IMG/VR virus record: IMGVR_UViG_3300005805_000163
Coordinates: 1 to 42,117 of that record
Source of the DNA: a virus
Taxonomy: Duplodnaviria > Caudoviricetes
Direction: 5' to 3' (one strand)
DNA length: 42,117 nt
Shown here: one piece after another, positions 1-42,117 of the stretch
Layout: every line of letters begins with the position of its first letter
How positions within the stretch are numbered: position 1 is the stretch's first letter
Position numbers and translations under genes: made by a program
The notes under the pieces: generated by a model
Database searches by the model: none
What the model was told of the DNA's origin: nothing
Seen by the model: the letters and a program-made list of their open reading frames with translations, nothing else

Positions 1-142
1 GGACTACAGAGGCACCGCCAAATCCTTTACTTGGTTTAGGTGCTTTACCTTGACCCTTTGTATCAAATTTGGGTGCATTGTTTTTTTTGGCTTGATTAGC
101 CATATTGATAAATGGGTTCTTACTTTTCTTTTCTTCAGTCAT
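1..142 (-). CDS. small basic hypothetical protein, truncated by window edge
   Basis: Not in ORF track; ATG at 142 overlaps the end of the 135..545 gene and reads open to base 1 (MTEEKKSKNPFINMANQAKKNNAPKFDTKGQGKAPKPSKGFGGASVV...). Confidence 0.65.
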   Translation of the reverse strand, partial: MTEEKKSKNPFINMANQAKKNNAPKFDTKGQGKAPKPSKGFGGASVV

Positions 143-545
143 TTTTATTCACCTTTACAGATTTTAAATATTCTTGCAAATTGCCGTATAAACCTAACAT
201 CATTGCCACTTTACTATCATATAGTCTTATGTAAAGGGACTTTGATGAATCTTTTTTATTTACGCCCAAATAGTAAGGGCATTTGATTTTTTTGTTTAAA
301 TCCAATACAAATTTATGATAGCTCTCACCATCTTGTTTGAATTCATAATCGTAAAAGGCTATGTCTGCCAATTGGAACGCAGTTAATCCTGCATCGGTTA
401 AACGAAGGCCATCCTGTCTACCTGTGAAGTACCATTTAAAGATTACATCTTCAATTGGCAATTCATGATAAAGCCTGTGTGATTTGGGTATCTCGGCTAA
501 CACAGCCTCTGTTATTAACTGCTTAACAGATTTACGCTTGTTCAT
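135..545 (-). CDS. hypothetical phage protein
   Basis: 136 aa ORF, overlaps both neighbours in a tight operon. Confidence 0.8.
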   Translation of the reverse strand: MNKRKSVKQLITEAVLAEIPKSHRLYHELPIEDVIFKWYFTGRQDGLRLTDAGLTAFQLADIAFYDYEFKQDGESYHKFVLDLNKKIKCPYYLGVNKKDSSKSLYIRLYDSKVAMMLGLYGNLQEYLKSVKVNKND

Positions 546-831
546 CTGGGTACACCGTGCTACCCGAGTTCATAAACACAACTGTAAACTTATCAGTTTT
601 AAATTGTAAATTTAATTTACGACATAAGTTTCGTGCGTGACCAGGGTTGCTAAAACTTGTCTTTTTATATTTTGGTGTTGTCTCACTATTAAGATAGTGT
701 GATGATTTAAGGTTAATAGGTTGTCCGTCAAAAAATACAGCCCATATTCCAGCCGCTTCGACTACTTGGTCACACTTATAGGTGTTTTTGTCTACTAGTT
801 CCAAAAGAACTTTCGGCTGTGTTCTACTCAT
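532..831 (-). CDS. hypothetical phage protein
   Basis: 99 aa ORF, ATGA-coupled to upstream gene. Confidence 0.8.
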   Translation of the reverse strand: MSRTQPKVLLELVDKNTYKCDQVVEAAGIWAVFFDGQPINLKSSHYLNSETTPKYKKTSFSNPGHARNLCRKLNLQFKTDKFTVVFMNSGSTVYPDEQA

Positions 832-1034
832 TTAAAAGATCCGCCTTTGATTTCTAATTTTATTACAGGTTCTTCCTGATTTTTCTTCTCAGTATTTAAT
901 TGATATTGATCTACTAAAATTTTTGCCAGTTCATCACGTAAGGCTCTGGCCTCAATCATTGGCATAACAAAATCTTTAGACTGTTTACTCTCTAACATTG
1001 ATACCCTATCTATAAAACGTTTGATGTTTATCAT
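828..1034 (-). CDS. hypothetical phage protein
   Basis: 68 aa ORF with ATGA overlaps; GATAAATA 4 nt upstream of ATG. Confidence 0.75.
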   Translation of the reverse strand: MINIKRFIDRVSMLESKQSKDFVMPMIEARALRDELAKILVDQYQLNTEKKNQEEPVIKLEIKGGSFK

Positions 1035-1489
1035 AGATTATTTATCACATTTTCCGCTTCTTCCTTAGTCTTGTAGGGTCCATGATAAGGATATCGTTGA
1101 ATAAAGATGTATTTTGGGCAAAAAACAGGCTCAAACTCGTTATTTTGATTGATTGCATACCAGCCCGCCGCATAATAACACTTACTTTTAGCGGTTTTCG
1201 TGTATAAGTGTAACTTGCGTTTAATATCCAATATTGAATTGTATACTTTTGTGGTCGTGGGATAGTGGCTAAAAGGCATCTGTGCCTTAGTTCTATCCGT
1301 CTTTAATGTTTGGAAATGTATTTTTGTTTTCTTTTTCAAATCGGTAGAATTCTCAAAATGAGTATCCACACCGTTCATTTTCAAGTTAAATCCTGAACCG
1401 TCAGCAATCACATTGCCGACCTTTTCATTTCCATCCGTTACGACCCAATATTGGTCTTTAATTATTGGTTTTGCTACTAGGTTCTTCAT
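1031..1489 (-). CDS. hypothetical phage protein
   Basis: 152 aa ORF with GGAG SD upstream. Confidence 0.8.
   Translation of the reverse strand: MKNLVAKPIIKDQYWVVTDGNEKVGNVIADGSGFNLKMNGVDTHFENSTDLKKKTKIHFQTLKTDRTKAQMPFSHYPTTTKVYNSILDIKRKLHLYTKTAKSKCYYAAGWYAINQNNEFEPVFCPKYIFIQRYPYHGPYKTKEEAENVINNL
1039..1046 (-). promoter_or_regulatory. T4-type late promoter-like box (GATAAATA)
   Basis: GATAAATA-ATCT-ATG on minus strand; resembles T4 gp55 consensus TATAAATA. Confidence 0.5.
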
Positions 1490-1760
1490 ATGTCTCCCAT
1501 GTGTTGTTTATATAATCCCAATGACGATTATCGTAAATTGTAAAATGTATTTCGTAATTAAACAATCCCAATTCAAGATTTATTCCTGCATGGTCTTGTC
1601 TAATTGACAATTCAAATTCTATCCTTAGCCAGTTATCACACTTAATAACTTGCACTTCCCAAAACTTATTTTTAATAAAAGTTTCTCCATGCCAACATTT
1701 TATATTTGCATAATAACTTCGGCTAAATGGATTGCGTAAATTAAAATTAAGATAAATCAC
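1458..1760 (-). CDS. hypothetical phage protein
   Basis: Track ORF 1458..1829; GTG at 1760 preferred because it avoids a long overlap and follows GGAG. Confidence 0.6.
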   Translation of the reverse strand: MIYLNFNLRNPFSRSYYANIKCWHGETFIKNKFWEVQVIKCDNWLRIEFELSIRQDHAGINLELGLFNYEIHFTIYDNRHWDYINNTWETYEEPSSKTNN

Positions 1761-1944
1761 TTTTAATCTCCATATATGGCGCAATATTATTGTCAAAAAT
1801 TTGTGCCATAGTTCGCCATAATCCCTCACGTTCCCTATCAGTCATACCTGCTACCCATGGCGGATCGTCATCACTACGGGTAAGCCCATAGTCATGACGG
1901 TAAGTATAACACATATCAGTAATTATTTCATCCCGTGTTTTCAT
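1747..1944 (-). CDS. hypothetical phage protein
   Basis: 65 aa ORF in operon context. Confidence 0.7.
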   Translation of the reverse strand: MKTRDEIITDMCYTYRHDYGLTRSDDDPPWVAGMTDREREGLWRTMAQIFDNNIAPYMEIKSDLS

Positions 1945-2389
1945 CTTTTGTCAATTCACATACAAATAAGAAATGCTCATAGGCTTTCTTTACGCTAGGG
2001 TTAGTCAATAATTTTTCTGCTTCACTAATCAATGCCTTTACTGCTGCCTCGCTAGCATCACGTACAGCAGGACGAATGATTGGATAATCATCCTGGCTAA
2101 AACTTTCTGCTAACTCACGCCACAACTTTTGTTGACGCTCGGTGATAGGTTGCTTTTGTGGGCGCAACTCCATAGCCTTGTTGATAGCATAGCTAACCGC
2201 ATCTTCAGCAACACGACCTGCGGCAATCAATGGAGCATAGTCAATATTAACATTGTAGCGTGTGCTTTTGCCACCAGGATAAACCATAACCAAATGTGCG
2301 CCTTTAGGCATGGCATCCATGAGTGTTTGGTCGTATTCATAGACAGGCTTGTACCTGCGACCAACCTTTTCATAGAAAATCTTTTTCAT
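1928..2389 (-). CDS. hypothetical phage protein
   Basis: Start moved to ATG 2389 (ATGA overlap with upstream stop at 2386-2388). Confidence 0.75.
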   Translation of the reverse strand: MKKIFYEKVGRRYKPVYEYDQTLMDAMPKGAHLVMVYPGGKSTRYNVNIDYAPLIAAGRVAEDAVSYAINKAMELRPQKQPITERQQKLWRELAESFSQDDYPIIRPAVRDASEAAVKALISEAEKLLTNPSVKKAYEHFLFVCELTKDENTG

Positions 2390-2613
2390 TTTTGAAACTC
2401 TTCCCAAAACAATTCGTTATCTCTAACAGTAGCAACTGGAGTAAGCCAACCATATCTAATACATTCTTGAATAATCATACGATATTCTTTTGGACAATGT
2501 TGACTAATTTCAAACCCTGCTCTAGGCGCTGTAACCATACCATCAGTAAGCATCCATTTAGGATCGCCCTGTTTAACAGTACGCAATGATGTTTGCCTAG
2601 TAATAAAATTCAC
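2386..2613 (-). CDS. hypothetical phage protein
   Basis: 75 aa ORF, 4-nt overlaps with both neighbours. Confidence 0.7.
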   Translation of the reverse strand: MNFITRQTSLRTVKQGDPKWMLTDGMVTAPRAGFEISQHCPKEYRMIIQECIRYGWLTPVATVRDNELFWEEFQK

Positions 2614-2846
2614 GTTTTTAATTCCTTGACTACCAAATCTTTTGCTCTTTTATCAAGCGTTTGCTTTTCTAATTCTATCATTTTAGGAGCCATTATGTTG
2701 ATCCAATTCATTACTTCTTTGGCTCCTTCATCACTAAACTTACAATATTGATCACCAAAAGAACTATATTGATAATATCTATTATCTTTTATTATTTCAA
2801 ATAAACCAGCATATACTTGTTTATGCAAGATTGGATTCATGTACAT
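2610..2846 (-). CDS. hypothetical phage protein
   Basis: Track ORF 2610..2924; ATG 2846 after GAGG (or ATG 2840) more plausible. Confidence 0.6.
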   Translation of the reverse strand: MYMNPILHKQVYAGLFEIIKDNRYYQYSSFGDQYCKFSDEGAKEVMNWINIMAPKMIELEKQTLDKRAKDLVVKELKT

Positions 2847-3834
2847 TTCCTCTGTACGGTGAGTTGAGCCATTTTGCGTAGGCTTCAGCGTTCTCAGAAA
2901 TTTTATTAAGTTCATATTTGCCACAGAATTTCATAAAGTGAACACCAACTTGTGGCGTAGTTGTAGTACGCACACCAGCACGAATAACATTGTCAACTTT
3001 ATCCTTGATATCTTGAGGTTGTGCAGTCAAGTCAATCAATGTGCGATTGCGTTCATAGTCCTCACGCACACGATGTTCAACACCTTCATGATCTAGCCAA
3101 CGTTGCAACATCATGTTGTTCCATGTAAAGCCTTGCTTATTACGATCCGCATAAGCCTCGACAAGACCAACTTTGTTTTTACTACCTTTCTCACGTACAC
3201 CCGGATATGCACTAAACACATTGTCAGTTGCATCACCACGCATACACTTTTTGAACAACAAGTATTGAGGATCCTCAAGCAACTTGTGTTCTTTAGTTTT
3301 TTTGTCTAGTACCGGTTTTCCATTATCCTTGAAGTATCCGTCGAGTCGGATGAGTTCATTAGAAACGCCGTTGTATTGGAACACGTTTTCAGCAATAAGC
3401 TGAACGTAATCAGTATCAGAAGAAATAATGTAGTGCGAGTCATTGGGATGTAGATGAATAAAACGGGCAATAAGGTCGTCTGCTTCTGCATTAGGTTCAC
3501 GCAATACAGACACATTGGTCTTTTCACGCAAGAAGTTGGTAAACATTTCGTATGTTTCCCAAAACATCTTGTTCTCCTCAATTTCGGCGTCAGTCATTGC
3601 CGATTCATCAAGTTTACGATTAGCCTTGTAGGGCTTGTAATAATCTTTACGCCATGATCTACCTTCCAAACAGAACACTACATGGTCAATTTTATGTGTG
3701 CGTACAATTTGATTAACACTTGCTAGTGTTAGATGTAACGCCATACCAATCTTTTCCCAAGTATCAGTGTTTCGGCTAGCCACATGACGGGCGCGGAAGA
3801 AAGTATTGGCTGTGTCAATAAGTGCGTAATTCAT
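2821..3834 (-). CDS. rnh: T4 RNase H-like 5'-3' exonuclease (FEN/PIN fold)
   Basis: Motifs LIDTAN, SWRK..Y..YKANR, EADDLIA, SSDTDYVQL, GDATDNV. Confidence 0.9.
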   Translation of the reverse strand: MNYALIDTANTFFRARHVASRNTDTWEKIGMALHLTLASVNQIVRTHKIDHVVFCLEGRSWRKDYYKPYKANRKLDESAMTDAEIEENKMFWETYEMFTNFLREKTNVSVLREPNAEADDLIARFIHLHPNDSHYIISSDTDYVQLIAENVFQYNGVSNELIRLDGYFKDNGKPVLDKKTKEHKLLEDPQYLLFKKCMRGDATDNVFSAYPGVREKGSKNKVGLVEAYADRNKQGFTWNNMMLQRWLDHEGVEHRVREDYERNRTLIDLTAQPQDIKDKVDNVIRAGVRTTTTPQVGVHFMKFCGKYELNKISENAEAYAKWLNSPYRGNVHESNLA

Positions 3835-3853
3835 GTGTGGGATAGTATATAGT

Positions 3854-3888
3854 TGAATAATATGCGTTGATTATACGCATATTATTCA
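3854..3888. repeat. 14-bp perfect inverted repeat around the -10 box
   Basis: TGAATAATATGCGT-N7-ACGCATATTATTCA. Confidence 0.9.
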
Positions 3889-3898
3889 TTTTTGTCAA
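3870..3898 (-). promoter_or_regulatory. consensus sigma70 promoter for rnh operon
   Basis: TTGACA (3898-3893), 17 nt, TATAAT (3875-3870). Confidence 0.85.
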
Positions 3899-4339
3899 TT
3901 AGATATGTTCCAAAAACTTGCTTGGATCATCACCCAAATTCTTAAATACATTAGACGGACTAAATGGTAAGAATTCCTTTTTGACTTTATAAATTTCGGA
4001 GTAATTTGCCTTACACCGTTTTTCAACAAAATCAATTATTTCTGGGCCTGTCACCTGAGCCTCTGGATCAAACCATTCTAATTTGTCTGTAAACAATATT
4101 AATAGTTTGTCTCCCCACTCATTTTTCAAATGACTTTCCAATGCACGTATTTGAGACAATTTGCCATAATAAAGATTATCAAATACCTGATCTTTGTTTG
4201 CACCAGGATTTATATATCTTTTTTGCAAATAGTTTTTAATGTTTTTGCTGGATGTAATACCGAAACCCCAAATACCATTGTGGCGAAGTTGCAGTATATA
4301 AAACCACCCACATTTTTCAGGTAGTTTAATCTTAGACAT
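3899..4339 (-). CDS. GIY-YIG/T5orf172-like nuclease-fold protein
   Basis: N-terminal GWFYIL...WGFGIT...R, later LE..LK and EWF, typical of the T5orf172/GIY-YIG family. Confidence 0.55.
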   Translation of the reverse strand: MSKIKLPEKCGWFYILQLRHNGIWGFGITSSKNIKNYLQKRYINPGANKDQVFDNLYYGKLSQIRALESHLKNEWGDKLLILFTDKLEWFDPEAQVTGPEIIDFVEKRCKANYSEIYKVKKEFLPFSPSNVFKNLGDDPSKFLEHI

Positions 4340-5531
4340 TGTTTACAGCCTCATGAACATCAACCGAATCGAGGTAATCGTAAATGTCCTCACCAGCATA
4401 GTTGTAGTCGTTGACATCATTAGTCAACGGGTACGTGCCATTAAGCTTTTGATAAATCTTAAGCACGATTGCTAAAGCACAATTGGTTGAGTTAAGTTTG
4501 TGGTTCTTGATATTTGGGTAAGCAGCCTCATGCCAAGCAACGTGTGCGTTTTCAGTTGCCTTACGCAATGTTGCCAAATCAGTAAAACACTTTTTAATGA
4601 TAGCATGAAAATTATCCAAAAACTCATCCCAATCAGGACCTGTCATTGGAATATGTTTTGCCCGCATATTGTCATGCAAGTGACCATACAAACCGAATGC
4701 GGCACTGTCAATCTTAGTTCCATGCCAGTATTTTTTATGAGTAGCAAGGATAAAATCTAGTGTCTTATGGCTCCAATTGTAAACTGCGTCAATACGATCC
4801 AATGTGCCTGCCTTGCCCTTTTGCGGATGACTTGCAGGAACTGGGATAGCCTCATTTTTTTCGCAAATAGCTTGACGCTTTGCCGCATCTACATATTCTT
4901 TAATAGTAGATTTGTGTTGGCGAACACCTGCAACCTTAATACGATGGAAATCAAACGCAGTCCATTTTTTCTGACCCTTACCATTTCTGTGATAAGCAGC
5001 CTCGTTTGCAAATGCTACATCGCTATTGTTTACAATAAAGAAAGGATATTCAAAATCTTCCCATTTTGCAGGATCAACACCTTCCCACAATCCATGCTTC
5101 GCAAACAGTCCCACTACGTTGAGTCCGTGCTGTGTATCAAAAATTGGATTTGATTTACCATCTTCACTAATAGTTGAAAATGCAGGACTCAACAATTCTT
5201 CCTGACAGTTTTCCATAATATCAGCGGTATGTTTTGGAATTACAAGTCGCTGTGTTTCTGACAAAAACGTTGCTTTGCCAATCTTTTGTTTTTTGGGAGT
5301 ACCAATCTTACTTGGATCAAACTTTTTCTTTTTCTTTTTAAGTTCATTCAATACATTGACAATGATTGGATTTTTCTCAAGCTCTGCTACAGATTGTGCT
5401 AGAGTTTTGGGTTTTGCATTTTTTAGACGCTTGCTATCAAGCGGGTTTTTAATGCTAGTAATATCAATAGCCTGTCCTTTGGGAACGTCAGTCCAAGGAA
5501 AGGAGTTTTGGGTAGGCGATAATTTTGCCAT
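4332..5531 (-). CDS. ParB/Srx-like (DGQHR-type) domain protein
   Basis: TQR...IFDTQHGL resembles the QR...IDGQHR signature of ParB/DndB-like proteins. Confidence 0.5.
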   Translation of the reverse strand: MAKLSPTQNSFPWTDVPKGQAIDITSIKNPLDSKRLKNAKPKTLAQSVAELEKNPIIVNVLNELKKKKKKFDPSKIGTPKKQKIGKATFLSETQRLVIPKHTADIMENCQEELLSPAFSTISEDGKSNPIFDTQHGLNVVGLFAKHGLWEGVDPAKWEDFEYPFFIVNNSDVAFANEAAYHRNGKGQKKWTAFDFHRIKVAGVRQHKSTIKEYVDAAKRQAICEKNEAIPVPASHPQKGKAGTLDRIDAVYNWSHKTLDFILATHKKYWHGTKIDSAAFGLYGHLHDNMRAKHIPMTGPDWDEFLDNFHAIIKKCFTDLATLRKATENAHVAWHEAAYPNIKNHKLNSTNCALAIVLKIYQKLNGTYPLTNDVNDYNYAGEDIYDYLDSVDVHEAVNNV

Positions 5532-5551
5532 TTTTGTTTCCTTTAAAAGTT

Positions 5552-5582
5552 AAAAAGCTGTACTACAAAATCATAGTACAGC
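5552..5582 (-). terminator. intrinsic terminator-like hairpin
   Basis: GCTGTACTA-N8-TAGTACAGC followed by TTTTT on minus strand. Confidence 0.65.
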
Positions 5583-5586
5583 CTGA

Positions 5587-5615
5587 ATAATATCACTAAA
5601 TTTAATTAATTGCAA
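5587..5615 (-). promoter_or_regulatory. sigma70-type promoter
   Basis: TTGCAA-17-TATTAT. Confidence 0.6.
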
Positions 5616-5623
5616 CCTTTATA

Positions 5624-6742
5624 CTAACACTTTAAAATTTTTGTTTCCGTATTTAAAAGACGCTTATAATTATGATTGGTAATGGGTATGGTGTTTTTCA
5701 TAAATTCCAGCCATTCTTCATCTGTAAAACGACAAAGCCTCATAATCTCTTTGGTTATCAGGCGTAACCTTTGTATGTCATCGTTTTCTTCATCATATGA
5801 TTCATTAATAAAAGGATGAAAAGTTTGGTACCCTTGTTCACGCAGGGCTGATAAAGCTCCTGGCACTCCTACCATAATAAAAGGTAGTTTACCAAAAATA
5901 TATTTAAATGTTTTTTCAGTTGTTATATTATGGTCAATCACCCAATTAAGGCTAAGAGGATTTTCTGATTTAAAAAAATTAGTTTCAGTTACGACTCCAA
6001 AATAAGAATTTGCATAAAGGTGTGTTTCGGATTCGATAATATCATAAATTACAAGTTCCTGTTTTGTATTCCCAACTAACTTCATAGGAAATAATTTATA
6101 ATTTTTTCTTAATGTCTCACCTACCCAACATTTCTTTGGAAAAATGTCAAACTCAGTAGGTTGAGAATTTTCTGTAGGATATTGCCGATAGAGGGAAATA
6201 TATCCCTTTTCAAGTAAATTATTTTTAATTATATAGGCTAATAGGTATCCCCTATGCGCTCTCATTCCACCATTAAACAGTAAAAATTTCTTATCTTTTT
6301 TAATAGGCGCTTTATTTAATTTTTTTATGTTTGATCGTTTGGACGATAACGCATTTAGGGCAATTGATTTTTCAATTCTATTCACGAACAGTACAGTGAT
6401 TTTATGATAGTTTTTAGCCTTGATGTATTGTTTATAGGCATCAACATTTCTTTTAATTGGATCTGCTGTTGTGATATACAATAAAGAGTTACTGCTTATT
6501 CCATATTTGTTACTTAAAATTTCGCATATATCATTTATAGTTTGAAGTATACCTATTTGTAATCCTTCAAAATCTCCATCAAAACATATGTTTTTATCCC
6601 CTTTATGTTTCATAATTTCATCACAAAGATTTTCTACCTCTGCAGAGGTTTTTAAAGGAAAATTATGTGTTGATACAATTAAATAGTTTAAATTGTATCC
6701 TAAATCATTTAGAAAAGGAGATGCAAAACATTCTTTAAACAT
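5624..6742 (-). CDS. glycosyltransferase-like protein of the phage TEKT family
   Basis: C-terminal SYFGVVTET...TEKTFK...PFI..G...L...GY.TF...ESYD block shared with 31281 and 33004; ATG 6742 preferred to TTG 6745. Confidence 0.5.
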   Translation of the reverse strand: MFKECFASPFLNDLGYNLNYLIVSTHNFPLKTSAEVENLCDEIMKHKGDKNICFDGDFEGLQIGILQTINDICEILSNKYGISSNSLLYITTADPIKRNVDAYKQYIKAKNYHKITVLFVNRIEKSIALNALSSKRSNIKKLNKAPIKKDKKFLLFNGGMRAHRGYLLAYIIKNNLLEKGYISLYRQYPTENSQPTEFDIFPKKCWVGETLRKNYKLFPMKLVGNTKQELVIYDIIESETHLYANSYFGVVTETNFFKSENPLSLNWVIDHNITTEKTFKYIFGKLPFIMVGVPGALSALREQGYQTFHPFINESYDEENDDIQRLRLITKEIMRLCRFTDEEWLEFMKNTIPITNHNYKRLLNTETKILKC

Positions 6743-7173
6743 CAACTAACCTCTGTGCGACCGTTTCCTATATCACGGGACCGAATTACACGCACATCAT
6801 CACGTTTTTCTGGATCTGCTTGTTGTTGCTCATAAACTTCTAGTGCTACGTTTCTACAAACAGTTTGGAACCAACGATCAACAATTTGTTGTTCCGTATC
6901 ATCATCACGTATTTTGTAGCCTGCACGAATAAGATTAAGAACAAATTTATCATTCCAATCTAATTCAAACGCACCATTATTTACATCATTCGGGTCAATT
7001 TGAATATGCAATATATTTACATATGGTTCATTGTTTTGTGTGGCTATTTCTTTGGCACTTAGTTGTGGAGGTTCGACTTTGGGTTGACGTTTTTTGCGTG
7101 GCTTTACCTCCTTTTTAACAACAGGTTTTTCTGGTTCCTGTTTAGTAAAAAGTTTTTTAAGTTTATCAAACAT
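6742..7173 (-). CDS. hypothetical phage protein
   Basis: 143 aa ORF overlapping uvsE stop. Confidence 0.8.
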   Translation of the reverse strand: MFDKLKKLFTKQEPEKPVVKKEVKPRKKRQPKVEPPQLSAKEIATQNNEPYVNILHIQIDPNDVNNGAFELDWNDKFVLNLIRAGYKIRDDDTEQQIVDRWFQTVCRNVALEVYEQQQADPEKRDDVRVIRSRDIGNGRTEVS

Positions 7174-8197
7174 TACTTATTGAATCCTCATATAGTTTAA
7201 AAGATGCAAGATTTTTAGCCTTGCTCTCGCACATAATGTCGGCCCATTCATTATGTGACAGTGCCCATTTGTTAACTTCATCATTCCAATAGTAGTCACT
7301 ATGGGCACGTAGTTTTTGTTTATTGTGTCCACTTTCTAATAACGTCCGTAGATCGGGGCGTTGGTGTCGGGTATGGCCAACAAGTACATCTTCCCTAGAA
7401 ACGGAATAGTGCATAGCAGGCCTAATACCGCGCCAACTATCAATAACTTTTTTAACACGTTCGTCAGTTTTTTCAATGTATTCTCCTGTGTGTATCCAAT
7501 GATGATGAATGTCAAGCACGATAGGAACTAGATCGGCTAGTTCTAAGCAAGAATCGAGACCCCAGCTGATTTCTTCGTTCTCGATTGTGAGTCCGTTCCT
7601 TGCTTCTGTAGACAATCTCTTGTAGGCTTGTCGGATACCTTCTGGACCGGCTCGACCCGAGATGTGGACGTTGATTTTAATGTCCTGAAACTGTTTACCA
7701 TACCCCATGAAGCGGGCCATATCTGCATGATATTCAAACTCCTCTATACTCTTATTTACTACCTCAGGACGATCACTTGCAAGAACTACAAATTGATCAG
7801 GGTGAAAACTAAGACGGACATCATTCGCACGTGCAGTTTCACCGATAGGAGCCATCCAGCGTTCTAGACTATTCTGAACATCAGTGCTGTGCCAAAAGTC
7901 CTTGTACTCGTCCATAGTATAGAACGAAAACATATCACTAGTGAGGCGTAGCATACGTAGTGGTTGAGGCAACTGTGCTACTTTTTTGACTAATGCATGA
8001 GTATTAAGAATGTTACGTTTGGCAACATCAATAAGCTTGTCCTCAACGGTCTTTCGAGACTTTTGACGTTTAGCCCATGCGTGAGTAGTACCACCGGTAT
8101 TGAGACCTTCGGTACTAGCAATCTCGCCTTTTTTGTTGATTTCAGCCCATTTGCAAGCGAAACCAATACGTTGAACAGACATGTTGAAAGTGTGCAT
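7166..8197 (-). CDS. uvsE: UV-damage endonuclease
   Basis: RIGFACK, RLTSD, RLSFHPDQFVVL, INVH, LTIENE, VLDIHHH, HSDY, DIMCESKAKNLA motifs of UvdE/UvsE. Confidence 0.93.
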   Translation of the reverse strand: MHTFNMSVQRIGFACKWAEINKKGEIASTEGLNTGGTTHAWAKRQKSRKTVEDKLIDVAKRNILNTHALVKKVAQLPQPLRMLRLTSDMFSFYTMDEYKDFWHSTDVQNSLERWMAPIGETARANDVRLSFHPDQFVVLASDRPEVVNKSIEEFEYHADMARFMGYGKQFQDIKINVHISGRAGPEGIRQAYKRLSTEARNGLTIENEEISWGLDSCLELADLVPIVLDIHHHWIHTGEYIEKTDERVKKVIDSWRGIRPAMHYSVSREDVLVGHTRHQRPDLRTLLESGHNKQKLRAHSDYYWNDEVNKWALSHNEWADIMCESKAKNLASFKLYEDSISNV

Positions 8198-8212
8198 AAG
8201 ATGACCAGTATA

Positions 8213-8220
8213 GATAAATA
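8213..8220 (+). promoter_or_regulatory. late promoter-like box for the plus-strand gene
   Basis: GATAAATA 53 nt upstream of ATG 8274. Confidence 0.5.
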
Positions 8221-8227
8221 TGTATAT

Positions 8228-8256
8228 AGTCTAACATAAAGACAAATTATTGTCAA
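8228..8256 (-). promoter_or_regulatory. sigma70-type promoter for uvsE
   Basis: TTGACA-17-TAGACT with TG upstream of the -10 box. Confidence 0.75.
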
Positions 8257-8273
8257 ACATACGGAAACCGAAC

Positions 8274-9689
8274 ATGAAATACTTAGAATTGATGGAAGGC
8301 GTAGAGCCAAAGCTACCGGGAGCGCCCAAAGGTGTACAAATTATGACACCTCAACAGTTTGTTGCCAAGAGTACCGGGGAAGAAGAACCTGCAGCAGACA
8401 AAGAAGTTGACGAAGGCATGGGTGCTGGAAGGGGATTTGCGGGATATAAAGATGTATTTTTGGGTAAAGAAGCTATTGGTCAATTGACACAAGATGCCGA
8501 CGGTATGTGGGATGCTATTCCATATGATGCTAAATGGCACGGTACATCAATCGGTGGACCTTTCAATTCAAAACAAGAAGCAATCCTTGCACTAAAACAA
8601 CATTATAAGCAGAAAAGCAGCATATCTGAAGCACCAAAATTAGCTGCACCAACTAGACCAATCGGCGAGCCTGAATTAACAGATTACTTGGATCGTATTC
8701 GTAATAGAGAAAAGAAGAAAACAGACAAATACAAATTACCATACATACATCGTAGCAGTGTAGTTGATTACTATAACGAAGAAGGTAAGAAATACAATAT
8801 AGATGCCATCAAGTCGGCATTAGCAGAAAGACCCAAAGCATTACTGAAGAAAAACGAAAAGATGAAGCACAGTGATGGAGAATTAGAACAGTTCTTCAAT
8901 ATTGGTTTTGCTGCATTGGTTGGTATAGCACTTGATGAACAAACTAATGAACTAATCATAGTAAACACCTGCCCAGGCGCTGGCAGTTGTAAAATAGATT
9001 GCTTTGCTATGAAAGGCGGTAAAGTACAATTCCAAGGTCCATGGCTAAGTGATGGTCGAATACTGACATATTTGTTAAATGACCCAGAAGGTTTCTTCAA
9101 TCAATTAAAAGCAGAAATTAGCAAAGAAGAACTAAAAGGTAAAAAAGGTGGGTACAGTGTAAGTATACGCTGGCATGATGCAGGAGATTTCTTTAGCCCT
9201 GAATATGCAGAAATGGCGTTTAAGTTAGCAGAGTCACTACCTAATGTAGATTTCTATGCATACACTAAAGTGGCTGATGTTGCATTAGGCAAAAAGCCAG
9301 AAAACTTTATCATCAACTGGAGCGAAGGTGCTAGCGCCGGACAGGAGAAGAAAGTAAAAGCACAAGATCCTGAGCTAGAAACAACTAAGAATAGCAGAAT
9401 TGTTCCTAGCGATTTATTCTATGACTTGTTAGTGAAGGACGAAAAGAAAAATCTTGTTAAGGGTCCAGAAGGCCAATGGCAAGTGATACCTGATAAGATC
9501 CCTGAACTAAAACAAAGATTGGCAAGTGCCTACAATATTAGCCCGAGTAGCATTCTTACATATGATGAATGGGATACCAGAGGTAAGAAAAATAATATGA
9601 TGAAGTGGAATGTGATTATCACTCCCGGCGAACCTGACTTAACCGCAAAAGACCCGGGTGTACTCAGCACATTATTGCTAAAACACTAA
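8274..9689 (+). CDS. Gp88-like (radical-SAM-related) domain protein with modular N-terminus
   Basis: TCPGAGSCKIDCFA, IRWHDAGDFFS, FYAYTK are Gp88-family motifs; ATG 8274 after CGGA preferred to TTG 8250. Confidence 0.7.
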   Translation: MKYLELMEGVEPKLPGAPKGVQIMTPQQFVAKSTGEEEPAADKEVDEGMGAGRGFAGYKDVFLGKEAIGQLTQDADGMWDAIPYDAKWHGTSIGGPFNSKQEAILALKQHYKQKSSISEAPKLAAPTRPIGEPELTDYLDRIRNREKKKTDKYKLPYIHRSSVVDYYNEEGKKYNIDAIKSALAERPKALLKKNEKMKHSDGELEQFFNIGFAALVGIALDEQTNELIIVNTCPGAGSCKIDCFAMKGGKVQFQGPWLSDGRILTYLLNDPEGFFNQLKAEISKEELKGKKGGYSVSIRWHDAGDFFSPEYAEMAFKLAESLPNVDFYAYTKVADVALGKKPENFIINWSEGASAGQEKKVKAQDPELETTKNSRIVPSDLFYDLLVKDEKKNLVKGPEGQWQVIPDKIPELKQRLASAYNISPSSILTYDEWDTRGKKNNMMKWNVIITPGEPDLTAKDPGVLSTLLLKH

Positions 9690-9901
9690 CTGTATTTTAA
9701 TACGAACCAACTAGCCATTGGTTCGTTGTAAAAAGTAAACTTAGTTTGTCTAGGTACATCTATCATAGTGCTCCAATCAAACTTTCCCGTGGAGTACTCG
9801 AAATCAAAATCAATGTGTACTCTATACCCTAAATCTTTTAATTCAGACACAATTTCGCTGATTTGATTGCTAGATTTATGTTGGATGATAACCTCAACCA
9901 T
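9686..9901 (-). CDS. hypothetical phage protein
   Basis: 71 aa ORF ending ...ASWFVLKYS, overlapping the epimerase stop. Confidence 0.7.
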   Translation of the reverse strand: MVEVIIQHKSSNQISEIVSELKDLGYRVHIDFDFEYSTGKFDWSTMIDVPRQTKFTFYNEPMASWFVLKYS

Positions 9902-10724
9902 TTACTTTTAGTAAATCTTTTATTGTGTACAGATTCTTCATATATGGTGAAACATCTTCCAACACATAATATTCAATATCACCTTGCCGTCTTGGACCAT
10001 AGGTGACATTGATATCACAATTGTTCACTTCTTCAAACAATCTTACCATTTCTTTAACTGTATATCCTACACCATGTCCCAAACATTCGACATTATTTGC
10101 AGGCCTTTCTATAGCCAATTTAATAGAATGACACACTTCTTCTACATGCAAATAATCTCGGACACAAGTTCCATCGCTAGTATTTGGATAGTCTTTACCA
10201 TAGATAGTAAATTCTCCAGTCTCACGTGCCTTGTTTAAGTTATAAAACAATCCGTCTGCGTTAGTGGGCATTACAACCGTAGAACCTATAACATTATAGA
10301 ACCTGAAAATAGTATATTCAGCACCTGACATTTTAGTGTATGCACGAACTACATCTTCAGCACCACGTTTACTAACACCATATGCACTTAAACAATCTTG
10401 TGCTGCACCTGTACTAGCAAAGATAAAGTTTTTGGTTTTTACTTTGTTTAACACATTCATTGTACCATTCAAATTGGTAATGTAATAACTGATAGGACGT
10501 TCTTCACTTTCACTTACGCTAGTTAACGCTGCCAAATGAACAACTGCATCAAACTCAATACCTTCAATAGAAAATTGTTTGTTAATATCAATTTTGTAAA
10601 ATTTCTCTATTTCAACTTGTGAATCAACAATATCAAGTCCGTGAATTTCATATTCACCGGAGAGCATATTACAAAGATGAGAACCTATGTATCCTGAACT
10701 ACCTGTAATCAAAATCTTTTTCAT
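9894..10724 (-). CDS. galE: NAD-dependent epimerase/dehydratase (UDP-glucose 4-epimerase-like)
   Basis: TGSSGYIG, HLAA, YGVSK, GTCVRDYLHV, RRQGD. Confidence 0.85.
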   Translation of the reverse strand: MKKILITGSSGYIGSHLCNMLSGEYEIHGLDIVDSQVEIEKFYKIDINKQFSIEGIEFDAVVHLAALTSVSESEERPISYYITNLNGTMNVLNKVKTKNFIFASTGAAQDCLSAYGVSKRGAEDVVRAYTKMSGAEYTIFRFYNVIGSTVVMPTNADGLFYNLNKARETGEFTIYGKDYPNTSDGTCVRDYLHVEEVCHSIKLAIERPANNVECLGHGVGYTVKEMVRLFEEVNNCDINVTYGPRRQGDIEYYVLEDVSPYMKNLYTIKDLLKVNG

Positions 10725-12061
10725 TAAATTTCCTCAAAAAGTGATAGCCCTGTAACTTCCTCTGTTGGCTCAAAGGTCGGGTCTTTAGTTAGATATGTAT
10801 CATTATCGGTATAAATGACACGAAATTTATGTTTATTAGTAAGAACACTACGTATGTCATCAATACAAACTATATTACGCTTTAGCCCACGGACGTAATC
10901 TTGTAGCTTTACTGTGGTTTCTGTACAAATTTTTGCTGTATTACTGTTCGATTGTTTAGAACAAAATTCTGAAAAACAATCGTTCCATTTTCCAAACACA
11001 CGCCTTTCCATAAATTGGCCGTGACTCAGCGATTCTACATTGTACCAAGATTCGGCTGTCGGAAATAATTCATACAACTCTTTTGTTCTCTGAGCCATAT
11101 TTTTCTTATTGCATTTGTAAAAGAAATCCTCATTAAAGTTATTAGTCCAACGTTGATTTTCTAATACTAGTGTAGGTAATTGAAGGTGTTGTTCATAGAA
11201 CGCCATACCATAGCTTTCAACTATGCTAGGATTAAATGCTACTCTAGCACTAGTGATGAAGTCTACTTTTTCTTTACCGACAATACTAGCACGAACATCA
11301 TACTTAACCCCGATCTTCTTCAACCGTTCTTCAAACTTTTTAACACCATTTGGGCTAGTCATGACCTTAGCTGGCAGTTTGGTTTGCTCAATCAACTCAA
11401 TGAAAAGTTCAGGATTCTTTCCTTCTTCCCATCGACCAACAAATAATACACCCTCACGTGGCTTGTGATGTTCTAGTAATAAGTCTTGTTCTGTAACAGG
11501 TATAGGAAGATGCCATGCACCATTACTCATTGATACTTGATTGAACTTACTTTGTGTGCCGATCCATAGAGAATTACATTCTAATTGTTTACGCATCATA
11601 TCGTTGGTAGAATGTAAAAAAGGATTTTTAGTGTCTTTAAATATTTGGCTTTCTAGGTGCGTGTAAGCAATAATCTGAATACAATCTTCAAGTCCCATTG
11701 TTAGTGCTACTTGAATGCTTTCATATGTATTACAAACAAAGGCGTCATAGATATTATGTTCCAATGCTTCTACAATTGCATTACGAAAGTTTGCCATACG
11801 TTCATAACAGTATGTATCTCCATACATAAAAATGTTGCTATGGGTAGTATAGGGTAATGATTCCAATGGGGCAATAATGTTTGCCTTCAATGACTTTACA
11901 AATTCATTATCTTTCGGTTCTTTGTCTGTAATGATATCTACTTTGATATTGTGTTCGTCCATTAACTCGCAAAAACTTTTTGCGAACTGACCTATGCCAC
12001 CATGCGGTATTAATGTTTGATAACTTACTAAGAAGCCGACTCTTTTATTATACGTTTTCAT
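10724..12061 (-). CDS. GT-B fold (GT4-like) glycosyltransferase
   Basis: HGGIGQF, LFVGRWEEGKN, ESYGMAFYE (Ex7E). Confidence 0.8.
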   Translation of the reverse strand: MKTYNKRVGFLVSYQTLIPHGGIGQFAKSFCELMDEHNIKVDIITDKEPKDNEFVKSLKANIIAPLESLPYTTHSNIFMYGDTYCYERMANFRNAIVEALEHNIYDAFVCNTYESIQVALTMGLEDCIQIIAYTHLESQIFKDTKNPFLHSTNDMMRKQLECNSLWIGTQSKFNQVSMSNGAWHLPIPVTEQDLLLEHHKPREGVLFVGRWEEGKNPELFIELIEQTKLPAKVMTSPNGVKKFEERLKKIGVKYDVRASIVGKEKVDFITSARVAFNPSIVESYGMAFYEQHLQLPTLVLENQRWTNNFNEDFFYKCNKKNMAQRTKELYELFPTAESWYNVESLSHGQFMERRVFGKWNDCFSEFCSKQSNSNTAKICTETTVKLQDYVRGLKRNIVCIDDIRSVLTNKHKFRVIYTDNDTYLTKDPTFEPTEEVTGLSLFEEI

Positions 12062-12602
12062 GACTATTATTTACCAATGTTTCGATTGCTGCAATTAAAT
12101 CTTCGTAGTTAGAAGGTCTGTTATACTTTTTATAATCTGAAAGCCTAAGCACTGTTTGAATATCTTCGTACACATATTCTTTGGTGCATAATGGTCGTAA
12201 CTTTTCTTCGTAATCTTTATTAAAGATTAACAATTGATTTACAACCGATTTTAAATGGTCCTCTTCATAATCAATTTGATAGAATTCTGTATCAATATTA
12301 TTTTGATTGTGCCAAACATTACGTTGAATAGAAATAAAATAACTGGCTATCTGTTGAATTACGTCACGCCTATAGATACCATAAACGGTTGAAGATTTAA
12401 TCAATTCTGAAAATTGAGGTTCAACAATTTGATCAGGCATTATTTTTATAACATAGTTGCCTTCTTTGATAGTATCAAAATTGTTTTGCAGTTTATCACG
12501 ATGAAAATATTCATCGTAATTTTTGACCTTATACATTTTAGCCAGTGAATTACAAAATGCTGTAGACCCAGTTCTATAGCTTGACAATACAACTATTTTC
12601 AT
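12048..12602 (-). CDS. sulfotransferase-like protein
   Basis: SSYRTGST PAPS-binding loop, EYF, R-D...QIASYF and YED, as in Stf0-like sulfotransferases. Confidence 0.65.
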   Translation of the reverse strand: MKIVVLSSYRTGSTAFCNSLAKMYKVKNYDEYFHRDKLQNNFDTIKEGNYVIKIMPDQIVEPQFSELIKSSTVYGIYRRDVIQQIASYFISIQRNVWHNQNNIDTEFYQIDYEEDHLKSVVNQLLIFNKDYEEKLRPLCTKEYVYEDIQTVLRLSDYKKYNRPSNYEDLIAAIETLVNNSHENV

Positions 12603-12817
12603 TTACGTAGCCTATCAACTATGAAATATGTTTTGTCGTACCAGCGGTGTTCGAAGGCAGGATCGCCAGGTCCAGTATACATTGCAGTTTGTTTATAGCC
12701 GCACGTTAACCAAATAAGTTTATTCGACAGGTGGCATTTTTTTGGAAGCCATGCAAATTTATATTCAGTACCAATACAATTTCGTTCAAAGCTATCCATT
12801 TGGTCATAATAAAACAT
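12599..12817 (-). CDS. hypothetical phage protein
   Basis: KFAWLP..C..S...IWL; ATG 12817 (TAATG overlap). Confidence 0.65.
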   Translation of the reverse strand: MFYYDQMDSFERNCIGTEYKFAWLPKKCHLSNKLIWLTCGYKQTAMYTGPGDPAFEHRWYDKTYFIVDRLRK

Positions 12818-13002
12818 TACCAATTACTTACATCAGTAATATCGGTTACGATTTTTTTAGGTGTATATTCTATTTTTGTCGTAGGACCTATACCTGATTC
12901 GTGTGTTTCTATGATTGATATTTGATCCACAGTGTCATACATGTCAAACACTTCCTTCAATCTCTCAAATTGCATTCTCGTAATTACTATTTTTATCATC
13001 AT
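12817..13002 (-). CDS. hypothetical phage protein
   Basis: ATGA overlap with queE stop; ends TDITDVSNW. Confidence 0.65.
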   Translation of the reverse strand: MMIKIVITRMQFERLKEVFDMYDTVDQISIIETHESGIGPTTKIEYTPKKIVTDITDVSNW

Positions 13003-13850
13003 GTTCCCCATTCATTTTTAAACAATGGTACTTGAAGTCTATCGCTGTAACGCAGCCCATGTTTCATTGCCATTTTAGCTACTTGCTTGTTATTCATGCT
13101 GTACACTCTTTCAGTACCACCGACCGGCATGACATATACATTACCCATGAAACCATTTTTACGATAGATGTTTACTACGTCTAACACTTCTTCAACATCT
13201 TCATTAGTAGCAATAACAAACTTGAGATAGGTGTGCCCATATAGTTCATATTCACGAACAACTTCAGGACATATTGCATCTTCACGCTTTTCACCGCTAC
13301 TAGAAAGTTTAGCACTAACACTGAAGGTTAACGTTTCAATTCCCTTTTGCTTGTGCCATTGCTTTTGTAAAAACTTTTTGAAATCTTCATGCAATGGTTG
13401 AGTGCCATTTGTCTCAAATGTTAACTCTTTGAGTGCTATCATTTCAGGATAGCTAAGTAGTTCAGGATATGCACGTTGCCAGCCTAGCAATGGTTCCCCA
13501 CCTGTAATTACGAGGTGCTCGTCTACCCAACGCTTATGTGGCAACAGTTCCATAATTTTTACAACAATTTCATCAGTATTGTAGTATGGACTCAAATGTC
13601 GGAAAGCAGGATCCCATGATGCATAACTATCACATCCGCTGCTAACCAATGGCAAAGATTTGTAATCTTTATATGCGGTTATGAATCGTGCAACTCCAAT
13701 TCTTTCTTCGCTCAATTCACCTTTGGGCATACCAAATCCCGCACATTTGAAATTACAACCAAATGTACGAAGGAATACACTGGGTACACCCATATAGCGA
13801 CCTTCGCCTTGAATACTATAAAACAATTCGCTAATTTTTAATTTTTGCAT
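12999..13850 (-). CDS. queE: 7-carboxy-7-deazaguanine synthase (radical SAM)
   Basis: SELFYSIQGEG, FLRTFGCN, ITGGEPLL, FETNGT, SAKL, RLQV..F; ATG 13850 preferred. Confidence 0.92.
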   Translation of the reverse strand: MQKLKISELFYSIQGEGRYMGVPSVFLRTFGCNFKCAGFGMPKGELSEERIGVARFITAYKDYKSLPLVSSGCDSYASWDPAFRHLSPYYNTDEIVVKIMELLPHKRWVDEHLVITGGEPLLGWQRAYPELLSYPEMIALKELTFETNGTQPLHEDFKKFLQKQWHKQKGIETLTFSVSAKLSSSGEKREDAICPEVVREYELYGHTYLKFVIATNEDVEEVLDVVNIYRKNGFMGNVYVMPVGGTERVYSMNNKQVAKMAMKHGLRYSDRLQVPLFKNEWGT

Positions 13851-15019
13851 ATCTGTTCCGTAATGAATTTTGCTGTATAAGGAGCTAATGTCCAACCTAA
13901 GTGCCCGTGTCCTGTATTATAATATACTTTGTTGTTTTTGTCACTAGATTTGGTTATGGGAAGCATGTTCGGAGTCATTGGTCGAAGACATGCCCAACTG
14001 CTGTAATCATGAGCATTAACCATTGGTAGGTTTTTATGCACCCATTGCAATAATGGTTCTATTCTATCCCTACGAATATCATAGTTTTCTCCTGTTAGTT
14101 CAGCAGTGCCTGCGACTCGTAATCGATTACTTAATGTACTAGTAACTATTTTGGCTTGGTCATCTAGCAGACTAACTTTGGGCATGGCTTGATACGATTT
14201 TATATCATTAGCTGTGATAGTGATGCTATAACCCTTAACAGGATATATGTGCAAACGATCACCTATTGACTTAGCAAGATTGACACTATTGTGTCCAGCA
14301 CAAACTACTACCTTATCAAAACAGAGTAGGTAACGTATATCTTCAATTGTCTGAGAAAATACAAAATTAACATTATACCTAAATTCTAATACTTTTTGCA
14401 TCTCATAACAAAACTTATGTATATCACCGGTCCAATCAGACTTGGTATACACTCCACCAACTAAATCAGTCATATAATGTAATGTACTATCCAATGATCT
14501 GATTTGGTTAATGTTTAGTATCTCCCACTCACATTCGGTCTGTCCATATATTGATTGTGACCGCTTAGCCATATCAAAATATTTTTGATCTTTATATACA
14601 TGTAGTATTCCATCATACCTTTGATCAAAATCTATTTTTTCTTCAGTAATTATTTCTTCGTAGAGTTTTCTAGATTCTAAACCCATTCGTATAGTTTCTA
14701 ATGTATTCTTTTCATACTCATTTTTTGCAGTATGATATAAAAATTTAGTTAGCCAAACAATCTTGTCGTATTCTAAACTAGGCCGAATGAGGAGAGGTGC
14801 ATCCTTTTTGAACATCCATTTAATGCCCTTAATAACATTACTCCATGTTGTCCATACTTCACTATTGCTGACGCTCACCTGCCCACCATTGGCATAACTA
14901 CAACGCATGGCAGGGTAATGCTCACTATCGTAAACAGTGACCTTGCACCCTGCCTTAGCCAGATAATATGCAGTTGTAATACCAGAAATTCCGGCACCTA
15001 TAACGGCAACTTTACTCAT
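13838..15019 (-). CDS. dadA: FAD-dependent D-amino acid dehydrogenase-like oxidoreductase
   Basis: GAGISG, SYANGGQ, YPVKGYSIT, LRVAGTAE, LRPMTP, NTGHGHLGWT. Confidence 0.88.
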   Translation of the reverse strand: MSKVAVIGAGISGITTAYYLAKAGCKVTVYDSEHYPAMRCSYANGGQVSVSNSEVWTTWSNVIKGIKWMFKKDAPLLIRPSLEYDKIVWLTKFLYHTAKNEYEKNTLETIRMGLESRKLYEEIITEEKIDFDQRYDGILHVYKDQKYFDMAKRSQSIYGQTECEWEILNINQIRSLDSTLHYMTDLVGGVYTKSDWTGDIHKFCYEMQKVLEFRYNVNFVFSQTIEDIRYLLCFDKVVVCAGHNSVNLAKSIGDRLHIYPVKGYSITITANDIKSYQAMPKVSLLDDQAKIVTSTLSNRLRVAGTAELTGENYDIRRDRIEPLLQWVHKNLPMVNAHDYSSWACLRPMTPNMLPITKSSDKNNKVYYNTGHGHLGWTLAPYTAKFITEQICKN

Positions 15020-15552
15020 ACGTATAAATCTTCATTCCATTCACGATGACCTTCACGGAAAGCCATATTACTTTGCGTTTCACGTACTTCTACACGATAG
15101 CACCAAAGTCTATTGGCTTCATGTTCTCCAAGCATATCAGGAATATACACGGTATTCATATATTTGTAAAGCATATCGGCTAAACCCTCACATCCTAGTC
15201 TGGGAAGTATTGTAAGTTTAGCCAATTTCTTTTCTTGTAATAACTTGAATGTTTCTAACTCTGGATCGTCTTGTGCCACAAGTAATGTATGATCAAATTG
15301 ATCTTCAAGAATTTTCTTAAGTTCTTTTAGTCCACCATAATCCATAGCCCAATTACGAATGTCTAGATTATCAGTCCCGAAATAAAACTTCATACTAAAA
15401 CTATAGCCATGAATCAGATTACAATGACTATCTGCACGCCATTGCCGATATGCACACGGAAATGCATCATGATATTCTTTAGTACTGGTGTACTTGTATT
15501 GGCGAGTGCTGCGCCAAATGTGTGAAGTTTCTTCAATGTTTTGATTTGCCAT
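15016..15552 (-). CDS. queD: 6-carboxytetrahydropterin synthase (QueD/PTPS family)
   Basis: HCNLIHGY, DYGGLK, FDHTLL, GCE, VRET; AAGGAG SD; close to queE. Confidence 0.88.
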   Translation of the reverse strand: MANQNIEETSHIWRSTRQYKYTSTKEYHDAFPCAYRQWRADSHCNLIHGYSFSMKFYFGTDNLDIRNWAMDYGGLKELKKILEDQFDHTLLVAQDDPELETFKLLQEKKLAKLTILPRLGCEGLADMLYKYMNTVYIPDMLGEHEANRLWCYRVEVRETQSNMAFREGHREWNEDLYV

Positions 15553-15586
15553 CTCTAGTCTCCTTTATTTAAAGTAGCAAGTTTGA

Positions 15587-15628
15587 TGACAGCAGAATTT
15601 ATAGAGCGGGATGATGCCAAAGACCGCT
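15587..15628 (-). ncRNA. candidate preQ1-I-like riboswitch aptamer (H-type pseudoknot) in queD leader
   Basis: AGCGG-UCUUUGGCAUCAUC-CCGCU stem-loop, CUAUAAA tail, loop UGGCA complementary to downstream UGUCA. Confidence 0.55.
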
Positions 15629-15632
15629 ATTC

Positions 15633-16487
15633 TCACTTAAGTCCCATTTGTTGACGTATTTTGGTAGCACTAATGCTAGTAATACTTTCATCAAATGTTT
15701 CTTGTTCTATCTTATAGCCTACGTCACGACCATATGTGATGTTTACAATATTTGGAACTACAATAATTTCGTACTGACCTTGATACAGTGGATCTAAGTC
15801 TCGTTTAATATACTCTTTTACTTGTTCTAATGCAAATGGATTGGATCCCTGCCACCCTTGACAGTCACGAATCATGATACATACTTGACCTGTTTTAGCA
15901 ATTGCTCGTTCAAATAATGCACGATGGCCAGGATGCCATGGTTGCCAACGTCCTAACATTTGAACAGTTTCTTTTTGCCAATTGAATGTTGGTCTTCGGC
16001 GATTTTCTAATATATGTTGCCCAACAAACTCTACCCACTTTTCAGCATTTTGTTCAGTGATTCTAAAATCATATACGTCTGGTGGTACAAATGCTTTATT
16101 AGTATCTTCGTAACGACCTTTATCTATGGTATCTATCCATATAGTCCAATCAGCTTTGAAGTTATTACGCATTTCGGGTAATGGTGCTACAAAGTCACAA
16201 ATAACATAATCACCGGTGCATTTAAGTGCAAACTCAAGCATACGCAGACTTTGACGAATTCTACCCTCTTTACTAAAATCCCAGTCATTATATTGTCTAC
16301 GAACATCGTCAGCGTTAAACCAATCTACTTTACTTTTATAGAAAGAAGGAGGTACTTCATATTCTACTAAACGTTCAAAAGGCATAGTGTCAACGCTAGA
16401 AAAATCTTCTAAGTATTTTTTCAAACGTTCTGCGAAATACGTTTTACCTGAACCAGGTAAACCCATTATTAATATTCTCTTAGTCAT
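15633..16487 (-). CDS. APS-kinase-like P-loop domain fused to an HxGH nucleotidyltransferase domain
   Basis: GLPGSGKT, NADDVR, DFSKEGR, DFVAP (CysC-like); MLGRWQPWHPGH, YGRDVGY, ISATKIR. Confidence 0.8.
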   Translation of the reverse strand: MTKRILIMGLPGSGKTYFAERLKKYLEDFSSVDTMPFERLVEYEVPPSFYKSKVDWFNADDVRRQYNDWDFSKEGRIRQSLRMLEFALKCTGDYVICDFVAPLPEMRNNFKADWTIWIDTIDKGRYEDTNKAFVPPDVYDFRITEQNAEKWVEFVGQHILENRRRPTFNWQKETVQMLGRWQPWHPGHRALFERAIAKTGQVCIMIRDCQGWQGSNPFALEQVKEYIKRDLDPLYQGQYEIIVVPNIVNITYGRDVGYKIEQETFDESITSISATKIRQQMGLK

Positions 16488-16956
16488 TCTTTTCCCTTTT
16501 ATTTAATTCTGCTTCTGCAACACGCTTACGTAAACTACTGGAACTAAAACTATGATCACGTTTGTTAAAAATGTGTTCTATCCCCCTACCTGCCCCCTCA
16601 TTTCTACCCGTGAAGTTTGTATCTTCATATTCAACACCTAAAATGCGAATATCAATAGGTAGTGTCAGTATCAAGTCCACTAAGTCACGTTCTGTTTCAT
16701 ATACAACAATCTCATCTACAAAACGGCAAGCACTCAATTGTATTTGACGTTCTACTAAACTCTGTACAGGTTTATTTTTAGTATCAGGTCTATCAATAGT
16801 AGGATCAGTTTGCAATCCACATATCAAATAATCGCAATGATTTTTTGCTTCACTGAGCATAGCAATATGCCCGGCATGCAATAGGTCAAAGGTACTTGCA
16901 GTAAATCCTATTTTTAAACCTTTGTCTTTTAGTTCTTTTATTTTGTTAAATATCAT
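16480..16956 (-). CDS. TagD-like cytidylyltransferase
   Basis: STFDLLHAGH, GLQTDP, ER...L..C.FVDE, SSSSLR. Confidence 0.85.
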   Translation of the reverse strand: MIFNKIKELKDKGLKIGFTASTFDLLHAGHIAMLSEAKNHCDYLICGLQTDPTIDRPDTKNKPVQSLVERQIQLSACRFVDEIVVYETERDLVDLILTLPIDIRILGVEYEDTNFTGRNEGAGRGIEHIFNKRDHSFSSSSLRKRVAEAELNKREKND

Positions 16957-17192
16957 TCTTTTAATACCTCTTCTACTTCTACCTCATTACCGAAATAATG
17001 TACAAAATAAACTTTACCTGCATGATGATATTCATCAGTAAAGGATCTTTGATTGTTGGTAGATTCTACTGGCTCAATAAGTCTAAACACTGTCAGCATG
17101 TGTTCCTTTTCATCGCCCTCTAAAAGTCTTTTAGGCGGACCATAAACTCTACGAATGAAGGCTTTAGCTTCATCCTTAGACATGTTCCGCAT
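16953..17192 (-). CDS. hypothetical phage protein
   Basis: Track ORF 16953..17219; ATG 17192 avoids overlap with the upstream gene. Confidence 0.65.
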   Translation of the reverse strand: MRNMSKDEAKAFIRRVYGPPKRLLEGDEKEHMLTVFRLIEPVESTNNQRSFTDEYHHAGKVYFVHYFGNEVEVEEVLKE

Positions 17193-17197
17193 AAGTC

Positions 17198-17434
17198 TTA
17201 ACTTTTCAGTGTGCGCCACATTACTACCTGTTCATGTTCCTTCAGGAATTCTTCTTCACCTGAAAAAGTTCCACTGTCTTTTAAAATTGCATCTACTAGC
17301 CACTTAATACGATACAAATCTTGTTTGATCGCCCATTGCGTATACCCATCGTTATAGGAGCTATGTAATTCTACTCCTGCCATATATACTTGGTGATGAA
17401 CGCTATTATAATCCATTGGTTTACGGAATCCCAT
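17198..17434 (-). CDS. hypothetical phage protein
   Basis: ATG 17434 preceded by AAGGAG. Confidence 0.7.
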   Translation of the reverse strand: MGFRKPMDYNSVHHQVYMAGVELHSSYNDGYTQWAIKQDLYRIKWLVDAILKDSGTFSGEEEFLKEHEQVVMWRTLKS

Positions 17435-17438
17435 TATA

Positions 17439-17567
17439 TTACTCCTTTGGTACACAAGTACAATTTCTACCCTGATTGCAATCACCTGTACAACTACTAG
17501 GTGGTAACCTACGAGAAATTGATAACACTACGGCAATCAATAAAATTAATAAAAGAATAGTAATCAT
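17439..17567 (-). CDS. small membrane-anchored Cys-rich peptide (42 aa)
   Basis: Not in track; ATGA-coupled to folE; MITILLLILLIAVVLSISRRLPPSSCTGDCNQGRNCTCVPKE. Confidence 0.7.
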   Translation of the reverse strand: MITILLLILLIAVVLSISRRLPPSSCTGDCNQGRNCTCVPKE

Positions 17568-18244
17568 TTGCATCCTGCCCTTGCTATTTGATAAAATTCA
17601 TTCCTCACTTCTGGATCTGTTTTAAACCCACCGCCTAGTCTTGTCGTTACCGTGCTAGAACCTGTATCTTCTACACCACGACTTTTTACGCAATAATGCT
17701 GTGCGTCAATCATGACTGCAACATCTTCTGTGTCCAAAATAAATTGTAATGTATGAAAAATTTGTTCAGTAAGACGTTCTTGAATTTGTGGACGCTTACT
17801 GAAATATTCTACGATACGATTAATTTTAGATAATCCCAACACTTTGTTCTTAGGCACATATGCAACAGTAGCGGTACCATCAATGATAACAAAGTGATGC
17901 TCGCAATTACTCTGAACATTGACATTCCTTTCAACGACCATTTCATTATATTTCATTTTATTGTCAACTGTTGTACATTTAGGGAACGCATCGTAGTCTA
18001 GTCCCCAAAAGATTTCATTGACATACATCTTAGCAACACGTTTAGGTGTTTCGATAAGACTATCATCAGTTAAGTCTAGTCCTAAGGCCCTCATGATTTC
18101 AGCAAAGTTACCTTCGATGATATCAATCTGTTCCTTACGGTCTAGATTACGTTTTTTGATTGGGGTTTCAACACCCATCTTGACAAGATGTTCATGAACT
18201 TTTTGACCCAATTCTGGATCGGTTTTTGTTTTGTTATACGACAT
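17564..18244 (-). CDS. folE: GTP cyclohydrolase I
   Basis: ETPKRVAKMY, SNCEHHF, GLSKINR, RPQIQERLT, HYCVKSRGV. Confidence 0.97.
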   Translation of the reverse strand: MSYNKTKTDPELGQKVHEHLVKMGVETPIKKRNLDRKEQIDIIEGNFAEIMRALGLDLTDDSLIETPKRVAKMYVNEIFWGLDYDAFPKCTTVDNKMKYNEMVVERNVNVQSNCEHHFVIIDGTATVAYVPKNKVLGLSKINRIVEYFSKRPQIQERLTEQIFHTLQFILDTEDVAVMIDAQHYCVKSRGVEDTGSSTVTTRLGGGFKTDPEVRNEFYQIARAGCK

Positions 18245-18306
18245 ATTTGAATCCTTCCTTACACGGATATTAAATTTGAATTGTTGTCACCGTTGTGTGA
18301 CACAAG

Positions 18307-18314
18307 TATTTATA
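18307..18314 (-). promoter_or_regulatory. T4 late promoter consensus upstream of folE
   Basis: Exact TATAAATA in the intergenic region. Confidence 0.7.
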
Positions 18315-18331
18315 CAAATAAACAGTAATAG

Positions 18332-19135
18332 TTAATTTATATAGCCCTTTTGTTTTAAAAATGGAATAACAACGTAATCCACAAATGCTTTATGCTGTAA
18401 TGTATGCGGGTGTTTAAAATGTCCGAATTCTACCACATCATCCCATGTTTTAGGATCTTGGAATTCTGCACACCAATCATACTCACTTTTTACCGGTAAC
18501 CAATTACCAAAATCGATTTGATCATATAGATACTTTATATCAGGATGATTCATTATCTCAGGTTTATCAGGAAAAGTCGGATAATAGTACTGTGTCATGA
18601 AATACCTAATGTTCTTTTGTTTTAAAAACCATTGAACCCTAAGTATATGTTCTAAGGTTTGCATGAATGCACCAATATCATCATATATGTGCTTATAATA
18701 TATTTTTGAAAGGTCGTCATCCCAATAAGGCATCACTTTGTAGAAGTTCGGCTCTCCACCTACAGTAGCCGGATTCATAGTATTTTGATCTTCATTCCAA
18801 GACCTATGAATCAAATAATAATCGTGTCGAGGCTCGCTTAAATAAATCTCTTGTCTATACGCACCACTCCACATAATACCTACTAAAATTTCTTCGGGTT
18901 TATACGTTTCAAGTGCTTTGATTACTTCGTAAATCGTAGTCCTACTTATAATGCCGTTACCAGAAGCTCCTTTTCCTCGATACTTTGGTAAACAATTTAG
19001 GTGATTAACTAAATGTACAGGCCAAGATAAGGCGTACTTTGTATAGTCATCAATATTAACTTGCGTTGACTCTTGTATTTCAGGTACAGGAACTTCAGTA
19101 AAACTACATCCTGTGGTTATCAAATACTTTATCAT
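18332..19135 (-). CDS. SGNH-hydrolase-like hypothetical protein (GCSF family)
   Basis: GCSFT, SWP, G..N..I, MWS..R, terminal HP..H; paralog of 23069. Confidence 0.5.
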
Positions 19136-20211
19136 TTCAAAAACACATCATTGATTTGACGGTTAACTTTTATAAACGTAGTACACTTACTTAATTGTTT
19201 TAATGTAGGAGCCCCTACATATGTACAGGTGCTACGCAGTCCTCCCAGCAAATCTAAGATAGTATCTTTTACAGGACCTTTAAAAGGTACTCGTACAGTT
19301 CTACCTTCGCTACTGCGATATTCTGCGACTCCGCCGTGATGTTTGTTCATAGCGGTGTCACTACTCATACCATAAAATTCTACAAATTTCTTTTCTTCTA
19401 ACTTTGGTCTGTTACACAATATATCATAACTACTAATAGGATGATCCTCTGTTATGATTTTACCACCACCCTCTATATGTCCCGCAAGCATACCACCCAG
19501 CATAACAAAATCGGCACCAGCACCAAAGGCTTTAGCAACGTCGCCAGGACAAGTGCAACCACCATCAGCGATAATATGTCCGCCAAGGCCATGAGCAGCA
19601 TCGCTACATTCGATGATGGCAGACAATTGCGGATAACCCACACCAGTCTGCAACCTTGTAGTGCATACGCTGCCAGGACCAATGCCCACTTTAACGATAT
19701 CAGCTCCACGTAGTATTAACTCCTGTGTCATATCGGCTGTAACAACATTTCCTGCTATGATTGTATGATTAGGATAAAGTCTACGCACTTCTGCTACGAA
19801 ATCGCCAAAGTGTTCACTATAACCATTTGCTATATCAATGCAAATAAAATGTATTGCAGGGTAATCGTCCAAGATGGCACATAATTTGTTTAAGTCTTTT
19901 TCACTAGTACCTGTACTTACTGCAAAATAATTACCGCCTATATCTTGCAATGTAGTTTCAAAATATTCGGTACCGATATTCTTTACTAGACAGGTAAACA
20001 TACGATGTTTGTACAACTCATTTGCCATTTGCAATGTGCCGACCCCATCCATATTACTAGCCATGATGGGAATTCCTGTCCATTCCCATTTACTATGCTT
20101 AAACTTATATGTGCGTTTTAAGTCAACTTCCTTTCGACTAGCTAGGGTACTTCTTTTTGGTCTAATCAATACATCTTTGAAGTCTAACTTAACATCTTCT
20201 TCGATACGCAT
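19132..20211 (-). CDS. guaC: GMP reductase
   Basis: [53 protein letters not shown]. Confidence 0.96.
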
Positions 20212-20403
20212 TTATTTTGCCTTTGCTTCCTTACGTTCGTTCTTAGTAGCAGTAATTTCGTTCCTACGTGCTTTGACAGCTTTGGCTAATTCACCTAGTG
20301 CTTTTCTAGCACGTGTACCTGCAGCATTGTTGCCCTTTTCAAACTTATCGTGTTCAGCTTGATATGCTGCTAGTTGATTCAAAATTTCATTGTGTGCGCT
20401 CAT
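20212..20403 (-). CDS. histone H1-like Hc1 family small DNA-binding protein
   Basis: KFEKGNNAAGTRARKAL signature; AAGGAG SD. Confidence 0.75.
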   Translation of the reverse strand: MSAHNEILNQLAAYQAEHDKFEKGNNAAGTRARKALGELAKAVKARRNEITATKNERKEAKAK

Positions 20404-20412
20404 TTTATCTCC

Positions 20413-21588
20413 TTAATATTTGGCTTCACGTGTGTGTTTGCGATAGTCTTTAGACATACGTAAGTATTGTTCTCCCTTACCTTCAAGAATATCACAAATT
20501 CTATCAATCGTGCCATTATTGTAAGAACTTATCTTACCAATATTAGCATGAGGTTTCTTCAATAAATGTTCTAGCTTGGTCAGTGCATCTTCTATAGACC
20601 AAGGCACATACATTCTTTCATGATCATTCGCAAAAGTTTCAGGGAATGACCTATATGCAGGATACAAAACGTTACATCCTAATGCGTCCCCTTCGCTTAC
20701 TGTGTTACTTACCCAATCTTGTAATGCACAATTGAATACTACCTTACTGTTGCTAAGTATTTCATAATATTCATTTTTTTCTAAATCTTCGTAAATCACC
20801 AACTTGCCTTCATCTTGAAATTTACGAGTTCTAACCATATAACTATCATTGTTACTTCGTAGTTTTCCGCCGCTACAAACGCAAAATACTACATCGTTGT
20901 TAGGATGACGCTTATACCAAGCATCAATTAAATCCATATAAAAGTCTGGTTGTTTTTCTTGATCCCATCGTGCAGAAAACACTACACGATTTCGCCTGTT
21001 ATGAAATGGTGCAATTTTGTCTACTCGGTTGATAACTTCGCTTTTGCCAAATGCTAGCCCACTAATATTGTATATAGGAGCAGTCCATCCAGCAATACGC
21101 ATATGAGCAACCATTTCTTCGTTCGTGGCGAGAATTCCATCCACGAACTCATTAACCAATTTTTCGTAGTGTCCCATCCATGTCGCCATACCCCATACAT
21201 GCACAAAATCATCAGGATCAATGGACTGAGCAAGACAGCGAACAAAGACGCGGGGACGTAGATTACTAGGGACTTGATTAAGTATGTAAGGTAAACTTTC
21301 GATACCGGGTTGAAACATGTCCTCAAAGTATATAACATCTTCACTTGTAACTTCTCCTTGCTGCATTAATTTTACTAAATTCATCATTTGGCTCATACTA
21401 AAATAGCTGCGCCCATGTGCATCTAACACTTGACCTACTACAATTTTTTGTTGATTGTCAAGTGTTGATCCCTGTACATATGTTACATCATACTTTCTCT
21501 TTTCAAAAACAGCTTTATTCCATTCTGTTAATTGCAGTGTGTATCTCGCTTTGTAGGATTCTAATCCCATGTAATATAATTTACGCAT
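20413..21588 (-). CDS. GT-B fold glycosyltransferase
   Basis: VVFSARWDQEKQPDF, QDWVSNTVSE, YP.YRSFPE nucleotide-sugar binding half. Confidence 0.75.
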   Translation of the reverse strand: MRKLYYMGLESYKARYTLQLTEWNKAVFEKRKYDVTYVQGSTLDNQQKIVVGQVLDAHGRSYFSMSQMMNLVKLMQQGEVTSEDVIYFEDMFQPGIESLPYILNQVPSNLRPRVFVRCLAQSIDPDDFVHVWGMATWMGHYEKLVNEFVDGILATNEEMVAHMRIAGWTAPIYNISGLAFGKSEVINRVDKIAPFHNRRNRVVFSARWDQEKQPDFYMDLIDAWYKRHPNNDVVFCVCSGGKLRSNNDSYMVRTRKFQDEGKLVIYEDLEKNEYYEILSNSKVVFNCALQDWVSNTVSEGDALGCNVLYPAYRSFPETFANDHERMYVPWSIEDALTKLEHLLKKPHANIGKISSYNNGTIDRICDILEGKGEQYLRMSKDYRKHTREAKY

Positions 21589-22351
21589 TTCGCCTTTCTA
21601 TATCCTCTTCTATACATTGTTCCCCATGTTGAACTTCAAGTATATGACAATATTCATCATAGTTATTTTGGCATTGATGCCAAACCCCTTGCCCAATATC
21701 ATAGGTTTCGTTTGTGTGTTTACTAATTGTTATTTTACTACCTTTGTAATCAGTTGCAATATCACATTTACCCTTAAGTATATACCAATGTTCGCTACGC
21801 ATAAAATGACGTTGCATACTTAAACTTTTACCCGGTTCGATAACTAATTCTTTAACTTTGTACCCGGGCTTATCATCCAATACTCTATACCATCCCCATG
21901 GTCTTTTGTATTTTGGATTTTTCCATTCTTCTAATATCCAACTTGAACTATTCTTTTTGTTGCTACCACCTACACCAAATTTGAATGTTAGATTTTTATC
22001 CATAACACTCATTTCGGGAATGTTAGCCGCTGTTCTATCGCCACCGTTAGCAAAAATTATTTCTGCGTCAGGATACATTTGCCGTACATTTTTTATTGCT
22101 TCTATACTTGAACCATCATCGTCATTATACAATATACAATGATCCACCATATATAAGTTTTCGACAATACTTTGTCGCTCATGAAATGGCATAAAAGGTT
22201 GGCCCTTTTTACGGGCCAACCATGCATCAGAATTAAGTCCTACAACTAATATATCACCTAATTCTTTTGCTGCTTTGAAATACTCAATGTGACCGGAGTG
22301 AATCGGATCGAATCCTCCGGTCACAAGTACAATTTTACTCGGTCTTTGCAT
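21581..22351 (-). CDS. cytidylyltransferase fused to a mannose-6-phosphate isomerase type II cupin
   Basis: TGGFDPIHSGH, FANGGDR; RPWGWY, LSMQRH..RSEHW, EVQHG..C.EEDIER. Confidence 0.85.
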   Translation of the reverse strand: MQRPSKIVLVTGGFDPIHSGHIEYFKAAKELGDILVVGLNSDAWLARKKGQPFMPFHERQSIVENLYMVDHCILYNDDDGSSIEAIKNVRQMYPDAEIIFANGGDRTAANIPEMSVMDKNLTFKFGVGGSNKKNSSSWILEEWKNPKYKRPWGWYRVLDDKPGYKVKELVIEPGKSLSMQRHFMRSEHWYILKGKCDIATDYKGSKITISKHTNETYDIGQGVWHQCQNNYDEYCHILEVQHGEQCIEEDIERRNA

Positions 22352-22544
22352 CTAGTTCCCACATATCTTTTACAGGTTTCCCTGATAGATATTTAGTAAA
22401 CTGACGATATGCGAAACTTTTATTGCTGTAAATGTCTGATTCATCGAATTTATAACCGAACTTTTTACAGAATTCAAGATACTTTTCCAAGTCCTCAAAA
22501 ATTTGTTTAACACGAGGATTGGGTTTAATATCAGGTTTTGCCAT
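22335..22544 (-). CDS. hypothetical phage protein
   Basis: 69 aa ORF with AAGGAG SD. Confidence 0.75.
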   Translation of the reverse strand: MAKPDIKPNPRVKQIFEDLEKYLEFCKKFGYKFDESDIYSNKSFAYRQFTKYLSGKPVKDMWELDAKTE

Positions 22545-22555
22545 TAATTTCTCCT

Positions 22556-23023
22556 TTAAACGGCGAGTTGTTGATAAGGTTGATGTGTTTTATAAGAAAT
22601 TGTGGCACCGTTCTCACCATCTTCACTGACGGTAATCTCAATGTCACGCCCTGGATAACGACTAGCGATTTGTTCATAAAGGTCATCACTAATCATTTCG
22701 CAGCTTTTATAATCTAGCGACAATACACCTTGTGCGCCAGAATACAATTGTTCAAGCCACCGCTTGAATTGAATGAACTCCACATCTCTGTCGTTATGCC
22801 AAACTTGTATAGCAACAGTAAAGTGAAAAATATGCCTATGAGGGAAACCCAAAAACGAAACGTCATACATATCTCCTGTTTTAAGTGACGGATCTTCTGC
22901 CGCCGCTGGGTATTTATGAATACCTTCTTTGCGAAAGGTTACCCAAATCATTCTAGTTGCTTTATCACGAATGCGTTCACGTTTCATTTTAAGTTCAGTT
23001 TCACGTTGTTGGTTCATAATCAT
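22556..23023 (-). CDS. dpdL: QueD-paralog T-fold protein, DpdL-like
   Basis: EGIH.YP, LGFPHRHIF (LxxxHRHxF), SCEM, VSEDGENG; deazaguanine gene context; motif assignment is from memory of the family. Confidence 0.65.
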   Translation of the reverse strand: MIMNQQRETELKMKRERIRDKATRMIWVTFRKEGIHKYPAAAEDPSLKTGDMYDVSFLGFPHRHIFHFTVAIQVWHNDRDVEFIQFKRWLEQLYSGAQGVLSLDYKSCEMISDDLYEQIASRYPGRDIEITVSEDGENGATISYKTHQPYQQLAV

Positions 23024-23037
23024 TCCTCAGTATTAAT

Positions 23038-23066
23038 AGTATACATAATTACGTATGTGATTGCAA
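23038..23066 (-). promoter_or_regulatory. sigma70-type promoter
   Basis: TTGCAA-17-TATACT upstream of GAGG SD of the dpdL-like gene. Confidence 0.7.
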
Positions 23067-23068
23067 CT

Positions 23069-23905
23069 TTATAGGAAAAATCCATCATCTTCTAAGTGCG
23101 GTAGCATGACTTCATTTAACCATATGCGATGCCCCAATCCATTTAAATGATTATCTGACGCACCCTTGAAACATTCAGGATTATTTTGAAAATAGCTATA
23201 CATAGATTGTTCAGAAATAAACGTACTGTGGTCTAGCTGTTTATACAAATATTTAATAATTTGGTGATCCTTGTGTGTTTCAAAATCTTCGAACACATAT
23301 GGAATAGTCACTTGTTGATAAAGCTTAATATTTTTAGCTTTGCAGTAAGTCTGCAAGAAAATAATGTTTTCTAAACTAAGATGAACAGCAGCTAAAGAAT
23401 TTGCATGTAATGACATCATGAAATAATCACGCATCATTTGAATATCGTCTGCAACATGACAACTTGTTATTAGCCAACCGCCCTTTTTATTATAAGGAAC
23501 TCTATTATTAATAGAACTTTGCGTAACGATTACTGCTTCATCCTCTAATTCATTATTTAAATTAGCCAATTGATACTGCCAACCTTGTTTAGATTTAGCC
23601 CAATTGTCTGTGAGGGTTTTTATGAAATCAGGATTGTCTACATAAAAACTTTTTCTGTCATTAGAAGTCCACATAACAAATACACATAGTTCTTCGGGTT
23701 TGTACCCTTCATCCAATGCTTGCTCTACTGCATGAATTGCCTTTTTCTGTATTAATTCTTGTCCTTGACTTCCCATGCCACGATGATCAAACTTAACCGA
23801 ATCGTTAAGTTTCTTAATATAAGTTTCTAATTGTAATGGCCAAACCCAAGGGGTATTGGCTTCACTGAAACTACATCCTGAGGTGATTATTTTTTTATAT
23901 TTCAT
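23069..23905 (-). CDS. SGNH-hydrolase-like hypothetical protein (GCSF family)
   Basis: SGCSFS, WP, MWT..R, terminal H...GH; paralog of 18332. Confidence 0.5.
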   Translation of the reverse strand: MKYKKIITSGCSFSEANTPWVWPLQLETYIKKLNDSVKFDHRGMGSQGQELIQKKAIHAVEQALDEGYKPEELCVFVMWTSNDRKSFYVDNPDFIKTLTDNWAKSKQGWQYQLANLNNELEDEAVIVTQSSINNRVPYNKKGGWLITSCHVADDIQMMRDYFMMSLHANSLAAVHLSLENIIFLQTYCKAKNIKLYQQVTIPYVFEDFETHKDHQIIKYLYKQLDHSTFISEQSMYSYFQNNPECFKGASDNHLNGLGHRIWLNEVMLPHLEDDGFFL

Positions 23906-24108
23906 CTATCATCCTCAAATTTTACGTATTGGTCATAGTCATATTGTTTTCTACGTAATTCTCTAAGTTCAGAAAGGTACCGTGTTTTAGTTTCTGTTAA
24001 TGTTTTTAATTTGTCTTGATCTGTGTTTGGGCGTTGTTGCAATGTGTCAATTTCATTTTCAACTGACTTGTACAAATTTTCCAATGTCCTAATTCGTTGC
24101 TCGTACAT
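23902..24108 (-). CDS. small coiled-coil hypothetical protein
   Basis: 68 aa ORF, AGGAG SD. Confidence 0.7.
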   Translation of the reverse strand: MYEQRIRTLENLYKSVENEIDTLQQRPNTDQDKLKTLTETKTRYLSELRELRRKQYDYDQYVKFEDDR

Positions 24109-24109
24109 A

Positions 24110-25663
24110 TTATTCTCCTAATACATCTGCCATAGCATCGTCACTATCAATGATTTCTTCATCGACTTCTGGTTCACCTTGAACCTCAAACATTTGATCA
24201 AACATCGTCATAGCATTGACTAATTTTTTGCCACTGATACCTTGACTGCCACTTTGCATTTGAGTCCATAGACTTGAGTGAGATTTTATCAATGCCTTAC
24301 TACTATCTCTGTCTTTAAGACTGAAAATTTCATCAATGATATCTCCAAAATGATAGTTATCAAAACGATTCATAATCATTTTAGGCATGATACCTTTCTC
24401 GTATTTACGATTAGCCTCTTGTACAGCAACAATGTGTTGATATACATTATGACTTTGTAGTAAGGTATAACTAAGTGTATCCCAGCTAGTCTTTGTTTCC
24501 TTACCATGTTGTCCAATAAATCCATGACCACGGTAACATAAATCTTTCATAACCATTTTATCAGTTACTGGGCTATTAGTAAAAACACTATGTATATTGT
24601 CTTGTAGCACAGCTAATTGAAACGGTCTGTTGTCTGTTGCATAGTTTTTATTTTCAGCAGTTTTTTCCATCTGATAAGACCATTTCTTACCATGTTCAAA
24701 ACTGTTATTGAAGTATGCCAGACCTTTAGCCGCACTAAAGAATGGACTAGCACAGTCAAATGTAATTTGCAACTTTGGATTATGATATTTGCGTATAGCT
24801 TTTTGTATATCAGTAAACAACAGTGCATATTCTAAGATACTAACACCAAGACAGTGTACTAAATCATGTTTGCCTTCTTGTAGTAAGCCATCATGTATGA
24901 TATCTACAAAACGATTTAGCATTAACTCTACATCGATTTTGTTCTGACCACCGAATGCCCAGCCGTTGAAATGATTGTCGGGATAGATATTGGGATCACA
25001 GTATTTTTTCATCTCTGCATACCAATCATCACTTTGTTTGTGATTACGTCCTTGCAATACATTTAAAAACTTGCACTTGCCACTGCGATTCTTGATAAAG
25101 TAATCATTATTAATATGTGTAGCTGCAATGGCTTCTTCAATTGTACTGATACCGTGTGCTGATTTACCCGTCTTAGGGTCTTTGATATGAAACGTAGTAA
25201 GTGATTGACTTGGAATATCTAGACACATACCATAATCCATGTATGTATCCATCCATGTCAATACTTCTTTACGCTTTTTCATAGCACGTGGGCAATTAAT
25301 ATCTTTCCAATCAGCGGGCCATTGACATTTAAGAATCTGAAAGCCACCACTATCACCTAACATAAACGTGCCAGCTTCACGCTCACGTATAATGCTTTCA
25401 TTTGGATCGTTCTTTGTTACATCTAAGTTGGCATGTCCTGCACTATACAGACCCCACTTGTATGTGTAAAGACCTTGCTTGCTGTTTAGAAAGTTAAGAC
25501 ATTCAACATCACCGTTAAAGCCGGCAGGAATCCGAGACTTTTCAAAGTACTCCTCTCCTTTACGTTGTTTGCCTAATCCACTAATATAAAAACTAGACAC
25601 TGCTGGTAAAAACAGTGCCCAATCAGGATTATGTTTTTGTGAAAGATTATCTTGTTCTATCAT
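24110..25663 (-). CDS. dpdA: TGT-family 7-deazaguanine DNA transglycosylase (DpdA-like)
   Basis: GDSGGFQ, LDIP, NVLQG, GWAFGG, HCLG, TFDCAS TGT-fold motifs; located between replication genes and the folE/queD/queE cluster. Confidence 0.8.
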   Translation of the reverse strand: MIEQDNLSQKHNPDWALFLPAVSSFYISGLGKQRKGEEYFEKSRIPAGFNGDVECLNFLNSKQGLYTYKWGLYSAGHANLDVTKNDPNESIIREREAGTFMLGDSGGFQILKCQWPADWKDINCPRAMKKRKEVLTWMDTYMDYGMCLDIPSQSLTTFHIKDPKTGKSAHGISTIEEAIAATHINNDYFIKNRSGKCKFLNVLQGRNHKQSDDWYAEMKKYCDPNIYPDNHFNGWAFGGQNKIDVELMLNRFVDIIHDGLLQEGKHDLVHCLGVSILEYALLFTDIQKAIRKYHNPKLQITFDCASPFFSAAKGLAYFNNSFEHGKKWSYQMEKTAENKNYATDNRPFQLAVLQDNIHSVFTNSPVTDKMVMKDLCYRGHGFIGQHGKETKTSWDTLSYTLLQSHNVYQHIVAVQEANRKYEKGIMPKMIMNRFDNYHFGDIIDEIFSLKDRDSSKALIKSHSSLWTQMQSGSQGISGKKLVNAMTMFDQMFEVQGEPEVDEEIIDSDDAMADVLGE

Positions 25664-26046
25664 GGACTTGATTGCACTTCAGTGTCACAAACCTTACAAT
25701 TTTGTAGTAAAGTTCTTACCATTGTAATTTTACTATCAATATTATTGCGCTGATTCAGTAAATCTTTAATTGTAGGATTCTTTTCTGATTCACGTTTGAT
25801 ATATTCTTCTTCAGCACGTTTGGCTCTAGCCCATTCAATCAGTTCCCTCAACTCACTATTAATATCAATTGAGACTGAATTGCCTGATATAGTCATCCAA
25901 GACATTCCATCGTATACTTCAAACGTTTGATTATTTCCATTATATCTAACCATACCAGCACTAGGTCTATTCATATCAATGTGTGGATATTGTGAATTAC
26001 CGCCACTGACATTAATACTGCCATTGCTAAAAATGTTCTTAATCAT
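25660..26046 (-). CDS. hypothetical phage protein
   Basis: 128 aa, GMVRYN...FEVYDG..W; ATGA-coupled on both sides. Confidence 0.75.
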   Translation of the reverse strand: MIKNIFSNGSINVSGGNSQYPHIDMNRPSAGMVRYNGNNQTFEVYDGMSWMTISGNSVSIDINSELRELIEWARAKRAEEEYIKRESEKNPTIKDLLNQRNNIDSKITMVRTLLQNCKVCDTEVQSSP

Positions 26047-26774
26047 TTCGATTGTGCGGGCAATAAATACTTGTAAGTTGCAAATGGACTATCAACAGTG
26101 ATTTCAGTTGCACCTTGATCAGAAATCTTTACCTTCTTGTCGCCGGGCAGATCCATAATAGACTGAAATACCTTAACGGGCCATTTCCAAGGTTGAGCAA
26201 GTTTTCCACTTACACCTGCATGAAATACAAAATTACCACTGTGTGTACTTGGGTCACCAAAGTTAATCTTAAGATCACTACCAACAGTAGTCATTGTGAA
26301 ATGTTGTTCTTCACTGTTAGCACTTGCTTGCTTCTTAAGACGAAGGATACCAGCAACGCTAGGCTCGAATTCTACGTTCCAGTTAGCACCCTTAAACATT
26401 AATGTGCGAACCTTTTCTTCAACAATGCTTTTAGTCATTAGTCGATAATCATTTACGAAATCGCCACTCTTTGTTTCAAAGTGAATGGTAGTGGGAACAT
26501 CCTCGTTATCACGCTTGGTACGTGTAACATTAATTTTAGCATGTTCATCATACTCATCAAAGCCAACGATTGTCTTGAGTTTGCCTAAGTTAGGCATGCC
26601 GAATACACCGATAAAGTCAGCGATCGGAGTCTTGAACGTCCCACTCACAACAACCGATTTGTTTTCGGCAACTGCATTGATTTGTGTTTCTTTGTCTGTA
26701 CCCGTAATTTTAACGAGGTCGATTTCACCCAGTCCATGAGTGTGTTGAATAAGGTCTAGTAAATAATCTTTCAT
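26043..26774 (-). CDS. probable sliding clamp (gp45-like)
   Basis: 243 aa, clamp-like alternating beta/alpha pattern, directly downstream of DNA polymerase. Confidence 0.65.
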   Translation of the reverse strand: MKDYLLDLIQHTHGLGEIDLVKITGTDKETQINAVAENKSVVVSGTFKTPIADFIGVFGMPNLGKLKTIVGFDEYDEHAKINVTRTKRDNEDVPTTIHFETKSGDFVNDYRLMTKSIVEEKVRTLMFKGANWNVEFEPSVAGILRLKKQASANSEEQHFTMTTVGSDLKINFGDPSTHSGNFVFHAGVSGKLAQPWKWPVKVFQSIMDLPGDKKVKISDQGATEITVDSPFATYKYLLPAQSK

Positions 26775-26795
26775 GTTGTTCCTTTATGTGTTAGA

Positions 26796-26846
26796 TATTT
26801 AGGCTGTATCACAGTGTAATATAGTGGAATATTTTGCAATTGTCAA
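26796..26846 (-). promoter_or_regulatory. tandem sigma70-type and late-type promoters
   Basis: TTGACA-17-TATATT (26846-26818) followed by CTAAATA (26802-26796). Confidence 0.65.
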
Positions 26847-26854
26847 CTTGCAAT

Positions 26855-29569
26855 TTAGCCGAAGCTAAACAAATCATCAAACGTGCTGTTTGTATTTGTA
26901 TTGTCACGCAAATCCCAATTTAGAACTCCCAACAAGTTGTCAATCTTTTCATCAACAAGTGTTCGTTCCATTTCTTTGTCATCAAATGGTAATTCACAGA
27001 ACCATTTTGGTAAACGGAGTTCATCAGTTGGATAAGCTATGCTTGTAAAATTTAATGGATTAGATTTAAGTTTACAAACTATAACCTTCATGCCATCAAC
27101 AATCTTCATAGAATAGTTATCGCTATTTGCACGGCGCAGATAATTATAGTTCAACGCACCGCGCACGTGTCCGGGCATGTTAGCACGACCAACTGGACTG
27201 TTACGCTCTAGTTCTTCATAGTATGTAAGTTTGTTTACAGACTTGGGACTGCCCTTTGTCCAACTATCTTGTGCAGAAAGTATACGTTTAAAGTCTTTGA
27301 TAGCAAGTATAACATCTTCACGTTGTTTACCTTGCTGAATCACCATACTTAAGACACGCATCAAAAACTCTTGAACATATTTAGGAGTATCTGCACGTTT
27401 CAAATCGAGACCCATAGCCTTGATATCACCATATTTACCATCTATGTCTTTTCGTTTACCTTCTTTGTCAAAGATATTGATAGCATAACGCTTTTTAGTA
27501 ATAAAGATACTACGATCACCGATCAGTTCTCGACCCGCCTTAATGATTTCGCCATTTTTACGTGGAGCATGAAATGCACGTTCCATGAATGCAGGAAATG
27601 ACTGATTGGCCTGCTCTGCAATGCCATCATAAACACTAATACAAGTCTCTTTGTTCCATTCTAGATCACCACTATCAATCTGTGGTTTGAGAATAGGATA
27701 TGCACTAAAGTAACAGGAGTCTGTGTCACCGTAAACGATTGCCGGACCCTCATGATTATATTCACCTGTAACAGTTTCATTGATGGTACTCATCATGTGT
27801 CGTACAATCTGTCGGCCCGACAGAGTGACACTCTGGCCAATACGCTTGTCATAGAAACGACAGTGTTCATTCAACAATGCGCCATATGCACTGTTAAGCA
27901 AAATCTTACGAACAAGTTGTCGCTTGTCGTAATATTCAAACATATCAGTGCCATATGATTCTTTAGCCTGTTTTTGAATACTCTTACGTTCTGTGTACCA
28001 ACGTGTGAGCAGTCCTGGAATGACACCTTCAGTTTCGTATGTGAAGATGGTACCATTGGCACTAATCATCCAAGGCTTATGGCTGTCAAACACAAGCTTC
28101 CAAACTTCAGCAGCACTCATCTCCTCACTACGACCATCTTCGTAATCAAGTATAAGCATTGTGCCACGTTCTTGATTCATAATAGCAGTGTATTCCAAAC
28201 TACCAAACAAGCCTTCCCAAAGAATGCTACCTGTTACTTCGTCGTCATCGTCTTTGCTTCGTTTTTTCTCGCTAGCCAACCGTCTCCCTTTGTCATGCAT
28301 GTATTGCTCTGTAAGGGATTGTCTGACTTGAGCGACGATTGTTTCTGGAGCCATGTTGAGGGCTCTAATAGCCGAGGGATAGAGCGAGTTGATATCCACT
28401 GCGCCGACCCATTCGTGTATTCCCCTTTTGGGCGTAGCAACATAGGCACCTGCCGCTTGTTGTTGGTCATCATTTACTTCCTTTCGTTTTTTATCGGGTA
28501 CTACCATACCACGCTCATGTGCCTCGTTCATGATTGCCATTTCAATCATTGCAACGGACCCCATGACAGTTGGCAATAGCACAGTATTTTCATGTGCTAG
28601 TGCATTAGCCAAATCTAAAAACTTAAGCTTATTGTGAATCTTAACCATCAGCATAGTATCTTGACGGTTATACTGAATAAATGTTTTGAAGTCTTTATTA
28701 TATAACTGGTCAAGTGTGCCTTCGTACTGTGTCTTTCGTTCACCTACTTCCATCTCACCAATGGCGTCTAGTGAATAGCTATGACGACTTTCATAGTTGT
28801 ACTTCTTGTACAATTGCAAGTAGTCCATATGAACACGACCAACTAGGTCATACGTAGTTTCTTCTTTACCGAAACGTTCATATGTTCGTGGCTTAGGAAG
28901 TTGTCCCATCAAACAAAACTTACGGGTATCATCTTTGCTCATGATACGTGTGGCACGATTGACCATATATGGAATATCGTACCCTTCTGAGTTCCAACCA
29001 GTTAATACGTCTGCATCCTCAATGAGTTGAAAGAATGTTTCAAACATTTCAATCTCACTTCGAAACATTAGACAATTTTCAAACTGGCTACAAATCTCGT
29101 TAGCAGTTTCATCACTCATGTGAGTAGGTGGAACAACCAACGTGACTAGTTGATCTAGCCAATCCAAGTATAGACTAATGGCAGTGACTTTGTTGAAAGG
29201 GTCGCTGGTAGGACTGAAACCTCGTTCAGGATCAAAGTCAACTTCAATGTCAAAGAATGCTGTATGCAGTTTGGGAGGTTCTACTCCTAGATAGTTTTCA
29301 CTCAAGCAGCGAAATACGATGTTGATATCACTTTCAAACAATTTCTTGTTTGCGTGTATTCTTTTTTCTTTTTCAAATTCTGCACGTTTTCTAGTATTGA
29401 ATTTGCTGACAGGATCACCATATATACTACGTTGCTTACCCTTTGGGTCGCTATAGTAAAAAGTATAGTTACAAGGATACTCCTTGTATGTACGTTTACC
29501 CGACGTTGTTCTTTCTACAACGTATATACGGTCTCCGTCGCGGTCGTGAATGGCGTCAATATAACTCAT
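26855..29569 (-). CDS. family B DNA polymerase (gp43-like)
   Basis: Exo motifs FDIE, GWNSEGYDIPY, YNRQD; Pol motifs DINSLYPS, KILLNSAYG, YGDTDS, KKRY. Confidence 0.97.
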   Translation of the reverse strand: MSYIDAIHDRDGDRIYVVERTTSGKRTYKEYPCNYTFYYSDPKGKQRSIYGDPVSKFNTRKRAEFEKEKRIHANKKLFESDINIVFRCLSENYLGVEPPKLHTAFFDIEVDFDPERGFSPTSDPFNKVTAISLYLDWLDQLVTLVVPPTHMSDETANEICSQFENCLMFRSEIEMFETFFQLIEDADVLTGWNSEGYDIPYMVNRATRIMSKDDTRKFCLMGQLPKPRTYERFGKEETTYDLVGRVHMDYLQLYKKYNYESRHSYSLDAIGEMEVGERKTQYEGTLDQLYNKDFKTFIQYNRQDTMLMVKIHNKLKFLDLANALAHENTVLLPTVMGSVAMIEMAIMNEAHERGMVVPDKKRKEVNDDQQQAAGAYVATPKRGIHEWVGAVDINSLYPSAIRALNMAPETIVAQVRQSLTEQYMHDKGRRLASEKKRSKDDDDEVTGSILWEGLFGSLEYTAIMNQERGTMLILDYEDGRSEEMSAAEVWKLVFDSHKPWMISANGTIFTYETEGVIPGLLTRWYTERKSIQKQAKESYGTDMFEYYDKRQLVRKILLNSAYGALLNEHCRFYDKRIGQSVTLSGRQIVRHMMSTINETVTGEYNHEGPAIVYGDTDSCYFSAYPILKPQIDSGDLEWNKETCISVYDGIAEQANQSFPAFMERAFHAPRKNGEIIKAGRELIGDRSIFITKKRYAINIFDKEGKRKDIDGKYGDIKAMGLDLKRADTPKYVQEFLMRVLSMVIQQGKQREDVILAIKDFKRILSAQDSWTKGSPKSVNKLTYYEELERNSPVGRANMPGHVRGALNYNYLRRANSDNYSMKIVDGMKVIVCKLKSNPLNFTSIAYPTDELRLPKWFCELPFDDKEMERTLVDEKIDNLLGVLNWDLRDNTNTNSTFDDLFSFG

Positions 29570-30351
29570 GTAAGATAATTATACTCTTTCAATACGTAAA
29601 AGTCATCCCAATTGGATATGTTCGTTAATACTCTGTCATACCCTTTTGAAGTCATCAATTCATAGATGTTTTGTCTGTTAACTTCCTTTTCATTATGTTC
29701 AACTGAAAAGAACTTAACCTTGTACTTATTAAAATCGAATGCACGTAATATTTCTATTTCATTGCCTTCGGTATCCAAAGATATGTAATCAACATCACCA
29801 GGGGCATTGTATTTTTCTAATAGGCTTGTGAGAGTGATACCCGGTAATTCGTATTGTTTAAGTATATCGAATCCAGTGGGTTCATCATCGGGATTTAGAT
29901 ATTCTACGGCTACACTAGCATCACCTCTATGACGCTCATTAAATAGTACAGGTTCGTTGGCTCTCCATACCAAACCATGATCAATATTGCAATTTCTGTT
30001 TTTAGATAATGCACTATGCCATTGTTTAGCAGGCTCTGCTAAAATGCCCGTCCATCCAAAATCTTTTTCTAGTAGATAGGTATTACTGATATCATAGCCG
30101 TCAGTAGCACCAAACTCCACAAAATACCCATTATGTTTCCAACCCAAAAACATTTGCACAATTAAATCTTGATATAACTGTGCATGGGATTTGTGATAAT
30201 ATTGATTTAGTTTGTCTCTATGTTTAGTAGATTCTTCGTATGATTCAACGAATATCTTAAACAGAACCGAAATGTTTTCAGGTCTACTAATTTTTAATGG
30301 GTTGTATGTAGAGACCTCGGCCCAATATTCTTCAATTGGACGAGCGTTCAT
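29566..30351 (-). CDS. FkbM-family methyltransferase
   Basis: FVEFGATDG, GWTGILAEP, DYISLDTEGNE, VEHN. Confidence 0.85.
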   Translation of the reverse strand: MNARPIEEYWAEVSTYNPLKISRPENISVLFKIFVESYEESTKHRDKLNQYYHKSHAQLYQDLIVQMFLGWKHNGYFVEFGATDGYDISNTYLLEKDFGWTGILAEPAKQWHSALSKNRNCNIDHGLVWRANEPVLFNERHRGDASVAVEYLNPDDEPTGFDILKQYELPGITLTSLLEKYNAPGDVDYISLDTEGNEIEILRAFDFNKYKVKFFSVEHNEKEVNRQNIYELMTSKGYDRVLTNISNWDDFYVLKEYNYLT

Positions 30352-30611
30352 ACTGTTTTGCCGACAGCCTCTAGAATAGTATTTAAATCTTCATGTTCTT
30401 GATTGGTTTGTGTCAAGCTGGCCTTGTGTGCAATACGAATAGCTTTCTTTAACACACTGGGCTTGACTTCTAGTTCTTCGGCTACTGCCTTAATGGTGTC
30501 AGTGAGTCCACCCTGTAATGTATCAATCTCATGCATGACAGCCATGCCCTCATTGATAAGTTGAGTCAGCTTGATCTTTTGATCGCCGGAAAAGGTTTTT
30601 GGTGCAGTCAT
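30348..30611 (-). CDS. DsbA/GapR-like dsDNA-binding protein
   Basis: 87 aa helical, DTIKAVAEELEVKPSVLKKAIRIAHK; strong promoter and AAGGAG SD. Confidence 0.55.
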   Translation of the reverse strand: MTAPKTFSGDQKIKLTQLINEGMAVMHEIDTLQGGLTDTIKAVAEELEVKPSVLKKAIRIAHKASLTQTNQEHEDLNTILEAVGKTV

Positions 30612-30633
30612 AATTTCTCCTTAAAAGTTTTGT

Positions 30634-30662
30634 ATTATATATCTATCAGAGTTGTTTTTCAA
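30634..30662 (-). promoter_or_regulatory. sigma70-type promoter
   Basis: TTGAAA-17-TATAAT. Confidence 0.7.
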
Positions 30663-31236
30663 CAATTCTTTTTACCGTTTTATGCAATCCTGGATTGACA
30701 TGTAATGCATGCGGCATTAGTTGTTTACGGATGTAGTTTCTGGTATAGCAGACATCATCGTTACTAGTATCATGATACCAATCAACATTCTTACGCTCAC
30801 ACCAATCAATAAATTCACGTTTGGGTGTGGTAAGGAAGGGTCGTAAAATCTTTTTGCGAATGAATGGAATAACTTTGGGCTTGCCATGTAAGGCACTCCA
30901 AATATATGTTTCTACACAATCATCCAAATGATGGCATGTAATAACAGGACCCAATTGGTCTAGAAAGTCGTAGCGTTCTCTACGCCAATATTCTTCCATA
31001 CTTTCATTCTTGCCACGTTCACTTCTGCACGTGCCAAAAAGCATTGGTAAGTTGCGATCAGTGCAGAATTTAGCAACGAACTCCATTGCACGTTCACCGT
31101 TATCAGTTTTGTGGTGAAAGTAAGCACAGGTTACATCATGTTTTTTGGATAAGAAATCAACGACGGCAACACTGTCTACACCACCACTAAATGCGACGGT
31201 AACGTTTTTTGGCAATGGAAAGAGTAGTTTAATCAT
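30646..31236 (-). CDS. tilS: tRNA(Ile)-lysidine synthetase-like PP-loop ATPase (N-terminal domain only)
   Basis: SGGVDS, R..RY.F, HHLDDCVET, RPFL, DTSN, YTRNYIR. Confidence 0.8.
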   Translation of the reverse strand: MIKLLFPLPKNVTVAFSGGVDSVAVVDFLSKKHDVTCAYFHHKTDNGERAMEFVAKFCTDRNLPMLFGTCRSERGKNESMEEYWRRERYDFLDQLGPVITCHHLDDCVETYIWSALHGKPKVIPFIRKKILRPFLTTPKREFIDWCERKNVDWYHDTSNDDVCYTRNYIRKQLMPHALHVNPGLHKTVKRIVEKQL

Positions 31237-31267
31237 AAAAATATCTTATCATAAGACAAGATATTTT
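31237..31267 (-). terminator. AT-rich hairpin abutting the tilS start codon
   Basis: AAAATATCTTGTC-TTAT-GATAAGATATTTT-T-ATG. Confidence 0.45.
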
Positions 31268-31280
31268 CCTATCTATTCGG

Positions 31281-32432
31281 TCAAAAATTGGGTATAGGGA
31301 ACATAAAATTAACAAAATGACTCACAGTTTTAAAGTGTACTGGATTATCAGATTGTGGTAGATTCAAAATATGTTGAATTTTTTTAAATTCTTTATCGTA
31401 CATATCCAAAACTAATTGATAGTTATATTCTACATCACATTCTATTTCTGTTCGGTACTTATCTTTTACTTGAGGAAAGCTTTTGATATTTTCAACTGTG
31501 TAGCTGATTCTCTCATGTAAATTTGGTATATCGTTATAATTTGGATGTGGTAGGTACTCTGTAAACGATCTAAAGCCTAATTTTTCAATTCTTTTGATCA
31601 TGCCTGGATACCAACATACTATGAATGGGTGTTTATTAGTAATAGCTCTATATGTTTTTTCTGTTAACTTTGGTAGCCAATTTATGTTACCATCTTTTCC
31701 TGGTTCAGTTGCAGTTTGCCCCCAAGCAAAATCTGATTCCGTAATAATAGAAAAGGAAGTATCTTCGTATAATTTTACATTGTAGGGATATCCATGACTT
31801 TCGAAACTTGGTTTACCTGAATAGTCTAAATCTAATACACTGGTACACTCTTTTTTAAATCTTTCAAAAGTGCCATCATCATACTTAAGAAATTCATCTT
31901 TAATTTGTTGTTCTTCGCTTGATAAGATTTGACAGGAATATTTTATAGATCCTAATAATTTTTTGTTCCACAATTTAGCAATAAGGTGAATTCTATGTGG
32001 CCTTGCCAACTTGCCGGGTATAAACAATCCTAATTGGCTATCAGAATTCCATTTTTTATTTGCTTTTTGTGTTTTAGATTTAACTATATGATAATAGGTG
32101 GACAGTGCAAGAAAATTAGAATATGTGATATCTTCTTTTTGCGGAACTTTACTTAAATGAACGAAATCACCATCTAATATAAAGGCACCCAACATATTAT
32201 GTTGTTTCAACAATATTCTTAATCTGTCGATAACAGCAACCAACTCTTCCCCGTATACTCGACCTTCCATCACATCCATTAAAACTAAAAATGGTGTGAG
32301 GTCTGATTGCTCACTGTATTTGTTTTTAATTTCTATCAATTCTTCAGCGAATTGATCAGTCTCTTTAATAAAAGATCCGTAACTTTGTGTAAAGTACGGA
32401 TGCATATTTATTAGATTAAAATCATATAGCAT
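31281..32432 (-). CDS. glycosyltransferase-like protein of the phage TEKT family
   Basis: GK..RPHR, YEDTSFSIITES, LTEKTYRAI..HPFI, GFRSF. Confidence 0.5.
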   Translation of the reverse strand: MLYDFNLINMHPYFTQSYGSFIKETDQFAEELIEIKNKYSEQSDLTPFLVLMDVMEGRVYGEELVAVIDRLRILLKQHNMLGAFILDGDFVHLSKVPQKEDITYSNFLALSTYYHIVKSKTQKANKKWNSDSQLGLFIPGKLARPHRIHLIAKLWNKKLLGSIKYSCQILSSEEQQIKDEFLKYDDGTFERFKKECTSVLDLDYSGKPSFESHGYPYNVKLYEDTSFSIITESDFAWGQTATEPGKDGNINWLPKLTEKTYRAITNKHPFIVCWYPGMIKRIEKLGFRSFTEYLPHPNYNDIPNLHERISYTVENIKSFPQVKDKYRTEIECDVEYNYQLVLDMYDKEFKKIQHILNLPQSDNPVHFKTVSHFVNFMFPIPNF

Positions 32433-33007
32433 TATTGGAATATATGTCTGTTTTTTTCACCGTAGATTTTTATGTACTTTCCTGCAAGCATGTCTGCCAT
32501 AGCCTCAATAGGACTTCCAGGATAACTACTACCAGGTTCTATCATATTTAGTTCGCCTTGTCGCACGTGAACTAATTCATGAAAAACAGTACGTAATATG
32601 TCTACAAGATTTCTATTCTTTGCATATACCCAAACTTTATTTTCACCTTCGGTATGACTTCCAGTATGATGACCTTGTTGCGCTTCTTCGGTATCCATAC
32701 TCAGTTCGATGACTGGCTTTGTCTTTAGATGTAGTTTTTCACTAGCCCAATCTGCAAATTTATCTACTTCTTTTTGAATATCACATTCTACATCAGCCTC
32801 ATCAAGCTTATTTTTTATCCAACTATCAGGGGTACTATGGTATTTTTTGACAAACAAATCGTGAAGAATTCGTCCGGTGATTCTGTGTTTTTTGGCTACT
32901 TTTTGCATTAACTTGTCTATAGTATTATAGTCATGTTTTTCAAGGCTGGGAAGTCTCTTGGCTAATTCACTGGCCGCAGTTTCGTTTATGATAGTTTGTA
33001 GTTTCAT
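32432..33007 (-). CDS. zincin-like metallopeptidase domain protein, probable virion component
   Basis: TVFHELVHVRQ plus downstream E..A; N-terminus MKLQTIINE; ATAAATA 7 nt upstream. Confidence 0.65.
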   Translation of the reverse strand: MKLQTIINETAASELAKRLPSLEKHDYNTIDKLMQKVAKKHRITGRILHDLFVKKYHSTPDSWIKNKLDEADVECDIQKEVDKFADWASEKLHLKTKPVIELSMDTEEAQQGHHTGSHTEGENKVWVYAKNRNLVDILRTVFHELVHVRQGELNMIEPGSSYPGSPIEAMADMLAGKYIKIYGEKNRHIFQ

Positions 33008-34149
33008 GATATAGTATTTATTTCCATAAACATATTACCAATTGCAATGTTTTCGATTATTCTGTCTATTGTGTTTTGATGCCAGTCATCCTTTAAAAAT
33101 TCATTTAATATAGATAGGTCATCAAGATAGTGTTTCTTTAGTAGTTTATAATTGTGTGTACAATCCTCTTGAACACGCTTTTGATTTTGCTGTAAATTTC
33201 TTGCAAAAAATTCTATATTTTTTGCGGTCTGCTCGATTCTTTTACGTGGATTCATGTCATTGTAATTAGGAAATGTTGTGTATTCCCTAAAGGTTTTGTA
33301 TCCCCATTTTTCTAGTTTAGCTAGTGTACCTTTATTACCCGAGATAATGAAAGGATGAAAGTTCATGATTGCCTTCCATGTTTTTTCACTAATAGTAGTT
33401 GGACCGTCTTCTGACACTGTGTAATGTAGTATATCTGATTCGGCTATAATACTAAAAATAGTGTTTTGGTATAATGAGACATCGTATGGGAATCCGCAAC
33501 CAAAATGACCAATTTTGTCAAAGTTAATTATATCTAAATTTTTAGGTAATACACTTGTGAATTTTTTCCATTTGACTTCATCATAGCCAGAGAACCATTT
33601 TTCTTTAAAAGACTTTAACTGGTCTAGCTCGTCATATGAATACTGACAAGACCAAATAATATGATTTAGTAGATTTAATTCGTATAACTTCTTAAATAGA
33701 ACTAATCTGTTATACCTGTGTATACGACCAGGAAGAAATAGTCCCAAATTTTTGTCAAAATTTACTTGTTTATTACGTGGTTGCCTATTGCAATACTGTA
33801 GTGCAAGCATTCTCCAAAGACTAACGAATATAATGTCATCAGACGATTGGATCAATGACTCATCCAAAAAGGTTGAATCTAGTATGAATTTTGCTCTAAC
33901 GCCATTTGCAGCAATAACGTCTTTAATCTTATTAAGTCTGTCCGTAGCTACTTGATCGTAAACATTAGGGCTTTGGTCAATACATAAAACTATAGCATCT
34001 GTACACCCCGAGTGTAATTCAGTAAACGGTATTTTTTTGAAATGTTCAATATTAGATACTAAATTATCCATCACATATGTGTCATCTGATCTTAAGGCAT
34101 CAGTAATAGAAATAATGTGATAAACAATGCTCATACAATAATCAAGCAA
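33004..34149 (-). CDS. glycosyltransferase-like protein of the phage TEKT family
   Basis: GLFLPGR..R.NR, YQNTIFSIIAES, ISEKTWKAI..HPFI, GYKTF; start uncertain (ATG 34134 alternative). Confidence 0.5.
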   Translation of the reverse strand: MLDYCMSIVYHIISITDALRSDDTYVMDNLVSNIEHFKKIPFTELHSGCTDAIVLCIDQSPNVYDQVATDRLNKIKDVIAANGVRAKFILDSTFLDESLIQSSDDIIFVSLWRMLALQYCNRQPRNKQVNFDKNLGLFLPGRIHRYNRLVLFKKLYELNLLNHIIWSCQYSYDELDQLKSFKEKWFSGYDEVKWKKFTSVLPKNLDIINFDKIGHFGCGFPYDVSLYQNTIFSIIAESDILHYTVSEDGPTTISEKTWKAIMNFHPFIISGNKGTLAKLEKWGYKTFREYTTFPNYNDMNPRKRIEQTAKNIEFFARNLQQNQKRVQEDCTHNYKLLKKHYLDDLSILNEFLKDDWHQNTIDRIIENIAIGNMFMEINTIS

Positions 34150-35230
34150 ATTGAATTTGCTGGCTTCTTGATATCTGTACAGGACTAACTCTTTTTTGGC
34201 AGTTTTTAGTACAAATACTTAAAACATTTTCTGTAACCACATTATCTAATATCCAAGAAAAATTTACAATGTCTTTAACTGTTTTACCTTCGGTTACAAA
34301 TAAATCATTATACAAGAATCCATTATTGGATAATTTCGATGTAAAATCGTCATATCCCCAATGGTTTTTATAATTGTATCCTAAATTACCTATATAGCAA
34401 CAAGGAGCCACAAACCAATCTGCCCCTACGAATATAGATTTCTCTCTATAGCTCATACAGTCAAATTTATTAGCTAATGGTATACACGTGTGGTTTTGTT
34501 TGGCCTTATATACTCCCGCATCAATTTCTTTCTCCATTTGAACTATTTTTGATATTGAATACGGAGTCCTCTGAGTATTGTACATATTTAATGACTTTGC
34601 CTGTGACACATAATATAATGGTATTCCGTCATTAGAAACTAAACTAGTTCCCCTATATGAATATCTAGGATAAAAATTCGAAAAGCCTAATTTAATAGCC
34701 ATTTCTCTGCATAAAGATAATTGATGTTCGTTATGTTCAAAAACTGTCATAGCCCATTCAGCATCACCGCCTTCCTCGATAAATGCCTGTGCGTTTCTTA
34801 GTATAGTGTTAAAATCTGTATTTCTTCTATATAATGCATGTGTATCTTCTAGCCCGTCTATAGCAAAAGTAATCTTTAATTTTGGTATACGTGCCAATTC
34901 TCGCCACCAATTTTCTGTTCTGGCGGAACCATTGGTGTTTATGTGAAAAGATGCATCACTACTAGCTTCGTAAAAATAATTGATAATTTCTAGTGCATTT
35001 ATATTAGTGATAAAATCACCATAATTACCATTAAAAAGATATGATGATATGTTTGTTAAATCGGATTTAGGTAGATATTTTTCTACTTGATCCATGGTCC
35101 ACTGCTTCTTTTCAGATAGTATAGGATTAACAAAATTACTTGAAGTTGGATGCCTGCCACATTGTGGGCAGGCTGCGTTGCATAAAGAACTTATTTCAAG
35201 GTCTAGCCTTCGTACATCTTCCCATTTCAT
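34142..35230 (-). CDS. radical SAM protein with C-terminal twitch/SPASM-like cysteines
   Basis: CNAACPQC, GNYGD, NTNGS, FAIDG, PCCY, C...C. Confidence 0.85.
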   Translation of the reverse strand: MKWEDVRRLDLEISSLCNAACPQCGRHPTSSNFVNPILSEKKQWTMDQVEKYLPKSDLTNISSYLFNGNYGDFITNINALEIINYFYEASSDASFHINTNGSARTENWWRELARIPKLKITFAIDGLEDTHALYRRNTDFNTILRNAQAFIEEGGDAEWAMTVFEHNEHQLSLCREMAIKLGFSNFYPRYSYRGTSLVSNDGIPLYYVSQAKSLNMYNTQRTPYSISKIVQMEKEIDAGVYKAKQNHTCIPLANKFDCMSYREKSIFVGADWFVAPCCYIGNLGYNYKNHWGYDDFTSKLSNNGFLYNDLFVTEGKTVKDIVNFSWILDNVVTENVLSICTKNCQKRVSPVQISRSQQIQFA

Positions 35231-35233
35231 AGA

Positions 35234-35674
35234 TTAACACCAACTAGTTTTAGCTTCTCCGTAATACTCTCTAGCGAAACCATTGGCAATTAATTGTTCA
35301 CGTAAACTTTTACCATTTAATAAAATATCCCCTAAAACACGACCGCCAAACTTATCCCATGCATATAGTGTGACTTGAAACTTTTGACTAGCTGCCACAA
35401 GGTCTTTTGTAAATTTGCTTGCTGCCTGTCCTCTAGCATCTTCCTGTGGACATTTAGCTCTAAAACCCTTTTCAGGAGTATCAACACCATATACTCTAAC
35501 TGCCAGTTCAGGCTTTAATGGTTTAGGCAAAAATGGTGCAGATATAACTACCGTATCACCGTCACTAACTCTAAGTATTTGTGCATCATATGTTACACCT
35601 TGGGGTGTTTTTTGTGCATATGCTGAACTAAGAGATAAGCATAGTGCAATAGATAATCCAATTATTGTTTTCAT
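35234..35674 (-). CDS. thermonuclease (SNase-like) with signal peptide
   Basis: Signal ending AYA; DGDT, VRVYGVDTPE, DKFGGRVLG, LIANGFA. Confidence 0.88.
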   Translation of the reverse strand: MKTIIGLSIALCLSLSSAYAQKTPQGVTYDAQILRVSDGDTVVISAPFLPKPLKPELAVRVYGVDTPEKGFRAKCPQEDARGQAASKFTKDLVAASQKFQVTLYAWDKFGGRVLGDILLNGKSLREQLIANGFAREYYGEAKTSWC

Positions 35675-35695
35675 TATTATAATCCTTTGAAATAT

Positions 35696-36331
35696 TTATT
35701 CGTATGTAAAGTTGTTGTTATCACCCAACGCCCATTTGGGATTGGTTTCACAAACATATTTTTTAGTGCAGACTTTAAAGTCAGGAAAGAGCAATTCTTT
35801 GGGGTTGCTAGCAGCATCGAAAAATAAACATCTATTATTGGGTTGCGCTGCATATTGACCATTGTCTAATTCAATGAAGTTGAAAGATTTATGATCTTCT
35901 GGATATTCGCTATAGCTTGTATCAATGATATTTAAGTTTGGGCTAGCATTGTCTACAGTAAACAAATAGTTACCATTATAAAACTTTTTGTCTTTTGCAT
36001 AGAATTTACAACTTAGATTTCTTAGGAATGCTTTTTGAATTATAGCTATATCATAACTAAAACAGTCCCAAATTTGTAATGTGTCTAGCGGTAAAAATTT
36101 TTCTATGTCTAGATTTGTATTTCTGCTTACGTATGCGTGAAGCGGTAGCTTATCGTATAATGCGCCGTAATTAGGTAAATAGCTTTCTATACGAAATGCT
36201 TGACTTCTTAGACTTTTTATTGAAACCCAAATGCAAGGTTCATATTCATTATGTCCTTTTTGAAAATCATACAGAAATTCTTTTCGTACATAACAATGAA
36301 CAGGTGGAAGATTCGCTACTAAAAAACTCAT
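35696..36331 (-). CDS. hypothetical phage protein
   Basis: 211 aa, LQIWDCFSY, GQYAAQPNNR; ATGA-coupled. Confidence 0.8.
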   Translation of the reverse strand: MSFLVANLPPVHCYVRKEFLYDFQKGHNEYEPCIWVSIKSLRSQAFRIESYLPNYGALYDKLPLHAYVSRNTNLDIEKFLPLDTLQIWDCFSYDIAIIQKAFLRNLSCKFYAKDKKFYNGNYLFTVDNASPNLNIIDTSYSEYPEDHKSFNFIELDNGQYAAQPNNRCLFFDAASNPKELLFPDFKVCTKKYVCETNPKWALGDNNNFTYE

Positions 36332-37476
36332 CGTATGGTACCGCTGTAACGTTCAAACCATGGATCAATGATTACAATTGTCCCATCATTTCTCATCATT
36401 GCATTTTCTGTATGCAAATCCCAATACATCTTATTGATTTTACCTGTCCTATATAGTAATTCCATTACAAGATATAATAAACGTATTTCTGCATACTTTG
36501 TTTTATTCTTAGGTAGTTGAGATAAATTAATCCATTTTTCAGCAAGTTGATTTGCGTACCTACCATTAAATTCATACCAAATTTTTGGAGAGCTTAATTC
36601 CGAGTTCACTTTTTCCCAAGGTACACCATTGCTTACATAATCACTAAAGAACCAAACAATACCTTCACTTAAACTATTCTTGGGTATTTTATTTAGTTGC
36701 TCCATAGATATTTGCATATATTTTTTTTTACCCAATGTAAATTCACTATATGCTTTACCTTGGATAGGTATAAATTTAGGAAGACACGCTAAATCTTGAT
36801 GCTGCATACAAAACTCATAGAATTTTTTAAATGTGAACGCAGCCTGAGTTATGTCTTGACTTTCGGGCATTACTATTTTTAATACTTGCCCTGCATCCTT
36901 CATCCACACTGTGGCATCAGCGCCGCTACCTATTTGGTTGTATCCTGCATTTTTTAATGTCTGAACTATTTCATGTGACTCAGGTGTACCCTTTTCAGCT
37001 TCTTCTAATGCACTATCTGTGGGGAACAATGGTCCACTAATGAAATTGCCGCGCTGACTTACAAGACCCTTACTTAATGCTTCTATGTAGTCATCGTTTA
37101 AGTCTCTACGTCTAAGACCGCCGCGTGGTCTTATGTTGACTTGAATAGGATCATCACCTTTTAACTTGATCCATTGTGTCATTCTATTACGACCTTCGTG
37201 ATCTACGACTTTTGCAGGCTTACTGTAGTCACCATCCTTCCAACTATCAGGTATCTCAATGTCTAACATAGGATATGCTATTTTACCACCTGCACTCATA
37301 TGTTTTTCAATTTCAGGATTAGTCTCTGCGGATCCTAGTGGTAGTGCTAGTTTTAAAAACGTACTAGGCTTCATTTGAACACGTAAACCGAAATAATCAA
37401 TATCAGTCCCATAGGGTGTGCTACCCCAACCACTAGGATCTAATACTGCTTCATTGATAAATTCAGTTGATCTCAT
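36328..37476 (-). CDS. ParB-like domain plus protein-kinase-like domain fusion, probable virion protein
   Basis: VVDHEGRNR; IGSGADATVW, VLK, DLHTEN, IIDP; N-terminus MRSTEFINE. Confidence 0.7.
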   Translation of the reverse strand: MRSTEFINEAVLDPSGWGSTPYGTDIDYFGLRVQMKPSTFLKLALPLGSAETNPEIEKHMSAGGKIAYPMLDIEIPDSWKDGDYSKPAKVVDHEGRNRMTQWIKLKGDDPIQVNIRPRGGLRRRDLNDDYIEALSKGLVSQRGNFISGPLFPTDSALEEAEKGTPESHEIVQTLKNAGYNQIGSGADATVWMKDAGQVLKIVMPESQDITQAAFTFKKFYEFCMQHQDLACLPKFIPIQGKAYSEFTLGKKKYMQISMEQLNKIPKNSLSEGIVWFFSDYVSNGVPWEKVNSELSSPKIWYEFNGRYANQLAEKWINLSQLPKNKTKYAEIRLLYLVMELLYRTGKINKMYWDLHTENAMMRNDGTIVIIDPWFERYSGTIR

Positions 37477-37478
37477 AA

Positions 37479-38693
37479 TTACATCACAAATATTTTACCA
37501 ACACTACTACTTAGCACATCGTCAAACATCAATTCCATATCACGTGCTAGTATTTCTGCTGCTTGTTGTCTTTCACCTTCATCACGAAACTCGGGCTTTA
37601 TGTTCATATACTTTGTAGGATTACCAAATACTTTACGTCCATATGTCAAATTAGTTGGTAATGGATTAAAAGTGATTTTACCTGTACCTAAATATTGAGC
37701 AAATGCTTCATACAAAAACTCATATGGTCTGCGAATTTGTCCTGTACGGCTACTGCGTTGTGTACCTATTGCGTTAAACAATGCATTGTACTCTGGTGTC
37801 ATATCCCATTTGATATTCGTTCTATATGTGTTAGCTCCACGATAAGCCTTACCATAGTATTCTTCAAGTATATTATTCACTGTAGAAAAGAAATGATTTT
37901 CTGCTTCTGACCATGCACTCCATCCTGAATTTTTACGCACGCCTGCTTGTATTGAATGACCAAATCTATGTGCCATTATCCATGGTGTCATCATAACTTT
38001 GCTGTCACCTTTATTGCCCACAAATACTACAGTTATAGCATCTTCACTACCATTGATTATTTCATCTGCTTGGTCTTTGAAAATTTGTTTAATTTGTTCT
38101 GGACTCATTGGTCCGTATTCACTATATCTACCTGTGCCGGGGACATTACTAAAGAATAATCTGAAATCATAAGGTGTCTGTTCAAAGAATTTTGTAGCTT
38201 TTTCTATATTCTTGGGGTGTGGTACAAGTTTCTTATCTGGCCCACGAAATGGTCCGGGCTTAGTGAAATCTCCAAATGTCTTGTACGTCGATAGTGCCAT
38301 TTCATCTAGTTCTTCTAGATCGGCTAAATCGACATACTGTATAGGTACACCCTTCATTGCTGCTGCTAGGGCACGATGGTTACCATCGATTATTCTGTCA
38401 CCCGATATTACAATTGTTTTTTTACTAAGATTAGGATCATCTATATAACGCTGTAATATTTCTTTTTGATCCTCTTCCATCATGTCTAATATTTCGTCTA
38501 AATGCTCTACTCTATATTGACCTTGTAGCATGATAGCTAATTTGTATTTAGGCAATGTTTTAATATCTAATGGGTTATTTAACTCACCGGGTCTTACATA
38601 GTCCCAAAATGTTTCATCCCGATCAGGAAAATTACCACCATACAAATTTTGTAGGGTAACTTTATTTTCGAGTAAAAATTCTATTGCTCTCAT
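37479..38693 (-). CDS. ParB/Srx-domain fusion protein, probable virion protein
   Basis: IIDGNHRALAA; second domain with AHRFGH and E..AQ; N-terminus MRAIEFLLE. Confidence 0.65.
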   Translation of the reverse strand: MRAIEFLLENKVTLQNLYGGNFPDRDETFWDYVRPGELNNPLDIKTLPKYKLAIMLQGQYRVEHLDEILDMMEEDQKEILQRYIDDPNLSKKTIVISGDRIIDGNHRALAAAMKGVPIQYVDLADLEELDEMALSTYKTFGDFTKPGPFRGPDKKLVPHPKNIEKATKFFEQTPYDFRLFFSNVPGTGRYSEYGPMSPEQIKQIFKDQADEIINGSEDAITVVFVGNKGDSKVMMTPWIMAHRFGHSIQAGVRKNSGWSAWSEAENHFFSTVNNILEEYYGKAYRGANTYRTNIKWDMTPEYNALFNAIGTQRSSRTGQIRRPYEFLYEAFAQYLGTGKITFNPLPTNLTYGRKVFGNPTKYMNIKPEFRDEGERQQAAEILARDMELMFDDVLSSSVGKIFVM

Positions 38694-38701
38694 TATACTA
38701 T

Positions 38702-39322
38702 TTAATCGCCAAACAAATTTAAACTATCATCAACATCTACAACTAAATGTGTACGTGCAGTTGATCCAAGATTAGCTACAGCATGTTTTGTATTAACATT
38801 TATCAAAAAAATATTATTCTCTGGTAAATGTGTTTCACCTTCTTCAGTAATGAATACTGCGTCGGGATTAGTTCTAATAACCACGTGCATTCTTGCAAAC
38901 AAAATCTCAGTAGGACCATCTGTATGATATGAACTTCTTCTACCTGGCATTAGTTGAATTAATCTAGCCCTGCAAGGATTAAAGTTTAATTTTTTAGCAG
39001 CCTCTAAGAGTTCAATAAATTGGTCAGATGCAGCGTTAGTGTATTTTTTATGTTTATGAGCCGGAAAAAATCCTATTTTTTCAGCAATGTCGGGATCGTA
39101 TGTACCTCTATGCATAAAGTTTCTTGGTACAGCCCAGCCGTCTGAATGCTTACCATTTATGCCCATAACAGCCCACCCTGACAATGCTGCGTTTTGTCCT
39201 GGTCCAGCTTTAGGGACATGGTGTTCTAAATGACTCACCTGATCTTTTAATTTGTCATAATCAATATTAGGAAATAAATGCGTAATATTTATGAATCTCA
39301 TGTTTAAAATAACAAAAATCAT
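38702..39322 (-). CDS. 2OG-Fe(II) oxygenase (Asp/Asn beta-hydroxylase-like)
   Basis: RARL..L.PG, HTD, RMH, H.V.N...RTHLV. Confidence 0.8.
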   Translation of the reverse strand: MIFVILNMRFINITHLFPNIDYDKLKDQVSHLEHHVPKAGPGQNAALSGWAVMGINGKHSDGWAVPRNFMHRGTYDPDIAEKIGFFPAHKHKKYTNAASDQFIELLEAAKKLNFNPCRARLIQLMPGRRSSYHTDGPTEILFARMHVVIRTNPDAVFITEEGETHLPENNIFLINVNTKHAVANLGSTARTHLVVDVDDSLNLFGD

Positions 39323-39369
39323 TAATTAATTCTATTCCAACCCATAAAAAATGGATCACTAACTAATCT

Positions 39370-39813
39370 TTAAGCACGTTTTTTATTAAGTATGCTGCGT
39401 AGCATCCATCCGTGTTTGCCGTGTGCATCAATTCTGCTAGCAATAAAATCTGCAATACCTTGTTCATCTGCTTCTTCAGCAATATGAAATGCTTCCTTCC
39501 ACATAGCTAGTATCTTAGCATTGTCTTGTTCTAGTTCTGCGATCATTAACTCAGCACGTGGAATTTTAGTTTGATCAGGAATTTGACTTAGTTCAGCAAA
39601 TCTTGTAATAGAACCCGGTGTATAGCTACCTATTTGACGTATTAGTTCTGCTGTTTGATCTATAGCATTATCATAAACTTCACTGTAAAGTTTACCTAAA
39701 AAATCATGATACTGTGGAAAGTCAGGACCTTCTACGTTCCAATGAAAGTTTTGTGTTTTAATTACAAAAGCGTAGCTCGTAGCTAATAGCGTTTTAAGTG
39801 CATCGGATAACAT
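39370..39813 (-). CDS. dps: Dps ferritin-like DNA-protection protein
   Basis: FHWNVEGPDF..H, D..AE, H.K..WML. Confidence 0.92.
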   Translation of the reverse strand: MLSDALKTLLATSYAFVIKTQNFHWNVEGPDFPQYHDFLGKLYSEVYDNAIDQTAELIRQIGSYTPGSITRFAELSQIPDQTKIPRAELMIAELEQDNAKILAMWKEAFHIAEEADEQGIADFIASRIDAHGKHGWMLRSILNKKRA

Positions 39814-42026
39814 TATTTTTTACGTCCTTCTTTATTTTCATAGGTCATAGCTGTAATACGCTCTGGCCCTTTTCTTCTAATCATTGATGTTTCTTGTTCA
39901 TATGTGCCGGGGTAAGGTGTACCTAAAGTTTCATCAACTAAGCCCTTCATTATAGCACTTTCACGTTTTGGCTTCTGTCCAGCTTTCTTCATAGCAATTG
40001 CAATTGCTGCTTGTTGTGCTGGATTAGCTGCTTCACCTTGCACTCTTGTACCTGCGCTACTTGCGTCACTACTTACGCCCATTACCATGCCTTCATTTTT
40101 CTTTCCACCAGTGCCCCAACTATCTGCACCTTTTTTACGACACTTAACTAATGCACCACTGGCGTAAGCACTTGGCCATACTTTATAACGGCTCTTAACT
40201 TTGTAATAGCAAGCATCTTTCTTTTCATTGATTAGTAGTTCACTAAACATAGGACCACCGCACTCTGGACATTTTTCTTCAGGAGTGAACATCGGCGCTT
40301 GATCTTCGCTAGTTTTCTTTTTACAACTACCAGGTGCACCTGCAGGAACACCTTTTACTCTAGTATATCCAGACCAGCATTTTAATTCATCAAGTTGTTC
40401 CTCCGCCACACCTTCGTTTGACTTTTTCTTAGTAGCAACATTGATAGCTTTACCACTACGCTCTGGGTTAGGATCTTCTCTACGCTTACGTGCAGCAGCA
40501 CTAGCACGACCCTTCTTGCCTAAACTGTGTGCTTTACTTTGTGGTAAGCATTTTGGCTTACCTTCACTATCGTCGCCCCTAGCACAATCGCCACGTATCT
40601 TTCCATCGGGGCCAAAACGAACCCACTTTTCTTTAAACCATTTACGCAAATCTTCATTTATTTCTTCGTTCTGCACCATTAATTCTTTTGGTGGATTCTT
40701 TGTTACATATTTTTGTATTTGTCTTTGTCCATTAACTTTATTCACGATAGTGACTAAATATTCTCCTGATGCATTAGGACCCTGTACTGAGGACATACGC
40801 TTGTCAGACATTCTTTGTGCATCGGACGATCTAGTAATACTATGATCGGACTTCACATGATCAGGTAACCCTGACTGCTTCCATTGGTCACTATCGGCAG
40901 CCCAACTTGCTGCAGGTTTAGACATGTTAGGACCTGATGTATTCGTATCGCCGGCTGCTGCATTGCCACCGCTCAATGCCATAGCACCTGCTAATGCTGC
41001 TCCACCTAACGTTGATTTCCAACCCTCATCTAATTCTTCATCATTCCATTGTTGTTTTCTTAATGCTTCTTCGAATGGCTCGTCTAATGAGAATATTGCA
41101 GACTCTAACGCTCTTTGTTTTTCAAAAACGTCATCAATTAGATATTCTAAGTCAGTGCGATCAACACCTGATTTTTCTGCTAGTAATTGGATCTTTGTAA
41201 TAATATCCATATGCATATCTGCATATTTGAACTGACTGGTTATTTTTCTTGCTTGATGTAATGCAGACTCAGGATCTAAATCACCCTGAGCTTCGTCAAG
41301 TCCTCGTCTTTCAATGTGTTGTAATACCTGTTTAAGCATAATGTTGATATCACTAGTTCCTAATTCTTCTGCGCCAGCATGGAAGCTTGCAACGTCGGCT
41401 ACTGCATCTCCTACAACTTCGTGTCCGTGTCTACTAACAATATCAGGATATCTTAATTCTAATCTATGAAAAAGAACGTCTGCTAAATCTTGTTCACTGA
41501 TACCCTCATGCATTAGTTCTGCTTCAAACTGCACACCCTTACTAATAGGAGGTTCGTCTTTCCATGGTTTCCAATAACCATGCTTGTGATTGTCTACGTA
41601 GTAAACCAATGTTAAATATGGATCTCCCTCTTTTTCAGGATTTTTCTTTTCAGTATCTACAATATTCTTAGCACCCCAATGTGCATCATTGAATTTATAG
41701 ATTTCGTTATCACCTTGATATGGTGTCTTTGAACGCACTAAAAATGTATTGTTGTATCTTTTGCCGTTAGGTGCAACACCTTCTTTATCTGAATACTGTA
41801 CGTCTACTTCACTTTTGTACTTTTTCTGTGCTGCATCTTGTTTACGGTAATGGTCGGCCCATGGATCATATGGCTCGCTATCATAATCTGGCTCTGCTCT
41901 ACCTCTTCTTCTAGGAGGATCACGTGGGTCATTTGGATGTCCTGAATAAGCAGGCCATGTTGCTTCGTCACCGGGACCAAGGTCAGTAATTTTTGCTTCG
42001 GTAAGTCCTTTTAATATTCTACTCAT
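39813..42026 (-). CDS. large modular protein of short domains joined by acidic linkers, probable head-associated
   Basis: 737 aa; modules EDLRKWFKEKW..., KCWSGY, CPECGG, DACYYKVKSRYKVWPSAYASG separated by LDE/INE/VDE linkers. Confidence 0.7.
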   Translation of the reverse strand: MSRILKGLTEAKITDLGPGDEATWPAYSGHPNDPRDPPRRRGRAEPDYDSEPYDPWADHYRKQDAAQKKYKSEVDVQYSDKEGVAPNGKRYNNTFLVRSKTPYQGDNEIYKFNDAHWGAKNIVDTEKKNPEKEGDPYLTLVYYVDNHKHGYWKPWKDEPPISKGVQFEAELMHEGISEQDLADVLFHRLELRYPDIVSRHGHEVVGDAVADVASFHAGAEELGTSDINIMLKQVLQHIERRGLDEAQGDLDPESALHQARKITSQFKYADMHMDIITKIQLLAEKSGVDRTDLEYLIDDVFEKQRALESAIFSLDEPFEEALRKQQWNDEELDEGWKSTLGGAALAGAMALSGGNAAAGDTNTSGPNMSKPAASWAADSDQWKQSGLPDHVKSDHSITRSSDAQRMSDKRMSSVQGPNASGEYLVTIVNKVNGQRQIQKYVTKNPPKELMVQNEEINEDLRKWFKEKWVRFGPDGKIRGDCARGDDSEGKPKCLPQSKAHSLGKKGRASAAARKRREDPNPERSGKAINVATKKKSNEGVAEEQLDELKCWSGYTRVKGVPAGAPGSCKKKTSEDQAPMFTPEEKCPECGGPMFSELLINEKKDACYYKVKSRYKVWPSAYASGALVKCRKKGADSWGTGGKKNEGMVMGVSSDASSAGTRVQGEAANPAQQAAIAIAMKKAGQKPKRESAIMKGLVDETLGTPYPGTYEQETSMIRRKGPERITAMTYENKEGRKK

Positions 42027-42027
42027 T

Positions 42028-42117
42028 TTACTTACCTTTCTTTTTGTTTTTGTTGTCTAGGTAACCGCGTTTGTTGACTGTAGCCCAAGCAATGTTTTCT
42101 GCTTCGTCTTTGCTCTT
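42028..42117 (-). CDS. 3' end of a gene, ChaB-like motif
   Basis: Open frame ...KSKDEAENIAWATVNKRGYLDNKNKKKGK-stop, 1 nt before the next ATG. Confidence 0.6.
   Translation of the reverse strand, partial: KSKDEAENIAWATVNKRGYLDNKNKKKGK

What the first reader, a model, noticed from the sequence alone, without database searches (positions are those of the whole stretch)
9894..25663. QueC-less 7-deazaguanine DNA-modification locus interleaved with sugar and sulfate tailoring enzymes
Seen: folE, queD, queE, a second T-fold protein and a TGT-like gene right after polymerase and clamp, co-oriented with two GT-B glycosyltransferases, a GalE-like epimerase, two cytidylyltransferases (one fused to a PMI cupin), an APS-kinase fusion, a sulfotransferase and DadA. 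No QueC, QueF or Gat-QueC is in the window. Established: FolE/QueD/QueE make CDG from GTP, and phage DpdA swaps deazaguanines into DNA against restriction. Inference: the base is CDG or its decarboxylated form, and the interleaved enzymes may add further groups, giving a possibly undescribed hypermodified guanine.
Basis: partly seen in the sequence, partly recalled or inferred. Interest (0 to 1): 0.85.

Follow-up and report, generated by a model that had tools for sequence, protein, structure and literature searches.

The report
Sugar transferase in phage deazaguanine pathway
An uncultured large phage carries the gene set that other phages use to swap guanine in DNA for 7-deazaguanine, and one sugar-transferase gene sits beside those genes in several unrelated phages, so its DNA likely carries a sugar-decorated purine that nobody has yet measured, while the neighbouring sulfate and amino-acid enzymes are likely passengers.

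Summary
The genes are there as described. FolE, QueD, QueE, DpdL (22556-23023) and a TGT-fold DpdA (24110-25663) without QueC form the published set that gives 2'-deoxy-7-deazaguanosine in Cellulophaga phage phiST; the PA5oct orthologues are already tabulated by Cui et al. 2023.

The new part is one GT4-like glycosyltransferase (20413-21588). Among 50,697 phage records its family occurs in 23: 18 lie beside dpdL in six lineages; 5 near-identical ones form a group whose one examined member has it beside Gat-QueC. It goes with long DpdA2-like enzymes (55 of 60 dpdL loci), never with short phiST-type DpdA3 (0 of 23). This predicts a glycosylated 7-deazaguanine in DNA (about 55%; no chemistry done, attachment site open).

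The second transferase, epimerase and one cytidylyltransferase are conserved in this phage clade but not tied to the pathway elsewhere. The sulfotransferase, DadA, GuaC and kinase fusion are variable passengers, so the sulfate-tailoring idea fails. The window is the whole 42-kb contig; complete relatives lack queC/queF. No searched paper describes such a base. This scan has found the same module before on other DNA (25 findings in at least 24 genomes). Cultured PA5oct/Paride and BUCT-ZZ01 allow a direct LC-MS test.

The parts
24110..25663 (-). Long DpdA (DNA-guanine transglycosylase), 517 aa, DpdA2-like group; core
   Evidence: TGT fold Z 19.8. Motifs DSGGFQ 104, LD 148-149, QG 204-205, GG 238-239, HxLG 270, D303; D104, D149, G205, G239, H270 and D303 invariant in 49 homologues. 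33% to PA5oct QCG76197.1. Profile match to DpdA2-like set 98.4%, to phiST-type 7.9%.
22556..23023 (-). DpdL, T-fold, predicted CDG decarboxylase; core
   Evidence: 35% to phiST CGPG_00067; LxxxHRHxF and H36/H62/H64, R79, E82, S107, E109 conserved.
20413..21588 (-). GT4-like GT-B glycosyltransferase (GT391), 391 aa, predicted to glycosylate the deazaguanine; core
   Evidence: Model pLDDT 96; best Z 26.9, rmsd 3.9, 341 aligned, among GT4-like enzymes. Donor motifs R207-x4-K212 and D291-x7-E299. Family found in 23 of 50,697 phage records, 18 beside dpdL.
17564..18244 (-). FolE, GTP cyclohydrolase I; core
   Evidence: NCBIfam above cut-off.
15016..15552 (-). QueD, CPH4 synthase; core
   Evidence: PTPS E 1.9e-16, PHROG 2389 E 1e-38, CxxxHGY at 44.
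12999..13895 (-). QueE, CDG synthase (radical SAM; CxxxC at 47-51, third Cys apparently at 88 after an insertion); core
   Evidence: PHROG 2076 E 8.9e-52; QueE NCBIfams below cut-off; motif read from sequence.
15588..15628 (-). Conserved RNA motif in the 80-nt queD leader, candidate preQ1-I-like riboswitch
   Evidence: 55 nhmmer hits among 77 distinct queD leaders; stem AGCGG/CCGCT with three compensatory variants among the printed rows; no Rfam match at E<=1. Ligand untested; second stem read by eye.
10724..12061 (-). Second GT4-like glycosyltransferase (GT445); conserved in this clade, link to the pathway uncertain
   Evidence: Pfam GT1 E 6.8e-5, Atlas GT4 hits 0.97-0.99. Inside the deaza cluster in BUCT-ZZ01 and L177; far from it in BUDD; present in Erwinia phage pEa_SNUABM_3 without FolE/QueD/DpdL/DpdA.
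9894..10724 (-). GalE-like NDP-sugar epimerase; possible donor supply
   Evidence: Pfam E 2e-33; follows GT445 in 67 of 70 loci; 8 of 60 long-DpdA and 0 of 23 short-DpdA dpdL loci.
16480..16956 (-). HxGH cytidylyl/adenylyltransferase; clade-conserved, not pathway-specific
   Evidence: 83 of 86 clade loci between folE and queD; 1 of 60 long-DpdA and 4 of 23 short-DpdA loci elsewhere.
21581..22351 (-). Nucleotidyltransferase-PMI cupin fusion; accessory
   Evidence: 16 of 43 clade loci between dpdA and folE.
15633..16487 (-). P-loop kinase-nucleotidyltransferase fusion; accessory
   Evidence: APS-kinase E only 8e-5; 44 of 86 clade loci; 0 of 83 other dpdL loci.
12048..12602 (-). Stf0-like sulfotransferase; passenger
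   Evidence: 0 of 74 loci between queE and GT445; only hit among stored loci is L184, 100% identical.
13838..15019 (-). DadA-like D-amino acid dehydrogenase; passenger
   Evidence: 466 vs 494 bits; 9 of 87 loci.
19132..20211 (-). GMP reductase GuaC; accessory
   Evidence: Above NCBIfam cut-off; 3 of 43 loci between dpdA and folE.
22335..22544 (-). 69-aa unknown protein between dpdL and GT391
   Evidence: 61 of 61 clade loci that hold both dpdA and GT391; no Pfam or PHROG family.

Best explanation
The locus holds the five genes of the QueC-less 7-deazaguanine pathway plus a tightly linked GT4-like glycosyltransferase, and likely makes a sugar-bearing 7-deazaguanine in the phage's DNA as an anti-restriction shield. 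Steps: FolE, QueD and QueE convert GTP to CDG (established chemistry of these families). DpdL decarboxylates CDG to 7-deazaguanine (predicted by Cui et al., not shown in vitro). The long DpdA exchanges it for guanine in replicated DNA, probably at a subset of sites (inferred from the TGT fold and the DpdA2-like family). GT391 then transfers a hexose from an NDP-sugar onto the inserted base (inferred from co-occurrence). I favour attachment on the major-groove C7 side (about 0.3 overall) over the N2 amine (about 0.15) or other sites (about 0.1). GalE and the nucleotidyltransferases may tune the donor; the sulfotransferase, DadA and GuaC are not part of it.
For: (1) Three seeds (window, ACP17, Phosso) retrieve 17, 23 and 23 of 50,697 records; a fourth (PhiXhv-12) returns 20 of the same 23. 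FolE homologues occur in 405 records. 18 of the 23 are among the 28 DpdL records, with the GT within about 3 kb of dpdL in six lineages: PA5oct group, ACP17, BUDD/X1, BCSR5, BUCT-ZZ01, Phosso. (2) In 83 dpdL loci with a DpdA in view, the GT is present in 55 of 60 with a long DpdA and 0 of 23 with a short phiST-type DpdA; at 50% DpdA identity, 13 of 14 vs 0 of 6 clusters, Fisher p 1.8e-4 without phylogenetic correction. A GT profile finds nothing genome-wide in 6 of 6 short-type isolates and rings in 4 of 4 positive controls. (3) GT+ and GT- states are interleaved on the DpdL tree: 7 changes, at least 4 forced by supported branches. (4) Vibrio phage 2.275.O has the same pol-clamp-DpdA slot followed by an amidoligase-like gene with QueF and QueC-type genes, and no GT391 or DpdL: the tailoring gene changes with the base. 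(5) GT391 has an intact GT-B fold and donor-binding motifs. (6) PA5oct DNA resists five G-containing restriction sites and its base is unidentified (PMC12191111 passages). (7) A glycosyltransferase acting on a 7-deazaguanine core has a precedent in huimycin (PMC7439116). (8) No QueC or QueF above cut-off in complete close relatives G005 and G007 or in 5 of 5 GT+ isolates.
Against: No chemistry exists for any GT+ phage in what I read. DpdL activity was not shown; ACP17 and phiST DpdL plus DpdA gave no dDG in E. coli. Plain 7-deazaguanine has no hydroxyl or amine at C7, and I recall no C-glycosylating GT4 enzyme. The fold search does not single out DNA transferases: T4 alpha-glucosyltransferase ranks 23rd (Z 21.3), below small-molecule enzymes. 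The link is not exclusive: PhiXhv-12 has a divergent family member beside Gat-QueC and no DpdL. L107-L109 (one cluster, contigs 12-17% complete where tested) have a long DpdA and DpdL without the GT. In Phosso the long DpdA lies about 170 kb from dpdL and the GT. DpdA2 enzymes are promiscuous and could insert host preQ0. Most of this phage's genome is missing.
Confidence: 0.55

Rival explanations
1. The DNA carries an already known base (dDG, dCDG, or dPreQ0 from host QueC), and GT391 acts on something else (virion or host protein, LPS) while hitch-hiking with the replication genes.
For: The same five-gene set gives plain dDG in phiST. Jumbo-phage sugar clusters with epimerases, cupins, HIGH nucleotidyltransferases and GTases are interpreted as surface-polysaccharide modifiers (PMC7824862 passage). 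This fits GT445, GalE, the PMI fusion and the sulfotransferase well.
Against: Hitch-hiking does not explain adjacency to dpdA or dpdL in different gene orders in six lineages, absence from all 23 short-DpdA loci, or restriction of the family to deazaguanine phages.
Confidence: 0.2
2. GT391 glycosylates the free base or a pterin precursor, and the long DpdA inserts the finished glycoside (or the glycoside is a side product).
For: The GT tracks DpdA type rather than DpdL lineage. Top fold matches are small-molecule GT4-like enzymes, including a tetrahydrobiopterin glucosyltransferase at Z 23.2. HuiG acts on a free base. GT391 is not a basic protein (pI 6.4).
Against: In the phage cases I read, tailoring of the base is proposed to occur on DNA (DpdM). 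A sugar on the Watson-Crick edge would hinder TGT recognition (inference).
Confidence: 0.12
3. GT391 modifies DNA, but at another position (a neighbouring base, an abasic intermediate left by DpdA, or the backbone).
For: Avoids the missing acceptor group on 7-deazaguanine; still explains linkage to DpdA.
Against: No hydroxymethylase or other handle-making gene recurs in the GT+ neighbourhoods that I annotated (30 representatives). It does not explain the swap to an amidoligase-like gene in 2.275.O.
Confidence: 0.08
4. One reading: both GTs, the sulfotransferase, kinase fusion and DadA build one sulfated, multi-sugar guanine adduct.
For: All genes are co-oriented and tightly spaced; GT445 sits inside the cluster in BUCT-ZZ01 and L177.
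Against: Sulfotransferase 0 of 74, DadA 9 of 87, kinase fusion 44 of 86 in close relatives; none of the three recurs in the distant clusters examined.
Confidence: 0.05

Closest known systems
DpdL/DpdA3 dDG system of Cellulophaga phage phiST (Cui et al. 2023, PMC10516641)
   Same: FolE, QueD, QueE, DpdL and a TGT-family enzyme, no QueC or QueF; DpdL signature conserved.
   Different: DpdA here is 517 aa with DSGGFQ, unrelated by BLAST or profile to the 259-aa phiST enzyme. GT391 is present here and absent from phiST. A dCTP-deaminase/dUTPase-like gene marks 14 of 23 short-type loci and 0 of 60 long-type loci.
Pseudomonas phage PA5oct/Paride (Wroclawvirus) deazaguanine locus
   Same: pol-clamp-dpdA-GT-dpdL-GalE-like-queE; DpdA 33%, GT 24%, DpdL 54% identical. 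Listed as DpdA3+DpdL in Cui Data S1.
   Different: folE and queD lie elsewhere in PA5oct/Paride; no GT445 hit. The GT accession is not in the Cui supplement and the base is not identified.
Synechococcus phage BUCT-ZZ01 cluster
   Same: queE, queD, folE, GT445 (39%), long DpdA, dpdL, GT391 (64.5%) in one compact block.
   Different: Kyanoviridae backbone, ACP17-type DpdA2; none of the window's accessory genes; uncharacterised.
T4 alpha/beta-glucosyltransferases on 5-hydroxymethylcytosine
   Same: GT-B enzyme proposed to glycosylate a non-canonical base in phage DNA; T4 AGT Z 21.3, rmsd 3.8, 322 aligned.
   Different: Pyrimidine hydroxyl acceptor; 11% identity; no closer than other GT-B enzymes.
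HuiG of huimycin biosynthesis (PMC7439116)
   Same: Glycosyltransferase clustered with FolE/QueD/QueE, attaching a sugar to a 7-deazaguanine core.
   Different: Acts on a free, O-methylated preQ0 at the 2-amino group for a secondary metabolite; QueC present, no DpdA. Sequence relation to GT391 not tested.

Membership tests
DpdL-type dDG system (phiST) | FolE, QueD, QueE present | tested here: met
DpdL-type dDG system (phiST) | DpdL with LxxxHRHxF and three His | tested here: met
DpdL-type dDG system (phiST) | No QueC/QueF in the genome | tested here: inconclusive
   None in the 42-kb contig. QueC above cut-off in 1 of 15 related records, and that hit covers only model positions 2-77 in a protein without the QueC Cys motif. 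QueF above cut-off in 1 of 14, the GT-negative control 2.275.O.
DpdL-type dDG system (phiST) | DpdA of the short phiST (DpdA3) type | tested here: not met
   No BLAST match at E<=1, profile probability 7.9%. Cui Data S1 lists the PA5oct orthologue under DpdA3, but its accession appears nowhere else in the supplement, including the DpdA3 PSI-BLAST sheet.
DpdL-type dDG system (phiST) | All dG replaced by dDG in virion DNA | not testable with these tools
   needs LC-MS
TGT/DpdA transglycosylases | TGT barrel fold | tested here: met
   Z 19.8, rmsd 4.4, 306 aligned
TGT/DpdA transglycosylases | Catalytic and guanine-binding Asp/Gln/Gly residues | tested here: met
   D104, D149, G239, D303 invariant and Q204 nearly invariant in 49 sequences; equivalence to TGT residues is by motif and recalled numbering
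DpdA2 subfamily | Sequence clustering with DpdA2 members | tested here: inconclusive
   Profile match 92.9-98.4% to sets holding ACP17, BUDD and BCSR5 DpdA2 at about 18% identity; founder nt-1 DpdA2 not compared
GT4-like retaining GT-B glycosyltransferases | Two-Rossmann GT-B fold | tested here: met
GT4-like retaining GT-B glycosyltransferases | R-x4-K and (E/D)-x7-E donor motifs | tested here: met
   R207/K212 invariant, D291 98%, E299 91% in 122 sequences; motif definitions recalled
Phage DNA glycosyltransferases (T4 AGT/BGT) | DNA acceptor, base flipping | tested here: inconclusive
   T4 AGT rank 23 of 50, not above other GT-B enzymes; no surface analysis possible
preQ1-I riboswitch (RF00522) | Match to the Rfam model | tested here: not met
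   no Rfam match at E<=1 in 9600-26900; conserved covarying stem present

The most novel reading that the evidence does not exclude
A widespread phage module (long DpdA + DpdL + a dedicated GT4-like family) installs a glycosylated 7-deazaguanine in DNA, a sugar-bearing purine of a kind I found in no paper, possibly through an unusual C7 glycosidic bond, with a second transferase extending it in some lineages and a deazaguanine-sensing leader RNA tuning queD.
Probability: 0.5. Interest if true: 0.85.

Novelty: new variant of a known kind. Interest (0 to 1): 0.66.

Why it matters
The eight known DNA 7-deazaguanines (Cui et al.) include no sugar, and the DNA glycosylation I know of is on pyrimidines (recalled). 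A glycosylated purine would be a new base class and a new enzyme chemistry. It would be common: the window's DpdA and GT each had at least 6,900 hits at 90% clustering in capped searches. It would also give a candidate identity to the unidentified modified G of PA5oct, a phage studied for therapy, and may explain why DpdL plus DpdA of ACP17 gave no dDG when expressed without their neighbours. The test needs only DNA from phages already in culture.

Tried and rejected
Sequence search of the DpdA profile against PDB: 0 hits; the fold search settled it. GT profile against PDB: only weak GT4-like hits. Weak QueC hits in relatives: one is NAD synthetase (BUDD), one a PP-loop protein without the QueC Cys motif; for the three others checked (L094, L096, L265) the ORF my script printed may not be the matched frame, so I rely on their sub-threshold scores. 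APS-kinase and sulfate-tailoring reading: rejected on weak scores and patchy presence. Cytidylyltransferase as a pathway part: rejected, it occurs with both DpdA types. A 173-aa family beside the module in 40 of 60 long-DpdA loci is absent from the window and from 4 of 4 close relatives; its proposed QueE kinship was not supported by my profile comparison (7.4%) and Atlas hits were under 0.9. The DpdA3 label was rejected. A scan of bacterial/archaeal genomes with the GT gave 4 loci, all with dpdL; three also show polB, clamp and dpdA, so they look like phage contigs in MAGs. No tRNA genes in the window. No complex prediction or read mapping was run.

Full report
Setting. The window is a whole 42,117-bp viral contig, about 36% GC, with almost all genes on the minus strand. 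Close relatives in IMG/VR reach 230-525 kb, so it is a fragment of a large phage. The finding starts just downstream of polB and a clamp-like gene. All 26 gene junctions from polB to 9686 are overlaps or gaps of at most 87 nt.

Observation. FolE and GuaC pass NCBIfam cut-offs. QueD and QueE match their PHROG families strongly. The 155-aa T-fold protein is DpdL: it hits 28 of 50,697 phage records, including phiST CGPG_00067, the founder, and keeps the LxxxHRHxF signature. The 517-aa protein has no Pfam, PHROG or NCBIfam hit, but its model (pLDDT 88) matches TGTs (Z 19.8) and the TGT motifs are conserved in 49 homologues. The APS-kinase and sulfotransferase labels rest on weak partial matches.

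The core is published. Cui et al. (bioRxiv 10.1101/2023.04.13.536721, parts 2-5 of 6 read) showed that phiST, with FolE, QueD, QueE, DpdL and DpdA3 but no QueC, replaces all dG by dDG. They could not show DpdL activity in E. coli. Their Data S1 (PMC10516641 supplement; part 1 of 19 read, plus term searches) lists PA5oct with the same set. Its QCG76197.1 is the orthologue of the window's DpdA (33%). That label is doubtful: the window's enzyme does not match phiST DpdA3 (profile 7.9%) but does match ACP17/BUDD/BCSR5-type DpdA2 profiles (92.9-98.4%). I call these the long, DSGG-type DpdAs.

Is queC elsewhere? Not testable for this genome. QueC was above cut-off in 0 of 5 close IMG/VR relatives, 0 of 5 GT-positive isolates and 1 of 5 further records. 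That one hit covers model positions 2-77 only, in a protein without the QueC cysteine motif. QueF was above cut-off in 1 of 14 records, the control phage 2.275.O. Two complete close relatives (G005, G007) lack both. The host could still supply preQ0.

Core versus passengers. Of 80 DpdA-anchored loci, 41 had at least 4 kb downstream; all 41 carry dpdL and GT391. Between anchor genes, in 160 partly overlapping clade loci: cytidylyltransferase 83 of 86, kinase fusion 44 of 86, PMI fusion 16 of 43, DadA 9 of 87, GuaC 3 of 43, sulfotransferase 0 of 74; galE follows GT445 in 67 of 70. The sulfotransferase hit only L184, which is 100% identical over the match. These loci are close kin (73-85% DpdA identity), so this shows synteny, not function.

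The cross-lineage test. GT391 hits 17 of 50,697 phage records at E<=1, all among the 28 DpdL records. Seeds from ACP17 and Phosso return 23 records each, and a PhiXhv-12 seed returns 20 of those. FolE occurs in 405 records. Eighteen of the 23 have dpdL and fall into six lineages with different gene orders: dpdA-GT-dpdL in PA5oct/Paride and ACP17, GT-dpdA-dpdL in BUDD, dpdL...GT-dpdA in BCSR5, GT445-dpdA-dpdL-GT in BUCT-ZZ01, dpdL-GT in Phosso. The 10 DpdL records without the GT represent six phages, all with a short DpdA. A GT profile found nothing genome-wide in 6 of 6 and rang in 4 of 4 positive controls.

I then fetched dpdL loci with two distant seeds. Of 96 loci considered, 13 lacked a DpdA or scored DpdL in view and were dropped. 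Of the remaining 83, the GT was present in 55 of 60 long-DpdA loci (4 of the 5 misses had under 2 kb of flank on one side) and 0 of 23 short-DpdA loci (14 with adequate flank). At 50% DpdA identity this is 13 of 14 against 0 of 6 clusters, one short cluster set aside as too short; Fisher p 1.8e-4, uncorrected for kinship. On a 28-row DpdL tree the GT label needs 7 changes, at least 4 forced by supported branches, no fewer than shuffles. So DpdL is not split by GT presence, and the pairing has been gained or lost several times.

Controls and exceptions. Vibrio phage 2.275.O has the same DpdA type in the same slot, followed by an amidoligase-like gene (PF12224, E 1.8e-4, at the cut-off edge), QueF, YhhQ and a queuosine gene; it has no GT391 and no DpdL. 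PhiXhv-12 has a divergent GT391-like gene (E 7e-27) beside Gat-QueC, with FolE, QueD and a long DpdA elsewhere and no DpdL; I examined 1 of the 5 records in that group. The family therefore stays with deazaguanine pathways but not only with DpdL. L107-L109 have a long DpdA and DpdL without the GT on small fragments. GT445 is looser: in the cluster in BUCT-ZZ01 and L177, distant in BUDD, and present in 21 Erwinia phage records, of which the one tested has no deazaguanine genes.

The enzyme. The GT391 model (pLDDT 96) is GT-B, closest to GT4-like retaining enzymes (Z 26.9). The viral fold search ranks an unnamed 370-aa protein first and the ACP17 homologue second. Donor-side residues R207, K212, D291 and E299 are conserved, as are many acceptor-domain residues (E10, R15, D56, R60, D90, D124, D127, W137, E142). 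It looks active, but structure does not name the acceptor.

Mechanism. Shown here: the genes, their families, the linkage. Established elsewhere: GTP to CDG; base exchange by DpdA. Predicted in print: decarboxylation by DpdL. My inference: glycosylation of the inserted base. I favour the C7 side, because the tailoring gene changes with the C7 chemistry (2.275.O) and because, from my own knowledge, polymerases tolerate major-groove bulk better than N2 bulk. N2 remains a real alternative: HuiG attaches GlcNAc there on a free deazaguanine (PMC7439116 passages), and that gene family carries a GT4-type domain (10.64898/2026.04.15.718813 passages). [quoted passage not shown]

Regulation. Following a lead from earlier scan notes, I checked the 80-nt queD leader. 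It holds a motif found in 55 hits among 77 distinct leaders, with a stem showing three compensatory variants, and no Rfam match. It resembles a preQ1-I riboswitch in layout (recalled); the ligand is untested.

Literature. Nine searches found no glycosylated 7-deazaguanine in DNA; DpdL appears only in Cui et al.. The GT accessions of PA5oct, ACP17 and BUDD are absent from the Cui supplement. I also saw passages of PMC13282480, PMC12783734, PMC7824862, 10.1101/2025.10.29.685425 and PMC6884629; none makes this link. The supplements of PMC7824862 and PMC12191111 were not read and may bear on PA5oct. Most subscription papers are outside the library. This scan has noted the same module in other genomes; my reading was recorded before I looked.

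Verdict. A known DpdL-type pathway with a different DpdA group and a dedicated glycosyltransferase: a new variant of a known kind, about 55% likely to yield a glycosylated deazaguanine in DNA, directly testable in cultured phages. The sulfate and amino-acid enzymes are passengers.

Noticed in passing
window 15588-15628 (-): Conserved, covarying RNA motif in the queD leader; candidate preQ1-I-like riboswitch with no Rfam match.
   Followed up: partly
L266:9803-16829 (Vibrio phage 2.275.O, MG592671.1): Same long DpdA followed by an amidoligase-2-like gene, QueF, YhhQ, a queuosine gene, an Ntn hydrolase and FolE; would predict an acylated preQ1 in DNA.
   Followed up: partly
L272:3406-11833 (Xanthomonas phage PhiXhv-12): Gat-QueC, PIG-L deacetylase, GT391-like gene, GFO oxidoreductase and a GNAT in one block; another candidate deazaguanine hypermodification.
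   Followed up: partly
L274:6211-11089 (Erwinia phage pEa_SNUABM_3): GT445-like gene beside a methyltransferase (CmoA-like by my recall), DUF1611, an alanine-racemase-like and an asparagine-synthase-like gene; possible unrelated DNA modification cluster.
   Followed up: no
L169:4911-5432; L085:6326-6724: Uncharacterised 130-175-aa family beside the module in 40 of 60 long-DpdA and 0 of 23 short-DpdA loci, absent from the window's clade.
   Followed up: partly
L118:7505-8008 and other short-DpdA loci: dCTP-deaminase/dUTPase-like gene in 14 of 23 short-DpdA loci and 0 of 60 long-DpdA loci; hints that full dG replacement uses a nucleotide-pool route.
   Followed up: no
L178:9789-10286; L084:7093-7554: Phosphoribosyltransferase near dpdL in 26 of 60 long and 4 of 23 short loci; could salvage released guanine; none found in the window.
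   Followed up: no
window 12999-13895 (-): QueE has CxxxC at 47-51 with the third cysteine apparently 36 residues later, after an insertion.
   Followed up: no
window 18332-19135 and 23069-23905 (-): Two paralogous DUF6071-like proteins (26% identical) inserted in the locus, rare in relatives.
   Followed up: no
window 8250-9689 (+): The only long plus-strand gene; GP88 family (PF17338, E 3e-24) with a cysteine-containing motif, often beside galE in relatives.
   Followed up: no
window 29566-38693 (-): FkbM methyltransferase, TilS-like N-terminal domain, three related unknown proteins (31281, 33004 and 5624), a radical SAM enzyme and a kinase-like protein upstream of polB.
   Followed up: no
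L091:7182-8363; L093:7428-8312; L134:5971-6888: DpdL appears fused to, or in frame with, longer ORFs in some short-DpdA phages.
   Followed up: no

Follow-up and report, generated by a model that had tools for sequence, protein, structure and literature searches.

A covarying pseudoknot upstream of queD in uncultured phage-like contigs is an uncatalogued riboswitch candidate with predicted ON wiring

By published accounts, riboswitches are a rarity in phages, and those presented in PMC9004378 belong to a class that is also known from bacteria. For que genes, the nearest described element is the preQ1-I riboswitch, which, as summarized in PMC11625349, is a small H-type pseudoknot with a 5-bp P1, a G-C top pair, a C, in many cases UC, ahead of the P1 3′ strand and an A-rich L3, located before a que gene; all of the type I–III examples in Table 1 of that review repress. 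THF-II, as described in PMC6800512 and PMC9881143, is a bulged hairpin found upstream of folE in Rhizobiales, where it acts as an OFF switch. In its pocket, according to the same sources, an invariant C and a U are opposed between two stacked helices, and the RNA binds THF, BH4, dihydroneopterin, and 7-deazaguanine. On the metabolic side, the DpdL-type dDG system of Cellulophaga phage phiST consists, in the account of PMC10516641, of FolE, QueD, QueE, DpdL, and DpdA, without QueC. The phages described here have a corresponding gene set, with DpdL-like and DpdA-like members and again without detectable QueC. No RNA control element is mentioned for phiST in the available part of PMC10516641.

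The stretch of DNA that we analyzed (the window, 42,117 nt) is a 42-kb piece of the virus record of an uncultured giant phage, with 36% GC and 12% completeness (CheckV). It contains a family B polymerase, and its genes lie mostly on the minus strand; the sole long plus-strand ORF (8250–9689, +), which carries a GP88 domain, sits amid minus-strand genes. The queD leader is an 80-nt gap on the minus strand between the stop of the ORF at 15633–16487 and the queD ATG (15552), and the upstream stop ends 4 nt before the first helix of the element, P1. A previous reading of the sequence alone had singled out this gap as unusually long for an otherwise overlapping operon. Its length and the overlap of the neighboring genes hold, but the window has other gaps of 78–92 nt, one of 87 nt ahead of folE among them, and the gap length alone is therefore unremarkable. 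The pathway genes of the window are as follows.

12999–13895, minus strand: queE-like radical SAM gene; the start is probably a later ATG
13838–15019, minus strand: D-amino-acid dehydrogenase-like FAD enzyme, located between queD and queE; overlaps queD, probably co-transcribed with it, and present in 7 of 80 related loci
15016–15552, minus strand: queD-like 6-carboxytetrahydropterin synthase (PF01242, phrog_2389, CxxxHGY), the putative regulated gene
17564–18244, minus strand: folE, GTP cyclohydrolase I (NF006824, above cut-off)
22556–23023, minus strand: DpdL-like QueD paralogue (LxxxHRHxF, signature as given in the available part of PMC10516641), proposed CDG decarboxylase family
24110–25663, minus strand: DpdA-like transglycosylase candidate (DSGGFQ; top five fold matches are TGTs, weak)

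The product of the ORF at 22556–23023 is 35% identical to a phiST protein. For the ORF at 24110–25663, the five best fold matches are all tRNA-guanine transglycosylases, at weak significance (E ~1e-3; model pLDDT 59), and its DSGGFQ motif is a TGT signature; the nearest cultured relatives of this protein are found in Pseudomonas jumbo phages such as PA5oct (33%). DpdL-like and DpdA-like genes are each present in 18 of 20 large related records and in 3/3 near-complete ones, one DpdA-like match being a short piece at a record end, and FolE is present in all five related records checked. In five relatives (G003, G012, G014, G016, G020), the match to the DpdA-like protein is split in two although the reading frame stays open throughout, which corresponds to an in-frame insertion near residue 125. 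The absence of QueC and QueF asserted from the window extends to its relatives: QueC exceeds the TIGR00364 cut-off in 0 of the 20 large records, and QueF was found in 0 of 5. Weak QueC-family matches were set aside, as they cover ~50–70 positions and fall below the TIGR00364 cut-off, one of them passing the Pfam cut-off, but over no more than the N-terminal 65 positions. A weak QueC-like PHROG match traces to a stand-alone TilS N-terminal domain at 30646–31236 (−). By the scheme in the available part of PMC10516641, the phage gene set predicts 7-deazaguanine in the phage DNA, a step that we infer. Host QueC and QueF could supply preQ0 and preQ1, so the absence of these genes from the phage is compatible with either compound as a ligand.

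The elements of the leader, read on the minus strand, are listed below; L1–L3 denote the loops, and counts refer to distinct leaders or aptamers.

15634–15639, minus strand: TAAGTG, one mismatch to the late-promoter-like TAA[AG]TA box, 5 nt before P1 (modal spacing of the family) and overlapping the upstream stop codon; putative promoter
15624–15628, minus strand: P1 5′ strand AGCGG
15620–15623, minus strand: L1; position 1 variable, position 2 C (44/45), position 3 U (44/45)
15615–15619, minus strand: P2a 5′ strand UGGCA
15614, minus strand: invariant U facing C15592 (45/45 protein-first leaders); candidate ligand pocket
15612–15613, minus strand: P2b 5′ strand CA (CG where the 3′ side carries CG)
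15610–15611, minus strand: L2 UC, its last C invariant and at the position of the preQ1-I specificity base
15605–15609, minus strand: P1 3′ strand CCGCU
15595–15604, minus strand: L3 CUAUAAAUUC (family WUAYAAAYUC)
15593–15594, minus strand: P2b 3′ strand UG
15592, minus strand: near-invariant C opposite U15614 (44/45)
15585–15591, minus strand: switching strand UGUCAUC, modelled either as the P2a 3′ strand (15591–15587) or as the partner of the start-codon region
15560–15564, minus strand: Shine-Dalgarno (SD) AGGAG
15547–15553, minus strand: GAUGGCA, which in the predicted OFF fold pairs with the switching strand and covers the AUG

Several parts of this layout had been read correctly from the letters: P1 (AGCGG/CCGCU, ending GG/CC), the loop UCUUUGGCAUCAUC, the UAUAAA tail, and an SD ~20 nt beyond the pseudoknot (22 nt past P2). 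The proposed P2, UGGCA (15619–15615) with UGUCA (15591–15587), does pair, but its extent was underestimated. P2 consists of a P2a of 4–5 bp, an almost invariant U·C opposition, and a P2b of 2 bp in which CA/UG interchanges with CG/CG. An H-type fold with a split P2 and L1 contacts in the major groove is also known from SAM-II, which buries the SD in P2, and the T-even gene 32 operator is a phage leader pseudoknot that controls translation, as the queD motif may. The conserved bases and gene context of the SAM-II, SAM-V, and gene 32 pseudoknots are unlike those of the queD motif. An HDV-like ribozyme topology was rejected by inspection against the HDV architecture as generally known, with only 2 nt between P2 and P1′. 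The 80-mer alone folds no better than its shuffles (z 0.64, in ViennaRNA, which cannot model pseudoknots and so scores nested alternatives only); proof of the fold thus rests on comparison.

For this comparison, a QueD protein search supplied 594 related viral loci, of which the best 80 were retained. In the parser applied to them, P1 had to be perfect, and the final C of L2, C[AG], [CU]G, and AWWYUC had to be present; no condition was set on the U·C bases, L1, or P2a, nor on whether the two P2b strands agree. It recognized the motif in 76 of the 80 protein-first loci, in 45 distinct versions. Among the four misses, one locus (L030) has the motif by covariance model (44 bits), one (L052) lacks the 5′ part, one (L021) begins inside the motif, and one (L076) is without it. 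Damaged copies occur as well, such as L052:60–127, which has lost the P1 5′ strand, and L009:3908–3950, which lacks the conserved C. In a MAFFT alignment of 46 distinct leaders, made blind to structure, 89% of the cells are paired (P1, 100%), and two-sided changes occur in 9 of 12 pairs. P1 and P2 covary across these homologous leaders: the covariation score is 0.351, compared with 0.120 after shuffling, a test inflated by relatedness, and at most 0.104 for slid partners. P1 appears as AGCGG/CCGCU, UGCGG/CCGCA, ACCGG/CCGGU, AGUGG/CCACU, and AGAGG/CCUCU. The first P2a pair takes all four Watson-Crick types and is paired in 113 of 129 distinct aptamers, and P2b is CA/UG in 122/129 and CG/CG in 7/129, with no mixed case. 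The U·C opposition between P2a and P2b is never repaired to a pair while the adjacent pairs vary (U in 45/45 and C in 44/45 of the protein-first leaders). On a tree of 130 QueD proteins, changes in paired columns are joint (P1, 11/11, 5/5, and 5/5; P2b, 4/4; first P2a pair, 47/50 steps). However, the fit between this tree and the leaders is poor (33 steps, against 41 after shuffling), so that parsimony steps overcount independent events, and a score of 1.0 was also reached by one pair of control columns; the result shows the direction of paired change rather than a count of events. Together, the alignments show a conserved, covarying H-type pseudoknot (P1; P2a, U·C, P2b) in the queD 5′ leader.

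The motif is closely tied to QueD. In a scan of viral contigs, a QueD homologue follows immediately after 113 of 120 matches and is the second gene after three more, with four not placed. Nearly the same pattern was scanned in bacterial contigs, and four features outside the pattern (the outer P1 pair, P2b agreement, at least 3/4 P2a pairs, and C at L1 position 2) occur together in 110/120 viral vs 0/120 bacterial matches. All 120 bacterial matches are chance-like, and none is near QueD; as they came from 11 of 64 parts of the genome scan, the absence applies to that sample and that pattern. Among metagenome contigs, 65 of 120 matches passed a slightly laxer filter, 60 of them with QueD downstream, as had 9 of the 55 that failed. 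The QueD proteins downstream of the motif diverge to 28% identity (26/130 below 50%). Each of 20 large records holds one strong copy (44–68 bits; next best 23), and second-tier model matches in two genomes (23.4 and 21.5 bits) proved to be partial matches rather than copies. We estimate about 1,100 stored viral stretches with the motif. Against cultured phages, blastn with the leader returned short chance matches only, the queD leaders of ACP17, X1, Phosso, and PhiXhv-15 are without the motif, and searching the full records of five cultured phages (PA5oct, Phosso, ACP17, X1, PhiXhv-15) with the motif model gave nothing strong (best 15.9 bits). The motif was thus seen only in uncultured, phage-like contigs and is apparently phage-restricted. 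Four loci (L075, L128, L134, L140) have additional genes between the motif and queD, which by eye resemble methyltransferases or cupins and would fall under its control. The covered parts of the literature do not describe the motif, which may stand unnamed in supplements: a term search found queD absent from the main texts of bioRxiv 10.64898/2026.10.21.760802 and PMC5737381 and from six supplement files of PMC10690425, and other supplements could hold it unnamed. A covarying structure 5′ of a metabolically coherent gene, one general mark of a riboswitch, is present here, and the element is an uncatalogued riboswitch candidate whose fold and placement before queD are real.

Besides its part in the pseudoknot, the P2 3′ strand starts a helix with the region of the ribosome-binding site (RBS). 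At least three versions of this helix recur: CCUAUG/CAUAGG over the SD (class A), GUCAUC/GAUGGC over the AUG (class B, which includes the window), and CCAUUG/CAAUGG (class E). In 156 of 158 platforms, it has 6 bp or more. A different alternative helix had been suggested, GGUCUUU (15625–15619) with GGAGACU over the SD; it is possible in the window, but it reaches at least 6 bp in only 19/158 platforms and was therefore discarded as a conserved alternative. Blocking the P2 3′ strand lowers the median modelled cost of opening the RBS from 7.8 to 4.2 kcal/mol, with a drop of more than 1 kcal/mol in 144/158 platforms, and in 145/158 the RBS is hidden better by the native strand than by shuffled versions of it. 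Consistent with a constraint on the sequence itself, AUGGC is kept in 53/54 start-covering platforms (classes B and E) vs 40/97 of class A, among sequences that are related. In the window, the modelled cost falls only from 9.9 to 7.1 kcal/mol, with a substitute hairpin still covering the start when P2 is formed, and because this hairpin persists, the modelled range of the switch is modest. By these models and the sequence constraint, a mutually exclusive expression platform is present. Since the P2 3′ strand doubles as the anti-RBS strand, formation of the pseudoknot is predicted to switch translation ON.

These data bear directly on the initial assignment to the preQ1-I class. The H-type layout, the G-C pair at the P1 floor (46/46 alignment rows), the C just before the P1 3′ strand (invariant in the same 46 rows), the L2 UC (35 of 45 distinct leaders), and the A-rich L3 all agree with it, but membership does not follow. 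Rfam returned no match at gathering threshold in the window or in 15 related loci, and no preQ1 family at E ≤ 10 on 15300–15900. The equivalent of U6 is not conserved (L1 position 1 is U in 25, C in 16, and A in 4, and position 2 is C in 44/45), and the L1 of the motif starts N-C-U rather than with U (UU in types I and III), as given in PMC11625349. The equivalent of A30 is likewise missing: L3 ends in an invariant UC in the 46-leader alignment (the parser set required YUC), not in the A of the class as presented in that review. P2 has 6–7 bp and is split by the U·C opposition, with the 2-bp P2b as an additional segment, and its 3′ strand is the anti-RBS strand with a predicted ON sign, opposite to the repressing logic of preQ1-I. 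In addition, the motif is found only in uncultured phage contigs. A divergent preQ1-I riboswitch, with preQ1/preQ0 or CDG/7-deazaguanine as its ligand at the P1/P2 junction and ordinary feedback repression as the outcome, would draw on the shared bases and the queD context. It conflicts with the lost U6 and A30 equivalents, the missing Rfam match, the modelled sign, and phages without QueC and QueF, and we regard it as very improbable. The motif would act like a small pseudoknot riboswitch but is not classed as preQ1-I.

Upstream of P1, promoter-like boxes are enriched. Of 170 distinct upstream regions, 101 have a TAA[AG]TA box within 14 nt of P1 (shuffled mean 11, max 22), most often 5, 8, or 11 nt away, 48 have a −10-like hexamer there (shuffled mean 22; peak 7 nt), and 135 have a promoter-like box, vs a shuffled mean of 32. 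The TAA[AG]TA box resembles the T4 late promoter, TATAAAT (PMC9004378). From these positions, we infer that the transcript starts at P1, from a promoter-like box just upstream. In three RNA runs, with small shares and short contigs mostly of relatives for which strand and start are not resolvable, one relative's contig spans the platform and a variant of the motif. A ligand-free timing switch could exploit this arrangement: transcripts from the proximal promoter would fold the pseudoknot (ON), and on read-through transcripts, ribosomes ending at the upstream stop would melt it (OFF). The boxes 5–11 nt before P1 and the upstream stop that abuts P1 in the window suit such a switch, yet it leaves the destabilizing U·C mismatch of 44–45/45 leaders unexplained, the P2 duplex is weak on its own (−4.0 kcal/mol before loop costs), and many leaders have no abutting upstream gene. 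We therefore consider this timing mechanism improbable.

Class A platforms, the commonest (97/158), carry a σ70-like promoter inside the element, with −35 boxes TTTACA (50) or TATACA (35), spacers of 17 (67) or 18 nt (26), and −10 boxes TATAAT (44) or TAAAAT (28). In L004:332–400, for example, TTTACA-17-TATAAT with an extended TG is written into L3 and the loop of the anti-SD hairpin. Judged from sequence, such internal promoters would give early transcripts that bypass the switch. They also raise the question of whether conservation reflects DNA, through overlapping promoters or operator palindromes, rather than RNA structure. To this explanation we give next to no credence, since DNA binding does not account for the interleaved two-sided changes and the retention of G·U pairs, and the window's class B lacks an internal σ70-like promoter yet keeps the core.

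Our preferred reading, to which we assign a probability of about 0.6 on the strength of comparison and modelling, is a metabolite-stabilized translational ON riboswitch in the queD leader. In this model, without P2 the switching strand would pair over the SD or the AUG (in the window, UGUCAUC with GAUGGCA) and keep translation OFF, and with P2 formed the RBS would be easier to open. P2 would be marginal alone, and the ligand would lock it by pairing with the Watson-Crick face of the invariant C and, through its N1/N8 or N3/N9 edge, with the U; this pocket is modelled on the C22-ligand-U44 triple in the available accounts of THF-II, and the CU of L1 may add major-groove contacts. The queD motif resembles THF-II (PMC6800512, PMC9881143) in having a C and a U opposed between two helices, a likeness at the level of secondary structure, and in its predicted control of a pterin-pathway gene. 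In contrast to THF-II, with its RBS-in-P1 bulged hairpin, the motif is a pseudoknot upstream of queD with predicted ON wiring, and it shows no Rfam match or sequence similarity. The U·C opposition is read as the pocket because the mismatch is kept while every adjacent pair drifts. A second candidate pocket, formed by the L2 C with the L3 UC at the P1/P2 junction, is equally conserved, which makes the assignment to U·C a guess, and the conserved unpaired bases may equally serve a protein or tertiary packing.

It is at QueD that dihydroneopterin triphosphate first leaves folate synthesis for the presumed 7-deazaguanine DNA-modification route (FolE→QueD→QueE→DpdL→DpdA). An ON switch responding to H2NTP or to the pool of reduced pterins would let the phage tap this supply only in times of pterin surplus. 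The predicted ON sign argues against end-product feedback by CDG or 7-deazaguanine and for an upstream, substrate-type or pterin-sufficiency signal. The ligand would be a compound with a guanine-like face. Given an ON riboswitch, a reduced pterin, most likely the pterin substrate of QueD, is our leading guess, at somewhat less than even odds. Guanine or GTP on the one hand and CDG, 7-deazaguanine, preQ0, or preQ1 on the other appear clearly less probable and equal to each other, and another ligand would take the small remaining share.

The folE leaders of the same phages carry conserved structures of their own, of two unrelated types (F1 and F2); that of the window is given here.

18245–18314, minus strand: folE leader type F1; late-promoter box TATAAATA, covarying hairpin stem closing ACACAAMGGU, and a second hairpin over the SD; no Rfam match

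Type F1 consists of two hairpins in tandem, and 63 of its 120 matches are followed by folE. Other lineages (L487–L606, e.g., L488, L495, L503, L540) have F2, a 27-nt mini-pseudoknot of the form GNC-AUCCWC-GNC-NNUAACUC-GGAG, for which folE was detected downstream in 78 of 120 matches (40 loci had short flanks). The three inner stem positions of F2 are paired in 61–62 of 65 distinct matches, with two-sided changes, and its loop UCC can pair with the SD, giving a predicted OFF wiring. F2 shares the L2 WC and the L3 AAYUC with the queD motif. In the fetched flanks of the 76 protein-first loci, F2 occurs in 14, F1 in 16, and both in none.

A shared RNA-binding regulator could explain these folE structures, which brings in a protein-bound translational operator as an alternative for the queD leader as well. 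Here, the pseudoknot would be the site for a phage protein (QueD, another T-fold enzyme, or a RegA/gp32-like protein) that shifts the balance between pseudoknot and anti-RBS helix. RegA/gp32-like regulators are precedents for phage translational operators, and the single copy per genome, at a single gene, and the invariant loop bases fit readout by a protein. However, the motif is kept before QueD proteins as divergent as those described above, its conserved bases cluster within the modelled helical core, and autorepression predicts an OFF wiring where the model says ON. A protein operator is less likely than the metabolite switch but a serious rival, and it deserves more weight than the timing switch.

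Returning to the metabolite-stabilized ON riboswitch, the opposite predicted wiring of F2 and the queD motif, on the producer and the consumer of H2NTP, suggests a valve. In its boldest form, which rests on these models and which we hold to be a rather unlikely, speculative extension, the motif would be a riboswitch class that arose in jumbo phages and is confined to them, and the first dihydroneopterin triphosphate sensor. It would turn queD ON while its F2 sister pseudoknot turns folE OFF in response to the same signal, and this RNA valve would split the host GTP/pterin flux between folate and phage DNA hypermodification. If true, phages would have evolved a metabolite sensor of their own, timing anti-restriction DNA modification against the folate needs of the host. 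The queD motif is abundant, has been seen only in phage-like contigs, and is predicted to be wired opposite to its nearest look-alike. At ~45 nt, it could also be developed into a biosensor that reports an unstable intermediate, either a pterin or a deazapurine.

Further genes of the window touch on nucleotide and sugar metabolism. A GMP reductase above the NCBIfam cut-off is encoded at 19132–20211 (−). On either side of the deazaguanine genes, at 9894–12061 and 20413–22351 (−), lie an epimerase, two glycosyltransferase-like genes, and a nucleotidyltransferase/mannose-6-phosphate isomerase fusion; sugar decoration of the modified base by this epimerase/glycosyltransferase-like cluster is possible.
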